Positions 1 to 64,000 of a stretch of DNA of 64,000 nucleotides are shown in pieces. The DNA is taken from positions 253,489 to 317,488 of IMG/VR virus record IMGVR_UViG_3300028914_000001; one strand, written 5' to 3'. The stretch's first letter is position 1, and every line of letters starts with the position of its first letter. The notes beneath the pieces were generated by a model, which was not told where the DNA came from, did no database searches, and was given only the letters and a program-made list of their open reading frames with translations. Made by a program: the position numbers and the translations under genes. Source of the stretch: a virus. Its lineage: Duplodnaviria; Heunggongvirae; Uroviricota; Caudoviricetes.

Positions 1-32
1 TTATTTTTGCCTTTTGAGGCGGATGGAGAAAG

Positions 33-554
33 ATGTATACACGTTCAGAAATAAATAAGTTTTTACGATGCTATAAATGCACGGGCAGCCAGAAGAAGAC
101 TGCACAGGATTTTGCCGACTTTGCCTATGTTGGACAGAAGGACAAGGCTGGCGGAACGTTGATGTCTCATGCGGAAAGAGTCGTTGAGTACCTTGAAAAG
201 AACGGTTATAGTGATAATGTCGTTATCGTAGGCTATCTACACGACATCTTGGATAACGGTGGCTTTTGCCAGAGTGACCTAAGCATGTTCTTCCCGGAAG
301 AGGTATGCGAAGCTGTATCCCATCTTTCGCACAACAAGACATCTTGCCGTGAGGAGTATCTTACCAAAATCATGGAAAACAAGATTGCCACAATCGTTAA
401 GATTGGCGACTTGACTGACAACATGGTTATCACCAAGAAGGAATACCCGACAGACCGTGAATACTGGAAGACTTGCAAGTACAATCGTGAGATTGAGCGT
501 CTTACCGACAAGCTTCACGAGTTTGGTGACGAGCCCGAGCAGGCGGAAGACTAG
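33..554 (+). CDS. HD-domain protein, RelA/SpoT hydrolase-like
   Basis: H..RV, LHDILD and VKIGDLTDN motifs resemble small SpoT/Mesh1-type HD hydrolases. Confidence 0.7.
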   Translation: MYTRSEINKFLRCYKCTGSQKKTAQDFADFAYVGQKDKAGGTLMSHAERVVEYLEKNGYSDNVVIVGYLHDILDNGGFCQSDLSMFFPEEVCEAVSHLSHNKTSCREEYLTKIMENKIATIVKIGDLTDNMVITKKEYPTDREYWKTCKYNREIERLTDKLHEFGDEPEQAED

Positions 555-566
555 AACGCTCTAATT

Positions 567-1163
567 TTAAAACATATGGTCTAGGTCAAAATCCTCTTCA
601 CCCTCTGGCACGGGTTCCTCTGCAGGAGGTTCTTCGCTCGGTGGAGTAGGGTTTTCCGCAGGCTGTTCTGTCTGCTGGTCAGTAGTTTGGTCAGTCGGTG
701 TGTCCGTTTGAGGTTCATCAGCAAACAGGTTATCCAGGTTAAAGTCTTCTTGCTCTTCCACCATAGGTTCAGCAGGAGTTTCTTCGGTTGGTTGTGGCGG
801 CACTGAATTGTCTGCCGGGGGAGGGACCTGACCGAACAGGTCGGCTTGTTGAGCCGGGTCTGGTTCGACGGTTTCGACATTGTCGTCCTTATGGTCGAAT
901 ATCTCGTCGCCTTCCTTCTTGTTGTTGTTTACACCAACCATGGAATGTACCTTGTCCATGAGGTCGTTCACACCCTTTGTGTTGGTCTGCGTGATTTCAG
1001 TCTTTTCGACCGGGGTTTCAGCGGCTTCGTTGTCCGTCTGGCCCATTTGCGGAGCCAAGTTTGATTCCATTAGACATTTGCGGTATATCTTTGATACGGA
1101 CTCGTACAATGCGGGTTCATGGGTTCTTAGATATCGAAGTTGTTGACTGAATGTTGCTGGCAT
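567..1163 (-). CDS. Acidic Pro/Glu-rich late protein with shared N-terminal leader
   Basis: 198 aa ORF downstream of 1168-1608; leader ...LYESVSKIYRKCLMES. Confidence 0.6.
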   Translation of the reverse strand: MPATFSQQLRYLRTHEPALYESVSKIYRKCLMESNLAPQMGQTDNEAAETPVEKTEITQTNTKGVNDLMDKVHSMVGVNNNKKEGDEIFDHKDDNVETVEPDPAQQADLFGQVPPPADNSVPPQPTEETPAEPMVEEQEDFNLDNLFADEPQTDTPTDQTTDQQTEQPAENPTPPSEEPPAEEPVPEGEEDFDLDHMF

Positions 1164-1167
1164 GATA

Positions 1168-1608
1168 TTATCCTACGATGTTGTCCATCTTGCCGTTAAG
1201 TGCGGCATTGACGGTATTCTGAACTTCGTCCAGTTCGCTGTCCAGCTTTTTCTGAGCATCGGCAGCGGCCTTCTGGTTTGCTTCCTTCTGTTTTTCAATT
1301 TCTTGGAAACGTGCGGCGAGAGACATCATTTTCTGTGAGTCGAGGTTATTCAGGTCACCTTGAACAGTCCTTGGTTCGACTTTATTCTGCTGCTGTTGCG
1401 GCTGTTGCTGTTGCTGATTAGCATTTGCAATTACCTGATTCTGCTGTTGTGTATTAGCCGTCGAAATAGTCTGCGGCTGCTGGATGGTAACGGCAGATTC
1501 GAACTGGGATTTGCCTTCGTTCCTTAACCATACGTCGTGCAGGGCGTTGATTGCAGTCTTGAACTTTTCGTCGTCGACGTATTCGTTGATGAACTTGATG
1601 AATGTCAT
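1168..1608 (-). CDS. Gln-rich late protein with shared N-terminal leader
   Basis: 146 aa; GAGGA RBS; TATAAACTA upstream at 1640-1648 (minus). Confidence 0.65.
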   Translation of the reverse strand: MTFIKFINEYVDDEKFKTAINALHDVWLRNEGKSQFESAVTIQQPQTISTANTQQQNQVIANANQQQQQPQQQQNKVEPRTVQGDLNNLDSQKMMSLAARFQEIEKQKEANQKAAADAQKKLDSELDEVQNTVNAALNGKMDNIVG

Positions 1609-1639
1609 TGTACTTTCCTCATGTAATTGCCTCTGTGTA

Positions 1640-1683
1640 TAGTTTATACCCTTGATGCTGATTGTGTACCAGATTATAAACTA
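1640..1683. promoter_or_regulatory. Divergent pair of putative late promoters TATAAACTA
   Basis: TAGTTTATA at 1640-1648 and TATAAACTA at 1675-1683, each upstream of a gene; similar to T4 late TATAAATA. Confidence 0.75.
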
Positions 1684-1705
1684 TAATTGAAAAATTGGAG
1701 ACCAG

Positions 1706-4700
1706 ATGGAAAGCAGAAATTTAAAAATAAAGGATTATGTAACTCATGAACGTGTTCCTGTGAGGGGTGATTCTCATGGAAATTTCACGCTGAGTCCTTT
1801 AGGCTTTCCGTTCGTGAACCGAAGTGGATACCAGCGTGGCACAACGCCGCCAACGACGTTCAGTGCGTCCATGGTGTATAAGCCGGAAACGTTTGAAACT
1901 ACGATTACCCCTATTCTTGAATACAAGGATGAGTTCAAGTTTCCTCGTACTGACAGCGACCATGATACATTCCAAGTTAATGCTATCTTGAAAGTCCGTG
2001 ACCTTGGATATTCTATATCCAGTGACTCAGCGAATTTCTATCAGCAGGCAGTGGTGTCAGTCAAGGTAGATGATGCCACTTACGAACAGGTAAATGGTAT
2101 TTATCACGTTGATGATACCAACCATATACCCGTAGCGCAATCGGTTGATATTCCAGATGATTTCCCTGAAGACGGTATCTCTTGTAAGGTGACGTTCAGC
2201 CCTGAGGAGACAAAGGATATTGTCAGTCCGATGTTCATACAGTTTACGGGTAGCGGCGATAACAACGGTGTTTACAAGCTGGTCGTTCAGGAGAAACCGG
2301 GCAGCGACATTACTCGTTACACATGGATGTACAAGACTTCCAATGAAGAAATTGCATGCGGTGGCGAAGATAATGTCACGTTCGACGGAAGCGAGAATGA
2401 TAACGTCCATGACCATTATCGAAATAGGGTAAGTGACCAGGAAGTTGCTGATTACCTTAACCACATGCTCGGTGTCGCAATCGAATGTGGAAAGTTCCAC
2501 GGGGCGGAATATCCAGTAGATTCACATGGTCTTCTAGTGAAATGGTTCCTTAGCCGTGGAGCAATCGTTCACTCGGTCGCCGGAAAGACTGTTGTCCTTG
2601 ACGGGTTCGGCCATGTCTTGGCCAAGAGTGATTTGAGCGATTGTTCGGGTACACCAGAAGACAGCGATAGGGGGCCATACGGCATAGGGATTATGCACGA
2701 GTGGCGAATGTCAACTGCCGGAGGCTATTACCCATCATATGAGTTGGACTCCGATTATAACAACATATCGCTTGAAGTCGAGAAGTCTGGTGAACGGCAC
2801 ACGTTTATCATCAACCAAGACCTGAGTGATATGGTGGATGCTCCTCCGAGAAAGACGTTTATACATCTTCCCGCAGGCTTGGACTTGGCTGACGGAACAG
2901 AAGTCGAAATGAATATCGCTCTGCCTGTTGTTAGCCAGCCAGACAAAGTTGACTCGACAGAGGAACAACTAGAAGCGGCCATTAAGAGCTATACGGACTA
3001 TGTGTCCCAGCCTCGTGTTTACATTGTGTCAGGTAAGCAGGTTCCGCTTCCGAATAACTCCGTTCAGGATTCAGGCATATCTACGACATCGAGTTCTTTC
3101 ACGTTCAGGCCGAAGAATTCAATCGACGTTGAGAATGGGGCCCATATTGCATTCGGGTTGCTTAATAGATATGAATGCTCAAAGACTTTCCACTTCGTTG
3201 GTGTTGTCCGTAAGAATGGTAATACAACTACCATAGAGGTGAACGGCCAGTTCCCATACAACCGTTCAAGCAGAAGATGGAAAATGTATTCCAAGGATGC
3301 TACCTGCATTGTTGACGTAAGGACTGTCGATGACGATGGTGGTTTGACGGAATATACGACTGATAGCGGAGCGTTCAATAAAGACGAGACGCTTAAACCG
3401 AAATTCCCGACTGACCCCAAACTGATTGATGAAGATTCTATCATTGCCACTGTGTATCCGACATCGACGAATACTTTCCCGTGGAGACTTAACGGAAGAA
3501 GCCGTGTCCGCCATCTAGGGCTGACCGCTAGTTCAAGTGTAGATTATAACGAGAATGCTAAACCGTTGACTAGGTTCGTGTTCGAGATGAACAAAAAAAT
3601 ATATGGTCACCTCAGCGACATGTTCCATGGTTACAAACCAATGTCGTATCTTCGTTATGACGAGGAAAACACTGACGAAACCGTTGGACACTCTATTCTA
3701 GCATCGCTCCTTAGGGTAGCGTTGCCGACAAGCCTTGATGCTGACATTGACGAGACGAAGAAGGATGATATGTATGTGGTGGCTAATGCCACAAAGGCAT
3801 TCCGGGAACTTATTGGAGATTTTAAGGTAGCCAGAGTCGGGTATGAATCATCTCGTGGATGGAGCAATAAGCAAGAAACCAGCTGGGGATATACAGCGGA
3901 TAGACAGGGAGATATATGCCCGCTGCCTGATGTCAGTGAGCCGCTTGAAGATGGAACCGAGCAACGACTAAACGATTGGGAAACTAAGATTATCCATCTT
4001 CCGAACTACTGTCTCGGCGTTGATGAAAAACTGAAAAGGAATCTAGCCTATGCGGGTTGGAACGAGTACACCCGCACAGATAATTTTAGAATTTTCTATG
4101 CTGATGAGGTAGATAAGTTTGTCGACTGGGACGGATATGAAGGCGTAGGTAATACGCATTACAAAGAATTTAAAGACGATTCTGGAACGACACAGAGGAC
4201 TGTTGACAATTACACAGATGATGCGGAAGGTGACATCCCGTTTAACTATACTGCAGAAAACAGTGTATTCAAGCTCTTTGTTGTGAGTAAGAATAAGCAG
4301 ACTGTTAATCAGTACGGAGCATACGTTCATGGATTCCTTGACCTTCCGATAATCAAGAGGGGTCTTAGAGCAATATCGTGGCTTTTCGTTGATGAGAGTC
4401 ATCCTGGACAAGAAAGCGAATTTCTGAATCGTGAAATGGAGCCGTTCTATCCGAGTTCACATGTTATATCTACGGACGGAGTTGCGTTTCCTGATGTTAG
4501 CAGAAATCTACTGCGTGACTTTATACAGCACGCTGATGTTGAAGACCGGGATGTAAAACGAGCTCTTCTCGCTTTCCCGGATAAGGTAGTTACGTTTAAG
4601 GACGAGAGCATATCTGATTTGTCAGCTGAATTGATTTCGGCCAATATTCCGAACGATGACGAGAACCCGGCAGTTGACTACATGAAGTCTTTGCTTACAA

Positions 4701-5920
4701 TGTATTCCAACGGAATGCCGTTGCATATGTATGACGCACATCGTGCCATCAATGTGGAGTCGTCTAGTGATGATTATGAAGAGTTGCTTCATACGCACGA
4801 AGTTACGCTATATAACAGAAATGCAGATTCCGATATGCAAAAGCAGCATAGGTACTGTGACCTTGCAACTAATACCACAGATGGACAAGGCAGTGAAGAT
4901 GTCAACATGACTTACAACTTCATTTCAGAAAATGCTCTTGAAACATCTAGTGCGGTATCTCTTACATCGGCCTTGGAAAGTGTTTCCGCTTCGTTTATCG
5001 AAAATGTGTTTGGAGCCAAAACGGATGAGGACGAGACCACGCATAACGGAATGTATACTAGAATTCACATTTCGGCAGTATTCTCGTCTAGTCTCGGCAG
5101 ATGGATAGTGAAGGATTACAGACAGTATCCTACCTGCTATTTGACTCCGCTATATGGTGCGAACACCATAGACTACACGGAGAAGTCATACGCCTACGGC
5201 AATCCTAAGAGCTATGCAAACCGTGTCTCGATGAATGCGGGAATGGCCAACAAGGTATTCAACGTAAGCAAGTACATTGATGCATGTGAAAAACAGCCTT
5301 TATGGCAACTTCCTTGTGGCGTAGGAAGTGACTATAGAGATGGCCTGTATACCCGTTATTCCGAGCAGGCTCCTCTTGAAATGAACCCAGGTTGTATCCC
5401 GTTCCTGATGGAATCGTTCCCGTATGACAATGACGGAAAGTTGGATAGTTCTGTCAAGTTCAGGAACCTGTACGAAAGCATATCTACTCCAATGGATGCC
5501 AACGGGGAATCAAAGGAAGGGGCGGTCCCGGAGGTCAACTTCTGGAACATCAAACTGCATGTAAGGCCAGCCCGCAGTGCATACCCAGGCGCCGACGTTC
5601 CTAGCAATACGGCAAGAACTGGCGGAACCATAGCTGAACCTACACTAGGTATGTTCCACGACCTTGATGAGGGTATCGAAGGCGAATTCATCATTACTGA
5701 CGATGAAACGAACCAGACAGAATACCTGATTGACGACCTCACTCATATTGGTCCTGATATTGAGGTAGAACCGGGTGACGAGCGTGTTCCGTATGTCATA
5801 TTGACCGATTCCGATGAATACGGTTCGCTGGTATACGATGAGCCTGACCCGGAAGGATGCTCTACTAAGTATGTGGCGATAGCGACAGACAATCCGTTAA
5901 GTCCAAAATACGCAGATTAA
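1706..5920 (+). CDS. Large (1404 aa) putative virion structural protein
   Basis: Long ORF with GGAG RBS behind a late-type motif; acidic; no recognised family motif. Confidence 0.5.
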   Translation: MESRNLKIKDYVTHERVPVRGDSHGNFTLSPLGFPFVNRSGYQRGTTPPTTFSASMVYKPETFETTITPILEYKDEFKFPRTDSDHDTFQVNAILKVRDLGYSISSDSANFYQQAVVSVKVDDATYEQVNGIYHVDDTNHIPVAQSVDIPDDFPEDGISCKVTFSPEETKDIVSPMFIQFTGSGDNNGVYKLVVQEKPGSDITRYTWMYKTSNEEIACGGEDNVTFDGSENDNVHDHYRNRVSDQEVADYLNHMLGVAIECGKFHGAEYPVDSHGLLVKWFLSRGAIVHSVAGKTVVLDGFGHVLAKSDLSDCSGTPEDSDRGPYGIGIMHEWRMSTAGGYYPSYELDSDYNNISLEVEKSGERHTFIINQDLSDMVDAPPRKTFIHLPAGLDLADGTEVEMNIALPVVSQPDKVDSTEEQLEAAIKSYTDYVSQPRVYIVSGKQVPLPNNSVQDSGISTTSSSFTFRPKNSIDVENGAHIAFGLLNRYECSKTFHFVGVVRKNGNTTTIEVNGQFPYNRSSRRWKMYSKDATCIVDVRTVDDDGGLTEYTTDSGAFNKDETLKPKFPTDPKLIDEDSIIATVYPTSTNTFPWRLNGRSRVRHLGLTASSSVDYNENAKPLTRFVFEMNKKIYGHLSDMFHGYKPMSYLRYDEENTDETVGHSILASLLRVALPTSLDADIDETKKDDMYVVANATKAFRELIGDFKVARVGYESSRGWSNKQETSWGYTADRQGDICPLPDVSEPLEDGTEQRLNDWETKIIHLPNYCLGVDEKLKRNLAYAGWNEYTRTDNFRIFYADEVDKFVDWDGYEGVGNTHYKEFKDDSGTTQRTVDNYTDDAEGDIPFNYTAENSVFKLFVVSKNKQTVNQYGAYVHGFLDLPIIKRGLRAISWLFVDESHPGQESEFLNREMEPFYPSSHVISTDGVAFPDVSRNLLRDFIQHADVEDRDVKRALLAFPDKVVTFKDESISDLSAELISANIPNDDENPAVDYMKSLLTMYSNGMPLHMYDAHRAINVESSSDDYEELLHTHEVTLYNRNADSDMQKQHRYCDLATNTTDGQGSEDVNMTYNFISENALETSSAVSLTSALESVSASFIENVFGAKTDEDETTHNGMYTRIHISAVFSSSLGRWIVKDYRQYPTCYLTPLYGANTIDYTEKSYAYGNPKSYANRVSMNAGMANKVFNVSKYIDACEKQPLWQLPCGVGSDYRDGLYTRYSEQAPLEMNPGCIPFLMESFPYDNDGKLDSSVKFRNLYESISTPMDANGESKEGAVPEVNFWNIKLHVRPARSAYPGADVPSNTARTGGTIAEPTLGMFHDLDEGIEGEFIITDDETNQTEYLIDDLTHIGPDIEVEPGDERVPYVILTDSDEYGSLVYDEPDPEGCSTKYVAIATDNPLSPKYAD

Positions 5921-5998
5921 AAATTTTTTACTAGAATAGCTTGTAAAAAACATATATTTCAACTTAGAAGTTAAACCCTCTAAGTTGGGATTTTAAAT

Positions 5999-7279
5999 AT
6001 GAAGACAAGTACCCCCGAAAGCGGTTTCATTGTCACGCTCAATGCTGAACAGAAGGAACTCTTCAAGATAGCACAGAGATATGGATGGAACCGTCAGAAA
6101 CTACTTGATAATGCACAGAAAGAAATCGACAAGGCTGGCCTCGGCATCTCCAAGGATACGTTGCGCAAGCGCTTTGACAGACTTTCCGAAAGATTCAACA
6201 CTTACAACGCTGCTCTGAACAAGGATGAGGAAGTCCCCCAATATCCGCAGGATAAGGAAGACCCAGTCGAAGACCGTAGGGAAAGCGAAAATACCTACTT
6301 AAAGAAGCAGCTGAACAGCCTCCGTGCCGAAAACAATAAGCTCAGGGTTCGTTCATATGTTGCAACAGAGTTGGCTGATGCATTGAAGACAGAAATTGCC
6401 GAAGTTGAATACGACAAGTTCTACATCAATGTCAAGAAGGCTAACGACGGTGAAAACCACCTTGTTCTTCCAATTTCGGATGCCCACTATGGAGAAGTTG
6501 TTCCAAGTGCCAGCACCCACGGAATTAACGAGTACAATCCAGACATTTCCAAGGCACGTCATATCAAACTCTTTGAAAAGGCTCTTGAAATGGCCCGTGA
6601 CAACAAGTGCGGAACCCTTGACATTCTCATGCTTGGTGACCTTTTCTCTGGCAACATCCATGACGAACTTAAAGAGACTAACGCTGGCCCGCTCACTAAG
6701 CTCCTTATTGACTACTTCAAATTCATTGTAGGTGCTTTCAAGAGCCTGAAGAATCAGTTCAAGAAGATGAATGTTTACTGCGTAGTTGGTAACCATTCCC
6801 GTACAAATCAGAAATGGCAGGCAAAGAATAAGGCGTACGATAACTACGAGTACATCCTGTACAAGTTCATCGAGGAAGCATTTGCCGAAGACAAGACCGT
6901 TTCCATCCATGTTTCCGAAGCCCCGTCTGACATTGCCGTAATCGGTGAACAGAAGTGGAAGATTGAACATGGCGACGCATATCGTGGCGGCGGTGCATTC
7001 TGCTCCCCGATTAGCACGGTCACCAGAGACAACTTCAAGGACTACGGAATGTTCATGAAGATGGGCATTGATTTCGATGTCGCCATCATGGGTCACTGGC
7101 ATCGTGGCGGTGAATGGTTCCTCAGCGGCAAGTGCATCCCTGTGTTCCTCAACCCGTCAATCGTCGGCCCTAACGAATACAGTATTGAAAAACTCCACGA
7201 GACTTTCCCTGCTTCCAGCTACATCTTCGTGACCAACGGCAAGGAAATCACATCTCAAACCCTCTACATGTTGCAATAG
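5999..7279 (+). CDS. Calcineurin-like metallophosphoesterase with N-terminal helical/coiled region
   Basis: DAHYG, LGDLFSG, GNH, EHGD and GHWH motifs. Confidence 0.8.
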   Translation: MKTSTPESGFIVTLNAEQKELFKIAQRYGWNRQKLLDNAQKEIDKAGLGISKDTLRKRFDRLSERFNTYNAALNKDEEVPQYPQDKEDPVEDRRESENTYLKKQLNSLRAENNKLRVRSYVATELADALKTEIAEVEYDKFYINVKKANDGENHLVLPISDAHYGEVVPSASTHGINEYNPDISKARHIKLFEKALEMARDNKCGTLDILMLGDLFSGNIHDELKETNAGPLTKLLIDYFKFIVGAFKSLKNQFKKMNVYCVVGNHSRTNQKWQAKNKAYDNYEYILYKFIEEAFAEDKTVSIHVSEAPSDIAVIGEQKWKIEHGDAYRGGGAFCSPISTVTRDNFKDYGMFMKMGIDFDVAIMGHWHRGGEWFLSGKCIPVFLNPSIVGPNEYSIEKLHETFPASSYIFVTNGKEITSQTLYMLQ

Positions 7280-7282
7280 ATT

Positions 7283-8437
7283 ATGGCTACATTTTCAATG
7301 GCAAAGGCTCACATATTGAGGCTCGCTCCTGAAACGGCGTGCCTCCTTATCGGTCAGCCAGGTATTGGTAAAACTGAGTTTGTTTTCGACCTTGCTCAAA
7401 CGCTGGGTCTTGAACTCGTCAAGCTCCGTTGTGCCGAAGCTGGTGAAACGGGAGACCTTACTGGCCTTCTGAGGGAAGTCAACGGAGTTCATTCCCATAC
7501 GATTCCCGACTGGCTTTCCCACAACAGGCCCGTATTGCTGTTCCTTGACGAAATCAACCGTGCCAAGAAAGACACCATCAACGCTATCATGCAGCTTTGT
7601 ACGAAGGAACAGGAATTCCTTGGCCACAGGCTCGCACCGGGGTCAAGGGTTATATGTGCGATGAACCCGTCCGATATCGCCAGTAACGATGTTGACGAGC
7701 TGAACCGTGCCTTGTATTCCCGTATGTCCAGAATTCACATCGACGTTAGCAAGACTGACTGGCTTGCGTGGGCCACGACGCACGGCATCCACCCTGATAT
7801 CATCAACTACATCGACCAAGCTACTGACGAGCACTTGTTCAAGATGGAAGATGTGGATAATTTCGAGGATGAAAACACGGTCAACCCGAGAGCGTGGGAA
7901 AACTTCTCGAAGATGTACATTAACGGAATTAAGTTGGGTGATTACAAGCAGAATCCGAGCCTGATACAGAAGGATGCTGCTAGCCATCTCGGCCCCGTCG
8001 AAGCGTTGGCATTCTTCTCTTGGCTCTGCACGAAGCGGATGTTCAACCCGCAGAATTTCCTCTTGGAAACTAACCCGACAAAAGCTATCACGGCAGCCAC
8101 TCGTGTTTCTAAAATGCTTGATGTCTACCAGACTGAGCTGTGCCGTAATGTTACCAAGACGATGATATCACTTCTGTCCAATCCTTCGATGGAAACGCAC
8201 AAGAGTACAATTATTGCTAACTTGTATTACTTGTATGACCGCTTGTCGGTCGAGCATGTTGCTGACGCATACGAGACTTACATCAGGGAGGCTGCTCTTC
8301 AGAACGACAAGCCGGACTGGTTCACTAAGTTGGCTCATACCAACGAGGAGACATGGAGTAAGATAAAAACCATTATACAAGGAAAGGGAAAACCCGTCGT
8401 TGGTGTAAAAAATTCTAAACAATCAAAGAAAAAATAA
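7283..8437 (+). CDS. MoxR/dynein-related AAA+ ATPase
   Basis: Walker A GQPGIGKT, Walker B LFLDEINRA, AMNP, NPRAWE. Confidence 0.85.
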   Translation: MATFSMAKAHILRLAPETACLLIGQPGIGKTEFVFDLAQTLGLELVKLRCAEAGETGDLTGLLREVNGVHSHTIPDWLSHNRPVLLFLDEINRAKKDTINAIMQLCTKEQEFLGHRLAPGSRVICAMNPSDIASNDVDELNRALYSRMSRIHIDVSKTDWLAWATTHGIHPDIINYIDQATDEHLFKMEDVDNFEDENTVNPRAWENFSKMYINGIKLGDYKQNPSLIQKDAASHLGPVEALAFFSWLCTKRMFNPQNFLLETNPTKAITAATRVSKMLDVYQTELCRNVTKTMISLLSNPSMETHKSTIIANLYYLYDRLSVEHVADAYETYIREAALQNDKPDWFTKLAHTNEETWSKIKTIIQGKGKPVVGVKNSKQSKKK

Positions 8438-8455
8438 CTTTTTTATCGAAACCCC

Positions 8456-8484
8456 TTGCCAGAGGGGTTTTAATATACTATATT
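8456..8484 (+). promoter_or_regulatory. Sigma70-like promoter TTGCCA-N17-TATATT
   Basis: -35 at 8456-8461 and -10 at 8479-8484; same architecture at 26333, 35365 and 63627. Confidence 0.7.
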
Positions 8485-8529
8485 CCTTGTCAGTGGACTA
8501 GAAAATTCACTCAACACAAAAGGTAAAAT

Positions 8530-9069
8530 ATGATTATCAAACTCAACATTGCAGGCATGATGCCGATTCGTCTGGCTCTCGCTAGCGAACTTACACAGCA
8601 ACTCCACGTTTCCCGAAAGAAGGATAAGTATGACCGTCGTGTCACCACTTCCTGGATTACGGGTACTACAACTGTGAAACTTGAACGCAACCATTCCAAC
8701 AAGAACAGCAAGGATGTCAATGGCTTGATTTACATCGGTCGTTCCTTCCAGCAGTACATGGATAAGTTCGACGCTGGTGTTGGCTTCCGTCTGGCTGGTG
8801 TCCGTGCATTCGCTAAGTTCTTCGCTGTAAACGGCAAGAGCGAAATCGAAGCTACCAAGTTGGCCGAACAGGTTATGGACATCGTTGTCGCCAACAAGGA
8901 TAAGGAACATGTAACTTTTGGTACTGAACCTGCAAAGGCTCCGGCCAAGGCTGTCGCCGCCAAGAAGCGTGGTCGTAAGGCCAAGACCGAAAAGGTCGAA
9001 AAGGCTGAAACCAAGACTGTTGCTTCCCCGGCACGTAAACGTGGTCGTCCCCGCAAGCAGCCTGTTTAA
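8530..9069 (+). CDS. Basic DNA-binding protein with histone H1-like tail and AT-hook
   Basis: Ala/Lys/Pro-rich C-terminus with KKRGRK and RKRGRPRK; strong codon bias. Confidence 0.6.
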   Translation: MIIKLNIAGMMPIRLALASELTQQLHVSRKKDKYDRRVTTSWITGTTTVKLERNHSNKNSKDVNGLIYIGRSFQQYMDKFDAGVGFRLAGVRAFAKFFAVNGKSEIEATKLAEQVMDIVVANKDKEHVTFGTEPAKAPAKAVAAKKRGRKAKTEKVEKAETKTVASPARKRGRPRKQPV

Positions 9070-9081
9070 GGAGAATGCAAC

Positions 9082-9678
9082 ATGAAGAAGGAATTCAGTG
9101 GATGCCTCAGTGCATTTAGTCCTGCGGTAAAGGATAATGTTCCGTACGTCAAGGTTTCTATCAAGACTACGGAAACTGGTGCTGATAAGCACCTCCTGTA
9201 CGGTACGGAAGACATTGATGATGCGTTTGCTAGTCTGAAAAACTTCGTTGCGAATAAGGGCTATGGAAACACTAAGTGCGACCTTGATGACCCTCTTCGT
9301 GTGAAGCTGACGTTTGCGTCGTTTACGTTCGATGCATACCTTGTCTCTATCGCTGTAAAGAAGAAAGTGGACAAGGAAGTCGGTGATATGGCTGAGTACA
9401 CGTTCAACTTCGAAAAGGACCCGAACGACGCCGACACTAAGTTTTGGGCATCTCATCTCAAAGTCAAGGACGATGACGATAAGGATGACCAGGACGATGG
9501 TGAAGACGAAGTATCCCCTGTTGATGAAGAAATTATGAAACAGACGGATAGTTTGCTTGGCGAAGATGGTCCTAAGAAGAAAAAGAAACATAAGGCAGGA
9601 TTTATCCTGTATGCAGTTTCTTTTGAAACTGTGTCTGAAGCTGATTCATCTGACGAAGTATCTTCTGAGGAAGAATAA
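9082..9678 (+). CDS. Hypothetical protein with acidic C-terminus
   Basis: 198 aa ORF; AGGAG RBS. Confidence 0.6.
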   Translation: MKKEFSGCLSAFSPAVKDNVPYVKVSIKTTETGADKHLLYGTEDIDDAFASLKNFVANKGYGNTKCDLDDPLRVKLTFASFTFDAYLVSIAVKKKVDKEVGDMAEYTFNFEKDPNDADTKFWASHLKVKDDDDKDDQDDGEDEVSPVDEEIMKQTDSLLGEDGPKKKKKHKAGFILYAVSFETVSEADSSDEVSSEEE

Positions 9679-9767
9679 TGATGAAGTATACACCAGAAAC
9701 AGATAAGATTTTAGCTTGGGTTCTAATCCTGGTTATTCTTGCTGGACTTCTGGTATATCTCTTCTGA
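9678..9767 (+). CDS. 29-aa single-pass membrane peptide (not in ORF track)
   Basis: MMKYTPETDKILAWVLILVILAGLLVYLF; TAATG coupling to the upstream stop. Confidence 0.5.
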   Translation: MMKYTPETDKILAWVLILVILAGLLVYLF

Positions 9768-9788
9768 TGGTTTTGATATCTTGGGTAG

Positions 9789-9822
9789 AAAGAAGGCTGT
9801 CCTGATGGGCAGCCTTTCTTTT
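9789..9822. terminator. Intrinsic terminator, likely bidirectional
   Basis: AAGGCTGTCC-TGAT-GGGCAGCCTT followed by TCTTTT, between convergent genes. Confidence 0.75.
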
Positions 9823-10345
9823 ATGTATGCGCTCCTTTGTCAAACAGGCCACATACGTTTTCTTCGGTCAATACAATCCAGTTGACACCTCTGTTGGCAC
9901 ACCAGTTTCTTGCTGCTGCCCATTTCGCCTGGTTTACCATCACTTCTTCGCACTGCATGTAGTAACGGGCCATCTTCTTTTGGTATGCTCGTACTTTTTT
10001 CGGGTTTGCACTTTCGGCCAATGCCTTTGGCGGCTTCGGCATTACGGAAAATTTCTCCGGCTTGATTTCGATTAGGAACTTGTTTATCTTGGTGTCCGTG
10101 CCGGACTTGCATTCACAGTAGATGTCAGGGAAATACTTGCTCATTTTATGGAGCTTCGGCGACATATAATAGATTTGGAAATCGGGTTCATATCCCCATT
10201 TTAGAACATAGTTGTTCTGGTCCATTGCCTGAAAAATCCTTTCTTCCCATGACGACTTGCAAATTGGTGCCGCCAGATTTTCCATGTACTTCTCTGGATG
10301 TATCAATTTGTACCTAGCGTGCTTTGTTTTTACACCGTAAATCAT
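9821..10345 (-). CDS. Head completion nuclease (T4 gp4-like, TnsA-like fold)
   Basis: KSSWE, W.YE, YFPD, IEIKP and NQAKWAAA..WC...LTE motifs. Confidence 0.85.
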   Translation of the reverse strand: MIYGVKTKHARYKLIHPEKYMENLAAPICKSSWEERIFQAMDQNNYVLKWGYEPDFQIYYMSPKLHKMSKYFPDIYCECKSGTDTKINKFLIEIKPEKFSVMPKPPKALAESANPKKVRAYQKKMARYYMQCEEVMVNQAKWAAARNWCANRGVNWIVLTEENVCGLFDKGAHT

Positions 10346-10353
10346 TTCTCCCC

Positions 10354-12075
10354 CTATTCGGCATACTTGCCTAGAATTGATTTTATTTCATCTTCGTTAT
10401 AGTCGTCAACAAGTTCGTAAGTAACCTCGACTTCTGCCGGATATACTTCAATTTCCGCTCGCCCTGATTGGTTCGACGGGAAAGGAGTAAATGGCTGGTT
10501 CATGTTTACAGGGTATGCCTTCTTGCTACAATTATCTAATATTTCTGTAAGTTCTTCGACAGTGTCCGAGTCCATTTTGTAATCGGCGAGCATCCTGAGA
10601 AGCTGATAGTATTTTTCGGTGAAATACGGGCTTACCGTCTTGTCAACAAGATTGTGCGAAATTGATATGCACTTTTTCTGCTCTGATTTCGTGATAGGCT
10701 TATCGCCGACGTTTACTTCATTCTCCCGGTCAGGGGCTGTCCTAAACTGTATAGCTTCCTCGACTGCCGTTGTCGGTGTATTTGCCGCAGTCGTTTTCCT
10801 GTGTTTTTCGCATACTTCCTTGATGCCGGATGCTTCAAGCTGCGATAGCAAAGAGTCGAACTGTGTCTTCGGGTTGTCCCGGTAAATTGCACGGAACTCC
10901 TCGTCAGAAAAAGACTCATAGCCGAGTTTTGCCGCAATGCACATGTCGTACAGGTCGGCTTCGAATGCACCCTGCCAGAACACGTCGTTTAGCCGGAGAT
11001 TCTCGTTGATATCCTTAATCTTCCCCTCTATATCCTTCATGAGGCCTGGGCACAGGTGGCTGAAACAGACAGTCCAACTTTTGAACGTGTTAATCATGTC
11101 GATAATCGACATGCCGTAAAATTCCTTGTTGTTCTTATATTCCAAGCTGTATATGAAGAAACACTCGAAGTTGCCGACCGTCTTGATGAAACCACTGACA
11201 TCGAACTTTTGTGTAAGCAGGTCGGCATAAGCTTTGATTAGGGCCCTGAGAGGCTTCATGAGCATATCGAATGTCATCTCGATTGCTGCCTTGATGCTGT
11301 TGTATAGCTTCAAGAGAAAATCATAGAGAAGGTCATTGAGGGAGCCGGATATACCACCACCGATGCCTATACCTATTCCAAGTGACAGAGGAAACTTGTT
11401 TTTAAGGCATTCTATCACGGCGTCCGGGTCTCGTGACATGTCGTTTCCATCGCTGTCCCTGTTACATCCTGTCACGCATGCGATTGCCCTGCAGAAACAT
11501 GGACAGTCAACCATGATTTCATACAGTTCGTTCCAGTCGAAGTCTAGGCTTACACTTGCTCCTACGCCAACATCCAGAGATGCGGACATCTTGATATCCG
11601 AAAGCAGGTCTGTTATGCATTTGAAAACGGCATCGTTGAAGTTCAATATAGCTTCTTCGAGGCGTAGGCGTGCGGCATCAATCTTTGCAAACAGGACGAA
11701 TGCTGCTTTTGTAGCAATCTCGATGGTTTCCTGAATCCATGCAATCCATGTTCCTATCGTCTGGCAGATGCTCTTGCTCAATGTAAGGGCTCCGTTAAGG
11801 CTGACCGGGAAGTTGAAATTGTTGTATTGATGAAAGCCGAAATTTAAGTTGGACATCATTCCAACAGCGGCATAGGCGTTTATGCCCATCGTATCCCTAC
11901 ACCAGTCAAACACCACCTTTGTACAGTTGGTGGCTTCCAGCTTGTTCGTGACATTGTTAATCGAATTTGCAGTCTTCTCGACAGCTTCCGTGAAGCTACT
12001 AAGAATGCTTGAATCCGATTCTGTCGCCGGAGTGTCCTGTCTCGGAGAAATTACGTCTGTGATGCACTTTGCCAT
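10354..12075 (-). CDS. Cys-containing helical late protein, probably structural
   Basis: Start reassigned to 12075 (MAKC) downstream of TATAAACTA at 12100-12108; GIGIGIGG segment. Confidence 0.5.
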   Translation of the reverse strand: MAKCITDVISPRQDTPATESDSSILSSFTEAVEKTANSINNVTNKLEATNCTKVVFDWCRDTMGINAYAAVGMMSNLNFGFHQYNNFNFPVSLNGALTLSKSICQTIGTWIAWIQETIEIATKAAFVLFAKIDAARLRLEEAILNFNDAVFKCITDLLSDIKMSASLDVGVGASVSLDFDWNELYEIMVDCPCFCRAIACVTGCNRDSDGNDMSRDPDAVIECLKNKFPLSLGIGIGIGGGISGSLNDLLYDFLLKLYNSIKAAIEMTFDMLMKPLRALIKAYADLLTQKFDVSGFIKTVGNFECFFIYSLEYKNNKEFYGMSIIDMINTFKSWTVCFSHLCPGLMKDIEGKIKDINENLRLNDVFWQGAFEADLYDMCIAAKLGYESFSDEEFRAIYRDNPKTQFDSLLSQLEASGIKEVCEKHRKTTAANTPTTAVEEAIQFRTAPDRENEVNVGDKPITKSEQKKCISISHNLVDKTVSPYFTEKYYQLLRMLADYKMDSDTVEELTEILDNCSKKAYPVNMNQPFTPFPSNQSGRAEIEVYPAEVEVTYELVDDYNEDEIKSILGKYAE

Positions 12076-12099
12076 TTTATATGCCGCTTGTTTCGTTAA

Positions 12100-12141
12100 T
12101 AGTTTATACCCGGTCAAAAATAGCGGTGCCATTATAAACTA
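12100..12141. promoter_or_regulatory. Divergent pair of putative late promoters
   Basis: TAGTTTATA at 12100-12108 and TATAAACTA at 12133-12141. Confidence 0.75.
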
Positions 12142-12163
12142 TCATTGAATCGACAGGTATATC

Positions 12164-13909
12164 ATGGCATCTACAACACAAAATACAACTACACCAGCGT
12201 CTACCAAAACGTCCAAGGCGTCTTCGGCTAACGACAGCGTTAAGTCGATTGCTGACGCACTCGCCGCATTGCCGAAAGAGACTGAGCAGACGATGAAGGA
12301 ATTTCTCGACCAGCAGATGGCCAACGCCAAGAATATGAACGACGAGCTGGTAGAACAGTTCGGCAGCGCTATCGACAATAGTGATGTTGCCGCCTCGATG
12401 AACGAGGTCAAGGAAGTATTTAGAAAAAAAGCAGAAAATGATAAGAACAATGTCGAAAACGAGAAACAGCAGGAAACCTTCACCAAAATTCAGAACGACC
12501 TTGACCGTATCCTTGAGATTCAGGGAGAAGCTCTTCGTGCTGAGGTGAAGCGTGATGAAACCATATACAACGATAGGGCTGTAAACGAGGTTGAGGAAAA
12601 ATCTGACGAAAAGGTGGACGATGAAACCGACGTTGTAAAGGAAGATGTAAAACCTGTCGAAGTTAAAGTTGATGTACAGCTGCCCGAAGCGGAGAAGGAA
12701 CCCGAGAAGGAAGACGTTGCATCAAATGTTCCGAGCAATGAAGAGAACTTGCTTAAAGACATCGTTTCTGGCCAGACTGAGCAGAACACCTTGCTTAACG
12801 ATATTGGTCAGAAACTGTCCGATGTAAATCCCGAAGATAAAGTTGATGAAACATCTCAGAAGGAACCCAGCAAGGAGGAGAACTTGCTTAATGACCTGGT
12901 TTCTGCCCAGGCTGAGCAGAACTCCTTGTTGAACGATATCGGCAAAAAGTTGCCCGATATCAAGGATGAGGCTACCGACGATAACACTCCGAAGGAACCG
13001 AGTAAGGAAGAAGGTTTGTTGGGGGACATTGCATCGGCCCAGGCTGAACAGAATGCGTTGCTGAACGACATTGGCCAGAAATTGAGCGATGTTGATAATG
13101 CTGATGCCCCTCAACAGGAAGCTGTCGCAAACGATGTTCCTACTTTGACTGAAACGGCTTTTGCCGAAGTGAACGAGAACCTCGGTAAAATCAACACGAG
13201 CATCGACGATATGCTGGAAGAGCTTGGAGACTCCGTAGCGAATACTGATGTCAATGAGCCTCAGCCAATCACTGTCAATGTCGATGTTGAACAACCAGAG
13301 AAAGATACTGAAAAGGAACAGGAGGAGACTACTCCTAAAACCCAGTCGGTTGAACTTGCTGAGGATAGCCTGAATAGCATTCGTGAACTTGTCGATACGT
13401 CTAAACAGAATGAAGAAAAACTGCTTGAGACGATGAACAAGCGAAATGCTGAATCGAAGGATAACGTCGAGCAGTTCAAGCAGGATTCCATGACGGAGCT
13501 TGCAAACGACATATCGGGTGCGACCGATGCCATGAACACCCAGCATGAAACCAAGTTGGATAGGCATGAGGATGAACCGTCTACTCCTGACGATGACAAA
13601 CGGATAGAGCAGGCTGAAACGAAGCAGGATAATCGGTTTGACGAAGATACCAAACAGGCTGATGAAAATGATGAACAACCCATGGTCTTGGACCGTCGGA
13701 TGGACATTGCTGAACGGGCGGAACGTGATATCACTCCTGCATTGAACGAAGTACAGCTGTTCAACAGGATGTCATTGACAAAGGAAGAAATTCTGGTGCT
13801 TGCATCGGAAATAGGAAAGGCAGTTAGAGAAAACCTTGTTGACAGGGATGCCGAAAAGAAACGAGAAGCGGCTCGCCTGGATGAAGTCGAAAGAATATTG
13901 AGGGGTTAA
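12164..13909 (+). CDS. Acidic repeat-containing protein, candidate tape measure/hub
   Basis: 581 aa, helical, three internal repeats, first gene of a baseplate-like operon. Confidence 0.4.
   Translation: MASTTQNTTTPASTKTSKASSANDSVKSIADALAALPKETEQTMKEFLDQQMANAKNMNDELVEQFGSAIDNSDVAASMNEVKEVFRKKAENDKNNVENEKQQETFTKIQNDLDRILEIQGEALRAEVKRDETIYNDRAVNEVEEKSDEKVDDETDVVKEDVKPVEVKVDVQLPEAEKEPEKEDVASNVPSNEENLLKDIVSGQTEQNTLLNDIGQKLSDVNPEDKVDETSQKEPSKEENLLNDLVSAQAEQNSLLNDIGKKLPDIKDEATDDNTPKEPSKEEGLLGDIASAQAEQNALLNDIGQKLSDVDNADAPQQEAVANDVPTLTETAFAEVNENLGKINTSIDDMLEELGDSVANTDVNEPQPITVNVDVEQPEKDTEKEQEETTPKTQSVELAEDSLNSIRELVDTSKQNEEKLLETMNKRNAESKDNVEQFKQDSMTELANDISGATDAMNTQHETKLDRHEDEPSTPDDDKRIEQAETKQDNRFDEDTKQADENDEQPMVLDRRMDIAERAERDITPALNEVQLFNRMSLTKEEILVLASEIGKAVRENLVDRDAEKKREAARLDEVERILRG
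12731..13092 (+). repeat. Three in-frame ~44-45 aa repeats
   Basis: PSxEExLLxDxxSxQxEQNxLLNDIGxKLxD starting at about 12731, 12866 and 12998. Confidence 0.85.
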
Positions 13910-13912
13910 TGT

Positions 13913-15373
13913 ATGGCAGAAGAAAATGGAAGATTCGGTAAGAGGACCCGTTACAGTGTGAAGGAATCCTACGCACAGGATGCGAAGGGGGTTATCCACA
14001 ATTCCATCAACGAGTTGAACCCGAATGTAGTTAGGATAGAACCTCTCGGCCCTGCCGCACGTCAGGCATTCCTTGGTCCTGTCCATGCCGCAGCCGATGC
14101 GTTGAAACTACGCATGGCATATGCGATGAACCCGGAGGCGTTCAAACCGTTCTATGGAATATTGACTCCGGGTGACCTGAGGGGATTGCGCCTATCTTTC
14201 CAGAGTTCTTGGTTGCAGGAAAATGGAAAAAGCTCATTCGAGCGTGCAACAGAAATATTGAAATCTCCTGCGGTCGCAATGCCGTTGGGGGCATCTGCTG
14301 GCGAAGCTATTGGAAACTCTTTTGGTGGATATGATGCGTCTGGCTTTGGTTTGGGTGCTGCTGCCGGAGCAATCACCTCTTTCATTATGAGTGGAAGCTC
14401 TGATGATAAGGATAAGGGCAACTCTCTTACGCATAAGCTATCATCGTTCATTGGTGACGTTGGCACGAGACTAGGCTCGTCAATGGAACTGTATGGAATG
14501 GACTCTTCCTCTACTGGTGCAGCTACCTTGAAGACATTTTCAAAGTCTTCCATGGAAATACCGACTACGTTGAATTTCACTTGGTACATGCCGGAACAGG
14601 AGGACTTGTTCCGTCTTTCTATCCACAGGTTACTACAGCTTGCTTATGTAAGAAAAGCCTATACGGACAGAAAAGAATTTTTCGAAAACCTGAGTGCCGC
14701 AACAAATTCAGGCATGCAGCAATCGTTTGTGAATGCAAAGAACCTGAAAGATTCGCTAGGCGTTGTCGCTAAGTCATGGATAAATGCGGGCGACACCATT
14801 GTTGAATCAGGCGAGGCTCTGGTGGGTCAAAGTCCTGTAATGAAGCAGTTTGCTGAGTCCAGGAACGCACAGCTTGGCGATGCTGTTGTCGATGCCGCTG
14901 GAACTGGGGTTTCCGTTGGAAATGCAATAGCTAACGGCATCACGAACTTCACCGAGGGATGGGGAGATAAAATTGATGCGAATGCCCAGGATATAAGCGA
15001 TGACGGTCAGTTTGCCGATACAGGCAAGCAGAATATCGTCAATGGAATGAATGACGTTATTGATAGTGTACTCAAAGCGTATATCGAGGGAAGTACGTTC
15101 ATGGGTGCTAACTTCGTCCTTGTCCCTAACCCGGTCCGTCTTACGATAGGCAATATCCTTGATGTTGAACCAATGGTCATAACGAATGTTGTTATCACTC
15201 CTTCGGAGGAATTATTTATCAATAGCATAGGTGCAAGCATTCCCGTTACGATGAAAGTAACCGTTACATTGTCACAATGGATGACACCGGGCCCGGACCA
15301 TGACTTTATACGCTTGATTGGAGACAAATTGTTCTACCCTATTCCTATGAAGAATTCTGAGAAGAAGAGCTAA
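13913..15373 (+). CDS. Putative baseplate/tail tube initiator protein
   Basis: C-terminal PNPVRLTIG..LDVEPMVITNV..P.TMKVTVTL resembles tube-fold baseplate proteins; gene context. Confidence 0.45.
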   Translation: MAEENGRFGKRTRYSVKESYAQDAKGVIHNSINELNPNVVRIEPLGPAARQAFLGPVHAAADALKLRMAYAMNPEAFKPFYGILTPGDLRGLRLSFQSSWLQENGKSSFERATEILKSPAVAMPLGASAGEAIGNSFGGYDASGFGLGAAAGAITSFIMSGSSDDKDKGNSLTHKLSSFIGDVGTRLGSSMELYGMDSSSTGAATLKTFSKSSMEIPTTLNFTWYMPEQEDLFRLSIHRLLQLAYVRKAYTDRKEFFENLSAATNSGMQQSFVNAKNLKDSLGVVAKSWINAGDTIVESGEALVGQSPVMKQFAESRNAQLGDAVVDAAGTGVSVGNAIANGITNFTEGWGDKIDANAQDISDDGQFADTGKQNIVNGMNDVIDSVLKAYIEGSTFMGANFVLVPNPVRLTIGNILDVEPMVITNVVITPSEELFINSIGASIPVTMKVTVTLSQWMTPGPDHDFIRLIGDKLFYPIPMKNSEKKS

Positions 15374-15816
15374 TGGAGGTGAATATGGCTGACGAAGTAA
15401 ATTACCCTAGATTCAGAAATGACAATCTGTCCATGTTGACCTTGGACACAGTTCAGGGCTACGAGCAGGGTCGCCCGGACGTAATCGCTCGTCGCACTAT
15501 GGGAAGCAGCCGTATGTGTAAGGTGCTGTGTGCAGCAAACCATATACGCAACCCCTTGCCGTGTCGTGATTCGGTTCGTATTTTTGAGGAAAGCGTGTAC
15601 AACGAGCTTTATATGAAGGGATATCGTGGTGAGCAGTTGCAGACGGAATATAAGAAGATGCTTGACGAACTCGAAGTAACGCCGGAGTATTGGCTACATT
15701 ACAACAACCTGTTCAACGGAGTTGTCAGCGAAGTTACTGTTGGGGGCACGCTTATTATTCCTCAGCTCAATGACTCCTTGACATGGCTGACAAAATATGA
15801 TTCAAACATTCGATAA
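15373..15816 (+). CDS. Baseplate wedge protein (T4 gp53/LysM-like)
   Basis: GRPDVIA...G......L..AN.I.NP and G..LIIP motifs; start may be 15385. Confidence 0.65.
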   Translation: MEVNMADEVNYPRFRNDNLSMLTLDTVQGYEQGRPDVIARRTMGSSRMCKVLCAANHIRNPLPCRDSVRIFEESVYNELYMKGYRGEQLQTEYKKMLDELEVTPEYWLHYNNLFNGVVSEVTVGGTLIIPQLNDSLTWLTKYDSNIR

Positions 15817-15827
15817 GGTAAACCGTT

Positions 15828-17138
15828 ATGCTTGGTATTGAAAACATAGACAACGCATCGATTGAAATTTACCTCATGGGTAGGGTGTATCCAAACGCAC
15901 TCGTTACAAAATTTCTGCTTAACATACCAATCAACGGCGTACCGTACGGATTCGCTACAATACAGAACGTAGATGATGCCAACGTAATCATTCATACGGG
16001 TGAATACGGCGTTATGAAATTCAGTAACACCGGGAACCCGACGATGGACGGCACTGCGTTGACCTTTGTTGTTGTCGATTCAGCTCCTATTGAGGTAGTC
16101 CCAGGTACAAATAACAGTTTTCAAACTGTTTCTTTCAGACTGGGTGCGTTCGATACTATGGATGTCAGGACCTTCCAGAAATACGGGACATCTACCGAAA
16201 CGATGCAATCCGTGTTTAAACACCGTCAGATTGACGAACCTATTATCGTCATTCCTCCGAAGACTACGGGAGACATGATGAACTGGATAGTTGTCAAGTC
16301 GGACATGGAACATACGCTGAATGATATTGTGGAGCATTCCTTCTTGGAAGGAGACTATGTCTACTACACATTCTCGACGGAGAAGTGCAACTACATTGTA
16401 TCAAGCATAGAGCGTTCAAAGAAATACTACCAACATCAACTCTTCGCTTTCCATGTGAACGCTAAGCGAGGAGGAAACGCTTCGATGTACAAGGATTCTG
16501 ACTCGGGATATGTCACATGGTTTTACACCACTGACAACAGGTGGAGTGATGCGGGCAAGAACAAGCATGAGCTGTTTCCGCATATCACCTATATGACCCT
16601 TACTGATAATAAGCCCGATGTTGGCCTATGTGATAACCAATGTTTTTCCAAACTCTTGAAGGGAGCCGGGTATAGTAACCAGGATGAAATAGACAAGTCA
16701 TTCGGCCCTGCGGGTTATACTTTCGGAAAGCCACACATTATTAGGGACTGTTCTGTGAATACCCACAACATGTATCAGGTCTCTCCATTCATCCGTCGCC
16801 GCTACATGGCAAGTCTTGGCAAGAAGATGAACATTACGCTTACCAACGTCATGGGCCCGGATGTCGGTTCATCGGTATATGTGTTTGCTAAGTCAAAAGA
16901 ACTCAGGGATGACTTCTTTGCTCCTGACCCGATATATTGTGATGAGTACGTTGTCCTTTCCAAACAGATAATTAAAAATGACGGCTCGGGCAAGGGTCCA
17001 ACAAGTTCTGAAGATAGGATATACAGCGTCGTTACGCTGGGCTCCCCGAATCTTCTTTATGGACATCCAGATGAAGTCTCTGCTGAAATGGCGAAAATAA
17101 AGTTCCCTGAATACAATGATGCAGCTAAGAAAATGTAA
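15828..17138 (+). CDS. Putative baseplate hub protein
   Basis: 436 aa, beta-rich, follows the gp53-like gene; assignment from context. Confidence 0.4.
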   Translation: MLGIENIDNASIEIYLMGRVYPNALVTKFLLNIPINGVPYGFATIQNVDDANVIIHTGEYGVMKFSNTGNPTMDGTALTFVVVDSAPIEVVPGTNNSFQTVSFRLGAFDTMDVRTFQKYGTSTETMQSVFKHRQIDEPIIVIPPKTTGDMMNWIVVKSDMEHTLNDIVEHSFLEGDYVYYTFSTEKCNYIVSSIERSKKYYQHQLFAFHVNAKRGGNASMYKDSDSGYVTWFYTTDNRWSDAGKNKHELFPHITYMTLTDNKPDVGLCDNQCFSKLLKGAGYSNQDEIDKSFGPAGYTFGKPHIIRDCSVNTHNMYQVSPFIRRRYMASLGKKMNITLTNVMGPDVGSSVYVFAKSKELRDDFFAPDPIYCDEYVVLSKQIIKNDGSGKGPTSSEDRIYSVVTLGSPNLLYGHPDEVSAEMAKIKFPEYNDAAKKM

Positions 17139-17150
17139 AAATGTATTTTA
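17138..17150 (+). promoter_or_regulatory. AAAATGTATTTTA upstream motif (third promoter class)
   Basis: Identical 13-mer at 29184 and 51242; variant on the minus strand at 63601-63613. Confidence 0.55.
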
Positions 17151-17177
17151 ATCATTGTAAAGTAGCTGTATGTACCT

Positions 17178-17630
17178 ATGGGTAAGCTCTGTTGTGATGG
17201 AAAATTCAATGTTGGCCTTTATAAGCCGTTGTCCCAGCAGTTGGTAGACTTCGGTAACGAGTGTTTTGCCAAGTTTGTTGACCATGCCACGCTCATGTGG
17301 ATGTTCATATTCTATGATGGGGCGAACGACTGTCCGAAGTGCAGGTCTTCATTGTCTGAAATTCACGACTGGTTCTACAAGAAAGGATTGCTTGATAGTT
17401 CCAACTACATGGTCAAGATAGTGGTTGAGCCGGAACCTGAAAAATGCAAGATTTACACAAACTTGGGATTTACCCTGAAACCAATGCACATATTCTGCGA
17501 ACCAAACGGAAACATCTTCGACATATACACAGGTCTGCCGGATAGCAAGTGGCTGGACAAGCATATCTACCCGTACATACAGAAAAACATCGGCATGAAG
17601 AAGGTACTCTCGGCGATTAAGGAGCAATGA
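17178..17630 (+). CDS. Thioredoxin-fold protein
   Basis: FIFY....CPKC motif followed by a cis-Pro-like LKPMHIF segment. Confidence 0.6.
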   Translation: MGKLCCDGKFNVGLYKPLSQQLVDFGNECFAKFVDHATLMWMFIFYDGANDCPKCRSSLSEIHDWFYKKGLLDSSNYMVKIVVEPEPEKCKIYTNLGFTLKPMHIFCEPNGNIFDIYTGLPDSKWLDKHIYPYIQKNIGMKKVLSAIKEQ

Positions 17631-18685
17631 TGACGGACATTAACGAACATAGCATAAAAAGGATAGTGGTCGGCTATACTCTCGACTCAGTTATCGAGGC
17701 TCATAACCAGGCACAGAACGTAGAAAACAGTGTCGTGTTTTATAGCACTGGCGTACTGGGCGAACCACTCGACAAGTACAACGATTTCATCTCGTATGAC
17801 GACGCCAAGCGCCTCAGCGTGATTCTCCCCGACCTTGAATTTGATGAGTTCGCTGGATGCGACTACCTCTATATACCGTATGAAAAGTTGAAGTTCAAGA
17901 ATAGCCGTAACGGCCTTATGTCGCTTCCGTTTAACAAGCTCAGTTTCGACGATAACGATGAATGGAAGGCTGTCTGTGACGGATACTTTAACGAACATGT
18001 GCAGGAAATCTTAAAGGATATGTCCAACTCTCCTACCCGCCTCATAACCATGTTCAAGCAGTATCTTCCTAAATGGTTTGTAGACTGTATTGTCCGTAAT
18101 GTCAGTGCAACTAGATGGGCCGGAATTCCGACAAGTAATATAACCCTGAACGGCTACCTTTATGAGTTCAACCTGAATCAGATTGACTCAGATGGCATTC
18201 AGTTGTGGTACAAGCCGAGAATCAGTTACAACGAGGTTTGCAAGCGAATACTGAAAAAGGATAAGATTCCAGTATACACTGCTACAAAGGAAGATTGTAC
18301 CCGGTTCCTTACCGACCGTTCTATCGAGTATGTGACTTTCATGGATAACCGAGTTGACCATTATCTTGGTTATCGTAGCGGTATCTTTGACCGATGTGTT
18401 ATGTCCGCAGTGCCATGCGAGTTGCCGTCGATATTCCACAACGATTTCGACACGGGTATTATCCGTACCCCGACCATGGCTCACTGGGGTATATGCAAAT
18501 ACGGAAACGATGTACGTAAACTTTATTCAAAAAAGTGGAATTCCATCTTGGAAGTTCCTACTTCCGATATTCCGATGACAAAGAATAACCTGCGCATGTA
18601 TGATGCGTATTCTAAACTTCTTCCTCTGTTTGGAAACTTTAAGACATTGAATTTGCAGCAGAAGATAACTACCCTGATTAAGTAA
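17627..18685 (+). CDS. Divergent UDP-galactopyranose mutase (Glf)-like protein
   Basis: SLPFN, T.RW.G.P and VDHYLGYRSG segments align by eye with Glf; GxGxxG FAD motif is missing. Confidence 0.5.
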   Translation: MMTDINEHSIKRIVVGYTLDSVIEAHNQAQNVENSVVFYSTGVLGEPLDKYNDFISYDDAKRLSVILPDLEFDEFAGCDYLYIPYEKLKFKNSRNGLMSLPFNKLSFDDNDEWKAVCDGYFNEHVQEILKDMSNSPTRLITMFKQYLPKWFVDCIVRNVSATRWAGIPTSNITLNGYLYEFNLNQIDSDGIQLWYKPRISYNEVCKRILKKDKIPVYTATKEDCTRFLTDRSIEYVTFMDNRVDHYLGYRSGIFDRCVMSAVPCELPSIFHNDFDTGIIRTPTMAHWGICKYGNDVRKLYSKKWNSILEVPTSDIPMTKNNLRMYDAYSKLLPLFGNFKTLNLQQKITTLIK

Positions 18686-18686
18686 A

Positions 18687-19724
18687 TTATTTCTTTTCCA
18701 TCGAAGGAGCCGGGACGAATCCTCTGCGTTTTTCAAACCTTTCGTTGAACTCCTTTTCGTCCCTAGCATTGAGCGACTCGTAACTGTAACGAGTTCCGTT
18801 CATGTTGCTCTTAGTCCTTTCCCAGAACCTCAGGTTGTAGTCCAGTGTAGTTTCACTTGACCCGACAACCGCCTGAGTCACTGTGGTATTGTCGTGCAAT
18901 CCACGCTCGCTCTTCTTAAATGTTCCGTTGAGTGGGTTGGGAATATTGAAATCCACGGTGAACGTGGCGAAGTCCATATTGCCGTTATTCGGGTCTATGG
19001 TAGGGGCGGCGGTCAACACGGCGGAGTTGTACTCGCTCATCTGGATTACATCCAAGTTTGTCCTCGTGCCGGGGGCGTATGTCAACCACGGGGCTACCAT
19101 ATTCAATGCATCTTTGTTCTTGTCAGCGGCCCAGTCATCGGCAGTTGCCCCGTTCAGGAGTTCCACAGAGATGTCGATTTTATGGAACCCAGACTTGGGG
19201 CGTAGGACAAGCGGGGAAATTTGCGAGTTGAACATTGCATTGAAGAAATTGAACCACATCAGGTAGTGGTTGTCAACAACAGTCAGGCTCAGTCGTCCCG
19301 GCTGAACCTTCTTAGGCATCTGAAAAGTAAGCGCCTTCATTGAATCCAAAGAGTCGATTTCCTCTGTGCTCAACGTAGGTTTTGGCAACGTAACCGACTT
19401 GCAGTTCCATAGCATATTGAGAATGCGCTTTTCGTTATCCCAGTGGTCTTCGATGAAGTTGCTGAACTTTTGGAGCATATACGCCGAACCATTGAACCTC
19501 TTCGGCGCATGAGTATACTTGTCCCCAGCACAGTTCACCTGCATGATGGTCAGAGCCTTTTCCACATACTCGCCACTAAACCCGACATGAAACTTGTTCG
19601 GGACAAAGCCTTCCGCATGATTGAAATACTTCTGAAGGTAGCTGTCCGATGGACGCTCCGTATCGTGCATCACGGGGATTACTTCGGTTATTCTATTGTA
19701 TGGTGTAGACGGTGTGCTGGCCAT
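18687..19724 (-). CDS. Tail tube-fold protein (gp54/gp19-like)
   Basis: PNKFHV, CKSVTLP, LSLTVVD..Y...FNFF and ATFTVDF pattern. Confidence 0.55.
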   Translation of the reverse strand: MASTPSTPYNRITEVIPVMHDTERPSDSYLQKYFNHAEGFVPNKFHVGFSGEYVEKALTIMQVNCAGDKYTHAPKRFNGSAYMLQKFSNFIEDHWDNEKRILNMLWNCKSVTLPKPTLSTEEIDSLDSMKALTFQMPKKVQPGRLSLTVVDNHYLMWFNFFNAMFNSQISPLVLRPKSGFHKIDISVELLNGATADDWAADKNKDALNMVAPWLTYAPGTRTNLDVIQMSEYNSAVLTAAPTIDPNNGNMDFATFTVDFNIPNPLNGTFKKSERGLHDNTTVTQAVVGSSETTLDYNLRFWERTKSNMNGTRYSYESLNARDEKEFNERFEKRRGFVPAPSMEKK

Positions 19725-19732
19725 AGGTACTC

Positions 19733-20458
19733 CTAGTATGAGTTACTGGTTTCTCCACCAGTAATTACACATATCGCAGACATAAACGAGTTTGGGTCTG
19801 GAAGGCGGATTATCCTCTTTATTTGGTAATTGAACGACATTGTGAACTTCACAGCAGCTATGCTGCCCGGAGTTACCTGCAACGCACTGATGCTTGTCGG
19901 GAAACAGCGGTAGTAACGGACAATCATGTGATGTTGGGCCCTGTCGTCACCGAAATGGAAATCGATGTGCGGGATGTACATCAGCCTGTTCCTGTACCTG
20001 TGGTCGTACCCGTAGACCCTGTGATTGTGGTCTAGTATAGGGAACGCATCCGTCTGTCCGCTCTGGATTGTTTCCATATAGCGGTGAAGTGCCCAGTAGT
20101 TCTCGTAGTAGTCATCACAATACATACTTATCGAAATCGACTCGTCGTATTCGTTGTCCTCCGTGGTTGGAATGTAAACGCTGAACTTGTAATGGTTTTC
20201 CTTGGCATATTTCAGAGAAAGGCCAGGAGCCGTAAAATTGTCGATGTTTGCGTTTACAGTCTCTGGCGGAGGCGCAGTATGCGCCTTTGTAACGTCATCT
20301 ACGTGATGTTTTCCGTCATAGTCTGGGTCGTAAGATACGGGAAGGTCGCCTATCCGACACCTGATAAAACCCTGGTGAACGGGCACCGGGTTTCGTACAA
20401 GGTTACGATGCAACTCCCTGACAGTTCGGGGAGTTAGTATAGGCTTCTTTTCCGTCAT
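19733..20458 (-). CDS. Tail completion/tube terminator (T4 gp3-like)
   Basis: NFTAPGLSL, ISMYCDDYYENYWALHRYM and CFPTSISALQ..FTMSFNY. Confidence 0.6.
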   Translation of the reverse strand: MTEKKPILTPRTVRELHRNLVRNPVPVHQGFIRCRIGDLPVSYDPDYDGKHHVDDVTKAHTAPPPETVNANIDNFTAPGLSLKYAKENHYKFSVYIPTTEDNEYDESISISMYCDDYYENYWALHRYMETIQSGQTDAFPILDHNHRVYGYDHRYRNRLMYIPHIDFHFGDDRAQHHMIVRYYRCFPTSISALQVTPGSIAAVKFTMSFNYQIKRIIRLPDPNSFMSAICVITGGETSNSY

Positions 20459-20461
20459 ATC

Positions 20462-21220
20462 TTACTTCTTCACCTGGACAGAGCCGACGAGGTTGGTCTT
20501 GGAGGTCTTCGGCGGTTCCTTCTTGTATTCAGGCTTGCCGAGTTCCACGAGCTTTTCCGTCTTCTTGCCGTCCATGTCCTTCTGGGCATACTTTGCGAAA
20601 GCCTTCGGGTTCGGATTCTTCATCGGCTTGTCACTCGTTACAACACCGAAGTCGTCACGTCCGCCGACCTTGAGAGTCGGGTTCTTCTGAGGCTTCACGA
20701 TGCCGACATTGTTCGGTAGATTGTGAGACCTGATTGCAGAGATGAGCGTCTTCATGTCGCTGATGGAGATTGCCTCACCAGCCTTGATTGGCTTGATGGT
20801 GCCGACGAGAGACTTGCCCTTGACAGTCGGAGCTCCCTTTACGGTGTAGGTCGTGTCAACTGTCGCATTGACTGGCTTGAACTTCGGAGTACCAGAAGAT
20901 GCTTCGAGCTGTGCCGTCTTCTTGACTTCGGGTTCCTTCTGTGCTTCGCTCGTAGTTTCCTTATGACCCTTGATGCGTTCAGCCTTCCATTCCTTGATGG
21001 TCTTGAGAGGCTTTACACAGCCAACCTTGTCATTCTGCATTACAAGGCCTTTCTTGGACGGCTTACGCATGGAATCGGTATCTGCCGTGGAAACGGAGGC
21101 AGCGTTCCAGAACGGGAACACCTCGTTCGCATCGAGCGTTTTAACTGGCTTCTTGGTCTCCAAGTGAGCCTTCACTTGGCCAAGAAGTTGTTTCTCAGTA
21201 GGGAGGTCAAACATATCCAT
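20462..21220 (-). CDS. Lys-rich late protein
   Basis: 252 aa; late motif at 21262-21270. Confidence 0.55.
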   Translation of the reverse strand: MDMFDLPTEKQLLGQVKAHLETKKPVKTLDANEVFPFWNAASVSTADTDSMRKPSKKGLVMQNDKVGCVKPLKTIKEWKAERIKGHKETTSEAQKEPEVKKTAQLEASSGTPKFKPVNATVDTTYTVKGAPTVKGKSLVGTIKPIKAGEAISISDMKTLISAIRSHNLPNNVGIVKPQKNPTLKVGGRDDFGVVTSDKPMKNPNPKAFAKYAQKDMDGKKTEKLVELGKPEYKKEPPKTSKTNLVGSVQVKK

Positions 21221-21261
21221 AATTCATTCCTATATGGCAAAAGCCAACATTGTTATGCAAA

Positions 21262-21330
21262 TAGTTTATAAGATTGGCGGAATGAATTATCTGTGAATAT
21301 TGCATTTAAACCCCAAGACATTATAAACTA
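21262..21330. promoter_or_regulatory. Divergent pair of putative late promoters
   Basis: TAGTTTATA at 21262-21270 and TATAAACTA at 21322-21330. Confidence 0.75.
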
Positions 21331-21352
21331 TTTCTGAAATAGCTGGTGCAAC

Positions 21353-22471
21353 GTGATGAAAAATATCTTCATAGAGTCTGTAAACAGCGTCATCGGATTG
21401 AGTGATGGCCAAAAGGGTGCAGTCGTGTCCTTGTATCGTACCTTGTTTGAGGATGGCGCTGGGTACAAGCCTGCGAATAAAGAAGAGGATAAGAAAGAAG
21501 ATAAGAAGGACGACAAGAAAGACGATAAGAAAGACGATAAGAAAGGCGGTGATAAAACGGATGATGCTCCAGCCGAATGGAAACGAAATCGCACACCGAC
21601 TAATATGACCCCGGTCAAGAAGCGTGATGTTAAATACATAGCGTTGCACTACACGGCTGGCAATTCGTCTTCGTCTGGCTCTGCGTGTAGAACGAAATTC
21701 CCTGCCAACTGTTCAGCCGACTTCATCATTGATGATAGCGAAGTATACCAGTACAATCCTGACTTGGACCACTACTTTACATGGGCTATCGGTGTAAGCG
21801 ACCCTCAGATTAAAGACAACTATGTAGCTGAGGCGAAAGCAAGGGGAATGAATGATGCGGCAAGTCTGTATGGAACTGCCAAGAATGCAAATACCATCTC
21901 AATCGAAATGTGCAGTAACTATAATGGCGAACGTCCTAAAAATGCATCACCGCTAGACCCTAACTTTTACTTGACCGAAGCTACCTTGGGGAATACGGCA
22001 AAGGTCGTTGCGTATTTGTTGAGTAAATATCCTGGCGCAAAGGTAATACGCCATTATGATGTCACTGGAAAACCTTGCCCCGGCCCGTGGTGCAGAGACG
22101 AGAAAGGAACGCAGCAATATCTTTCGTTTGTGCAACGCTGCAATGCTACGCCTGCTCCGAAAAGTGTTGAATATCAAGATGTCGAAGATTCATCGTTTGA
22201 CAAGTCGCAGCCCTCTTGGCCAGATTTCGGTCGTCTGTTTGCTCCAGATAAAACGAAAACGACGGCAGGCGATGCGGCCAACGCTACTACGGAAAATACA
22301 CTGAACGCCGTTATTAACTCAGTTAAAACCCCTGCCGCCAAGGTGCTTGCCGGGGTTATCTCGAAGATTAACCCTAATGCTTCCCCTAATGTTGTCGCCG
22401 AATTTGCCAACATGGTTGCTAGTAAGCCGGAGTTGTTGAAAAATGTACTCAAACTTGTATCAAATAAATAA
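21353..22471 (+). CDS. N-acetylmuramoyl-L-alanine amidase (Amidase_2) with shared leader
   Basis: IALHYTAG, SADFIID, NTISIEMC and RHYDVTGKPCPG zinc-amidase motifs. Confidence 0.85.
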   Translation: MMKNIFIESVNSVIGLSDGQKGAVVSLYRTLFEDGAGYKPANKEEDKKEDKKDDKKDDKKDDKKGGDKTDDAPAEWKRNRTPTNMTPVKKRDVKYIALHYTAGNSSSSGSACRTKFPANCSADFIIDDSEVYQYNPDLDHYFTWAIGVSDPQIKDNYVAEAKARGMNDAASLYGTAKNANTISIEMCSNYNGERPKNASPLDPNFYLTEATLGNTAKVVAYLLSKYPGAKVIRHYDVTGKPCPGPWCRDEKGTQQYLSFVQRCNATPAPKSVEYQDVEDSSFDKSQPSWPDFGRLFAPDKTKTTAGDAANATTENTLNAVINSVKTPAAKVLAGVISKINPNASPNVVAEFANMVASKPELLKNVLKLVSNK

Positions 22472-24170
22472 TAAGTATGCTTTGATGGAAGCTTCGTTGA
22501 AGAGTATTTATGGAATTGATGCCGATACGGTCAATGCTATCATCACATTGCATCAGACGGTATATAAGCCTCAGTTTGAAAGTGTAGGCTCGGTAGCTCG
22601 AATATCCCTTGCCGCTGTACTTACTGGAACCGCCCTTTATTCGGGTGCTGCCGGAGTGATTGCCTCTGCCATCGCCGTCGTTAGCGCTATATCTGGCGGT
22701 ACTGCAATACCGTTCATTGGTGCTGCCGCTGCTGTTCTGTTTGCTGGATGGGCGGTGTACGATGCGGTCACTGATGTGTCCAAGGCAAATAAAGAAGCAA
22801 AGGAAATTATTCACGAAGGCAAAGCGATGGATGTGGCGGAAGCGGCTGTGAAAGAGCAGATGACGAGTAACCCATATGCAAAGTATGCGGTCGATGCGGC
22901 CAAGCGTACAGGACAAATTTTGAAGGAAACTGGCGGCAATCTGATGGATAAGCTTGATGCCGTTTCGAAGACGACAACTACCAAGAAAGCGGATTCAACC
23001 GATACGATAGATGATGACGAGTTTGCCAAAAAGTTTGGTTTCACGAAGGACCTCCAGATTGTCGATGAGGACAATGCACTTAACCATTCGATGCAATTCT
23101 TCTATTACATGAATGGTTTTAACGAGTATGGCAACAAGGTTATAGACAAAGAAGCTCATGATGAGTTCATGAAGCAGTTTGAGGAATATTGGGAAGAACA
23201 TAGTGATTTCCTTCCGTACTTGAACGAGAAGGAAGCAAGGTCCAAGATGTTTGTCGAGTTCGGTCGCAAGTATTACAAGGAAACCTTCATGCCGATGTTC
23301 AGGAAAAAACTTGCCGAAGCCAAGAAACTCAAAGACAAGGGAAAGAGCGTTGAGGAATTGGAAGCGGAAGGACGTAACGAGTTCGGGGATGTCGTTGATA
23401 ATGTAAAATACTACGCCACGATGGGATTCACCCCGGATGCAAAAATTACTGACATCAATAAATTCTCGAAGGCATTTACTGCAAAGACGGGTCTTGACCT
23501 GAGTTACAACCCGGTGTCACCTGAAGGTGAAGAACTGTTGGAACGAATGATGAAGGACAAGTCGGAAGAATATCTGAAATATCTTCCAGCACCAGTGTTC
23601 CTCATGGAAGAGAAAGACCAGAAACCGTTTATCGAGAAAGCCCGTGACCCGAAACGCCGTGGAGAATCGCAGGTTGGCCGTTACGGAAAGGATATGATAG
23701 CATCTAATGCCGCCGCAAACAAAGTTGCGACCGAGCAGAAGGCTGGTAATGGTGCAGTCGCTCGAAATGGTGCGGCGCAACCGCAACCGCAACAACAAAC
23801 GGATTCAAGTAACCAACAGCAGGATGATATCACTAATGCGCCTGATGTAGACAAGCAATCGGGCCCGTACCGTACTGTCGGAAAGGCTCAGTTGCTCAAA
23901 ATATACAACCTCTTGCCAGAGCGTTCAAAGCACCTGATGCGTCTTGGATACATAATGAATATCAATAACGGTAAGTTTTACCGAATGAGTGATGCTGATA
24001 GGCTGGTCATGCCGCAGATTGTTCATGAGGCTCGAAAGGAAGCTGAACGCCAATGGATTGAACAACGCAGACAGGTCAAGCTTAACCAGGGTCGGTTGAC
24101 CAGGGACGATATGACTAAGGAAGAAATTGAGGAATCGAACAGGAGGGCGGGATTCCCCTCGAATAGCTAA
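22443..24170 (+). CDS. Late protein with shared leader and hydrophobic Gly/Ala membrane segment
   Basis: 575 aa; ~55-aa hydrophobic stretch right after QFES; start 22443 or 22484. Confidence 0.55.
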   Translation: MYSNLYQINNKYALMEASLKSIYGIDADTVNAIITLHQTVYKPQFESVGSVARISLAAVLTGTALYSGAAGVIASAIAVVSAISGGTAIPFIGAAAAVLFAGWAVYDAVTDVSKANKEAKEIIHEGKAMDVAEAAVKEQMTSNPYAKYAVDAAKRTGQILKETGGNLMDKLDAVSKTTTTKKADSTDTIDDDEFAKKFGFTKDLQIVDEDNALNHSMQFFYYMNGFNEYGNKVIDKEAHDEFMKQFEEYWEEHSDFLPYLNEKEARSKMFVEFGRKYYKETFMPMFRKKLAEAKKLKDKGKSVEELEAEGRNEFGDVVDNVKYYATMGFTPDAKITDINKFSKAFTAKTGLDLSYNPVSPEGEELLERMMKDKSEEYLKYLPAPVFLMEEKDQKPFIEKARDPKRRGESQVGRYGKDMIASNAAANKVATEQKAGNGAVARNGAAQPQPQQQTDSSNQQQDDITNAPDVDKQSGPYRTVGKAQLLKIYNLLPERSKHLMRLGYIMNINNGKFYRMSDADRLVMPQIVHEARKEAERQWIEQRRQVKLNQGRLTRDDMTKEEIEESNRRAGFPSNS

Positions 24171-24194
24171 TCATATACACCTAAGGAGAGACAT

Positions 24195-25859
24195 ATGCCA
24201 TTTAACGGGATTCCTAATTTGCGAGATGCAAATGAGCCAGTCAAGCTCGACCTTTACAAGTTAAAGGAAATAAAGAAGTGCGCACTTGACCCGATTTACT
24301 TCATCCGTAACTACGTGTACATCAACACCAAGGACAACGGCATGCAGTTGTTCGACCTGTACGACTTTCAGGAGAGTGCAATAGCCAGGTTCCTGAAATA
24401 CAGGTTTAACATAAACAAATGGTCGAGACAGGTTGGAAAATCGACGGTCGTCCGTGGGTTTATCCTTTGGTGGGGTATCTTCCATAAGGACCAGCTCATA
24501 GCCATGATTGGTAACAAACTGTCCTTGGCAAAGGAACAGATGCAGCAGCTCCGTGATTCGTACAGCCGACTTCCAGTATGGTTGCAACCCGGTGTCAAGC
24601 TGTGGAACAAGACTTCCATCCAGTTCTCGAACAACTCACGCATCATCGTTTCTTCGTCCTCTCCTGACAATATCCGTGGTTTCTCGATTAACCTTTTGTA
24701 TCTGGACGAATTTGCGTTCCTTAGGCCTAACCTTGCGACGGAATTCATCGCTTCCGTTATGCCGTCTATTTCTTCGGGTAAGACAACCCGTTGTATCATC
24801 ACCTCCACTCCTAACGGCATGAACCACTTTTACGAAATGTGGCAGACATCCTTGGAGGAAAAGGAAGCTGCTGTCGAGTTCGAGAAGGGGAACAACAACC
24901 TCTATGTGCGCTCCGTTGTTCAATGGAACGAGGTTCCCGGTCGAACAGAGGCTTGGGCAAATGCTGAAAAACTTAAAATTGGCGACCAGCGTTTCCGTCA
25001 GGAATACGAATGTGAGTTCGTCGGTTCTGGTATAACCCTTATCGACTACCGTTGCTTGGAAAAGTTGAAGGCATCGGACCCGCTTCCGTTCGATGACAGT
25101 ATATGGCCTCCGGCTCTTGCTGACATCGTAAGGGATATTTCTATGAGGGCGTTCAAGTATCCTGAACCCGTGGGAGCTATCGAGGCCAAGGGATACTCGT
25201 ATGTCGCATCCATCGATACGGCTTATGGTATGAGACAGGACGCCCATGTCTTGCAGATTGTGAAGGTGTATTCAAACATCAGGTGTGAACAGGTGTTCAC
25301 GATGTCGTCCAACTGTACGGAAGTGAATGATTTCTGTAAGATAGCGAACATCATTCTTAAATTCTATCGCAACCCGTACCTAATCATCGAATACAACGGA
25401 CCTGGAAAATCCACCTATGACTACTTCTTCAATGTGGCCATGTATCCTAATATTCTCAACTTTGACTTGAAGTGCCGTGGTCTGTGGGCAACGCCGACGT
25501 TGAAGAGCAACGTGGTCATCCTCCTTAAAATGTACATCCAGCGTGAATACTTGAAGGTGTATGATTACAACACAATCATGGAACTCATGACGTTTACTCA
25601 GAAAACCCAGAATACATGGGGCGGCGGAGGAAATACGCACGATGACCATGTGACCTCGTTGTACTGGATTGTCTACTATCTCACCACGACATACTACTAC
25701 GGCAACTACGAAGCAATAGAAGACCTAACCGAAACGGAAATGCTGAGGTTGAGTACGGAGATGAGGAACCGTTATATGGATGTACTTGACTTCGTCAGGT
25801 CTCCCGAAGCTCAACAGGAACAGCACAGGCTTGGGGCTCTTGCGGAAGCGAGTGTATAA
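24195..25859 (+). CDS. terL: Terminase large subunit (T4 gp17-like)
   Basis: DPIYFIRNY, SRQVGKST, LYLDEFAF, TSTPNG, FRQEYECEF, IDTAYG, HDDHV. Confidence 0.95.
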   Translation: MPFNGIPNLRDANEPVKLDLYKLKEIKKCALDPIYFIRNYVYINTKDNGMQLFDLYDFQESAIARFLKYRFNINKWSRQVGKSTVVRGFILWWGIFHKDQLIAMIGNKLSLAKEQMQQLRDSYSRLPVWLQPGVKLWNKTSIQFSNNSRIIVSSSSPDNIRGFSINLLYLDEFAFLRPNLATEFIASVMPSISSGKTTRCIITSTPNGMNHFYEMWQTSLEEKEAAVEFEKGNNNLYVRSVVQWNEVPGRTEAWANAEKLKIGDQRFRQEYECEFVGSGITLIDYRCLEKLKASDPLPFDDSIWPPALADIVRDISMRAFKYPEPVGAIEAKGYSYVASIDTAYGMRQDAHVLQIVKVYSNIRCEQVFTMSSNCTEVNDFCKIANIILKFYRNPYLIIEYNGPGKSTYDYFFNVAMYPNILNFDLKCRGLWATPTLKSNVVILLKMYIQREYLKVYDYNTIMELMTFTQKTQNTWGGGGNTHDDHVTSLYWIVYYLTTTYYYGNYEAIEDLTETEMLRLSTEMRNRYMDVLDFVRSPEAQQEQHRLGALAEASV

Positions 25860-25863
25860 ACTA
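25855..25863 (+). promoter_or_regulatory. Putative late promoter TATAAACTA
   Basis: Perfect motif overlapping the terL stop, 20 nt before 25884. Confidence 0.65.
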
Positions 25864-25883
25864 CAAGAAAATACGGTAGCGAT

Positions 25884-26315
25884 ATGACGAACGATATTGA
25901 TGAATTGATGGACGGAGTGTATAAGAGTGGCGAGATTTCAATAGACAAGGAAAAGGTTAGCCTTCTTAACATTTTCATGCAGAGAGCATTTCCTGCCGTC
26001 AGCAAAAAAACAATAGCCGATGCATCAGCACTGCTTGCCGTATATTGTTGCCTTCTTACCGAGGGCAAACGTATTTTAGTTAACGACCATGAAATGGATG
26101 CCGAAGCGTTCAACAAGTTCTTCGATACATATGCCAAGAAGTCTGAAGGTGACTTTGAAAGGATGGAAGACATGTATAGCTTCTATGGTTCCGCTCTTGT
26201 CGTCGCTCTTTTTGTCTACCAATATACCTCCGGGCTTACATCCAAGGATGCCATGTTCCATGAGACAAGGGGTGGCGATACAGCTGACCGTATAGCTGAT
26301 GCTATCGACGAGTAG
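25884..26315 (+). CDS. Hypothetical protein
   Basis: 143 aa ORF behind a late motif. Confidence 0.6.
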   Translation: MTNDIDELMDGVYKSGEISIDKEKVSLLNIFMQRAFPAVSKKTIADASALLAVYCCLLTEGKRILVNDHEMDAEAFNKFFDTYAKKSEGDFERMEDMYSFYGSALVVALFVYQYTSGLTSKDAMFHETRGGDTADRIADAIDE

Positions 26316-26332
26316 AAAATATAGTAACCCAC

Positions 26333-26361
26333 TTGCCAACATTTTCGTAAAATTATATATT
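26333..26361 (+). promoter_or_regulatory. Sigma70-like promoter TTGCCA-N17-TATATT
   Basis: -35 at 26333-26338 and -10 at 26356-26361. Confidence 0.7.
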
Positions 26362-26403
26362 TTTGGGGAATGCAGGGAGTATTCCCCTTTTTTGAGGATT
26401 TTT

Positions 26404-26937
26404 ATGCCAGATGAAGTGAAAGTGATTACAGCGCCTACTGACGAGAATGGGCAAATAAACGTCGATGACAACATCGAAAAGCTTGCGGATTGGATGAAGG
26501 ACAAGGTCAGGACCAAGAATAAAAAGGGTAAGTTCGATGTTGACATTATGCTTCAGAACATGGTTGAGAACATTGGCGACGGCCAGATTAACGCCAATGG
26601 ACTCCTCATGCAGGCCCAGATTCAACTTGCTGACATGGAAGATGACCTTGCGAAAAAGTGGGCTAAACAATTCGAAATACTTATGAACAGCAGACAGCCT
26701 TTCGAGAAGACGAAGGAAAATGTCACTATGTATCTTTCAGGAAAGCAGGATATCGCTGACCTGAACCTTAGAATCAAGAAGAAAAAAGCTTATATCGAGA
26801 ATTTGAAAGGTTTTGCTGATGCGGTCAGATATTATCCAAAGAATGTCCAGACCATCCTCGACTTGAATGCTCTTGCGGTAGAATCTGGAAAGAAGGGTCT
26901 TATTGACCTGGATAGCGTGGCGGAGGATGAACAATAA
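26404..26937 (+). CDS. UvsY-like recombination mediator
   Basis: FEKTKENVTMYLSG..DI..L......AYIENLKG..DAVR resembles UvsY; start reassigned to 26404 (GAGG RBS). Confidence 0.55.
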   Translation: MPDEVKVITAPTDENGQINVDDNIEKLADWMKDKVRTKNKKGKFDVDIMLQNMVENIGDGQINANGLLMQAQIQLADMEDDLAKKWAKQFEILMNSRQPFEKTKENVTMYLSGKQDIADLNLRIKKKKAYIENLKGFADAVRYYPKNVQTILDLNALAVESGKKGLIDLDSVAEDEQ

Positions 26938-27641
26938 TGGCTGACGAAACCTTCAATCCGTTTAACATGAATATGCCGTGGGATGTTGACCCGAGCAAGA
27001 CTTCCGCAACTGCGGAACCAGCCGTCGAGGACAAATCCAAAGCCGAACCAGCACAAGAGGATGCTTCTGCCGAGCCGAAACAGGACATTTTCACTGCCTT
27101 GGAAGAAAAGTTGAGACTTCCCATCGGTTCTACCAAGGAAGGAATCGAAGAAACCAAGCAGATGGTCAGGAAGATTCAGGCGAAGACGGCAATCTTCGAG
27201 ACTAAGGGCACAGCACTTCTTGCACAGGAAAAGCTAGGAAAGCTTACGCCTGCACAGCATTTTGCCGAATGTGCTAGAATCAGGGCGCAGGCCAACCGTC
27301 TATACGACATTTCGTCCAACCTCATGGACAAGTTGAATGACCAGGTTGAAGCGTCGCTTGACATGACAGACAAGATGTGGTCTGCGGTCAGTTCGATGAT
27401 TTCGAGTGTCGGTCAGAGTCTTGAACGTCTCCTGAAGGTGACTCAGGAACTCCGAAAGGAAGAGGACTTGCTTGCCATGGAAGTCAAGGAAGCCGAAGAC
27501 GCAAAGAAGCTGGCGAATGATGATGGCACTATTGATGCAACGCCTAATGACATGAATAAGCTTGTGACATTCTTCCAGGAAGAAGAAAGAAAAGCTACTG
27601 AGCAAAAACAAATTGAACATAAGGACGAAGAACATGAATAA
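26937..27641 (+). CDS. Putative terminase small subunit (gp16-like)
   Basis: Two-helix core ...TDKMWSAVSSMISSVGQSLERLLKV resembles gp16; close to terL. Confidence 0.5.
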   Translation: MADETFNPFNMNMPWDVDPSKTSATAEPAVEDKSKAEPAQEDASAEPKQDIFTALEEKLRLPIGSTKEGIEETKQMVRKIQAKTAIFETKGTALLAQEKLGKLTPAQHFAECARIRAQANRLYDISSNLMDKLNDQVEASLDMTDKMWSAVSSMISSVGQSLERLLKVTQELRKEEDLLAMEVKEAEDAKKLANDDGTIDATPNDMNKLVTFFQEEERKATEQKQIEHKDEEHE

Positions 27642-28767
27642 AATTGGTATCATTGGCGATATCCATGTCGGTCAGACATTTTATCACAATCAGGTCATAA
27701 CTGATTATCACAACAAGAAGCGTGACGAACTCTTCGACGAAATCATCGCCCGGTTCAAGAAGGAAGGGGTGGATACCATCCTGTTCAGCGGAGACATCTT
27801 CGATAACCGAAATATCGTTACGGTCGAATCTCTCCACTATGTCATCGACCTTTTTGCGAACCGCATGAAGGATTTCAAAATCATCACGATTACTGGAAAC
27901 CACGACATGCAGTACGAAAACTCCGACTGTCTTACGTCGTTGGAGTTCCTTCACTTCATCCCTAACGTGACCCTGATTGACAAGGGGCCTGTGGCAATGC
28001 AGTTCGGCCAGTACACATGGCATCTTTTCCCGTGGTTGGGTACTCCGGCCAACAAGGAGAAGGCTCTTGAATACATGATGTCGGTTGGATGCACTCCCGA
28101 AAAGCGAGCTGCTAATGTATTCTTCGGACACTTCGACATTATCGGCATGTTAATGGAAGCAGGAAACCTTTCAGTTGCAGGATTCGACCCGAACGAGATG
28201 TCGAAGTATTGCACCTATGTCATCAGCGGCCATTACCACTGCAAGTCCGCCAAGAAGATTGGAAACACCCGTTTCCTCTATCTCGGTACGCCATACCATC
28301 TCTCGTTTGCCCACCTCGGGGTAGACCCAGGTTATTACATCTGTAATACCGACACGATGAAGATTGACTTCATCGAGAACAAAATCGGTGAACGCTACAT
28401 CGAAGTGAGCGACTACGATGATATCGACGCCCTGCCTGACCTTAGCGGTACGCTTGTCAAGTACAACAACGACGTGTCGAAGACTTCCGAGGAGGCGATG
28501 GTTCCTCTCGACAAGTTGAAGGCGAAGAATCCGCTCCATGTATTCCCGTCTCCCTATGGCAAGCATGCCGAGGAGAGGAATGCAGCCGATGCCGTCGCCA
28601 TAATAGAGGAGGACGACGAGGAAGCAAAGAAGGTCGTGACGATGAGCCAGATGGAAGTCGCCAGACTGTTCATGGACAATGCGGACCAGCCTCCTCCGAC
28701 TTTGAGTGACGGAACGAGTTCTAAGGACAAAATTATTTCCATGATTGCAAGTTTTGATGCAACATAA
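27634..28767 (+). CDS. Mre11/SbcD-like recombination nuclease (T4 gp47-like)
   Basis: GDIHVG, GDIFDNR, GNHD, GHF, SGHYH, YLGTPY. Confidence 0.9.
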   Translation: MNKIGIIGDIHVGQTFYHNQVITDYHNKKRDELFDEIIARFKKEGVDTILFSGDIFDNRNIVTVESLHYVIDLFANRMKDFKIITITGNHDMQYENSDCLTSLEFLHFIPNVTLIDKGPVAMQFGQYTWHLFPWLGTPANKEKALEYMMSVGCTPEKRAANVFFGHFDIIGMLMEAGNLSVAGFDPNEMSKYCTYVISGHYHCKSAKKIGNTRFLYLGTPYHLSFAHLGVDPGYYICNTDTMKIDFIENKIGERYIEVSDYDDIDALPDLSGTLVKYNNDVSKTSEEAMVPLDKLKAKNPLHVFPSPYGKHAEERNAADAVAIIEEDDEEAKKVVTMSQMEVARLFMDNADQPPPTLSDGTSSKDKIISMIASFDAT

Positions 28768-28778
28768 AAGGAGCTGAT

Positions 28779-29141
28779 ATGAACGAATACAAGGTATTCC
28801 CTCGAAATCAGGTTCGTGCCGTTTACAGTGGTCACACCTTGACCTTGTCTGATGGCACTGTCATTGACGGTTTCCCTATGGGCATCCGTGGGACCATCGA
28901 GGTCATCGTAGACGATTGCGATGCGGGACAATTTGAGTACACCCCGATTTCGTTTGGATTACCCGGTGACCCTAAACCTAAACCGTCATATTACCGTTAC
29001 AGGATTAAGACGCATGTCCCGGAGGACAGTCCTAACCAGAAATCCTCGTTCGTGCATTACACAAACGACCCGAATTCCGATACGCTTATACGGTGGGTAT
29101 CCTTCGCAAAAGGTATGCCTATGATGGATAGATTGTCTTAA
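28779..29141 (+). CDS. Hypothetical protein
   Basis: 120 aa; AGGAG RBS. Confidence 0.6.
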   Translation: MNEYKVFPRNQVRAVYSGHTLTLSDGTVIDGFPMGIRGTIEVIVDDCDAGQFEYTPISFGLPGDPKPKPSYYRYRIKTHVPEDSPNQKSSFVHYTNDPNSDTLIRWVSFAKGMPMMDRLS

Positions 29142-29183
29142 TTATTCTAAATATGGCGATTTTTATAGAATGTGTAAGTTTTA

Positions 29184-29225
29184 AAAATGTATTTTACTAA
29201 CGTAAATAACAACCTTTTACGTTAG
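29184..29225 (+). promoter_or_regulatory. AAAATGTATTTTA motif followed by a 10-bp inverted repeat
   Basis: Motif at 29184-29196; CTAACGTAAA/TTTACGTTAG at 29197-29225. Confidence 0.55.
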
Positions 29226-29234
29226 AAGGATACT

Positions 29235-30569
29235 ATGAAAGCTACTGAGCTGTATGAAAAACTCATTGAAGATAAGGTCAAGGTTAAGGCTGATGTTGAC
29301 ATCATCCATGTGAACGATGGTGATTCACGACTGTTTGGCGGTCGTTTCAACGAAGATTTCGCTCATCTTTGCCCGTTCTACGACACGCTATGCACATTCA
29401 ATCACATCTCGATGACATCCCCGATGTTCATCAACCTGTACTCCAAGCTTGCCATTACTAAGGAAACCGTGGTGATTCTTGACAACATTAAGAATCCTGC
29501 GGTTTTTGATGTTTTACAGAAGATGAAGTTCAGCAGTTTCCAGAACACGGTTGGTGACACTGTGCTGGACACGGCATACAACAAGGATGACAGTGAACAG
29601 GTCAGTGCTGAGAAGGAAGCTAAGAACGACGCTATCCGTAAGATTAACTTCCGTATCATCTACCTCCTTGACGAATTGGTCTGGGACGGCGTAGGTGGCC
29701 GTGGAAAGAGCATCTACGAAGCCCGTGTTATCGAGGACTTCCTCCAGGTTGCGGACACCATCATCGTTCCGACTTCCGAACTGAGACATGCTCTCATTGA
29801 CATCGGCTTCGTCGCCGAAGAAAGGAAGAACGACATCACCATCCTTCCGTTCACTATTCCCCCGCAGATTTATCAGGTCTATGCCGTCAATACAGCCAGG
29901 ACATACAGCAGCGTGATTTCCAAGCCGAAAATCCTTGTCAAGGGTGCGGTCATCCCGACGAATGTCTGCGAATTTATTGTAGCCAAGCACAAGAAGTACA
30001 ACTTCACGATTTGCTCTGGCGCCGACCTGCCTAATGACCTGATGCTTCTCCTTGCAAACGGCGATGTACGACACATCGTACATTACAGCTCGCCGAGCGT
30101 GAACTACAAGAACATTACCCATACCTATCTCGACGAAAGGGATGGCAGGTATGATTTCGTAATCCATTGTAACAACTCGTTGAACTACGACCTTGCAAGC
30201 GGCGACATCGACCCGATGCTCTCCGTGGCTTGTGGTTCAATCGCTTTCGCCTGCGTTCGCAAGGACTGGTTTACCCCTGAAACTCACCTTTGTGAGAAGA
30301 CGGGCACCACATTCACTCCGCAGGCTACCTACAACCAGATTGACAACATGATTAGCCATGCCTGTGTCGCTGTTGAATGGAACAAGCTGTACGATGAACA
30401 GCGTGGCTCTATCGAAGTAAAGATTTCTGACAAGGCTGTATCCATGGCACGTATCTTCGCCGTTCTCATCGGTAAGGACATGGTGAAGAAACGTTTCTCG
30501 GTAGGGGATGAAAATGGAACCGACAACGGAACCGACAACACAACAGACAACGGAAACGCCGAAGCCTAG
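29235..30569 (+). CDS. Divergent GT-B fold glycosyltransferase-like protein
   Basis: IIYLLDELVW and ADTIIVPTSELR..L...ITILPFTIP resemble the N-lobe of phage GT4-like proteins. Confidence 0.5.
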   Translation: MKATELYEKLIEDKVKVKADVDIIHVNDGDSRLFGGRFNEDFAHLCPFYDTLCTFNHISMTSPMFINLYSKLAITKETVVILDNIKNPAVFDVLQKMKFSSFQNTVGDTVLDTAYNKDDSEQVSAEKEAKNDAIRKINFRIIYLLDELVWDGVGGRGKSIYEARVIEDFLQVADTIIVPTSELRHALIDIGFVAEERKNDITILPFTIPPQIYQVYAVNTARTYSSVISKPKILVKGAVIPTNVCEFIVAKHKKYNFTICSGADLPNDLMLLLANGDVRHIVHYSSPSVNYKNITHTYLDERDGRYDFVIHCNNSLNYDLASGDIDPMLSVACGSIAFACVRKDWFTPETHLCEKTGTTFTPQATYNQIDNMISHACVAVEWNKLYDEQRGSIEVKISDKAVSMARIFAVLIGKDMVKKRFSVGDENGTDNGTDNTTDNGNAEA

Positions 30570-30867
30570 CGTTATTGCAGACTCGCCCATCTACAATGTC
30601 ATCAGGTATGACATGAAGTGGTACGAGAAAGGACATGACCCGCATGACTACAACAGCATGCGGGACATGTCTGTTTCTGAACCTATTATCGTTGACAAGT
30701 ACGAGGACCAAGTTTTGCCCGACCCGATGAGCGAAAAATTGGCAAAAATGGTCTCCGATAAACTTAACGAGAAAGCTAAGGAACAGGAAAAGGTGTCAAT
30801 CGACCTGAAAAATGGACAACATTACGACGGTCCTCGATACGTCTATTCCTATTACGCTGGGAGATAA
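30508..30867 (+). CDS. Hypothetical protein
   Basis: ORF fills the gap and overlaps the upstream gene end; start uncertain. Confidence 0.45.
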   Translation: MKMEPTTEPTTQQTTETPKPSVIADSPIYNVIRYDMKWYEKGHDPHDYNSMRDMSVSEPIIVDKYEDQVLPDPMSEKLAKMVSDKLNEKAKEQEKVSIDLKNGQHYDGPRYVYSYYAGR

Positions 30868-30868
30868 T

Positions 30869-32173
30869 ATGGCGGAAACAGAAAACTTGCTTAAACAGGC
30901 GGTCGCATTGAGAAAAAAGATGGGGGATAATCCCACAGCGTCTATGATTTTTCAGGAACCCCCGAAAAGGCGTATTGTCAACGAACACAAGTCAGTGAAA
31001 ATCGTCCGACCGAACAGTATCAAGAAGTCGTTCAAGGTAGAGGATGCGGGTAATGCCGATGCTTCCCAGCAAGATGGCGAACCTAGATGGTTTGACCCGA
31101 ACAGGACATTCAATGAATCGAATGACACGAAACCTCATGTGACTGACGACCAGTATGATTCAATGTTCTATCACGAGAAGGGACAGACTCCTCCTAACGA
31201 CGTGCATCATATTTCTGGCGAAGAACTCGCCAGGAAGTTTTCCCAGGTTGCCGCTAACAGGGTTCCTCCCCAAGCCATGCAACAGGAACCGCCGCAGGGG
31301 TTCAATCCCCATGCCGCCATTCATCAACAGCCGCAGGCAACGGTTCCCGTTCAGCCTCCAATGGTTGCCGTACACGAGCCACCAAAGCAAACAGAGGAAG
31401 ATTTTCTTCCGCTCGACGAACTCCCGTCAAAGGGGGTGTTCTACAATGGGCCCATGCTAGCACAGCCGTTGCGACTTATCGACATGCTCATGGTCGAAAA
31501 TATGGACAACGACAATAAACTGGATTCAATTACCGAAATCCTTGACAGGCGTACACGCTGTCCGGGTGGCCCAAAACAGATTGTCACTGGAGATGAAATC
31601 TACACCTTGCAGTACCTCCGTGCATCGACTTTCCCGAAAGACCCTTACGCATGGACGAAATTCACTTGCAAGCATTGTGGAACCATCGTTGACGACCCTG
31701 GCTATAAGATAGACTTTACCAACATGAGGTTCCAAACCAATGTTGACCCGATGGAGTTGGCAGAGAAGTTCAGGGCATACGGATGTCACCCGGTAGAACA
31801 CATCGGAGGTGTTCCTGCGGTCGAAATTTATGTCAGAAGGCGTTTGCACGACTACTATTACAAGACCCAGATTGAAGAATGGAAAAAGAAGGGATTTACC
31901 CCGACGAAGCCGTATCTAGCCCTCCTTAACATGGCTCTCTTGGTGGATATTCCTGGATGCAACTCTTTGCAGGAGAACATCGAGTTCCTCGGAAACCTTA
32001 CCAAGGACGATTCCGCCATATTCTTGTCAGAACTCGCAAAATGTTCGTTCAGGACAAAGACGATGGTGGCTCATACGTGCCCGAACTGCGGAGGTGTGAC
32101 GGTGACCCCGTTCCCCTTTCGGTATTCTACATTCATTTCCTCGGTACAAATTAGAAAGTCTGCGGAAACGTAA
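30869..32173 (+). CDS. Baseplate hub assembly protein (T4 gp26-like) with two CxxC motifs
   Basis: ELPSKG.FY, GD.IY.L.YLRA.TF, CKHCG, CPNCG; start reassigned to 30869. Confidence 0.65.
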   Translation: MAETENLLKQAVALRKKMGDNPTASMIFQEPPKRRIVNEHKSVKIVRPNSIKKSFKVEDAGNADASQQDGEPRWFDPNRTFNESNDTKPHVTDDQYDSMFYHEKGQTPPNDVHHISGEELARKFSQVAANRVPPQAMQQEPPQGFNPHAAIHQQPQATVPVQPPMVAVHEPPKQTEEDFLPLDELPSKGVFYNGPMLAQPLRLIDMLMVENMDNDNKLDSITEILDRRTRCPGGPKQIVTGDEIYTLQYLRASTFPKDPYAWTKFTCKHCGTIVDDPGYKIDFTNMRFQTNVDPMELAEKFRAYGCHPVEHIGGVPAVEIYVRRRLHDYYYKTQIEEWKKKGFTPTKPYLALLNMALLVDIPGCNSLQENIEFLGNLTKDDSAIFLSELAKCSFRTKTMVAHTCPNCGGVTVTPFPFRYSTFISSVQIRKSAET

Positions 32174-32321
32174 GATTTATGTAACGGCGGAAACATCCAC
32201 GTCTGCACTGGAATGCGACCGAATGTTCTTCCCGGAGTTCATCGAGTTGAGCGATTACGTCATAGACAAGATGAAATCCCGTCGAAAAGTGAATAAAAGC
32301 AATGAAGTGACCTACGGCTGA
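32106..32321 (+). CDS. Start-less +1 frame ORF, putative frameshift extension (chaperone-like)
   Basis: Open 32106-32321 in the +1 frame, no ATG until 32223, stops inside the terminator. Confidence 0.5.
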   Translation, partial: PRSPFGILHSFPRYKLESLRKRKIYVTAETSTSALECDRMFFPEFIELSDYVIDKMKSRRKVNKSNEVTYG

Positions 32322-32340
32322 TGCCGTAGGCTTTCTTTTT
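32311..32340 (+). terminator. Intrinsic terminator
   Basis: CCTACGGC-TGAT-GCCGTAGG followed by CTTTCTTTTT. Confidence 0.8.
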
Positions 32341-32351
32341 GACCGTCGAGG

Positions 32352-32360
32352 TATAAACTA
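32352..32360 (+). promoter_or_regulatory. Putative late promoter TATAAACTA
   Basis: Perfect motif 26 nt before 32387. Confidence 0.75.
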
Positions 32361-32386
32361 TTGTTAGTTCATTACTGAGGAGTAAT

Positions 32387-33136
32387 ATGAATCCGTACAA
32401 AATCTTTGTTGAATCCATGCAGGATGCAGGCATTGATTCGACTACTATTGATGCGGTTGCTGCTATCCACAAAGCCATCTATGAGGCTGCCGAAGACGAC
32501 TCTGATGACGATAAGAAGAAAGGCAAAAAGCCAGAAAAGGACGAAAAGGAAGAAAAGGACGAAAAGGAAGAAAAGGAAGGCCCCGACGAGAATGAATTTG
32601 AAGGACCAGAGGATGACCCTCCTTCTGAAGACGATAAGTCCGATGATGTAGACGGAGCTCCTGACGAAGACCCGCCTGATTTCGAACCCGATGAAAGCCC
32701 GGAAACCGCAGCTAACGAACCGAACGCCGACGAAGGCGCCAAGGCTATCATGTACAATATCCTTACCCTCATGAATGCCAAGCAGAACGCATACCAGCAA
32801 TACCACTGGAATGCCGAAGGCAAAGCTCTCCACGAGAAGGCTCAGGAATGCTATGAGCTCTATCAGGAAACGAAGGACAAGGTGGCGGAAACATTGCAGG
32901 CTACCTACAACGAAAACATTGATTTCAAGGTATGGTCGGGCAAGATTCCTAACCTTACGGACAAGGGTGCATTCCTCGCATCAGTCGATGAAGACCTTGA
33001 CCAGATTTCCGAGTTCCGTTCCCAGCTCGAACACTTCGAGACGTTTGGCTTGAATGGAACGCTTGATGGATTCATTGATGAATTGACTGGAATCAAGTAT
33101 CACCTTATCAGGTTCTTTGAAAACAAGGACGCTTAA
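32387..33136 (+). CDS. Ferritin/Dps-like protein with shared leader and acidic linker
   Basis: YHWN....LHE...E.Y......D.VAE four-helix motif in the C-terminal half. Confidence 0.65.
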   Translation: MNPYKIFVESMQDAGIDSTTIDAVAAIHKAIYEAAEDDSDDDKKKGKKPEKDEKEEKDEKEEKEGPDENEFEGPEDDPPSEDDKSDDVDGAPDEDPPDFEPDESPETAANEPNADEGAKAIMYNILTLMNAKQNAYQQYHWNAEGKALHEKAQECYELYQETKDKVAETLQATYNENIDFKVWSGKIPNLTDKGAFLASVDEDLDQISEFRSQLEHFETFGLNGTLDGFIDELTGIKYHLIRFFENKDA

Positions 33137-33150
33137 CTAATGGTTCTATA

Positions 33151-33951
33151 ATGCGTAGAAATCCCGACATATTCGCCTTGCCGCCAGACCCGCTGCCAAC
33201 CATGCTGATGACTCGTGACGATATCACCGAGTACATCAAGGCTAGGCTTGGCTATCCTGCGACAGAGATAGAAATGGAAGTGGAAAACCGAAACGGTCTT
33301 GGGCACATTGCCATGGCAATTCAAGACTCGCTCGACTACTTCTACCGTTATATGCAGTCTGAGGCCACTTACAGCGACTACATGATTATCCAGTTGAAAC
33401 AGGGAATCATGGAGTATAGGGTTCCAGACAATGTGTACCAGCTTGTTGACTTGAACCCGAGCTACGGCAATACGTTCAGCCCGATGATGGCGTGGGATGT
33501 TGGCCCAGGCGAATCCCTTATGGGTGTTGGCGGCGCAGGTCTCGGCGGATTGGGACAGTTCGACCTTATCACCTATGCAGGCGCCCTCAGGTATCTGCAA
33601 GATGTTAAGAAATTGGTCGGAACCCAGTACAGCGTGAAGTTGCACCCGGTCGAGCACCGTATGCGTGTCTACCCGACACCGAAGACGGACAGGTTCGCAA
33701 TCGCCCGTGTCTACTTGAAGGCAAAGCAGGCGGAAGTGTTCGCAAACCCGCTGTTCAGGGACTTCGTCGTGTCCCGTGCTGGTATGCAGCTCGGTATCAT
33801 CCTCATGAAGGATACGGTCTCGCTCCCAGGTGGCGGAACGGTGAACGGGCAGACGATTTACACCACTTGGAAGGAAATCAACGACAAGAAACTCGAAGAA
33901 ATCAAGAACGAGGCTGCAAGGCCGTGCATGATGACTGACTTGTCTAACTAA
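33151..33951 (+). CDS. Neck protein (T4 gp13-like)
   Basis: YIKARLGYP..EIE, AIQDSLDYF and LPGGGTVNG motifs. Confidence 0.8.
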   Translation: MRRNPDIFALPPDPLPTMLMTRDDITEYIKARLGYPATEIEMEVENRNGLGHIAMAIQDSLDYFYRYMQSEATYSDYMIIQLKQGIMEYRVPDNVYQLVDLNPSYGNTFSPMMAWDVGPGESLMGVGGAGLGGLGQFDLITYAGALRYLQDVKKLVGTQYSVKLHPVEHRMRVYPTPKTDRFAIARVYLKAKQAEVFANPLFRDFVVSRAGMQLGIILMKDTVSLPGGGTVNGQTIYTTWKEINDKKLEEIKNEAARPCMMTDLSN

Positions 33952-33954
33952 CCC

Positions 33955-33983
33955 TTGACGGTCGTGATTGAATTATCTAAATT
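33955..33983 (+). promoter_or_regulatory. Sigma70-like promoter TTGACG-N17-TAAATT
   Basis: Canonical spacing, directly before the AGGAGG RBS of 33995. Confidence 0.5.
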
Positions 33984-33994
33984 AGGAGGACGAC

Positions 33995-34231
33995 ATGACA
34001 AGAAAAAATAGGAATACGGAAGCTACTTCCATACAGGGCGATAGCCTCCTTGAAAAGGCAGCACCCGTCATCGTAGAACCGCCAAAGCCGACGGTCGCCG
34101 ATGGAAAGGAAGCTAAGGCCGTTCCCGTGAAGAAGAAGCGTATCAGGCACCGCCAGACGGTGAAGCTCCACAACAAGAAGCTCTCTGTCTCGGTCATCTG
34201 CTCGAATCCGTATCTGAGACAGTTCTTGTAA
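33995..34231 (+). CDS. Small basic hypothetical protein
   Basis: 78 aa; AGGAGG RBS. Confidence 0.6.
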   Translation: MTRKNRNTEATSIQGDSLLEKAAPVIVEPPKPTVADGKEAKAVPVKKKRIRHRQTVKLHNKKLSVSVICSNPYLRQFL

Positions 34232-34240
34232 GGAAGTGGT

Positions 34241-34726
34241 ATGACTGACGAAACAAAGAATAAGCTCGCTGCTAGGTTGAAGGAATACTTTACATTCCTG
34301 TTTTGGGCCGATGCCGACCAAGTGAAAATCATGATGAAAGTCCTTAACGAGACTGCTGTCATGGTAAGGGTTCTTATGCCATACATGGGCTGGAACACTG
34401 AAATAAGGACGACAATTAACGGAGACCTCAATCATCTTCTCAGTGATGAATACCGTGGTAGCGAGGACCTGGGTGGGGCGTTCGACATCGTCCCGTTCAT
34501 GAGTGAAACCAAGATACTGGTGTCTACGGCGACCACATACAATGGAAAGCCGATTTCCGCCGAGTATACTATCAAGCCATTGGATGGGGCTGGTATGAGC
34601 AAGCTTGTTAACCAGACTTTCAAACAGTTTGAGGACAAGGTTCGTCGGGACATCTACGATATGAAGAAAGCGGGAACCTTTGTTGACGATGCTGTTGCAT
34701 CGGAAGATTCTTGGGAAACAGTATAA
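34241..34726 (+). CDS. Hypothetical protein
   Basis: 161 aa ORF. Confidence 0.6.
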   Translation: MTDETKNKLAARLKEYFTFLFWADADQVKIMMKVLNETAVMVRVLMPYMGWNTEIRTTINGDLNHLLSDEYRGSEDLGGAFDIVPFMSETKILVSTATTYNGKPISAEYTIKPLDGAGMSKLVNQTFKQFEDKVRRDIYDMKKAGTFVDDAVASEDSWETV

Positions 34727-34730
34727 ACTA
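34722..34730 (+). promoter_or_regulatory. Putative late promoter TATAAACTA
   Basis: Perfect motif upstream of 34804. Confidence 0.6.
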
Positions 34731-34803
34731 AATTTGATTAAGGTATCTTATGGGAAGCGAAGTTTAGGGTGAGACTATGGGAACCGACATGTAGGATGAG
34801 ATT

Positions 34804-35196
34804 ATGGGAGTTGAGAGTGCATTGCCGAGTATGATTGTGGGTGGTAACGTTATTGGTTACAGCGACCACAATGAGAACCTCTATAATGAACGTGATGTCA
34901 TAGGGGAGTTTAACCGTCGTGCAATCAACGCTCCTGGCTACGGATACAACGACATTCTTGCAACAATCGAGAAATTCAAGCAGAATCATGGATATGAGTT
35001 CCAGCCGCTAACCGAAGTGGATAAAAAGGAGCTTTATTCGTCAAGCGTTAGCACACCTGCCGGAAGCCTCTCGACTGTTGTCGATAAGGGCCCGTGCGGC
35101 ACTTCCGTAACTACTGTGCAAAATCCTCCACAACCGATGGATTCCGATGTGGCGAATGCAATGGCAATGCTCAAAGACTGCATCCTTCAAGGGTAA
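34804..35196 (+). CDS. Hypothetical late protein
   Basis: 130 aa ORF. Confidence 0.55.
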   Translation: MGVESALPSMIVGGNVIGYSDHNENLYNERDVIGEFNRRAINAPGYGYNDILATIEKFKQNHGYEFQPLTEVDKKELYSSSVSTPAGSLSTVVDKGPCGTSVTTVQNPPQPMDSDVANAMAMLKDCILQG

Positions 35197-35200
35197 AATC

Positions 35201-35398
35201 ATGAAACGAATATACATAAATAAAAACGAGGCCAAGGAAACGCCTTATGCGAGAAAATTGCGGATAGCGGAAACCGAAAATGGTAGAAAGCTGCGATGCC
35301 GTGTGGTTGAAAACAAGAAAAAGTATAAGAGAAGTCGGGAAATTCCCGACTTTAATTTTTTGTCTTGCAATTCATATTTTTTGGTGCTATATTTATAA
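35201..35398 (+). CDS. Small basic ArfA-like protein with internal terminator
   Basis: 65 aa from ATG 35201; RCRVVENKKKYKR motif; hydrophobic tail after the hairpin. Confidence 0.45.
   Translation: MKRIYINKNEAKETPYARKLRIAETENGRKLRCRVVENKKKYKRSREIPDFNFLSCNSYFLVLYL
35332..35361 (+). terminator. Intrinsic terminator inside CDS 35201-35398
   Basis: AAGTCGGGA-AAT-TCCCGACTT followed by TAATTTTTT. Confidence 0.65.
35365..35393 (+). promoter_or_regulatory. Sigma70-like promoter TTGCAA-N17-TATATT
   Basis: -35 at 35365-35370 and -10 at 35388-35393. Confidence 0.65.
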
Positions 35399-35525
35399 TA
35401 GTATTAAACCTGTTCATTTGGACAACAGGGTTAATACCGTTTAATAGCAAGATGACGGCACAATATAATCAAATTGTTAATCGTGAATAAAGCAACCAGT
35501 GGCCGTACCTCTTGTATGAGGAGAT

Positions 35526-36269
35526 ATGATAAAAAAGGAAGTGGTGTATGTAGATAAAAAAGTATTATCCGAATCATATAACAAATCACAGACATATCTA
35601 AGCGCATTAAAGACAAAACTGAATATGGAGAATACTGGCGATATAATAAATGCAATCGTAAGGATGTGCAAGAAGCTGTTGTCGAACGACAATGCAAACA
35701 ACAGGCGCCTGTATAATACATATCGAGACATCGTAATCGGCAATTACTCGCTTTATCTTATCAGAGTTTACAACAATTATGCAAAACAGTATTTACTGAA
35801 CGCAAATGACCTTGTGCATCTGCCGTATGTTTATTTCAGGTCGTTGGTAAACAATTTCGACCCTGAATGCGGCGTGTCGTTCAATTCCTATATGGTGCTA
35901 TGTCTCCACGGCTACATCAAGAAGTTCATATCGGATGAGTCCTTGGTGCATGTTAACCCGGCAAAGAAAGTAACATTGACTTATGTCGGCACGACTATGC
36001 AGGGGAAGGATGGGGATGAAATAGAATACCTACGCTCGATAGACCCTTTTGACGCCGACTCGCAGGGAAAACTGCAGTTTGCATCGAAGTTTCTTGACTC
36101 GCTATCACCAGAGATGCAGGAACTATACGGATACCTTGTGGCGATGGAATCATCCAAGGAAGCCACAGAAGTATATGCAGAATGCCATCATTGCAGCAAG
36201 GAGAAGGTTTCATTTCTCCTGAATCGAATGCGAAGGAAAATACGGATGGCATGGAGTGCCAACAAGTAA
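35526..36269 (+). CDS. Divergent sigma70-family sigma factor-like protein
   Basis: Region 2-like NDLV......LVNNFDPECGVSFNSY and region 4-like LDSLSPEMQEL...SKEKVSFLLNRMRRKIR. Confidence 0.6.
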   Translation: MIKKEVVYVDKKVLSESYNKSQTYLSALKTKLNMENTGDIINAIVRMCKKLLSNDNANNRRLYNTYRDIVIGNYSLYLIRVYNNYAKQYLLNANDLVHLPYVYFRSLVNNFDPECGVSFNSYMVLCLHGYIKKFISDESLVHVNPAKKVTLTYVGTTMQGKDGDEIEYLRSIDPFDADSQGKLQFASKFLDSLSPEMQELYGYLVAMESSKEATEVYAECHHCSKEKVSFLLNRMRRKIRMAWSANK

Positions 36270-36284
36270 TAACAGGAGGAGCAA

Positions 36285-37091
36285 ATGTCTTTATTCGGTA
36301 ACAAGAAGCTTCCGAACCCGCCTACATACCAGATACAGGATATGGTGGATGACGCAATCAACATGATAATGGCGTCTGGCTATATTTCAAGAAACAGGGC
36401 GTACCTTGAAAAGATGGAAAGGGTGTCGTTTGAATATACCCCAGAGTTGATAGCCAACTCGTTCGCCAACTATGGCGGAAACAACAGGTATCACGTTTAT
36501 ACATTCGCCGGGTTAAGTCTCCTGATATGTACTTGTGCTTCTATCTTCACGGTATACACGAAGACTCACAAGACGAATCAGGTTAAAAGGGCACTTAAAT
36601 GGTTGTTTAGCCATGCGTTGGTTGAAGACGAGGCGTACGGACAGACATGGGACTTTGTCGATGAGGTTAAGATTGAGCTATTCTACAAGAAGTTCCCCGA
36701 ATATCTTGTCAAGGAATACTATCCGCAGTATACAGAACTCGCCCGCAAGATGATTGTCTTTGTCCTTGGACATGAAATCGGTCACATCATGCTTGGGCAC
36801 TTGGACCGCACGAACCATATTCCGAACAATGTGTCCCGCAACAACGAACGCTCCTGCGACCTGTTCTCGTGCTCAATCCTGCAAGGCACTGGCGTTGGCA
36901 GCTCGTTTGTTGGAGGCCCCGTGTTCCTGACGCTCATATTCTTCTTCATGGACGACTCGAAATACCGCAACCATCAGTATGGAACCCACCCCGGCCACCG
37001 GGACAGGGTTATGAACATGGTACAGTCCTTCAAGAACGAACTCCTGTATGCAAACATATCCGAAGCGGATATTCTAAATTTGATGAGGTAA
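36285..37091 (+). CDS. M48-like zinc metallopeptidase
   Basis: VLGHEIGH...GH, NERSCD and THP...DRV motifs. Confidence 0.75.
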   Translation: MSLFGNKKLPNPPTYQIQDMVDDAINMIMASGYISRNRAYLEKMERVSFEYTPELIANSFANYGGNNRYHVYTFAGLSLLICTCASIFTVYTKTHKTNQVKRALKWLFSHALVEDEAYGQTWDFVDEVKIELFYKKFPEYLVKEYYPQYTELARKMIVFVLGHEIGHIMLGHLDRTNHIPNNVSRNNERSCDLFSCSILQGTGVGSSFVGGPVFLTLIFFFMDDSKYRNHQYGTHPGHRDRVMNMVQSFKNELLYANISEADILNLMR

Positions 37092-37095
37092 TAGG

Positions 37096-38115
37096 ATGAA
37101 CAAATTCCTATACATTTACACGTTTTATTCGACAGCCCCTTGCCGCCTCCGAAATTTCACTGCATCAATCGAACAGCTTAAAACCGTAGACCCGGAAGCC
37201 GATATTTGTGTAGTCGAACAGAATGGTCTCACCGAAATCCCCGAGACCACTTTCCATCACAAGGTCGATATCGACGATACGAAATTCCACAAGACGGAAC
37301 TCCTTAACTATGCGGTCAAGAATCATCCTGAATACACGCATTATGTCATGATTGATGCCGACTCTTGGATTGATGCGGGAGTTGTTGACAATATCCATGA
37401 GCACTGCGACGACGCACCGCTTGTATTCCCTTACGAAACCTGCGTGTATCTTACCGAGGCGCAGACCCGTCGTAAATGCCGTCATGACATGGTTGATATC
37501 CCGTTGCAATACAATAGTTCCATACCAATAACCAGGCAAACAGGTCTAATCAACTGTTTTAGCCGGGAAACGTACAATCGTGTCGGTGGGTTCGACAACG
37601 AGTTTGTCGGATGGGGTGCCGAAGACGATGCCTTCGTATATAAAATCCGCCGAGTTACGGGAACCAAGGAAATGCGTTGCAAGGGAGGAGTTGTATTCCA
37701 TCTGTGGCATCCGAAGGTCAACGACCGTTCTTATCTTGACGGGCTGCAATATAAGAAGAATAGGGCATATTGCTCATTGATTCGTCGTATGACTGATGAC
37801 GAGTTCAGACAATATTTGAACAAGGAAACTACCCTTGACACGATTTACACGAGTTTCGTGGAGCGTGGAGGTATCGAGGGCGATGCCAAGCTGAGTATTA
37901 GTCCTGACACAAGGCTTAACATAAACACGTCGATTTACTACGTTCCTAGCCTTAGGCCTACAATGACAGAATTTCTCACCGAGGTGCTTTATGAGGATGG
38001 TCCAGACTATGTAAAACATTTTGTTGACAAATATGTCAAGAAAGAAAGTGCCTACCCCGAAGTGTTGAAAGCGGTCGAAGATTTCTACGCAAAGAACGGT
38101 ATCACGGATGATTAG
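37096..38115 (+). CDS. GT-A glycosyltransferase (GT2/GT7 C-terminal domain)
   Basis: IDAD, VGGFDNEFVGWGAEDD and FHLWHP. Confidence 0.85.
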   Translation: MNKFLYIYTFYSTAPCRLRNFTASIEQLKTVDPEADICVVEQNGLTEIPETTFHHKVDIDDTKFHKTELLNYAVKNHPEYTHYVMIDADSWIDAGVVDNIHEHCDDAPLVFPYETCVYLTEAQTRRKCRHDMVDIPLQYNSSIPITRQTGLINCFSRETYNRVGGFDNEFVGWGAEDDAFVYKIRRVTGTKEMRCKGGVVFHLWHPKVNDRSYLDGLQYKKNRAYCSLIRRMTDDEFRQYLNKETTLDTIYTSFVERGGIEGDAKLSISPDTRLNINTSIYYVPSLRPTMTEFLTEVLYEDGPDYVKHFVDKYVKKESAYPEVLKAVEDFYAKNGITDD

Positions 38116-38794
38116 TCAATTTCAAGAGAATCTAGCATTGGGGGAGCAATCGGCACACAACCAGCTTGCCCTCTCGATTGCATCGGTTCGGCACGACGTT
38201 AGGTTTCACGAAGATGACTTTGCGGGCCGACTCTATGGTTTCTGTGAGGGAGGAACCCTTAGTACGCCATCATCGATGATGCGTTCTTACCGCAGGGTCT
38301 ACATCAAGTATGACTCGGAGGCGGAATACGATATTCCGTCTGGTTATCGCATAATCGAGTTTGGTGAAGGTAAAAAATATTTGACATATCCCCTTGCCGG
38401 GAACTACCACAGGTTGTTCCCCAAAGTTGACCAGACGGTCGCTTACGGAAAGCTCCGCACGTTGGAACAGGCGGAACAGTATATCGACACTTTGTGCAAG
38501 ATTGGTGGCAAAATAGTCCTTGCCAATATCGGGGAAAAAGACTATATTTACAGGATAAAGGACGCACTGGATGCAAAGGGCATCTCTGTCGTCGTCCCAC
38601 AGAACCATTCGTTCCATGTGCTTGACACTTACCTGCGTTCGTCGGCAAGGCTGGTACATTTCGGGAACGGGAACCACGGGATGATGTTCGCCAAGGGATG
38701 CTTGTATGCACAGGACGGCGTCGATTTTATCACGGACTGCGACAAGGTTGTTCCAACCGACTTGTCAGAGTTCATCAAGGAAGAACGGTTATGA
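38108..38794 (+). CDS. Hypothetical protein, possibly glycosyltransferase-related
   Basis: 228 aa coupled to the GT gene; weak Rossmann-like pattern. Confidence 0.4.
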   Translation: MISQFQENLALGEQSAHNQLALSIASVRHDVRFHEDDFAGRLYGFCEGGTLSTPSSMMRSYRRVYIKYDSEAEYDIPSGYRIIEFGEGKKYLTYPLAGNYHRLFPKVDQTVAYGKLRTLEQAEQYIDTLCKIGGKIVLANIGEKDYIYRIKDALDAKGISVVVPQNHSFHVLDTYLRSSARLVHFGNGNHGMMFAKGCLYAQDGVDFITDCDKVVPTDLSEFIKEERL

Positions 38795-39051
38795 GCGAAA
38801 AGTGCGACAAGGGTCTAATCCTGAAGATTCATATGGCAGGAATTGAACCAATCGAGTTCAGGAATGTCGGCATAGAAGTGTACGAAGGCCTGAAACGTGA
38901 CCTTGCGTCTGGACGCCCTTTCATAGAGTTCTCTGCGCTCATCCAGAAGGGTTCCGAGAGCTGTAACCAAATGTCCCTCATACCGACAGTCCATATTAAG
39001 AAAATTACGTTGGAAGAACCATCAACCGCCGAAAAGGAAGGGAGAGAGTAA
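38791..39051 (+). CDS. Hypothetical protein
   Basis: ATGA coupling at 38791. Confidence 0.55.
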   Translation: MSEKCDKGLILKIHMAGIEPIEFRNVGIEVYEGLKRDLASGRPFIEFSALIQKGSESCNQMSLIPTVHIKKITLEEPSTAEKEGRE

Positions 39052-39052
39052 A

Positions 39053-40105
39053 ATGGATGAAGTCGATTTGCTGGCAGGAACTATTCCTGAACCAGAAGAT
39101 GTAAAGAAGAGTGTGCCCGTAGCCAAGGGCGGCTATGAAATGTGGGTGGTTAAGCACCAGCCGCACACAGTAAGCGAAATGATTCTCCCGGACAATATCA
39201 GGAACAAGGTCGAGACGGCATTGCAGCTCAATGCTTTCGGCCATTACGTGTTCTATTCTAGCGCATCTGGTACTGGCAAGACTACGCTTTCCATGGCTAT
39301 CCCTAACACGCTCGGGACATCGTTCAAGTTCTTCTCCGCAAGAGAGCAGTCCGATGTTTTCACTGACATCGAAAGCTATGCCGCACAGGCCTGTGTGAAT
39401 GGTCTTCCCCGTTTTGTCGTTCTTGACGAGGCTGACCACCCGAATAAACCCGATGAATTCTACCGTAAGTTGCAGGGGCTTATCGAAGACAGCCAGAGCA
39501 CCATCCGTTTTATACTTACCTGTAACGAGTTCCATCGTCTCCCTAACGCAATTTCGTCGAGATGTTTCCCTGTATCTTTCGACTATCCTCGTGATGACCG
39601 TAACTTGAAGAATGCGATGTACACGAAGATGATGGAAATCGCCAGGGAGGAAACCGCCCCGTATTCTGGTACGGTTGACTCGACCACGGTAGCGGAAATT
39701 GTGTCCAAGTGCTATCCCGACATGCGATTGATGACCTCCACGATGTTCAACAACTTCCTGGAAAACCGTTGCTCCATCAAGGGCGAAGTCAAGGTGGTCT
39801 GCATGGAGTATACGAACAAGCTGGTTGACTTTGTCCTTGCTGGTGATGACCTCGGGGCACGCAAATTCGTGCTTGAAAACTATGTGGATTTCGACAGCTT
39901 GTTCCATCGTTTTGCCGAAACCATTATCGAAAAGAATGTTTTGCCGCCGATGGGAAGGCTTGAATTTTGCGTGATTACGGGCCAGTACGAGCAGATGAGC
40001 GAGTTCCAGGTAAGCCCGCACACGGTTGTAAACGCCTATATCTCCAAGGTAATCCTGTTGCTCTATAAGTACGGCGTTCTGAAAATGCCGCAAGCCGTAA
40101 GGTAA
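39053..40105 (+). CDS. Clamp loader large subunit (T4 gp44/RFC-like)
   Basis: WVVKHQP, SGTGKTT, VLDEAD, RFILTCN, SRC, YPDMR. Confidence 0.92.
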   Translation: MDEVDLLAGTIPEPEDVKKSVPVAKGGYEMWVVKHQPHTVSEMILPDNIRNKVETALQLNAFGHYVFYSSASGTGKTTLSMAIPNTLGTSFKFFSAREQSDVFTDIESYAAQACVNGLPRFVVLDEADHPNKPDEFYRKLQGLIEDSQSTIRFILTCNEFHRLPNAISSRCFPVSFDYPRDDRNLKNAMYTKMMEIAREETAPYSGTVDSTTVAEIVSKCYPDMRLMTSTMFNNFLENRCSIKGEVKVVCMEYTNKLVDFVLAGDDLGARKFVLENYVDFDSLFHRFAETIIEKNVLPPMGRLEFCVITGQYEQMSEFQVSPHTVVNAYISKVILLLYKYGVLKMPQAVR

Positions 40106-40111
40106 TTCAAT

Positions 40112-40468
40112 ATGAAGTTCAGTGTTTCACAGTTTCTCAGAAACCGTATGGCGGGAGTTCCTGTTTCTGTTGAGGAGGAGGAAGTGTTCGAGCCGTTCCT
40201 TGTACAGGTGGCTCTCGAACGTGACCCGTCCGTGAACGATATCCTTCTCCAAACCAATACGAGGAGCTTCTTCCATCTAACGAAGAAGCTGCAGGCACAC
40301 GCTTTCGACTGCTTGCAGGGAATGCGGCTAAACATGCAGTATAACCCGACCAGGGGTAAGCGTGTTGCCGATATCAAGGAAGAGATTAGGGCCTACATGA
40401 AGGAATTTGGATTAGATTACAATTCGGCCAAGGCTATTGTGCTTGAAAAAGTGGGTATGAAATTATGA
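40112..40468 (+). CDS. Probable clamp loader small subunit (gp62-like)
   Basis: Follows the gp44-like gene; FEPFLVQVAL and IRAYMKEFGLDYNSA pattern. Confidence 0.5.
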   Translation: MKFSVSQFLRNRMAGVPVSVEEEEVFEPFLVQVALERDPSVNDILLQTNTRSFFHLTKKLQAHAFDCLQGMRLNMQYNPTRGKRVADIKEEIRAYMKEFGLDYNSAKAIVLEKVGMKL

Positions 40469-41952
40469 TTAACAACGCATTGAAAGAAGAAGGCAAGATT
40501 TTTACACCATTGTATATTGTGAACATCCTCCTCGATGTGGCGAAGTACACGACAGCCGAAAGTATCCTCGAAAAGCATTTCATGGACAACAGCGCAGGTG
40601 ATGGAAACATCGTCGTTGCCGCCGTTTCCAGATATTGCGTCGAACATATCCGTCACAACAGCACCAAGGACGGGTTGAAGCATGCTCTCGAAACCTATAT
40701 CCACGCCATCGAACTCAACAAGGCTAACTTCCGCCAGTTGAAACGCAGACTGGACGAGGCAGCCTCAATGTATGGCATCACGGATGTCAAATGGGATATC
40801 AGAGTCGCCGACGCCCTCTCCGTCCATGACTACGACGGCAAGATGGACTATGTCGTCGGCAACCCGCCCTATGTCCGTGTTCACAATCTCGGCAAGCTCT
40901 ACAAGGAAGTCAAGAACTACAAGTTCGCCGACAAGGGTATGTGCGACTTGTACCTTGCATTCTTCGAGCTTGGTATCAGGATGCTCAACGATACGGGTAA
41001 ACTCTCTTACATTACCCCGTCGTCGTGGATGCATTCCACGTCTGGCACAGGTTTCAGGAAATACCTCCTTGATAACGGCAACCTCTCGTGCCTTATCGAC
41101 TTCGGTCACAAGCAAGTGTTCAAGGGAATCACGACCTACTCGATGATTACCTGTATCGACAAGAACCTTAAAGACTCGTATGTCAATGTGGCCAACATCA
41201 ACGAGCTTGACCAGCTCCTTAACGGAAGGTGCAGGCGACTGTCCCTCCAAGACATGAATATCGAAGGAAAGTTCTACATCGGCGATTACAGCGACCTCAA
41301 AGAACTCCGTGAAATCAGGACAGGAAACTACGAAAAGAAGGTTGTCGTCAAGAACGGCTTTGCCACACTCAACGACAAGGTTTTCATTGATGCCGATGAC
41401 CTCCCGAGGATGTACTGCATTCCCGTCTTGAAGGCTTCTACGGGCAAGTGGGGAACATGTTTCTACCCGTATGATGCGACTGGCCATGCTATCGCCCAGG
41501 AAGACCTGTTGAAACCTCATCGTTTCGGCGACTCGATGGACGACTCCGTCGAGGCATTCCTTATCCACCACAAGGCCGAACTCTTGAAGGGCAGGAAGGA
41601 AAAGCCTGGGCTGGACTGGACCCACTTTGGTAGAACACAGGCTATCGGCGACGTGTACAAGGGAAAGCTTGCCGTGAATACGGTAATCAAGGACCCGGAC
41701 ACGGTAAAGGTGAACCACGTTGAGCCGGGAAAGGGCGTTTACTCCGGCCTGTATATCATGGGTAACGAATGCCGAGTCCCAGTGCCGACCCTGACAGCAT
41801 TGTTGACGGAAAAGAGATTTACCGACTACGTGGCTCTGTTGAAGAACTACAAGAGCGGCGGTTACTACACATTTAGCTCCCACGACTTGGAATGCTACCT
41901 AAATTACAGGTTGAGCCTTGTTAAGGAGAAACAAATTATCTATATTGGATAA
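40465..41952 (+). CDS. Orphan N6-adenine DNA methyltransferase (Eco57I/TaqI-like)
   Basis: IFTP, DNSAGDGN, VGNPPY, DLYLAF, YITPSSW. Confidence 0.9.
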   Translation: MINNALKEEGKIFTPLYIVNILLDVAKYTTAESILEKHFMDNSAGDGNIVVAAVSRYCVEHIRHNSTKDGLKHALETYIHAIELNKANFRQLKRRLDEAASMYGITDVKWDIRVADALSVHDYDGKMDYVVGNPPYVRVHNLGKLYKEVKNYKFADKGMCDLYLAFFELGIRMLNDTGKLSYITPSSWMHSTSGTGFRKYLLDNGNLSCLIDFGHKQVFKGITTYSMITCIDKNLKDSYVNVANINELDQLLNGRCRRLSLQDMNIEGKFYIGDYSDLKELREIRTGNYEKKVVVKNGFATLNDKVFIDADDLPRMYCIPVLKASTGKWGTCFYPYDATGHAIAQEDLLKPHRFGDSMDDSVEAFLIHHKAELLKGRKEKPGLDWTHFGRTQAIGDVYKGKLAVNTVIKDPDTVKVNHVEPGKGVYSGLYIMGNECRVPVPTLTALLTEKRFTDYVALLKNYKSGGYYTFSSHDLECYLNYRLSLVKEKQIIYIG

Positions 41953-41958
41953 TGAAAT

Positions 41959-42357
41959 ATGACTACGCCTAACAACCCAGAGTATTTTTGCAGCCTAGCC
42001 AAACGGTTAGTATTAACCGAAGCTAAACTGAAATCCGTCGTCAGGACGCTCGTAAAGAAGTCCATGCCCGCAGGGTATGAACTTCGTTCTATTATCGAAA
42101 TGGACAGGGTATTCTTGTCCTATCGGGCGGAACTCTGCAACAGGCGCAAGCCTGACAAGCGGATGCTTTGCGATTTCGAGTATAAGGATGAAAAGCTGGA
42201 AATTTGCGCATCGTGCGTAAACAGGTACAGCCAGTACTATGTCTATCCAGACAAGCCGTACGGTTTGAAATGCAGCAACGCCACGGAGACTTTCCCGTAC
42301 GATGAAGGAAAGCTTACGGAAACCCTTAAAATCTTTGATACCTTGGAGAAAATATGA
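41959..42357 (+). CDS. Hypothetical protein
   Basis: 132 aa ORF. Confidence 0.55.
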   Translation: MTTPNNPEYFCSLAKRLVLTEAKLKSVVRTLVKKSMPAGYELRSIIEMDRVFLSYRAELCNRRKPDKRMLCDFEYKDEKLEICASCVNRYSQYYVYPDKPYGLKCSNATETFPYDEGKLTETLKIFDTLEKI

Positions 42358-42506
42358 AAAGACCATATGTGAAGCCAAACATGGAAATCATCGAAAGTGA
42401 TGTAAAGACCCAGTTGCTTGCTGGTTCGGGTGAAGACTCTGGAAACCCGTATTGGGACCCTCCTCCAGACAAGGAAGGATGTGAAACGCCGTGGTGGTGC
42501 CCGTAA
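42354..42506 (+). CDS. 50-aa RiPP-precursor-like peptide (not in ORF track)
   Basis: MKRPYVKPNMEIIESDVKTQLLAGSGEDSGNPYWDPPPDKEGCETPWWCP; GGAG RBS and ATGA coupling. Confidence 0.7.
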   Translation: MKRPYVKPNMEIIESDVKTQLLAGSGEDSGNPYWDPPPDKEGCETPWWCP

Positions 42507-42521
42507 CAGGAGGACAGGAAC

Positions 42522-42707
42522 ATGTGTAACGATGAACAGGAAAAGGTAATGCACCTCCAATGCAGTGACGGAGTCTTGAACTTCGCTATTCGGGCATACA
42601 TTGAATCCGAACTTGTACGGGACTTAATCGATAAGAAGCCTGGATGGATTGCTTCTCATACGATGCGTGATGTAGCCGACGAACTCGAAGAACTCTACAT
42701 GAAGTAG
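42522..42707 (+). CDS. Hypothetical protein
   Basis: 61 aa; AGGAGG RBS. Confidence 0.55.
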   Translation: MCNDEQEKVMHLQCSDGVLNFAIRAYIESELVRDLIDKKPGWIASHTMRDVADELEELYMK

Positions 42708-42720
42708 GAGGCATGGGAAA

Positions 42721-42876
42721 ATGAAACCGCTTAAATTTCAGCATTTTTATGGAACGTATGAGTCCAGGACTAGCGCTGCGGCGAAATGCTGCGAGTTTGT
42801 AAATGAGAATAAAATAGAGGTTGTATCTATCTCTCATTGCGAGTACGATGTCTTCCTTTACTATCGGGAAAAATAA
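42721..42876 (+). CDS. Small hypothetical protein (51 aa, not in ORF track)
   Basis: MKPLKFQHFYG...FLYYREK fills the gap in the operon. Confidence 0.45.
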   Translation: MKPLKFQHFYGTYESRTSAAAKCCEFVNENKIEVVSISHCEYDVFLYYREK

Positions 42877-42895
42877 TAACCTGAAAGAGGCCTAT

Positions 42896-43345
42896 ATGTC
42901 ATTGAGATGCCAAATGGAAATCAACTGGTACGAAGTGGGAAAGGAAACTCCCCGTGAAGGAATGCTTCTATTCCTCGTAAGCGAAAAGGAAACCGACCTC
43001 ATCTATACGGGATACAGTACTGGCGGTCAGTTCCGAATAACGGGTCAGCTCGGCGGTATCTTGCCGCTCAAAGAGACGAAATTTACCCATTTCGCCTATG
43101 TTAACAACAATATGCTCCCGAAGAACTGCAAGCCGGGTTGTCTCGGTAGCGGTTGGCATCTTGCCAAGGACGAACTTCCTCCAGACGATGAACCTGTCGC
43201 CATCTGGCCTCCGTTCCAGAGTCAGCGCTTCGCCGTGTGGAACAAGGAATGCGACTGCTGGGATAGCGAGGACGGCGACGATTACATGTGCGACAAGGAT
43301 GTCGTCGAAATGTGGTATCCTATCAACTGGGGAGGCGTACAATGA
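42896..43345 (+). CDS. DUF551-like protein with two W....E.P units
   Basis: WYEVGKETP and WHLAKDELP; start reassigned to 42896. Confidence 0.5.
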   Translation: MSLRCQMEINWYEVGKETPREGMLLFLVSEKETDLIYTGYSTGGQFRITGQLGGILPLKETKFTHFAYVNNNMLPKNCKPGCLGSGWHLAKDELPPDDEPVAIWPPFQSQRFAVWNKECDCWDSEDGDDYMCDKDVVEMWYPINWGGVQ

Positions 43346-43527
43346 TAGACCATGAACGAGAAGCCGAACTTCTAGGCATTGCCGCTGCCAATCTCTCTAA
43401 TGCGAAGGAAGCCATGGTAGCTGTGTCCAGGATGCACTGGGGTTCTGACAAGGCCCTAGTTAACATGGCCCAGAATATAGGCAGCATTCTTGAAGATGTC
43501 CTAACTTACGGAAAACCAAACGAATAA
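43342..43527 (+). CDS. Hypothetical protein
   Basis: GGAGG RBS and ATGA coupling. Confidence 0.55.
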   Translation: MIDHEREAELLGIAAANLSNAKEAMVAVSRMHWGSDKALVNMAQNIGSILEDVLTYGKPNE

Positions 43528-43536
43528 AGGAAATAT

Positions 43537-44076
43537 ATGATTACCCCATCGAGTTTCAAGAAAACCTGTACAGAAGTTTTTGGTGAAGCCAACTGTGAGT
43601 TCAAGGAATACCGTGATACCATAGTTTACCACTATATCGACTGCGTCGTGGACGGTGCGAAGGTGGCTAAGCTAACCATCCGTGATGATGACCTCAGCAC
43701 ATCCTGCTGGGTATCGATTAAGAATGTGTGTATCGACGTACACTACAATTTCACATTAAAACGCCGTCTTAAACAGGCGGCCAAGCTGAGTTCGTCTACT
43801 CGTAAGAAACTGTTCGATATCTATTACGATATCACGAAAAAATTTCCTGACCTTAATAGCAGAGCCTGCGTTATTTTGGTTACCCACTATCTGGCTAACG
43901 TGGAGTTTTCCAGCTATGATGATATAAGGTCGTTCTATAGGGGCCTGTTTGTGAGTATTACTAAGAACAGCCCGGAAATTTTTCATCAGCTTGCTACCGA
44001 TATGGAAGACTATTTCCATTCTATGCTTGCTGAGGAGATGAAAAACCGTTTACAGTCTAGTACGCCAAGTAAGTAA
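43537..44076 (+). CDS. Hypothetical protein
   Basis: 179 aa ORF. Confidence 0.55.
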   Translation: MITPSSFKKTCTEVFGEANCEFKEYRDTIVYHYIDCVVDGAKVAKLTIRDDDLSTSCWVSIKNVCIDVHYNFTLKRRLKQAAKLSSSTRKKLFDIYYDITKKFPDLNSRACVILVTHYLANVEFSSYDDIRSFYRGLFVSITKNSPEIFHQLATDMEDYFHSMLAEEMKNRLQSSTPSK

Positions 44077-44099
44077 ATGAGGGATAAGGAAGGATAACG

Positions 44100-44333
44100 A
44101 TGATTAGTGAAGACCAGAAAAAAGAAATCAATGAGCTTGTCGAACAGATGAAGTCGGAGGTCAAGGAAGACCATACGATTAGTGATGTTCTTCAAGATTG
44201 GGCCGAGTACTCTCTGACTGCGACATGGCGCCAATGTGAAAATGTCATATTGGCCGCATATCAAATCGGTAAAGAACATGGAAGAAATGAGACGCTTGAC
44301 AATCAACAAAAGGAGGTAACCCATGGTAACTAG
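44100..44333 (+). CDS. Hypothetical protein
   Basis: 77 aa; AAGGA RBS. Confidence 0.55.
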   Translation: MISEDQKKEINELVEQMKSEVKEDHTISDVLQDWAEYSLTATWRQCENVILAAYQIGKEHGRNETLDNQQKEVTHGN

Positions 44334-44592
44334 AAAAGAACTTGCCGAGGCAATGCTTAAAAACGACAAACTCAAACTGGGTGTGACCGAAAAGTTTTAC
44401 GACCGTGAGTACCAATGTGCCTACTGCGGCGACAAGGGTCAGGTTATTTTCGACCAAGATAATCAGGAACTTGACCGCTATGAAAACGACTTCTGTGTTG
44501 CGGCCCTTCCTGTCGAGTCAGTGAAACAAGCCATTACCGCTCTGGAAGCGTACGTTGATACCGGGGAGCTTCCCGATGAGGAATATGTCTAA
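44323..44592 (+). CDS. Hypothetical protein, paralog 1 (QCAYC)
   Basis: 89 aa; clearly similar to 44638-44907. Confidence 0.7.
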   Translation: MVTRKELAEAMLKNDKLKLGVTEKFYDREYQCAYCGDKGQVIFDQDNQELDRYENDFCVAALPVESVKQAITALEAYVDTGELPDEEYV

Positions 44593-44637
44593 TGGACTTA
44601 ATAACGATGTTTAACAATGAACAAAAGGTGGTAAACT

Positions 44638-44907
44638 ATGATAACTAGACAAGAACTTGCTAATGCAATGCTCAGAAGTTACAAACTCAAAATGGGAGTG
44701 GTAGAAAAGTACAACGGCAGCGACGACCAATGTGCATACTGTGACAATAACGGTCAGGTAGTCTTCGACCAGACCACCCAGACGATTGAACGATACGAAA
44801 ACGGTTCCGCCGTTGCTCGTGTTACTGTCGGGGCCATAGAACCAGCTGTCGTAGCGATGGAAGAGTATGCGACTACGGGTCACCTTACCGCAGAAATTTA
44901 TCTCTAA
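44638..44907 (+). CDS. Hypothetical protein, paralog 2 (QCAYC)
   Basis: 89 aa; clearly similar to 44323-44592. Confidence 0.7.
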   Translation: MITRQELANAMLRSYKLKMGVVEKYNGSDDQCAYCDNNGQVVFDQTTQTIERYENGSAVARVTVGAIEPAVVAMEEYATTGHLTAEIYL

Positions 44908-44920
44908 TGGGCATTTGATA

Positions 44921-45103
44921 ATGACATCCAGAAACAAGCACGAGAAACTGAACGGGAGAAAACTGACTAGGTCGACTCCCCGAGATTGCAGGAGCAGCCA
45001 GAGGAACGAGCATGCAAAGCGTGGAGCGTTCTATGACCAGAGCATACGGCAGCGCTTGAATATGGAAGCAAAGGTTGAAATCGTAGATGCTGCACAGGAG
45101 TAA
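44921..45103 (+). CDS. Small basic hypothetical protein
   Basis: 60 aa from ATG 44921. Confidence 0.45.
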   Translation: MTSRNKHEKLNGRKLTRSTPRDCRSSQRNEHAKRGAFYDQSIRQRLNMEAKVEIVDAAQE

Positions 45104-45107
45104 CGTT

Positions 45108-45326
45108 ATGGCAAAGCTTGAAGTTACTGACGTTATTGAAAAGGAAGGGCGTACTTGCTTCTACTGCAAAGATACCCTGATTTTCAGTTCTCCTACACAG
45201 GTTCCCGAGAAGTTCCAGGTATCTCAGGAGGCATGGGACAATGCTCGTCAAATGTGTGTGGATGCCCGCATAAGGGGCAACTGGGTTGGTGAGGATATTA
45301 CCAATCCGATTCCGTTTGAAGGTTAA
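45108..45326 (+). CDS. Hypothetical protein
   Basis: AGGAG RBS before ATG 45108. Confidence 0.55.
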   Translation: MAKLEVTDVIEKEGRTCFYCKDTLIFSSPTQVPEKFQVSQEAWDNARQMCVDARIRGNWVGEDITNPIPFEG

Positions 45327-45349
45327 CAATAAAATGAGGAATAGGTGAT

Positions 45350-46174
45350 ATGAACCCAAGTTCAAAACTAGAAGCGGCCCTCGACTCGATGGTCTTGAAT
45401 CAAGAACAGAAAGACAAGATTCGTGATGCTTACACGGAAGATTTGCGTAGGCAGACCGACAATATCGGCGACATGATTGATGCGTTCAAGGAAAAGCTGA
45501 ACAAGAACAATACCGAGGCGCTCAACAGGACCCGCAAGGAAGTTACCAAGCAGATGTGGAATAATAACCGCATTGACTTGGAGAATGAAAAGGAAAAGCT
45601 AGAAGCGGAGTTCAAGAAGAAGCACGAGGCTGACGAAAAGCTTGAACAGAAGATGCTTGAAACGGTTAACGTCGCCGCCGAACGCTATGCCAATTACAGG
45701 CTTGGTGAAAAATGTACGGAAGGTGATGTCGAGGCGTTGAAGGCGTTGGCGAAGGACATCTTTGAACACCTGAAGGCCGAGATGCAGGTCCCGCTGTTCA
45801 TTGTCACGGTGACCTATCAGCACGACATGGATGTCGAAGACCGTAAAATCTACATCGGTCGTGACCCAGTAAAGGCAAAGCGTGCATTCATGAACTACCA
45901 GGAACTTTGGCACAAGGACAGCAAGCGTAAGTTCCCGAACCCGTTCAAGTATAAGGAGAGCAACGGTTATTTCGAGGGAGCCAAGTATCTGGACGACGAA
46001 ATTACTGGCAAGCAGGCCGACGAAATGTTGTCCGACGCCCTTGACGAGGCCATTGCGAACAAGCATGACTACACAATCAGGCCAGACGATATTGGCGAGG
46101 ACCTGGACTTCAATAATTCCCCATGCTCTCTGGAAGTGATTGTAGGCGACTATGAAACCTACGGCGGGGTATAA
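45350..46174 (+). CDS. Hypothetical coiled-coil protein
   Basis: 274 aa ORF. Confidence 0.6.
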   Translation: MNPSSKLEAALDSMVLNQEQKDKIRDAYTEDLRRQTDNIGDMIDAFKEKLNKNNTEALNRTRKEVTKQMWNNNRIDLENEKEKLEAEFKKKHEADEKLEQKMLETVNVAAERYANYRLGEKCTEGDVEALKALAKDIFEHLKAEMQVPLFIVTVTYQHDMDVEDRKIYIGRDPVKAKRAFMNYQELWHKDSKRKFPNPFKYKESNGYFEGAKYLDDEITGKQADEMLSDALDEAIANKHDYTIRPDDIGEDLDFNNSPCSLEVIVGDYETYGGV

Positions 46175-46260
46175 TGAAAACCTTCACCTACGGCTTTGCC
46201 GCAATAATGGGCGGTGTAATCATCGGTTATATCGCTTTGCATTTAATACTCCCGGCCTAG
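46174..46260 (+). CDS. 28-aa membrane peptide (not in ORF track)
   Basis: MKTFTYGFAAIMGGVIIGYIALHLILPA; TAATG coupling. Confidence 0.45.
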   Translation: MKTFTYGFAAIMGGVIIGYIALHLILPA

Positions 46261-46267
46261 TTTCAGG

Positions 46268-46301
46268 CAAAAAGAAAAGGGCAAGCATTGCTTGCCCTTT
46301 G
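46268..46301. terminator. Bidirectional intrinsic terminator
   Basis: AAAGGGCAAGC-ATT-GCTTGCCCTTT with an A-run on the left, between convergent operons. Confidence 0.8.
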
Positions 46302-46315
46302 TTAATTCCCGTCTA

Positions 46316-47041
46316 TTAGACGTACTTGTATCCAGGCGGAATCCAGATGGTGAACCTGTCGTACTGGAAGGTCGCCCTCCATTCACCGAGGTCGGCTACA
46401 CCGTAGGTTCCCGGCTTTGGCAATTCGACCTTTTTCGGCCATGCGTTGATATACGTGATGGAGAAGATACAGTCACCATACATCCAGTCGTAGTATTCGA
46501 GCGTAACCGTCTGGTTACGGAGAAGCTGTACGGTCGGGTTAGACCAGTTGGCTTGCTGGCCCAAACCGAGGTGGATGTGGTTGGATGAATCCTGTGCGAT
46601 ACGGTTCGTCTGCCAGTTGGCGTCAGAACGGTTTGCCAAGGTGAGCTCACCTGTGTTGTAGATGAGGTTTCTCCATTCCATCATGGCTTCGTACGGAGCC
46701 ATATCTTCCGTACAAACACCACCGATAGAGAACTCGCCATCAAGGCCAGTCTGTCCAACGGGGTAGTGCTTGTTGAAGCCCATGTATTGGAAAGACTTTT
46801 CTTGCAGGGCGACAGCAGGGATGGTAGGCGGCTGCTGCACATAGAGTGCAAAGGACGCTTCGCCATCCTGAATGTCGAACTGGTCGTGGTTTTGAAGGTC
46901 CATTCCGAAGGCGTGGAAGATTTCCGTAGAAATCAACATCCTCCAACGGCTGGTCCTATACGGGTCTGCGAGGGTGTCGATGGCAGCGCCAAAGAACACC
47001 TTTTTCTTCAATTCGTCGTCTATTGTCTGGTTGATACCCAT
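46316..47041 (-). CDS. Tail tube protein (T4 gp19-like)
   Basis: Directly after the sheath gene; DPYRTSRW, YEAMMEWRN, YINAWP...ATFQYD. Confidence 0.8.
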   Translation of the reverse strand: MGINQTIDDELKKKVFFGAAIDTLADPYRTSRWRMLISTEIFHAFGMDLQNHDQFDIQDGEASFALYVQQPPTIPAVALQEKSFQYMGFNKHYPVGQTGLDGEFSIGGVCTEDMAPYEAMMEWRNLIYNTGELTLANRSDANWQTNRIAQDSSNHIHLGLGQQANWSNPTVQLLRNQTVTLEYYDWMYGDCIFSITYINAWPKKVELPKPGTYGVADLGEWRATFQYDRFTIWIPPGYKYV

Positions 47042-47054
47042 AGTTTACCTCCCA

Positions 47055-50000
47055 TTACACATAAAGTGAAGTGGTCTGAGTGTTGCTAGAACCATTGGAC
47101 TCAACAATAGTTCTCAGTGTAATCCAGCGAGAGGTCTTGGTCGGCTTCAAGCGGAGGTCAACGTGCAACTCGTTCCTGTCGATAACGTCAGGGGTGTTGT
47201 TCGTGTCGTCGCAGATAGCCGTACCTGAGTACAAACCAGCCGGGTTAGAGTTCATGATTGCATCCAACTGAGCCTGCAAATCGGACTGAATGTTCGTACG
47301 CAGGTTGGTCGTATTCAACTGGAAGACCTTCCTATCGAGGTAGTGATAGAACATCTTGTGAATACCAGCCAAGAGCATAGCGACATGAATCTGGTCGAAT
47401 GCAGAGCTTTCCTTCTGCATCGTGAAGTCGCCCCAGATGAACATTCCACGGCTGTTGAAACGAGTCGGGTTGACCCTGATTTCAGTCAAACGGGCAATGT
47501 TGGAATCCGTGTCTTCAGGATACTTGAAGGTTCTCGGATACTTTTCGGTTACACCCCATTCAGTCGGGATGACAGCGTTGATTTCACCAGCAGGCGGCAA
47601 CCACCAGATACCGTTGGCAGCGTTTGCCGTGATGATGGAAGCGAGCTGTACGGACTTCACCACTTCCACATTCATGAGCGTGTAGTAGCTGTCGAAGAAT
47701 ACGCCACGACCATCATAGATAGCACCCCAGCGTCCCTTCACTCCGAAGCCTTGTGCGCCAATCATCTTCTTGAGGGTTGTCTCGATGTTGGCTTCGCCTA
47801 CGCCGTCAAGGATAGCGAAGCAGTCCTTACGGAGTTCGCAAACATTGAGGATTGCGGAAATGACCGTACCATCGAGAACCTCACGGTTCTTCTTGAACAG
47901 GTTCTTGACACCAGTACCAGCACCGATGAGCATCGACACGTCCGTGCCGTCCTTGTCAAGGAACAGGTTCCATGCGTTGGACAGGGTTGCCGAGTCGCTG
48001 TTGTTGGCTGGCGTGTATTCCCAGATTGCGTCGTTGATGATGGCCGGGTCACGTTCATCGTAGGAAAGCATCGTGGAGACAGAGTCGAGATGACCGTTCT
48101 CAACGCTCTGAGACAAGTCGTAAGCGTTGTTCGTGAGGAAGTTGTCGAGGATGCCGCTGTCGTTGATGAGGAGCCTTGCACCGCTGTCCGTGAGAACAGA
48201 GTCGGCCACGTCACCAATGTAGAGGTTTCCGTCATCATGCACGTAAGGCACGATGGTTCCTTCCATCTCGTAGGTCTTGCCGTTGAAGTGGTAGGTGATG
48301 TAGAGGTACATCCTTGCGATGGCCTCGCCTTCCGCAGAAAGCACATACACCTGCTTTGCAACGCCGTTGAAGTTCACATCTTCATACTTGACGGATGCAA
48401 GACCCATTGCGTTGAACGAAGCACCGATTTCGTCGCTCACGAGGAGCTTGTCGGTACGCTGGACAACACCGTCGTTGTATGTCGTGTAATCAAACGTGAG
48501 TATTCCGTCATCGTTTGCGAGGAACTTGTTTTCCTGTACGCTTGCCGGAACCGTCAGGTCGTATGCCCCGAGCATGTTGAACGTAAGCCCGTCCTTACCA
48601 GATGTCCAGATGTTGGCATTGGATGCCGTCAGGTCGACGAGCTTCCATGTGCTGTTTGTACCGAACTTCTTGATATTGAGCTCATCGTCATATTCGACTG
48701 TGTTGGCGTGGCTCAGGATAACGATGTCCTTGAATGTATTTATGTTCTGAACGACATAAACATCGTTCTTGTCGAAGTATTTCGGGTCGGCTGGCTTGTT
48801 GGACTTCTGCCTTACGAATGCTACAAGGTCGCCAATGTTGTACTGCGTAGCAGTTCCAAACGGGACTTGCACACCGAATGTTGATGTCGTGTTGTACTTT
48901 GTCCTGTCGGCAATGTCAGAGAGTTGAGTAACATTGTTTCCAAGGTAGGTGTTGATTGCGAATCCTTCCTTGTTGAATGCAGCGAGAATATTATTCGTCG
49001 TTGCAGTGAGGTTGATTATCTTACCTCCAAGAGAGGTGTTGTCGGCAACTTCCTCACCGTTCTTTCCAGTGATAGTTATTGCACCAGAACCAGTCACTGC
49101 GGTGACGTAATATTCCTTCTTACCGTCGGTGTCTAGCTGGATGATGTCGTCGGCAGATACCGTACCTACTTCAACCATTCCACGAGTCTGCAATTCGGAA
49201 GGCTTGCCCGTTAGGTCCTCTGGGAACACGAGCGTAACGACGTACTGGGTCGTTGTCGTTGTCACCTTGTAAGTAACTGACTTGGTGACCGTAGCGCCTT
49301 GCTGTGGAGCACTTTCAGCAGCAACCTGGTAGGTCAATACCCATTTGTTGTTGGTGGTGTCGACGGATATTTCTGCACCAGACACTACTGGATTGCTTGC
49401 GTTTTCGGGGATAGTTGCGCTTGCCGTAACTGTTCTAGGGTCTCCTGTCTCACTCACCGAATCAACAGTAAATTCTACATCATGAGGAGTTGTGTTTTCT
49501 ACAGTATTGCTCTCGACCTCTGGTCCAGATACTTTAACGCCAACGTATTCTTTGGTCGTTTCTTCAGTACCATCAGTGAAGGTTGCTACAACGGAGTCAT
49601 CAGCATTAATTGACTTCATGAAGTTTTTGGCTTCATTCTCAGTATCAAACGATGCGATGAGTTCGTTATCGAATTCTTCGGACGCTTCGACGTTATCGAG
49701 TACCACGGTGTTCAATATCTTCGGTCGATTGGTATTGACATTCAACGTAACAATCTTTGCAGATGCGTCGCATGTTTCCGTTCCAATAGAAGATATTTCG
49801 TAAGCACTGAATTGCTCCACTTCGCTCTCTACGGTAGCGTCCAAGGTGACTCTTGCTACACCTTCGAGCGTAACCGATTCGACCGTACCTGTAACCGTCT
49901 TCGTGATGGTTTCCTCATCAACAGTAACTTGGTATGTAAACGTGATGATATCACCCGCTTCGATGACAGCTTCTTCTGGCGTAAATGTAAGAACCTTGCC

Positions 50001-51143
50001 TTCGATTCCGCTGGTATTAACTGTTTCCTTGGTTTTAAGTCCAAAGATACGGGTAACCTTGATGTTGCCATCTGGTTCCCTCAACAGGATTTCGGAGCCC
50101 ATCTTGACATTAGCAAAATCGACTTCGCCAGTTTCCGTCTTGATGTAGTTCATCTCGCCGTACTTCTTTACAGCACGGTTAGCAACAGCTGTCTTGACTT
50201 CGAGGTAGTCTACACCAGTTGTCGCATCGTCGTTATTGCAGAAGAATGTTGCCGTAGTGTTGGTTAGTGACGGGATGTTCTCCTGCTCGGTCTCGTACTC
50301 GGCGACAACCTGTGTATCCAGAATCTTGTTGACGGTTGCGTACACACCCTTCTCGCTATCAACGAAGTTTGAAGCAGGGAAGTAGATTACGTCGCCAACG
50401 CTGAATGCAGGAACGGAGTCGCAAACGAGTGTTACAAGCTTCTTGTTTTCTCCGCCGATGTCTTTTCGTACGGTTGCCGTGTAACGGTCTGCTGCACGCT
50501 TTGCCGCAGTCGGGTCGCTGTTGACGAGAGCGAAGAGCACCACGTTGGTGTCGGAACGCACATCAGACGGCTTGCCTTCCTCGTTGAACTCTTCACCAGC
50601 GGTAAGCTGGAAGTCCACATTGGAGTTCTCTGCTATGGTTTCCTGAATGGTGTTAATCTTGCGCTTACCGCCAAAACCAGCGAATCCGTCAGCGATATAA
50701 CGAGTAGCGGCGAAGTGACGGATATCGAAGGATGTGTGAATCACTTCGGTCTTGTTCTCAGCCCTGCTACGAGAATTGTCGTAGTAGTCATCTTTCGCAG
50801 CGTTGCGGTCGAAAGCCACGACGAAAGCGTCGGACTTCAAGTCGGACTTGCGAACGTCGGTCTTTTCCACCTGTTCGCCGTATGGACGAACGAAGTGTAC
50901 GTGGCCGCCGTTGTTAAGCACGGCACGGGTAGCGTACATACCCATGTTCCACTTGGCCTGGTTAAAGCCGAGGCCGAGGATTGAATCCTGGTTCGCCGTA
51001 TTGGTGATTTTCAGGATTTTGTTAAATTCGCCCTTGGGTGAGTAGCCGACAACACCGCCGATTAGAGCCGGATTGTCAATGAAAGAATAACCTGAACGGT
51101 CTTCAATCTTGATGGCCACGCCTGGACTTCCTTTTCTAGCCAT
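47055..51143 (-). CDS. Tail sheath protein (gp18-like) with large insertions
   Basis: SPGVAIKIEDRS N-terminus; RKDCFAILD, WLPPAG, VNP...IWG..T and CDDTNNTPDVIDRNEL...LKP; start reassigned to 51143. Confidence 0.92.
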   Translation of the reverse strand: MARKGSPGVAIKIEDRSGYSFIDNPALIGGVVGYSPKGEFNKILKITNTANQDSILGLGFNQAKWNMGMYATRAVLNNGGHVHFVRPYGEQVEKTDVRKSDLKSDAFVVAFDRNAAKDDYYDNSRSRAENKTEVIHTSFDIRHFAATRYIADGFAGFGGKRKINTIQETIAENSNVDFQLTAGEEFNEEGKPSDVRSDTNVVLFALVNSDPTAAKRAADRYTATVRKDIGGENKKLVTLVCDSVPAFSVGDVIYFPASNFVDSEKGVYATVNKILDTQVVAEYETEQENIPSLTNTTATFFCNNDDATTGVDYLEVKTAVANRAVKKYGEMNYIKTETGEVDFANVKMGSEILLREPDGNIKVTRIFGLKTKETVNTSGIEGKVLTFTPEEAVIEAGDIITFTYQVTVDEETITKTVTGTVESVTLEGVARVTLDATVESEVEQFSAYEISSIGTETCDASAKIVTLNVNTNRPKILNTVVLDNVEASEEFDNELIASFDTENEAKNFMKSINADDSVVATFTDGTEETTKEYVGVKVSGPEVESNTVENTTPHDVEFTVDSVSETGDPRTVTASATIPENASNPVVSGAEISVDTTNNKWVLTYQVAAESAPQQGATVTKSVTYKVTTTTTQYVVTLVFPEDLTGKPSELQTRGMVEVGTVSADDIIQLDTDGKKEYYVTAVTGSGAITITGKNGEEVADNTSLGGKIINLTATTNNILAAFNKEGFAINTYLGNNVTQLSDIADRTKYNTTSTFGVQVPFGTATQYNIGDLVAFVRQKSNKPADPKYFDKNDVYVVQNINTFKDIVILSHANTVEYDDELNIKKFGTNSTWKLVDLTASNANIWTSGKDGLTFNMLGAYDLTVPASVQENKFLANDDGILTFDYTTYNDGVVQRTDKLLVSDEIGASFNAMGLASVKYEDVNFNGVAKQVYVLSAEGEAIARMYLYITYHFNGKTYEMEGTIVPYVHDDGNLYIGDVADSVLTDSGARLLINDSGILDNFLTNNAYDLSQSVENGHLDSVSTMLSYDERDPAIINDAIWEYTPANNSDSATLSNAWNLFLDKDGTDVSMLIGAGTGVKNLFKKNREVLDGTVISAILNVCELRKDCFAILDGVGEANIETTLKKMIGAQGFGVKGRWGAIYDGRGVFFDSYYTLMNVEVVKSVQLASIITANAANGIWWLPPAGEINAVIPTEWGVTEKYPRTFKYPEDTDSNIARLTEIRVNPTRFNSRGMFIWGDFTMQKESSAFDQIHVAMLLAGIHKMFYHYLDRKVFQLNTTNLRTNIQSDLQAQLDAIMNSNPAGLYSGTAICDDTNNTPDVIDRNELHVDLRLKPTKTSRWITLRTIVESNGSSNTQTTSLYV

Positions 51144-51174
51144 AATACCCTCTATTTGGTCATTACTCATCATA

Positions 51175-51254
51175 AAGTTTATGTAGTGGCCACAATTTTG
51201 AAAAAAAATCCGAAAATTGACCCTTGCCGAGGGTGGGTTGCAAAATGTATTTTA
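51175..51254. promoter_or_regulatory. Divergent control region: late-like CATAAACTT (minus) and TTGCCG..AAAATGTATTTTA (plus)
   Basis: AAGTTTATG at 51175-51183; TTGCCG at 51224-51229; 13-mer at 51242-51254. Confidence 0.55.
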
Positions 51255-51275
51255 ATGGTAAAATATGGGTGCAAT

Positions 51276-51563
51276 ATGCAGAGAATCACTACACAGTTAT
51301 ACAGGATAGCCAAATTTATAGGCATTTTGGGCATATTCAAGGACTTCTTCGGCGATGAAGTCAAGCTGTCTAAACTCTACCGTGTTCTTATGGGCGCTTT
51401 GATAGCGTATATCGTGGGCAGGACTGCCTACATGTCGTACCGGGTGTTCAAGAACGGGTATGTAAAGGAGATTCAGCGTCGTGTGGACGACGATGACGAA
51501 GGTGGCGATTATGGAAATTACGGAGACAATGAAGGCGATGCTCCGTTCCCCGAAGAAGAGTAA
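51276..51563 (+). CDS. Small membrane protein with acidic tail
   Basis: Hydrophobic segments; start reassigned downstream of the promoter. Confidence 0.5.
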   Translation: MQRITTQLYRIAKFIGILGIFKDFFGDEVKLSKLYRVLMGALIAYIVGRTAYMSYRVFKNGYVKEIQRRVDDDDEGGDYGNYGDNEGDAPFPEEE

Positions 51564-51572
51564 GGTGCAAGT

Positions 51573-53159
51573 ATGAGTAGTAACAACGAGACTCCAAAAC
51601 CACTGATTAAAGTAGATTTTAAGACTCTTGACGAATGGAAGAAGTTCGGATGGAAGGAAAAGCTTGGCTGGGTACGTCATGTATTCCGTGACAATGTCGG
51701 TAACATCAAGGGCATAATCAGCGACAACCTGAATGACCTGTTTGATGTCCTTCATGCGGCATCCAGCCGTGGCACGATATACAGGAAGATGGTGGACCTG
51801 GGCAAAATCACTATGTCTTCGACCAAGTTCCTGTCTGGCCTTGAGGAAATCCTTACGAAGGAAACCCGTATCGCAAGTACGCAGTACGACTATATCCTTA
51901 AATGGGTCCATTGCCAGTCTATTGACGACTTGTTCATCAACGATGCCAGCATCAACTCGGATATCGTGAGAACATTCGCTGAGAACATCAAGAAGATTTC
52001 CGAGAGCGGGGCGTTTAAAATCAAGAAGATGGAGTACGACCCGAAGTCGAAAAGCAATGGGCACGACGTGTCTGTGAACTACCTCCTCGAATACACTGGT
52101 GACGTTCGGGATGCTGTGGGCATGGAAATTTTCGTCCACTGTGCATACTTCAATACTACGGACAATGCGGCAAAGTCGGTCAACCTTTCTTCGAAGGGTT
52201 CGTTCCTGGTTGCAGTCAACATGGTCGGAAGCAACGCCCCGTATATTGACAAGATTGAAAACAACGGTGACGGGCTGTTTATTGTCTACCATTCTATGCT
52301 CATGGTGGCGCTGCAGAACTATGTCAAGAGCCTTGATGTCAGCAACAATTATGTGAAGCTCGACCCGTACGGAGACCTTAGGGCCACGTCCAGACGCCTC
52401 GTCCCGTTCAATATCGACAACTTCGACAAGGACTCCATCATCACCGAGATGAAGAGGTGTCTCGAACAGGGTAAGCGCCGTGGATACATGTTCATGGGTG
52501 ACCCCGGCACTGGCAAGACCGAGTCAATCCAGAAGCTGCTTGAACAGTTTACCGACATTCCTGTGTTCTGGGTGGACAGCTCGTCGCTAAGTTCCTATAC
52601 GGCGATTCATGACGTGTTCAAGACACTGCATTACTTCCCGAAGTCAATCTGTGTTTTTGACGATATCGACGCCTTGGACCTCACGGCCAAGTCTGACAAG
52701 ACTACCGCCTTTATCGAATGCATGGATTGCAAGGATGACAGCCTTGCCTACAACGGAATTGTCATCATGACGGTCAACGAGCCGACCCGAGTCCATTCTT
52801 CAATCAAGTCTAGGCCGGGTCGTATCGACAAGATTATATACATCAAGAACCCTGAGTCCATCGACAGCGTATTCGATGTCATCACTCAGAGGTATGTCAG
52901 GGCGGACCACGAGATGCCGTCCAAGTTCAGCATGAAGAACAAGAAGTTCGTGGCATGCATGCAGAAATGCATCGACGCCAACTTCACTCACGCCCACATC
53001 GCCGGAATCATCGATGACATCATCTATCTTTCCGAGACGAAGGGCGACGCTCTCATCAAGGAACTTTCAAAGAGAATCGACGACCGCATCATGTCCATCA
53101 AGTACGCCAACATGAAGACTAAGAACGGTTATTTCGAGAAGGGGAGCCTTTCGGACTAA
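51573..53159 (+). CDS. AAA+ ATPase
   Basis: GDPGTGKT, VFDDID, MTVN, RPGRIDK. Confidence 0.85.
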   Translation: MSSNNETPKPLIKVDFKTLDEWKKFGWKEKLGWVRHVFRDNVGNIKGIISDNLNDLFDVLHAASSRGTIYRKMVDLGKITMSSTKFLSGLEEILTKETRIASTQYDYILKWVHCQSIDDLFINDASINSDIVRTFAENIKKISESGAFKIKKMEYDPKSKSNGHDVSVNYLLEYTGDVRDAVGMEIFVHCAYFNTTDNAAKSVNLSSKGSFLVAVNMVGSNAPYIDKIENNGDGLFIVYHSMLMVALQNYVKSLDVSNNYVKLDPYGDLRATSRRLVPFNIDNFDKDSIITEMKRCLEQGKRRGYMFMGDPGTGKTESIQKLLEQFTDIPVFWVDSSSLSSYTAIHDVFKTLHYFPKSICVFDDIDALDLTAKSDKTTAFIECMDCKDDSLAYNGIVIMTVNEPTRVHSSIKSRPGRIDKIIYIKNPESIDSVFDVITQRYVRADHEMPSKFSMKNKKFVACMQKCIDANFTHAHIAGIIDDIIYLSETKGDALIKELSKRIDDRIMSIKYANMKTKNGYFEKGSLSD

Positions 53160-53164
53160 AACAT

Positions 53165-53191
53165 AGAACCTAGTTATTTAACTAGGTTTTT
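53165..53191 (+). terminator. Intrinsic terminator
   Basis: AACCTAGTTA/TAACTAGGTT followed by TTT. Confidence 0.65.
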
Positions 53192-53251
53192 GCTATGTTC
53201 TGACGGCATTAAACATTCATCAAAAAATGTGGATACTTGTGGGAAAAGGTC

Positions 53252-53260
53252 TATAAACTA
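53252..53260 (+). promoter_or_regulatory. TATAAACTA motif upstream of nrdD
   Basis: Perfect motif 23 nt before the ATG. Confidence 0.6.
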
Positions 53261-53283
53261 CAAGCACACATTAAGGAATCTGT

Positions 53284-56046
53284 ATGATTAAGTACGTAAT
53301 TAAAAGAGATGGCCGACGTGCCAAATTTAATCCAGTTAAAATTTCTGACGCAATCACGAGTGCTTTCCTCGACAAGGAGATGCAGGTCGGGAAGAGGGAA
53401 CTAGAAAATCTGACCGACAAGGTCTGTGACAAGATTGAAGCCTCTACGGACAAGCCGACGGTTAGCGTCGAGACTATCCAGGACATCGTTGAAGATGTAC
53501 TCATGTCCAAGGACAAGTACAAGGAAGTTGCCAAGGCTTACATCCTTTACCGGGCGGAAAGAACCCGCAAGCGTGAATCCAAGAGCAAGATTATCAGCAC
53601 CATTCAGGAAATCAAGGCTGCCGACCTCAAAAGTTCCAACATCCTCCGTGACAACGCAAATGAATCTGGTTGCACTCCCGCAGGAGCATACGGAAAAATC
53701 GCATCAGAGACCAACAAGACTTACAACTTGCTCAATGTCGTGGACCGTAACATCGCCGAGCTCCATTCCAAGGGCTACATGCACATCCATGACCTGAACC
53801 TTTACGACCTCACTTTCAACTGTCTTTTTGCCCCAATCGGGAAGCTGCTGGAAAAGGGCTTCGACTCTGGTACGGGCTTCATCCGTGCCCCCAAGTCAAT
53901 CCAGTCTGCCGCATCTATCACCGCCGTAATCCTGCAGCTTCAATCTAACCAGCAGTTCGGTGGCATCGCTTCCGCAAACCTCGACTTCGAACTCGCCCCC
54001 TATGTGGACATGTCCTTCAAGAAGAATCTTGCGTGGATTATCGCTTCCGAAAAGGTGTTGGGCGAAAGAAGTCTCGGTTTCGAGTCCTTCGATGACATCG
54101 ACAATGCAGAAATCGAGAAGGAAATCAAGAAGGAAGCTCACGCTATCCGCAGCCAGATGGCTAAGGACGGCCTCAGCCTCGACCAGCCGTTCAAGGATGT
54201 CGTCGCAAAGTACGACCGCAAGGCTGTCGTTCAGGCTTACATCAAGACCAAGGACGATACCTACCAGGCGATGGAAGGTCTCGTACACAACCTCAACTCA
54301 TTGCAGTCCCGCTCTGGCAACCAGGTTCCGTTCAGCAGCTTGAACTTTGGCCTTGACACTTCCCGTTGCGGTCGTCTCGTTTCGAGCAACCTTATCGCAG
54401 CACAGATGGCAGGCCTCGGCGACGGACTTACAGCAATCTTCCCGATTCTTATCTTCAAGTACATGAAGGGTGTCACCTATCTCCCGGACGACCCGAACTA
54501 CGATTTGAGGAAGTCTGGTATCGCATGTCTCGCCCGCCGCTTCTACCCGAACGGTGTCGCAGTTGACAACGAGTTCAACGCCCCGTACATCCGCTACGAA
54601 TACAACGACGATTTCAAGCTTACCGATGACACCATTGTCAAGAAGATTGGTAGCGACCGTGTTGCCAAGTATAGTGAAGTCGCTTCCGAAAACGATGTCT
54701 ATCCTCGCTGGGAAGTCCTTGTTGACGGCAAGTACTGGCAGATTTGTAAGGGCCGTCTCCAACGCATCATTCCTGAAAGCACGGTTTCCACGATGGGCTG
54801 CCGCACCCGTGTTATCGGCAACGTGAATGGCCCGGAACAGACTGTTGGCCGTGGCAACCTTGCGTTCCACACACTTAACCTCCCGAAGCTCGCAGTCGAG
54901 GCTCATATCGAGGCTACGACGGAAGCTGACCGCATCAAGCTCTTCAACGAGAAGCTTGACCGTATGCTCGTTGTCGCAAAGAAGTCCCTTGAAGACCGTT
55001 TCGAAGTTATCGCAAAGAAGACGTACGAGAACTTCCCGTTCACGATGCAACAGGGCCTGTATCTCACGTCCGACGACAAGGTTCACGACATTCATGACAC
55101 CATCGCAGAAGTTCTCCGTCAGGGTACTCTCTCCATCGGTTACATCGGCGTTTACGAAGCTGTTCTCGCACTCACGGGCAAGACCTGGGGCAAGGACGAG
55201 GAAGTGTTCGATGTCGGTTACAACATGATTAAGCGTATCCGTGACTTCTGTGACAAGACCCAGAAGGAAACCCACATGAACTGGAGCTGCTTTGCAACTC
55301 CTGCAGAAGCCGTCTGTGGAAGGTTCTGCAACATCGACATGCATCAGTTCATGAGGAACGCCGCACTCGAAGGTGAATTGTTCACGAAGGAAAGTTACGA
55401 TATTGAGGATGCAAATGCTTGCATTTCCGTAAGGAATGTCGCTACGAAGAACAAGGTGTCGATTCCTTATCCTGAACTTCTCGAAAACAAGTCTGCCTAT
55501 GTTGACAAGTACGAATATTGTCATGATGGAAAGTGGGGTATCATCGACTCCATCAGCAAGCAGAAGATTGGCGTCAAGTATTGGACCGACTTCGGTTACC
55601 ACATGTGGGGCAAGGGCTACCTGACCAACTCCCATATGCTTCCGTTCAGCTTGAAGACCACGCTTGCAAACAAAATCAAGTGGGAAGCTCCGTTCCACAA
55701 GATTACCAACGCTGGGCACATCTTCTACCACAAGATGGATGGCGACCTCAGCAAGAACCTCGAAGGTGTCGAACAGGCGATGAACGCAATGTACGAGGGA
55801 GGCATGGGTTACTTCACGGTGACCATGGATTCCGATACGTGCATCGCTCCGCAGCCTAATGGAAAACCGTGCGGATTCCACGGTGTAATCAATGGCCGTT
55901 GCCCGAAGTGCGGTAATATGTTGGAAAAATATATCATTCGTGTAAGAAGAATAACAGGTTATCTTACGGGCGCCCCGCAGAAGTCGATATTTGACGCCTG
56001 GAACCAGGGTAAGATAAATGAATGGGGTGACCGAGTGAACATTTAA
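53284..56046 (+). CDS. nrdD: Anaerobic ribonucleoside-triphosphate reductase (class III) with ATP cone
   Basis: VIKRDGR ATP cone, HIHDL, MGCRT, GRGNL, TPAE, YLTNS, CPKCG and RRITGYL glycyl-radical loop. Confidence 0.95.
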   Translation: MIKYVIKRDGRRAKFNPVKISDAITSAFLDKEMQVGKRELENLTDKVCDKIEASTDKPTVSVETIQDIVEDVLMSKDKYKEVAKAYILYRAERTRKRESKSKIISTIQEIKAADLKSSNILRDNANESGCTPAGAYGKIASETNKTYNLLNVVDRNIAELHSKGYMHIHDLNLYDLTFNCLFAPIGKLLEKGFDSGTGFIRAPKSIQSAASITAVILQLQSNQQFGGIASANLDFELAPYVDMSFKKNLAWIIASEKVLGERSLGFESFDDIDNAEIEKEIKKEAHAIRSQMAKDGLSLDQPFKDVVAKYDRKAVVQAYIKTKDDTYQAMEGLVHNLNSLQSRSGNQVPFSSLNFGLDTSRCGRLVSSNLIAAQMAGLGDGLTAIFPILIFKYMKGVTYLPDDPNYDLRKSGIACLARRFYPNGVAVDNEFNAPYIRYEYNDDFKLTDDTIVKKIGSDRVAKYSEVASENDVYPRWEVLVDGKYWQICKGRLQRIIPESTVSTMGCRTRVIGNVNGPEQTVGRGNLAFHTLNLPKLAVEAHIEATTEADRIKLFNEKLDRMLVVAKKSLEDRFEVIAKKTYENFPFTMQQGLYLTSDDKVHDIHDTIAEVLRQGTLSIGYIGVYEAVLALTGKTWGKDEEVFDVGYNMIKRIRDFCDKTQKETHMNWSCFATPAEAVCGRFCNIDMHQFMRNAALEGELFTKESYDIEDANACISVRNVATKNKVSIPYPELLENKSAYVDKYEYCHDGKWGIIDSISKQKIGVKYWTDFGYHMWGKGYLTNSHMLPFSLKTTLANKIKWEAPFHKITNAGHIFYHKMDGDLSKNLEGVEQAMNAMYEGGMGYFTVTMDSDTCIAPQPNGKPCGFHGVINGRCPKCGNMLEKYIIRVRRITGYLTGAPQKSIFDAWNQGKINEWGDRVNI

Positions 56047-56065
56047 TGTATAACTCAATAATAAC

Positions 56066-56098
56066 AAAGCCGTTTGAACTTAGTTTCAAACGGCTTTT
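56066..56098. terminator. Bidirectional intrinsic terminator
   Basis: AAAGCCGTTTGAA...TTCAAACGGCTTT between convergent genes. Confidence 0.8.
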
Positions 56099-56117
56099 CT
56101 GTATATTCTAGTAAACT

Positions 56118-56885
56118 TTATTTGCTAGTATATGGAAGGTCATCGTTTTTCCATTCAGTTTTAAACCTATGCACATCACGCATGATTCTCCAGGCACATT
56201 GCTCTGGTTCGATTACGCTATCCATTCCAGCATTGTTATCTTCTTGACCCTCCGTGCCGTAGAAAACAGCTTTTACGTCTGCTGCGTCAGGGCCGTTCAT
56301 TGGGTCAAAACTGTACAGGACTTCCTCTTTCTCTTCTGGGCTCACATCATCAAGGAAGTCGATTAAAGATGCGTAGCGTATTCCGCTGAGATGTGTTGAA
56401 TAATTGTCATCAGGGGGCTCGTCCATTCCATGGTTTGGATAAATGAAGCCCAAGCAGACGGTCTTGTACCATACAGTGCATTCGTGTTTTTCATCGTCAT
56501 ATTCCACCGTTACGTCATCATTTCCGCTACGGGATGCGAGTAACTGGTTTATGTGTCTGGCCAAGTTGGATAGTGACCTGTCTCGTACTTCATTGCTGTC
56601 AGCGTCCCAGTCTCCGTTCTTAAACAACCACTCGTTTCTTTGTTTCATGATATGCGGGTGGTCATGATACTCCATCGTCTTTTTAAAGAGAGGGTCTTCA
56701 TGAAACGGCTTGCTATCTAATGGAAAGAATGCATAGCCAGCACCAGTTCCTTCCATAATGGATTTTTCGCTCGCTTCGCACAATACATTGAAACCTTCTT
56801 TTAGTGCAGGCAGTGCGTTCATGCAGTTGAACTTTCGGCATACTCCTTCAAGGAACGCATTCATGGTCTTCTGATATTCTTTCAT
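56118..56885 (-). CDS. Late protein with shared N-terminal leader
   Basis: 255 aa; TATAAACTA at 56919-56927 (minus); NAFLEG...NVLCEAS. Confidence 0.6.
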   Translation of the reverse strand: MKEYQKTMNAFLEGVCRKFNCMNALPALKEGFNVLCEASEKSIMEGTGAGYAFFPLDSKPFHEDPLFKKTMEYHDHPHIMKQRNEWLFKNGDWDADSNEVRDRSLSNLARHINQLLASRSGNDDVTVEYDDEKHECTVWYKTVCLGFIYPNHGMDEPPDDNYSTHLSGIRYASLIDFLDDVSPEEKEEVLYSFDPMNGPDAADVKAVFYGTEGQEDNNAGMDSVIEPEQCAWRIMRDVHRFKTEWKNDDLPYTSK

Positions 56886-56918
56886 AACACTTACTCCGAG
56901 TGTTTGACTTTATACCAG

Positions 56919-56927
56919 TAGTTTATA
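56919..56927 (-). promoter_or_regulatory. Putative late promoter TATAAACTA
   Basis: TAGTTTATA on the plus strand, upstream of 56885. Confidence 0.7.
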
Positions 56928-57606
56928 CATCCCTGATTTCCATAAGGGTTTCCACCAGGCTTCCATATTTCTTGCTGGTGGAAAATTCGAGGAGGCCCTT
57001 GGTGGTAGCGTCCAGTTCGTAACCACGGTCGTACATGATGTGGCACCTGAGGACTTCGCAAAGCCAGAATGCGTCGGCGATATCGTTCACAGGGGAGTCG
57101 TAGTTTCCCTTGAACTCCTCGGGGAACCATTGCGGATACATTTCCTCCCAGGCTTGGCACATTGCTGGCTTGCCCGCCTTGCCGTTACCCGTTGCGAAAT
57201 TCTTGTTCTGGTCGATGTTGTACGCTATGACTCCTATGCCCCGGTCGAATGCGGAGACTTTGAGGGAACCCGCAATCTGGGCGAGCTGCAGGATGGAGTT
57301 GGTGTCGCATGACTTTTGTTTAAGTTTACCGTAAGCTAAGTCTTCCATCGACATGTACTTAACACCTTCGGTATCTTCCATGAGGTAGTTCGTAATCCAC
57401 GACAGGCGGTGGATGAGGCCTATCTTTGTCCAGTTCTTCGGCAGATGCCTGATGTGTATATTGTCAGTCTCGAAACAGCGTTTCTTTACCTGGTGGTAGC
57501 CATAGAACTGTATGTCCACGATGTCCAGATTCTTGTCCTCGTCGAGAGTCATGATGACCTTGCCGCTCGAATTCAGCGACTGGTCTATTCCCATTATTTT
57601 AAACAT
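56923..57606 (-). CDS. RuvC-like Holliday junction resolvase
   Basis: MGIDQSLNSSG, MEDLAYG, FATGNGKAGK, NDIADAF; start reassigned to 57606. Confidence 0.8.
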   Translation of the reverse strand: MFKIMGIDQSLNSSGKVIMTLDEDKNLDIVDIQFYGYHQVKKRCFETDNIHIRHLPKNWTKIGLIHRLSWITNYLMEDTEGVKYMSMEDLAYGKLKQKSCDTNSILQLAQIAGSLKVSAFDRGIGVIAYNIDQNKNFATGNGKAGKPAMCQAWEEMYPQWFPEEFKGNYDSPVNDIADAFWLCEVLRCHIMYDRGYELDATTKGLLEFSTSKKYGSLVETLMEIRDV

Positions 57607-57632
57607 TTGCAATCCATTAGGTTCATCTATGG

Positions 57633-57641
57633 TATAAACTA
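57633..57641 (+). promoter_or_regulatory. Putative late promoter TATAAACTA
   Basis: Perfect motif upstream of 57671. Confidence 0.7.
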
Positions 57642-57670
57642 TATTTAATTGGAATCCATAGGATATCAAC

Positions 57671-58018
57671 ATGAAAGTAAAAGCAAACGATTTGTTTGAA
57701 AGCTATCTGAAAACGATTTGTAATTCCCAGGCACAGTTCGAGGCAATCAACAACCTGCACAAGCTCTATTTCGAGTCCGATATGGGTAAGGAAGTGGAAT
57801 GCGGTGATGATGCCGACTGCTGCAAAGGTGAATGCAAGGACGGAAAGTGTGAATGCAAAGACGGCAAATGCGACTGCAAGGATGACAAGTGCGAAGGCAA
57901 GAAGGGTATCAACGAAGCCGTAGGTGAAGATGGCATTGATATCCAGGAAGAAGCAAGAAGGAACGGTCTCAGCGTGCCCGAATATCAGAAAGCGTTGGAG
58001 ATGTTTACCAGCAACTAA
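57671..58018 (+). CDS. Small late protein with shared leader and Cys-rich repeat
   Basis: LFES...AINNLHKLYFES followed by CCKGECKDGKCECKDGKCDCKDDKC. Confidence 0.7.
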   Translation: MKVKANDLFESYLKTICNSQAQFEAINNLHKLYFESDMGKEVECGDDADCCKGECKDGKCECKDGKCDCKDDKCEGKKGINEAVGEDGIDIQEEARRNGLSVPEYQKALEMFTSN

Positions 58019-58029
58019 GGGGCTTTGTT

Positions 58030-59400
58030 ATGGATAAGAGAGGGTTTAACATTGGGCTGAACGGTCTCAAGGACAAATTCCCCGACAAGTTGATACTTAT
58101 CGAGGGTTTGCAGCGTGCATTTAACCGTGAAGTCCCGTCGATTTCGAGGGAGAACCTTGTCGCCCTGTATCAGAACCCTGCCCAGTTCATGGTGAAGAAG
58201 ATACTTGCGGACGGCCTTTGGACGACTCAGCTCCATGAATGGGCGGATAATGGCCTTGAAGACCTGCTTTACATCAATCCGATTTATCTGGGTGCCAAGA
58301 ACGCCTATGGTGATACCGTGTTGATGAACCTTGTCGAGTACGCTATCGGAAAGACGACGGAGCAAATCAATTTCGATTTCCTTAAAAAGCTACTTGAAAA
58401 CCCGATGGTATTCGAGTACAAGATTAACGAGGACGGGGAAACATGTCAGGAAAGCGTTTGGGATATCAAGGATGTGACCGGGCGCACTCCGATAGACTAC
58501 CTTAGCGATATGGCTAGCGGAACGGGCACTTGTGCTGGATGCGAACCTATCGTTGAACTTGCCCCTCTCATCGCTGAGTGGTCATCCATCATGCAGCAGG
58601 CACTTCCCGCTGAAGATGAAGGTGACATGACCGAAGAACCCGTTGAAGAAGAACAACCTGAGGAACAAGCACCTCCGACGGAAGATGAAATTCTTGCATC
58701 GATTTCTGAATACGAACTTTGCGATGGCGAGTGTAACCCTGGAGAAGATGAACCTCTTGCTGACATGGATGCCGCCGATGGAAGTAATCCAGACACGGGC
58801 ATTGTCGATGAGGCTCCCGCAGATAACGGCGTTGATGAGGAACCCATTCCCGAAGAAGCCCGTGCCATGATTCACGATGAGGTCGGAAAGGACCCGTTCA
58901 TCCGTGACACTGGAAATGTGGAAAGAATCGCTAGGGCTAAGCCGACGGTTACCGAATCTGTATCTGGGGACGCCCCGGAGTACCGTACCCCGACTTATGA
59001 CGAGCTTAAAAGCTTGATTCACAAGTCTTCCGAGAATGAACACCAGAAGTACCGCAACGACTGGGAACAGAACAAGGATGCCATCATTGCCGAAGACGAG
59101 CAGTTTGCCGATGATATCATGTCGGGTTCAGCCGTCGCATTGACCAAGACGGGTGACGACATCGTCATCTACACGCCGCAGGATGGTGGATACTTCATCT
59201 GCGACCTGTACGTGGATGAACCATTGAGGGGTCAGGGCATCGGTTCGGAACTGGTTCAGGAAGTGATTGACCGTGCGGGAGACAGTCCAGTATGCCTTTG
59301 CGTTGCGAAGGGCAATACGGATGCGCAGAACCTGTACGAAAAGTTCGGTTTCAGAAAATGCGGGGAAACCCCTGAGCAATACAAGATGATACGAGCCTGA
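58030..59400 (+). CDS. Ankyrin-like/acidic linker/GNAT acetyltransferase fusion
   Basis: C-terminal VDEPLRGQGIG and N..AQNLYEKFGF; N-terminal KNAYGDTVL and KDVTGRTPIDY. Confidence 0.7.
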   Translation: MDKRGFNIGLNGLKDKFPDKLILIEGLQRAFNREVPSISRENLVALYQNPAQFMVKKILADGLWTTQLHEWADNGLEDLLYINPIYLGAKNAYGDTVLMNLVEYAIGKTTEQINFDFLKKLLENPMVFEYKINEDGETCQESVWDIKDVTGRTPIDYLSDMASGTGTCAGCEPIVELAPLIAEWSSIMQQALPAEDEGDMTEEPVEEEQPEEQAPPTEDEILASISEYELCDGECNPGEDEPLADMDAADGSNPDTGIVDEAPADNGVDEEPIPEEARAMIHDEVGKDPFIRDTGNVERIARAKPTVTESVSGDAPEYRTPTYDELKSLIHKSSENEHQKYRNDWEQNKDAIIAEDEQFADDIMSGSAVALTKTGDDIVIYTPQDGGYFICDLYVDEPLRGQGIGSELVQEVIDRAGDSPVCLCVAKGNTDAQNLYEKFGFRKCGETPEQYKMIRA

Positions 59401-59401
59401 T

Positions 59402-59668
59402 TTACTTGACCGTGGTTACATCGGTTCCATCAGGAAGGGTCTGAGTCATTTTCAGGCCCTCTTCTGTTATACGGATGTTGTTGTCCTTGTGTTCGTCGAG
59501 GGTTTCAAACTCGGCAAGGGACGGGGGTTCCTCGTCGGCCATGTCAACGAGGTTTGCGTCGGGGGTGTTTTCCCCGTATACGGTGTTGTACAGGTCGCTT
59601 ACCGTCTGTTTGTCAATGTCGTTGAGTTCTTCCGAACCTTCGATTGCTTCTAAAAAACTGCGTTTCAT
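59402..59668 (-). CDS. Small acidic protein with shared leader
   Basis: MKRSFLEA...TVSDLYNTVYGE; GGAG RBS. Confidence 0.6.
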   Translation of the reverse strand: MKRSFLEAIEGSEELNDIDKQTVSDLYNTVYGENTPDANLVDMADEEPPSLAEFETLDEHKDNNIRITEEGLKMTQTLPDGTDVTTVK

Positions 59669-60489
59669 TTTGTTGTCTCCTTGGGGAACCCTTTCATGGT
59701 TATGACCCCGTTCTCGCTCAGCCTAAGCAGTTTGCTGTAATCTCCTACCTGCCAATCTCCCGAATCGACGCCAGAGTGTCTAGGGTCTTCCCAGAACGAC
59801 TTGGTGTAACCCTTTATGTTCGGACCCGGCTTAAATATAGAAAATACATGCGACCGGGTGTAGTTCTTCATTACATGGAGGATGGATTTTCCGCACAAGT
59901 CCTTGTTCTTGAATATCTTGTACCAGACAAGGTACTTGTCGTCGGGGTCGGTCACGTTCGGCTTGATGACGAGTGCGAACTCTCCACGGTTGAACTTCAT
60001 CGTCCTGAGGTAGTCATCGTCGGTGAACCTGTGTCTCGGGAATCCTCCCTCGTTACAGTACACTGACACGACATACTTGCCGTTGCTCATTTCCTTGATT
60101 CGTTCAATCCATTCGGAGAAGGTGTACCCGTGGCAACCTCGTATTCCGCTCCCGTTCCACTCGCTGAACTTTATGCGTGAGAACTGGTATATGTGAATCA
60201 TCTCGTGAAGGAGGAGCTGTTCAGCCTCGTGCTGGGTGATGTTGTTGTAGAATGTGGAGAGCCTTATCCTGAATGTCCCGACGTACCACTCGTGGTTTTT
60301 CATCGTGCATTCCTTCGTGCGGCGTTCGTTTTTCCAGTATCTTGCGTCTCCACCGAAGGTTTTTGCGTTTACGAGCTTGAACTCAATATTGGCAGGGAGC
60401 TTTCCCTTGAAGAACATGGCGTTAAACTTGTCGTATGACTCCCTCATCCATTCGATTGTCGGAACAAACATAACCCTTCCGTTCTTCAT
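59665..60489 (-). CDS. SprT-like zinc metalloprotease
   Basis: YDKFN..FF.G.LP, LLHEMIH and HG..F. Confidence 0.85.
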   Translation of the reverse strand: MKNGRVMFVPTIEWMRESYDKFNAMFFKGKLPANIEFKLVNAKTFGGDARYWKNERRTKECTMKNHEWYVGTFRIRLSTFYNNITQHEAEQLLLHEMIHIYQFSRIKFSEWNGSGIRGCHGYTFSEWIERIKEMSNGKYVVSVYCNEGGFPRHRFTDDDYLRTMKFNRGEFALVIKPNVTDPDDKYLVWYKIFKNKDLCGKSILHVMKNYTRSHVFSIFKPGPNIKGYTKSFWEDPRHSGVDSGDWQVGDYSKLLRLSENGVITMKGFPKETTK

Positions 60490-60511
60490 ATTTCCCCCAG
60501 TGCGTACCTTA

Positions 60512-60541
60512 AAGTTTATAGGGCGGCGACCCGATAAACTA
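60512..60541. promoter_or_regulatory. Divergent late-like promoter variants
   Basis: TATAAACTT (minus, 60512-60520) and GATAAACTA (plus, 60533-60541). Confidence 0.55.
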
Positions 60542-60563
60542 TTATAAAAAACGAGGAGTTATT

Positions 60564-61427
60564 ATGGCTAAATTTGCTATTAGCGTCAATGGTGGTGGCG
60601 CACTTGGTATTGGTCCCCTGCATTTCATGAGAAGGCTCGAATCGGCTCTTGGAAAGCCGCTTACCGAGATGGCCGTTGCCTATGCTGGCACATCCACGGG
60701 CGCAATCATCGCAGCATGCCTGTCCGAGGGCATCAACGCTACCAACCTGTTCGACCTGTACGACAAGAACCTTTCCAAGATATTCACCAAGTATTCGTGG
60801 TACAAGAGGTTGCAGCCTAGCTGTCCGACCTATGACAACAGCAACCTGAAGAAGCTGTTGCAGGAGAAGTTGAAGGGAAAGTGCAAGGACTGGAAAAAGC
60901 CTACCTACATCACGACAACTTTCATGAACGGAAAGTCCGTTGAAAAGGTATGGGATAACAAGGACGACCAAGACAAGTGGTTTGCGGTACTTTCTTCTAC
61001 GGCGGCCCCGACATATTTCGATGTCCTCTCGAAGGACGGAAACTATTACTGTGACGGAGGCATGTGGTCAAACTCTCCGATTATGGTGCTTGAATCTGGT
61101 TTGAAGCGTGACTATCCTAACTGGAAGAATGTCAAGCTGCTCTCGTTCAACACGGGCATGGATACCCCGAACGATGACACCAAGGGAAACCGCAACTTGC
61201 TCCAATGGGGCGAGTACATCCTTGACAACTGGGTTGCAAGGGCTGGCAAGAGCGACCTCTTCGAAGCTCAGGCAAACCTCGGCAAGGAAAACGTGTACGA
61301 AGTGTCTCCTACGGTCAAGAAGAAATATAAAATGGATAACCTGTCTTTGAAGAACGAGGTTATCCAGATTTGGGACAATGAATTCAACCGCATCGGTGAC
61401 GAAGTGGTCAAGTTCATCAAGGGTTAA
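60564..61427 (+). CDS. Patatin-like phospholipase
   Basis: GGGALG, GTSTG, AAPTYF and DGG motifs. Confidence 0.9.
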   Translation: MAKFAISVNGGGALGIGPLHFMRRLESALGKPLTEMAVAYAGTSTGAIIAACLSEGINATNLFDLYDKNLSKIFTKYSWYKRLQPSCPTYDNSNLKKLLQEKLKGKCKDWKKPTYITTTFMNGKSVEKVWDNKDDQDKWFAVLSSTAAPTYFDVLSKDGNYYCDGGMWSNSPIMVLESGLKRDYPNWKNVKLLSFNTGMDTPNDDTKGNRNLLQWGEYILDNWVARAGKSDLFEAQANLGKENVYEVSPTVKKKYKMDNLSLKNEVIQIWDNEFNRIGDEVVKFIKG

Positions 61428-62101
61428 CGCTTTGGCTGGGGATAGGTCACCTTCGAGTTCGAATGGATGTCGTATCCCCTCCATTCCATCCAGTAACCCA
61501 TAATGTATTCTGAAAGATACCCGTAAAGGCGGGGTTCCAGTTTACCGTGCATCACGTCAACGGTGAACTTTTCCAGCATTGGGAAAAGGAACCTGGAGTA
61601 GTCGTCGACTACCCTCTTGTTTCCGATGAACATGTTGCATCCGTAGTATCCACGTTCGGTAAGCATGCGGTTCATCATGTAGTCCACAAATTCGCTGGAA
61701 TATCTGTCCCTAAGGTACATGAACCACTTGAACATCATTTCCTTCACGATGGTATCGGTGCTTGCGTTAGGGTTGTGCTTTTCCCTTGCAATCCATGACA
61801 TGACGTTCGGCGAATACAGGTGGTTTGGGGACATGATGATGTCGTGGCTGGACAATATGTTTTTGATTGTGTCTTCCTGGAGTAGACGGTCTGGCGTCTT
61901 GACATCTTCCGTGAAAAAGCGGCGATAATGTTCAAGGCCGACGATGTCGGTGTTTACCTGTTTCCACAGCTTGTATAGACCTCCAAGCTCGCAGAAGTAA
62001 TGGTGGTCAAGGTAGCAGTTGGTCAAGTTGTAGAAGGCACGGGGACGGCCTACGCTGACAGGCACCAGTGTCGGGTCGAGTCCGCAAATAAGGATAAGCA
62101 T
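61424..62101 (-). CDS. DUF4422 (GT111-like) glycosyltransferase
   Basis: FCELGGLY.LWK...IVGLEHYRRFF, CNMFI and RLYGYLSE; start 62101 by TAATG coupling. Confidence 0.8.
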   Translation of the reverse strand: MLILICGLDPTLVPVSVGRPRAFYNLTNCYLDHHYFCELGGLYKLWKQVNTDIVGLEHYRRFFTEDVKTPDRLLQEDTIKNILSSHDIIMSPNHLYSPNVMSWIAREKHNPNASTDTIVKEMMFKWFMYLRDRYSSEFVDYMMNRMLTERGYYGCNMFIGNKRVVDDYSRFLFPMLEKFTVDVMHGKLEPRLYGYLSEYIMGYWMEWRGYDIHSNSKVTYPQPKR

Positions 62102-63579
62102 TAGAGTTCCTCCCTGCAAATAACGGTTCTTTCGGTTTCTTCCAGGTCGCTGAGGTCCTTGTTGAAACGGATGTGGGGTTGCAGTTTCAATTTGTACTTG
62201 TTGAACAGGAGCCATGAGCCGAAGGTAAATTCGCCTAGGTAACCGATGTGACGGAATTTCTTTTCCGAAACCGGGTACTTCTTCATGAATTTTCTGGTGT
62301 TCGGGAACAGCCATTCGCAATACTTGTCTATCAGCTCCTTCTTGGCGATAAACATGTTGCAGCAAATGAGCATGTCGTGATGCAGCCTGTCAAGGCAGAA
62401 CTGCTTGAAACCGGGGGTTCCTTCCTCGACGATATCCAGCCATGCGTTGAACATCTTCGTATAGTGGGATACTTCGAGGAAGCTGTATGCGCTCCTTCCT
62501 TTGGTGTGCTGGTGGAATGCGACGATGGCGTCGTATTTTTCGAGAATTTCGAGGGCATCGCTTTTCGGGAGGATGTTGTACGAGCTATTTACATCGTAAC
62601 TTCCGTTGTCCTGCATGACGAAGCATCTGCGGTAATGTTCGAGGCCGACATACTTTGCCTTACTGTGCTTGTGCAGGTAATACAGGGCCGTCAGCTCGCA
62701 GAACCACGGGTTGAACTTGTCGATGTTCGGCTCGTCGTGTTCCTCGTCAACAAAGAAGAATTTGCGGCACGGGTCGTTCTCGATGATTCTGGCAACACGG
62801 TTCTTCGTGGACGATACTACATAGACTTCCATTTCTTCGTCAGGGTCACCTTCTTTCTTCAACGGCAGTGCGTGTGAAATAGGAGGGAAGAGTTTGTCGT
62901 AATACTTTTGCACCGCCTCGATGATTGCTTCCTTGTTCTGTGGTTCTGGAAGTTCTAATGCGGGTGAGAGGTGCCTGATGTCCAGTTCGTAGTCGGCACA
63001 TACAATCGCCATGAAAATGTAGGCGGTATCTTCGTTCATCGGAACCGTGTCGAAATCGAACTCGTGCATGAATGTGAACATCGTCGAGTCGGATGGCGGA
63101 TACAGAGTGTCCTGCGGGCACACGATTTCGTAATACTTGTTAGACAGGTTCGTATCTTTCCTCTTCTCGGCAAGAGAGGAGAAGGTCGCAACTGGCTTGT
63201 CATCGTTCCGTGACACCTTGACCAGGTTGAAAGCTGCGGTGCAGATGCTTCTCGGGAATTTCTCGTGCATCCTGTACAGTCCTTCGAGGCAGTTCGAATC
63301 GTAGTTGATTCCCGACTTTACCGAAATTATAGGAAGTGATGGGTATTCGTCCATCCCGTATACGATTGCCGCCAACGGGTCGTCCGTGGGTGCCATCAGA
63401 TGGGTGCTTACCCTGTTCATTTCCTTGATTGCCTCGGGGACGGTAAACCCTTCCGTTTCGGTCTGGATGCACAGAAGTACGTTGATTTCTGGATTCTTGT
63501 TCAGGATTGAGCATACTGTCTTGCGGCATTGGCCCAATTCATGTTCTTTAACTTGCAAAACGGCGATAGCTTTTGTCAT
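62101..63579 (-). CDS. Two-domain glycosyltransferase: degenerate GT-A plus DUF4422
   Basis: NPWFCELTALY...YVGLEHYRR, CNMFIAKK, Y.EWLF and R..GYLGE. Confidence 0.8.
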   Translation of the reverse strand: MTKAIAVLQVKEHELGQCRKTVCSILNKNPEINVLLCIQTETEGFTVPEAIKEMNRVSTHLMAPTDDPLAAIVYGMDEYPSLPIISVKSGINYDSNCLEGLYRMHEKFPRSICTAAFNLVKVSRNDDKPVATFSSLAEKRKDTNLSNKYYEIVCPQDTLYPPSDSTMFTFMHEFDFDTVPMNEDTAYIFMAIVCADYELDIRHLSPALELPEPQNKEAIIEAVQKYYDKLFPPISHALPLKKEGDPDEEMEVYVVSSTKNRVARIIENDPCRKFFFVDEEHDEPNIDKFNPWFCELTALYYLHKHSKAKYVGLEHYRRCFVMQDNGSYDVNSSYNILPKSDALEILEKYDAIVAFHQHTKGRSAYSFLEVSHYTKMFNAWLDIVEEGTPGFKQFCLDRLHHDMLICCNMFIAKKELIDKYCEWLFPNTRKFMKKYPVSEKKFRHIGYLGEFTFGSWLLFNKYKLKLQPHIRFNKDLSDLEETERTVICREEL

Positions 63580-63600
63580 TGTCGCTCCTTTAATCGCAAT

Positions 63601-63655
63601 TAAAATATATTTTTGAAGTCAAACTCTTGCCAACCGTTTTTAAATAATCTATATT
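63601..63655. promoter_or_regulatory. Divergent control region: AAAATATATTTTA (minus) and TTGCCA-N17-TATATT (plus)
   Basis: 63601-63613 reverse complement; -35 at 63627-63632 and -10 at 63650-63655. Confidence 0.65.
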
Positions 63656-63662
63656 GCATGAC

Positions 63663-64000
63663 ATGAAACAATATCTCGATTTACTCCAAGACATTATGAC
63701 GAACGGCGTTGACCGTTCCGACCGCACGGGTACAGGTACCCGTTCCGTTTTTGGCCGTCAGTGCCGTTATGACCTCACCGCAGGATTCCCGTGCCTCACC
63801 ACGAAGAAGCTGCACCTCCGTTCAATCATTCATGAACTCCTTTGGTTCCTTGCAGGCGATACCAATATCAAGTATCTCCATGACAACAAGGTGACCATCT
63901 GGGATGAATGGGCTGATGAAAACGGTGACTTGGGCCCTGTTTATGGTCACCAGTGGCGTTCATGGCCGACACCAGACGGAGGCCATATCGACCAGATTAA
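63663..64000 (+). CDS. thyA: Thymidylate synthase (5' part, truncated by window end)
   Basis: [49 protein letters not shown]. Confidence 0.95.

Follow-up and report, generated by a model that had tools for sequence, protein, structure and literature searches.

The 64,000-nucleotide stretch of DNA that we analysed (the window) is part of a 422,150-bp phage genome, that of an uncultured T4 relative and megaphage, which encodes T4-type capsid, portal and prohead-protease genes. The capsid protein is of the gp23 type and the portal of the gp20 type, and the prohead protease was recognised as T4 gp21-type both by Peptidase_S77 (PF03420, 49.4 bits, over the cut-off) and in PHROGs, where it matched phrog_207, head maturation protease (E 1.9e-30). 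Nucleotide searches with the window and the capsid gene gave no match among 50,697 GenBank phages, and protein searches returned only T4-like sheath and capsid proteins at ~25-30% identity; there is thus no cultured relative with a virion proteome.

An original prediction held that eight otherwise unrelated proteins dispersed through the window share an N-terminal leader. All eight ORFs and the N-terminal strings quoted for them are present at the positions given; for the amidase gene the ORF was confirmed, with ATG 21356 rather than GTG 21353 as the likely start. The features are listed below in window coordinates, a slash marking the end of each leader or leader-like segment.

21322..21329 (+): TATAAACT promoter-like motif, 34 nt before the amidase gene
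32352-32359 (+), 57633-57640 (+), 1641-1648 (-), 56920-56927 (-), 60513-60520 (-): equivalent TATAAACT sites
21356..22471 (+): amidase protein; leader aa 1-32, nt 21356-21451, ending TLFE/D, then a Lys/Asp-rich linker and an N-acetylmuramoyl-L-alanine amidase domain (Amidase_2, E 3.8e-15)
22443..24170 (+): 22443 protein; divergent leader, aa ~11-46, ending PQFE/S
32387..33136 (+): 32387 protein; leader aa 1-33, nt 32387-32485, ending AIYE/A
57671..58018 (+): 57671 protein; leader aa 1-35, nt 57671-57775, ending LYFE/S
59402..59668 (-): 59668 protein, acidic, 88 aa; borderline leader aa 1-33, nt 59570-59668, ending VYGE/N
56118..56885 (-): 56885 protein, 255 aa; possible remote variant, aa 1-37, F11-x25-E37, ending VLCE/A
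1168..1608 (-): 1608 protein, Gln-rich, 146 aa; look-alike N-terminus, aa 1-37, ending SQFE/S; unproven
567..1163 (-): 1163 protein, acidic, 198 aa; N-terminus ending CLME/S; membership unsupported

The leader family

An iterated HMM search of all stop-to-stop frames in the genome, seeded with the six 'strong' N-termini, converged on 25 ORFs, which an E-value gap from 9.5e-7 to 0.12 separated from the rest and all of which matched just after the Met, 1-6 residues from an ATG. Five shuffled databases yielded zero matches at E<0.01, compared to 25 in the real data. Profile search of 1.84 billion proteins revealed ~118 clusters outside the genome, with a match from residue 1 in ~90 of the 118 and an in-frame translated promoter preceding the leader in the rest. 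An HMM built solely from these 118 outside clusters, which served as the non-circular test, recovered 23 solid members in the 422-kb genome. Unrelated proteins carry the leader as a modular tag at the N-terminus, as had been proposed, and the family is larger than first described, comprising at least 23 proteins spread genome-wide rather than confined to the window; two to three of the original eight pass no test. BLAST of all N-termini against one another lacked the sensitivity for de novo recovery of the family, its extra links being low-complexity Gln/Pro repeats. No leader member was found in a 260-kb relative (capsid 66% identical), which was searched exhaustively by HMM, or in searches of three further distant relatives, indicating that the family is clade-restricted. 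One homolog is binned as Prevotella.

The claim that all eight window proteins belong was supported only in part. Membership is solid for 21356, 32387 and 57671 by the outside-only HMM (E 8.9e-6, 2.2e-12 and 4.5e-9, respectively). The 22443 protein fails by HMM alone (E 3.3) and is supported by hhalign comparison of its family profile with the outside leader profile (P 6.5e-6 over 33 columns). The 59668 protein is borderline, with an outside-only HMM E-value of 3.5 for the protein itself and 0.011 for its ortholog in relative G005. The 56885 protein gave no HMM match and is possibly a remote variant: it keeps the F-x25-E register exactly, along with the motifs at either end, aligns without gaps in hhalign (P 0.0015) and has a paralog at genome position 211462 carrying the same leader variant; this register pattern occurs in 15 of 540 genes, compared to 0.4 expected per shuffled proteome. 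The remaining two are unsupported. The 1608 protein, whose good conservation is seen in 78 homologs at ≥52% identity, reached only P 0.022 over 14 columns in hhalign and has an F-to-E spacing of 35, not 26. The 1163 protein gave no HMM match at E<50 and could be fitted only with two indels, in a family that is otherwise ungapped.

The leader, 32-35 residues long up to a conserved Glu, forms an ungapped F-x25-E block and ends in C/L-[FLM]-E-[ASG], after which a disordered linker follows. In a logo from 143 sequences, with the consensus start M-N-R-K-K-L-F-E-E-S, F7 is nearly invariant (141/143) and E33 is present in 125; the opening F-x(0-1)-E-[SAG] occurs in 97. At P3, mostly Cys, 120 have Cys or Leu and 132 have C, L, I or V, the conserved Cys lying at position 31, and at P1' Ala, Ser or Gly is found in 114. 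Past position 34 no conservation remains. The leader ends at a conserved Glu with a small residue after it, as had been proposed. Identity at first, second and third codon positions of the leaders is 39.7, 52.6 and 31.1%, indicating selection on the leader peptide.

The predicted fold is a helix-loop-helix hairpin (pLDDT 82), and this model agrees with the two helices originally proposed. The leader is amphipathic and charged, with no hydrophobic core or signal-peptidase-type site. Complex prediction from the leader alignment and that of a scaffold candidate scored 0.00, a result that we weigh on neither side of the binding question. The 'LGLS..Q' turn could suggest a helix-turn-helix that binds DNA; this reading was dropped, because two helices lacking a third do not form that fold and nothing else supports it.

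Cargoes, gene neighbourhoods and the promoter-like motif

The cargoes range from 56 to 1357 aa and most lack a known family; in PHROGs, ten leader-bearing proteins had no family. Domains found were Amidase_2, SLT, PG_binding, NUDIX, WG repeats, SWIM-like and Dps-like, the sole recurrent ones being PG_binding_1, PG_binding_3, SLT and Amidase_2, and peptidoglycan binding dominates the recognisable cargo domains (26 of 105 clusters). Within the window, Amidase_2 confirmed the amidase cargo, and the cargoes described earlier as membrane-like, Cys-rich, Gln-rich or acidic can be seen as such in the sequence. In 22443 a hydrophobic stretch of ~60 residues, rich in Ala and Gly, comes immediately after the leader, with a long charged C-terminal part behind it, and the cargo of 57671 is a Cys/Lys/Asp-rich repeat segment. 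The cargo once called 'ferritin-like', that of 32387, is tentatively Dps-like: a highly charged linker leads into what may be a four-helix Dps/ferritin-like domain, for which Dps chains were the top Foldseek matches (E 0.045, prob 0.91, from a low-quality model) and phmmer gave weak Dps matches. We keep this label tentative because the single-sequence model is poor (pLDDT 64) and the E-values are weak. In a relative with an 89% identical capsid protein, the orthologs of most cargoes are only 16-37% identical, pointing to fast evolution such as T4 internal proteins also show.

Several members lie among head genes. Gene 21356 opens a unit that runs on into 22443 and the large terminase gene (24195-25859, PHROGs), placing both members directly beside terminase, and 32387 is directly upstream of a head-tail (neck) adaptor-like gene (33151-33951, PHROGs). 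Elsewhere in the genome, one member (genome 155068-155805) is directly beside the protease gene (genome 154049-154780, minus strand) and another (214895-215479) directly beside the capsid gene; among the genes around the protease, PHROGs assigned only the protease itself. The protease-adjacent member has an ortholog in a relative whose capsid is 66% identical, and this ortholog begins not with the 33-residue leader but with 15 residues ending in AIVE, suggesting that the leader is a swappable piece of a size like that of the T4 capsid-targeting sequence (CTS). The hydrophobic-x-Glu-small motif that ends the leader is not confined to it: the scaffold candidate beside the protease has it without variation (LVE-A, AFE-A), a 59-aa core-like protein has it twice, as does that protein's homolog in a distant relative, and the capsid N-terminus of this phage and its relatives conserves it too.

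The window contains 13 TATAAACT sites, compared to 1.3 expected, and genome-wide an ATG ORF begins 12-96 nt, mostly 30-40 nt, after 62 of the 65 sites. As originally predicted, all eight genes are downstream of the motif, with a site 34-42 nt upstream or behind a gene that has one; for example, in the unit of 59402-59668 the motif stands before the first gene, 59665-60489, and 59402-59668 comes second. Across the genome, TATAAACT[AG] lies at a nearly fixed 33-40 nt upstream of 17 of the 25 leader genes, and the other eight have no promoter motif of their own. The motif also heads ~45 genes without a leader and precedes ribonucleotide-reductase-like and DnaJ-like genes. Strictly 'late' use of TATAAACTA is not borne out. 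Occurrence of the motif before non-structural genes was counted against reading the leader as a propeptide.

Proposed capsid targeting and competing readings

We regard the leader as probably an extended capsid-targeting propeptide that is removed by the gp21-type protease, and infer docking, cleavage, packaging and ejection of the leader proteins as follows. Each protein would be synthesised late with its ~33-residue amphipathic helix-loop-helix N-terminus, and the hairpin would dock it to the prohead interior, either the scaffolding core or the inner shell face, so that the cargo would be enclosed while the T4-type shell assembles. The protease would then cut after the conserved Glu, between C/L-[FLM]-E and A/S/G, freeing the cargo inside the head as the small hairpin escapes. 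At infection the cargo, which includes peptidoglycan hydrolases and binders, a membrane-inserting protein, the Dps-like protein, a NUDIX hydrolase and numerous proteins that fit no known type, would probably exit with the DNA.

At the level of sequence, the modular tag, the Glu boundary, the Peptidase_S77 protease and the T4 CTS precedent fit the earlier proposal of a capsid-loading tag cut after Glu. The propeptide reading also draws on the positions of members beside protease, capsid, terminase and neck genes, the recurrence of the end motif in the scaffold candidate, the core-like protein and the capsid N-terminus, the hairpin model, the codon-position identities, the fast-evolving cargoes, the swapped N-terminus in an ortholog and the parallel between 22443 and SPN3US gp47. 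Counting against the propeptide reading, dominance of peptidoglycan-binding cargo could equally mean a cell-envelope destination, and both the mostly Cys P3 and the length of the leader depart from T4. In addition, Glu is missing at position 33 in 18 of the 143 leaders, so cleavage could not be universal at the exact E33 bond.

This missing Glu would suit a hairpin that is never cut and instead acts as a permanent assembly or oligomerisation domain, fixing the proteins to one another or within the virion, be it in the head interior, the portal or the tail lumen, with the Glu in a structural role. The confident, compact helix-loop-helix model and Cys 31, which could be structural, also favour such a domain, which we nonetheless consider unlikely: conservation ends abruptly at Glu-small with disordered, low-complexity linkers beyond, scaffold, core and capsid N-termini carry this motif as well, and the 15-residue stub that replaces the leader in an ortholog still ends in hydrophobic-x-Glu. 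The recurrent peptidoglycan-active domains, together with the hydrophobic stretch straight after the leader in 22443, would be explained if the leader sent proteins to the host cell envelope in the late phase, for lysis or cell-wall remodelling, and not to the capsid. We judge this quite improbable, given the amphipathic, charged leader lacking features of a signal peptide core or cleavage site, a set of at least 23 proteins that far exceeds lysis needs, and the fact that members include cytoplasmic-type domains (NUDIX, SWIM-like, Dps-like) and lie in head gene clusters. Moreover, peptidoglycan-active proteins are ejected by other phages, as with T7 gp16.

Finally, T4-type phages reportedly shuffle regulatory cassettes, and the nearly fixed promoter spacing would be expected if the similarity stemmed from a mobile cassette, a promoter with its 5' segment, retained for efficient transcription or translation and encoding a peptide that has no function of its own. 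The codon positions already disfavour this reading, third positions being near random and second positions 53% identical, and the amphipathic amino-acid pattern, the strict F-x25-E register, the eight members without their own promoter and the ~45 leaderless genes driven by the same motif leave it very improbable indeed.

If the leader is a capsid-targeting propeptide, this phage would have the largest known capsid-targeted cargo set of any T4-type phage, and its loading signal would be defined, folded and transferable. Sequence by itself would then suffice to place any protein starting with the tag inside the head, a possible aid to interpreting the "dark" proteins that uncultured giant phages encode. 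Such a system would also inform our picture of the way a very large head receives its contents and, since peptidoglycan is what much of the recognisable cargo acts on, of the way 422 kb of DNA passes the Gram-negative envelope. For engineered T4-like particles, a tag that is longer and structured, its cut site mapped, could in addition provide a second, orthogonal packaging handle. A more ambitious version, which we offer as speculation and think somewhat doubtful, is that in this megaphage clade the folded hairpin is a general address tag by which two dozen or more interchangeable cargoes would enter the head, among them peptidoglycan hydrolases and binders, a membrane-inserting protein and a Dps-like DNA binder. 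Once clipped, they would be ejected and build or assist a trans-envelope entry apparatus, an 'ejectosome' as in short-tailed phages, here in a contractile-tailed T4 relative, with internal tag copies flanked by cut sites bringing in an upstream-fused domain.

Relationship to known packaging signals

According to Mullaney and Black (1996), as relayed in PMC9026906, PMC8442874 and PMC3012670, the T4 CTS is carried by IPI, IPII, IPIII and Alt and is removed by the prohead protease gp21. Residues 4 and 7 (Phe7) matter for targeting, and the P3 and P1 Glu for processing (PMC9026906). The T4 CTS and the leader are alike in being N-terminal tags common to otherwise unrelated, fast-evolving proteins, in having a Phe about seven residues from the Met, essential in T4, and in ending in hydrophobic-x-Glu followed by a small residue, which for the leader is a sequence motif only; both phages also have a gp21-type protease, a gp23-type capsid and a gp20-type portal. 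The leader start F-x(0-1)-E-[SAG] resembles the T4 ...EFIAE/A, and M-N-R-K-K-L-F-E-E-S and MKTYQEFIAE both have Phe 7, ten residues being too few for statistics and homology of leader and CTS therefore not provable. In contrast, the leader, at 32-35 residues, is two to three times as long as any T4 CTS (10-19), is modelled not as a short peptide but as a folded hairpin of two helices, and mostly has Cys at P3 where T4 sites have Leu or Ile. One megaphage genome has at least 23 carriers, compared to a handful in T4, and its cargo is rich in peptidoglycan-binding and -degrading proteins, whereas that of T4 is small, basic and DNA-associated. Most likely, the leader is a long version of T4's 10-residue capsid-loading and clipping signal.

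Long N-terminal propeptides are also found in the phiKZ-like giant phages, on SPN3US gp47, gp53 and gp54 and on phiKZ inner-body proteins (PMC5694885). These giant phages likewise have many internal or ejected head proteins with removable N-terminal propeptides cut after Glu and with conserved N-termini common to paralogs, and in the SPN3US ejection protein gp47 the propeptide is followed by a transmembrane segment, as in 22443 (PMC5694885). Their propeptides differ from the leader in length, 79 to >120 (roughly 80-130) residues compared to ~33, and in cut motif, A/S/G-x-E compared to Cys/Leu/Ile/Val at P3 (PMC5694885). Furthermore, few paralogs share a propeptide, no one portable module is spread over 20-odd unrelated cargoes, and the phiKZ-like lineage is unrelated to the T4-type megaphage.

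The scaffolding protein of P22 has a C-terminal helix-turn-helix coat-binding domain, a ~40-residue amphipathic hairpin that binds the inside of the procapsid shell. This domain differs from the leader in being C-terminal, in not being cleaved off cargo, in residing on the scaffold and not on cargo, and in having no sequence relation to the leader; it suggests how a two-helix leader could dock.

The leader family and its members in the window

The leader, a segment of about 33 residues at the N-terminus of otherwise unrelated proteins, defines a real and extensive family. An HMM seeded with six strong N-termini and iterated over all stop-to-stop frames of the whole genome settled at 25 ORFs, with an E-value gap from 9.5e-7 to 0.12 and a Met within a few residues of each match. 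The motif had been predicted to be significant against shuffled sequences, and shuffled databases indeed gave zero matches with E < 0.01; a leave-one-out test recovered 22 of the 25 members. Searched with the profile, 1.84 billion representative proteins yielded 121 clusters (about 118 genuine), the match beginning at residue 1 in about 90 outside clusters, and an HMM built from outside sequences only found 23 solid members in the 422,150-bp genome.

Eight proteins of the window were originally predicted to share the leader, and each ORF was found in place with its N-terminal string. Membership was solid for those at 21356, 32387 and 57671 and weaker or unsupported for the others: the protein at 22443 was linked through profile-profile comparison (P 6.5e-6), 59402-59668 was borderline (ortholog E 0.011), and 56118-56885 is a possible remote variant, keeping the exact F-x25-E register and having a paralog with the same variant. 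HMM and profile tests gave no support for 1168-1608 and 567-1163. The Gln-rich 146-aa protein at 1168-1608 has 78 homologs at 52-100% identity, so that its conservation well exceeds that of most leader cargoes (the parts C-terminal of the leader); its N-terminus (F-I-x-F-I-N ... F-E-S) is conserved, yet distinct from the main family.

Across 143 sequences the leader is an ungapped block in which Phe7 (141/143) is followed by an L-G-L-S turn and then by Q-x-E-A-[VI], which starts helix 2. The block ends with Cys/Leu31, [L/F/M]32, Glu33 (125/143; absent from 18) and Ala/Ser/Gly34 (114/143), conservation being nil beyond position 34, where most proteins continue into charged low-complexity linkers. 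An AlphaFold2 model from the 25-row alignment predicts two helices, residues 3-12 and 18-44, joined by a loop (mean pLDDT 82, first 30 residues above 89). Pairwise identity at codon positions 1, 2 and 3 was 39.7, 52.6 and 31.1%, indicating selection on the peptide rather than on an RNA or DNA element.

Genome setting and the promoter-like motif

The window covers bases 253,489-317,488 of an IMG/VR phage genome with direct terminal repeats. Among the head genes of this genome are one for a gp23-type major capsid protein (PF07068, 218 bits), with a T4-type portal gene (PF07230, 232 bits) directly preceding it, and one for a prohead protease of the T4 gp21 type (PF03420, above cut-off; also phrog_207). 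None of the GenBank phages searched was close, capsid and sheath proteins showed only ~25-30% identity to T4-like phages, and a homolog of one head gene was binned as Prevotella. The protease, capsid gene, terminase and neck adaptor are each flanked by leader genes.

Head, tail and leader genes (L095 is the protease cluster region, genome 146000-165000)
Genome 217339-218613: true portal gene
Genome 154788-154964 (L095:8786-8965), minus strand: 59-aa protein with two [YV]-M-E-S motifs, flanked by a leader gene and the protease gene
Window 24195-25859: large terminase, amid leader genes
Window 33151-33951: head-tail adaptor-like gene, amid leader genes
Window 47055-51173: tail sheath, 1372 aa, amid leader genes
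Window 21356: leader protein with Amidase_2 cargo
Next to the capsid gene: leader protein with NUDIX cargo
Next to the protease: leader protein with SWIM-like zinc finger cargo

Upstream of the protease cluster, an 890-aa protein (L095:9816-12488, minus strand) matched no known family; its N-terminal ~250 residues are repetitive and Lys/Gly/Glu-rich. It is not the portal, which is encoded at a separate locus (genome 217339-218613).

The promoter-like motif TATAAACT, which resembles the T4 late promoter TATAAATA, occurs at 65 sites genome-wide, 62 of them with an ATG ORF start 12-96 nt downstream (mostly 30-40 nt), and at 13 sites in the window versus 1.3 expected. Leader genes do lie in units behind this motif, as originally noted: in 17 of 25 a site precedes the gene by 14-54 nt, and the remaining ones come after such a gene. 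The motif is not confined to structural genes, since one site (window 53252-53259) precedes a 920-aa gene (window 53284-56046) whose N-terminus looks like a ribonucleotide reductase ATP-cone; a DnaJ-like gene also lies behind TATAAACT, so that late timing of these units is plausible at most. Back-to-back divergent pairs, 25-52 bp apart and driving one gene per strand, occur at window 1641-1682, 12101-12140 and 21263-21329. Two paralogs, at window 59665-60489 (minus strand) and genome 114143-114925 (plus strand), share an N-terminal segment, ...F(F/N)..FF.GKLP, that looks SprT-like; both adjoin a leader gene and are driven by TATAAACT.

Probable capsid loading or, less likely, an envelope address

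[quoted passage not shown] CTS residues 4 and 7 serve targeting, and residues 8 and 10 (P3 and P1 Glu) serve cutting by the prohead protease gp21 (PMC9026906). The megaphage likewise encodes a protease of this family. Its leader shows a nearly invariant Phe7, as in the CTS, and a conserved boundary of hydrophobic P3, Glu P1 and small P1', as in gp21 sites; unlike the T4 elements, it has mostly Cys at P3 and is two to three times as long. Hydrophobic-x-Glu-small is also invariant in the scaffold candidate, a coiled-coil protein encoded just downstream of the protease (LVE-A, AFE-A; homologs down to 40% identity), and conserved at the capsid N-terminus in all relatives examined. The 59-aa protein carries the motif twice, and its homolog of 65 aa in a distant relative carries it at corresponding positions as CVE-S and VFE-S; the protein is similar to gp67 and gp68, small core proteins of T4 that undergo cleavage at both ends. 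With the leader genes beside head genes and the fast divergence of most cargoes (below), this makes it rather likely that the leader is an extended T4-type capsid-targeting propeptide that is clipped off, and we infer that leader proteins would be packaged, cleaved and ejected.

Alternatively, and much less probably, the leader could address proteins to the host envelope, for which the main argument is a cargo mix dominated by peptidoglycan domains: the sole recurrent domains among 105 outside clusters were PG_binding_3 (15), PG_binding_1 (11), SLT (3) and Amidase_2 (1), and further recognisable cargo domains in the genome are SLT, PG_binding_1 and WG repeats. The mix also agrees with the capsid-targeting reading, under which the cargoes would exit the head at entry and work in the envelope and the cytoplasm. 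In the protein at 22443 a hydrophobic stretch directly follows the leader, an arrangement that parallels gp47, an ejection protein of SPN3US (PMC5694885). The 32387 cargo (window 32741-33133) is tentatively Dps-like, with an HWN helix, Dps chains as top Foldseek matches and weak phmmer matches to Dps; if the capsid-targeting reading is true, the phage head would contain a DNA-binding protein of Dps-like type.

Compared with orthologs in a relative with 89% capsid identity, cargoes were mostly 16-37% identical, diverging far faster than the capsid; exceptions were the NUDIX member (82-88%) and the SWIM-like member beside the protease (about 60%). A relative whose capsid protein is 66% identical yielded no leader family members, and its ortholog of the protease-adjacent member starts with 15 residues, ending AIVE, where the leader would have 33. 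The tag thus counts as an exchangeable variant, particular to its clade, of an element the size of a CTS.

Leaders within longer open frames

Beyond the window, on the minus strand at genome 359681-361462, a leader subfamily (MDKR..IFMEG) forms part of a longer open frame: a domain encoded upstream reads stop-free through an in-frame TATAAACT (translated YKL) into the leader. This suggests that nested promoters give two products or that the tag is internal and cut on either side. About 18 outside clusters have the same layout, the portion preceding the leader measuring 24 to 511 residues.
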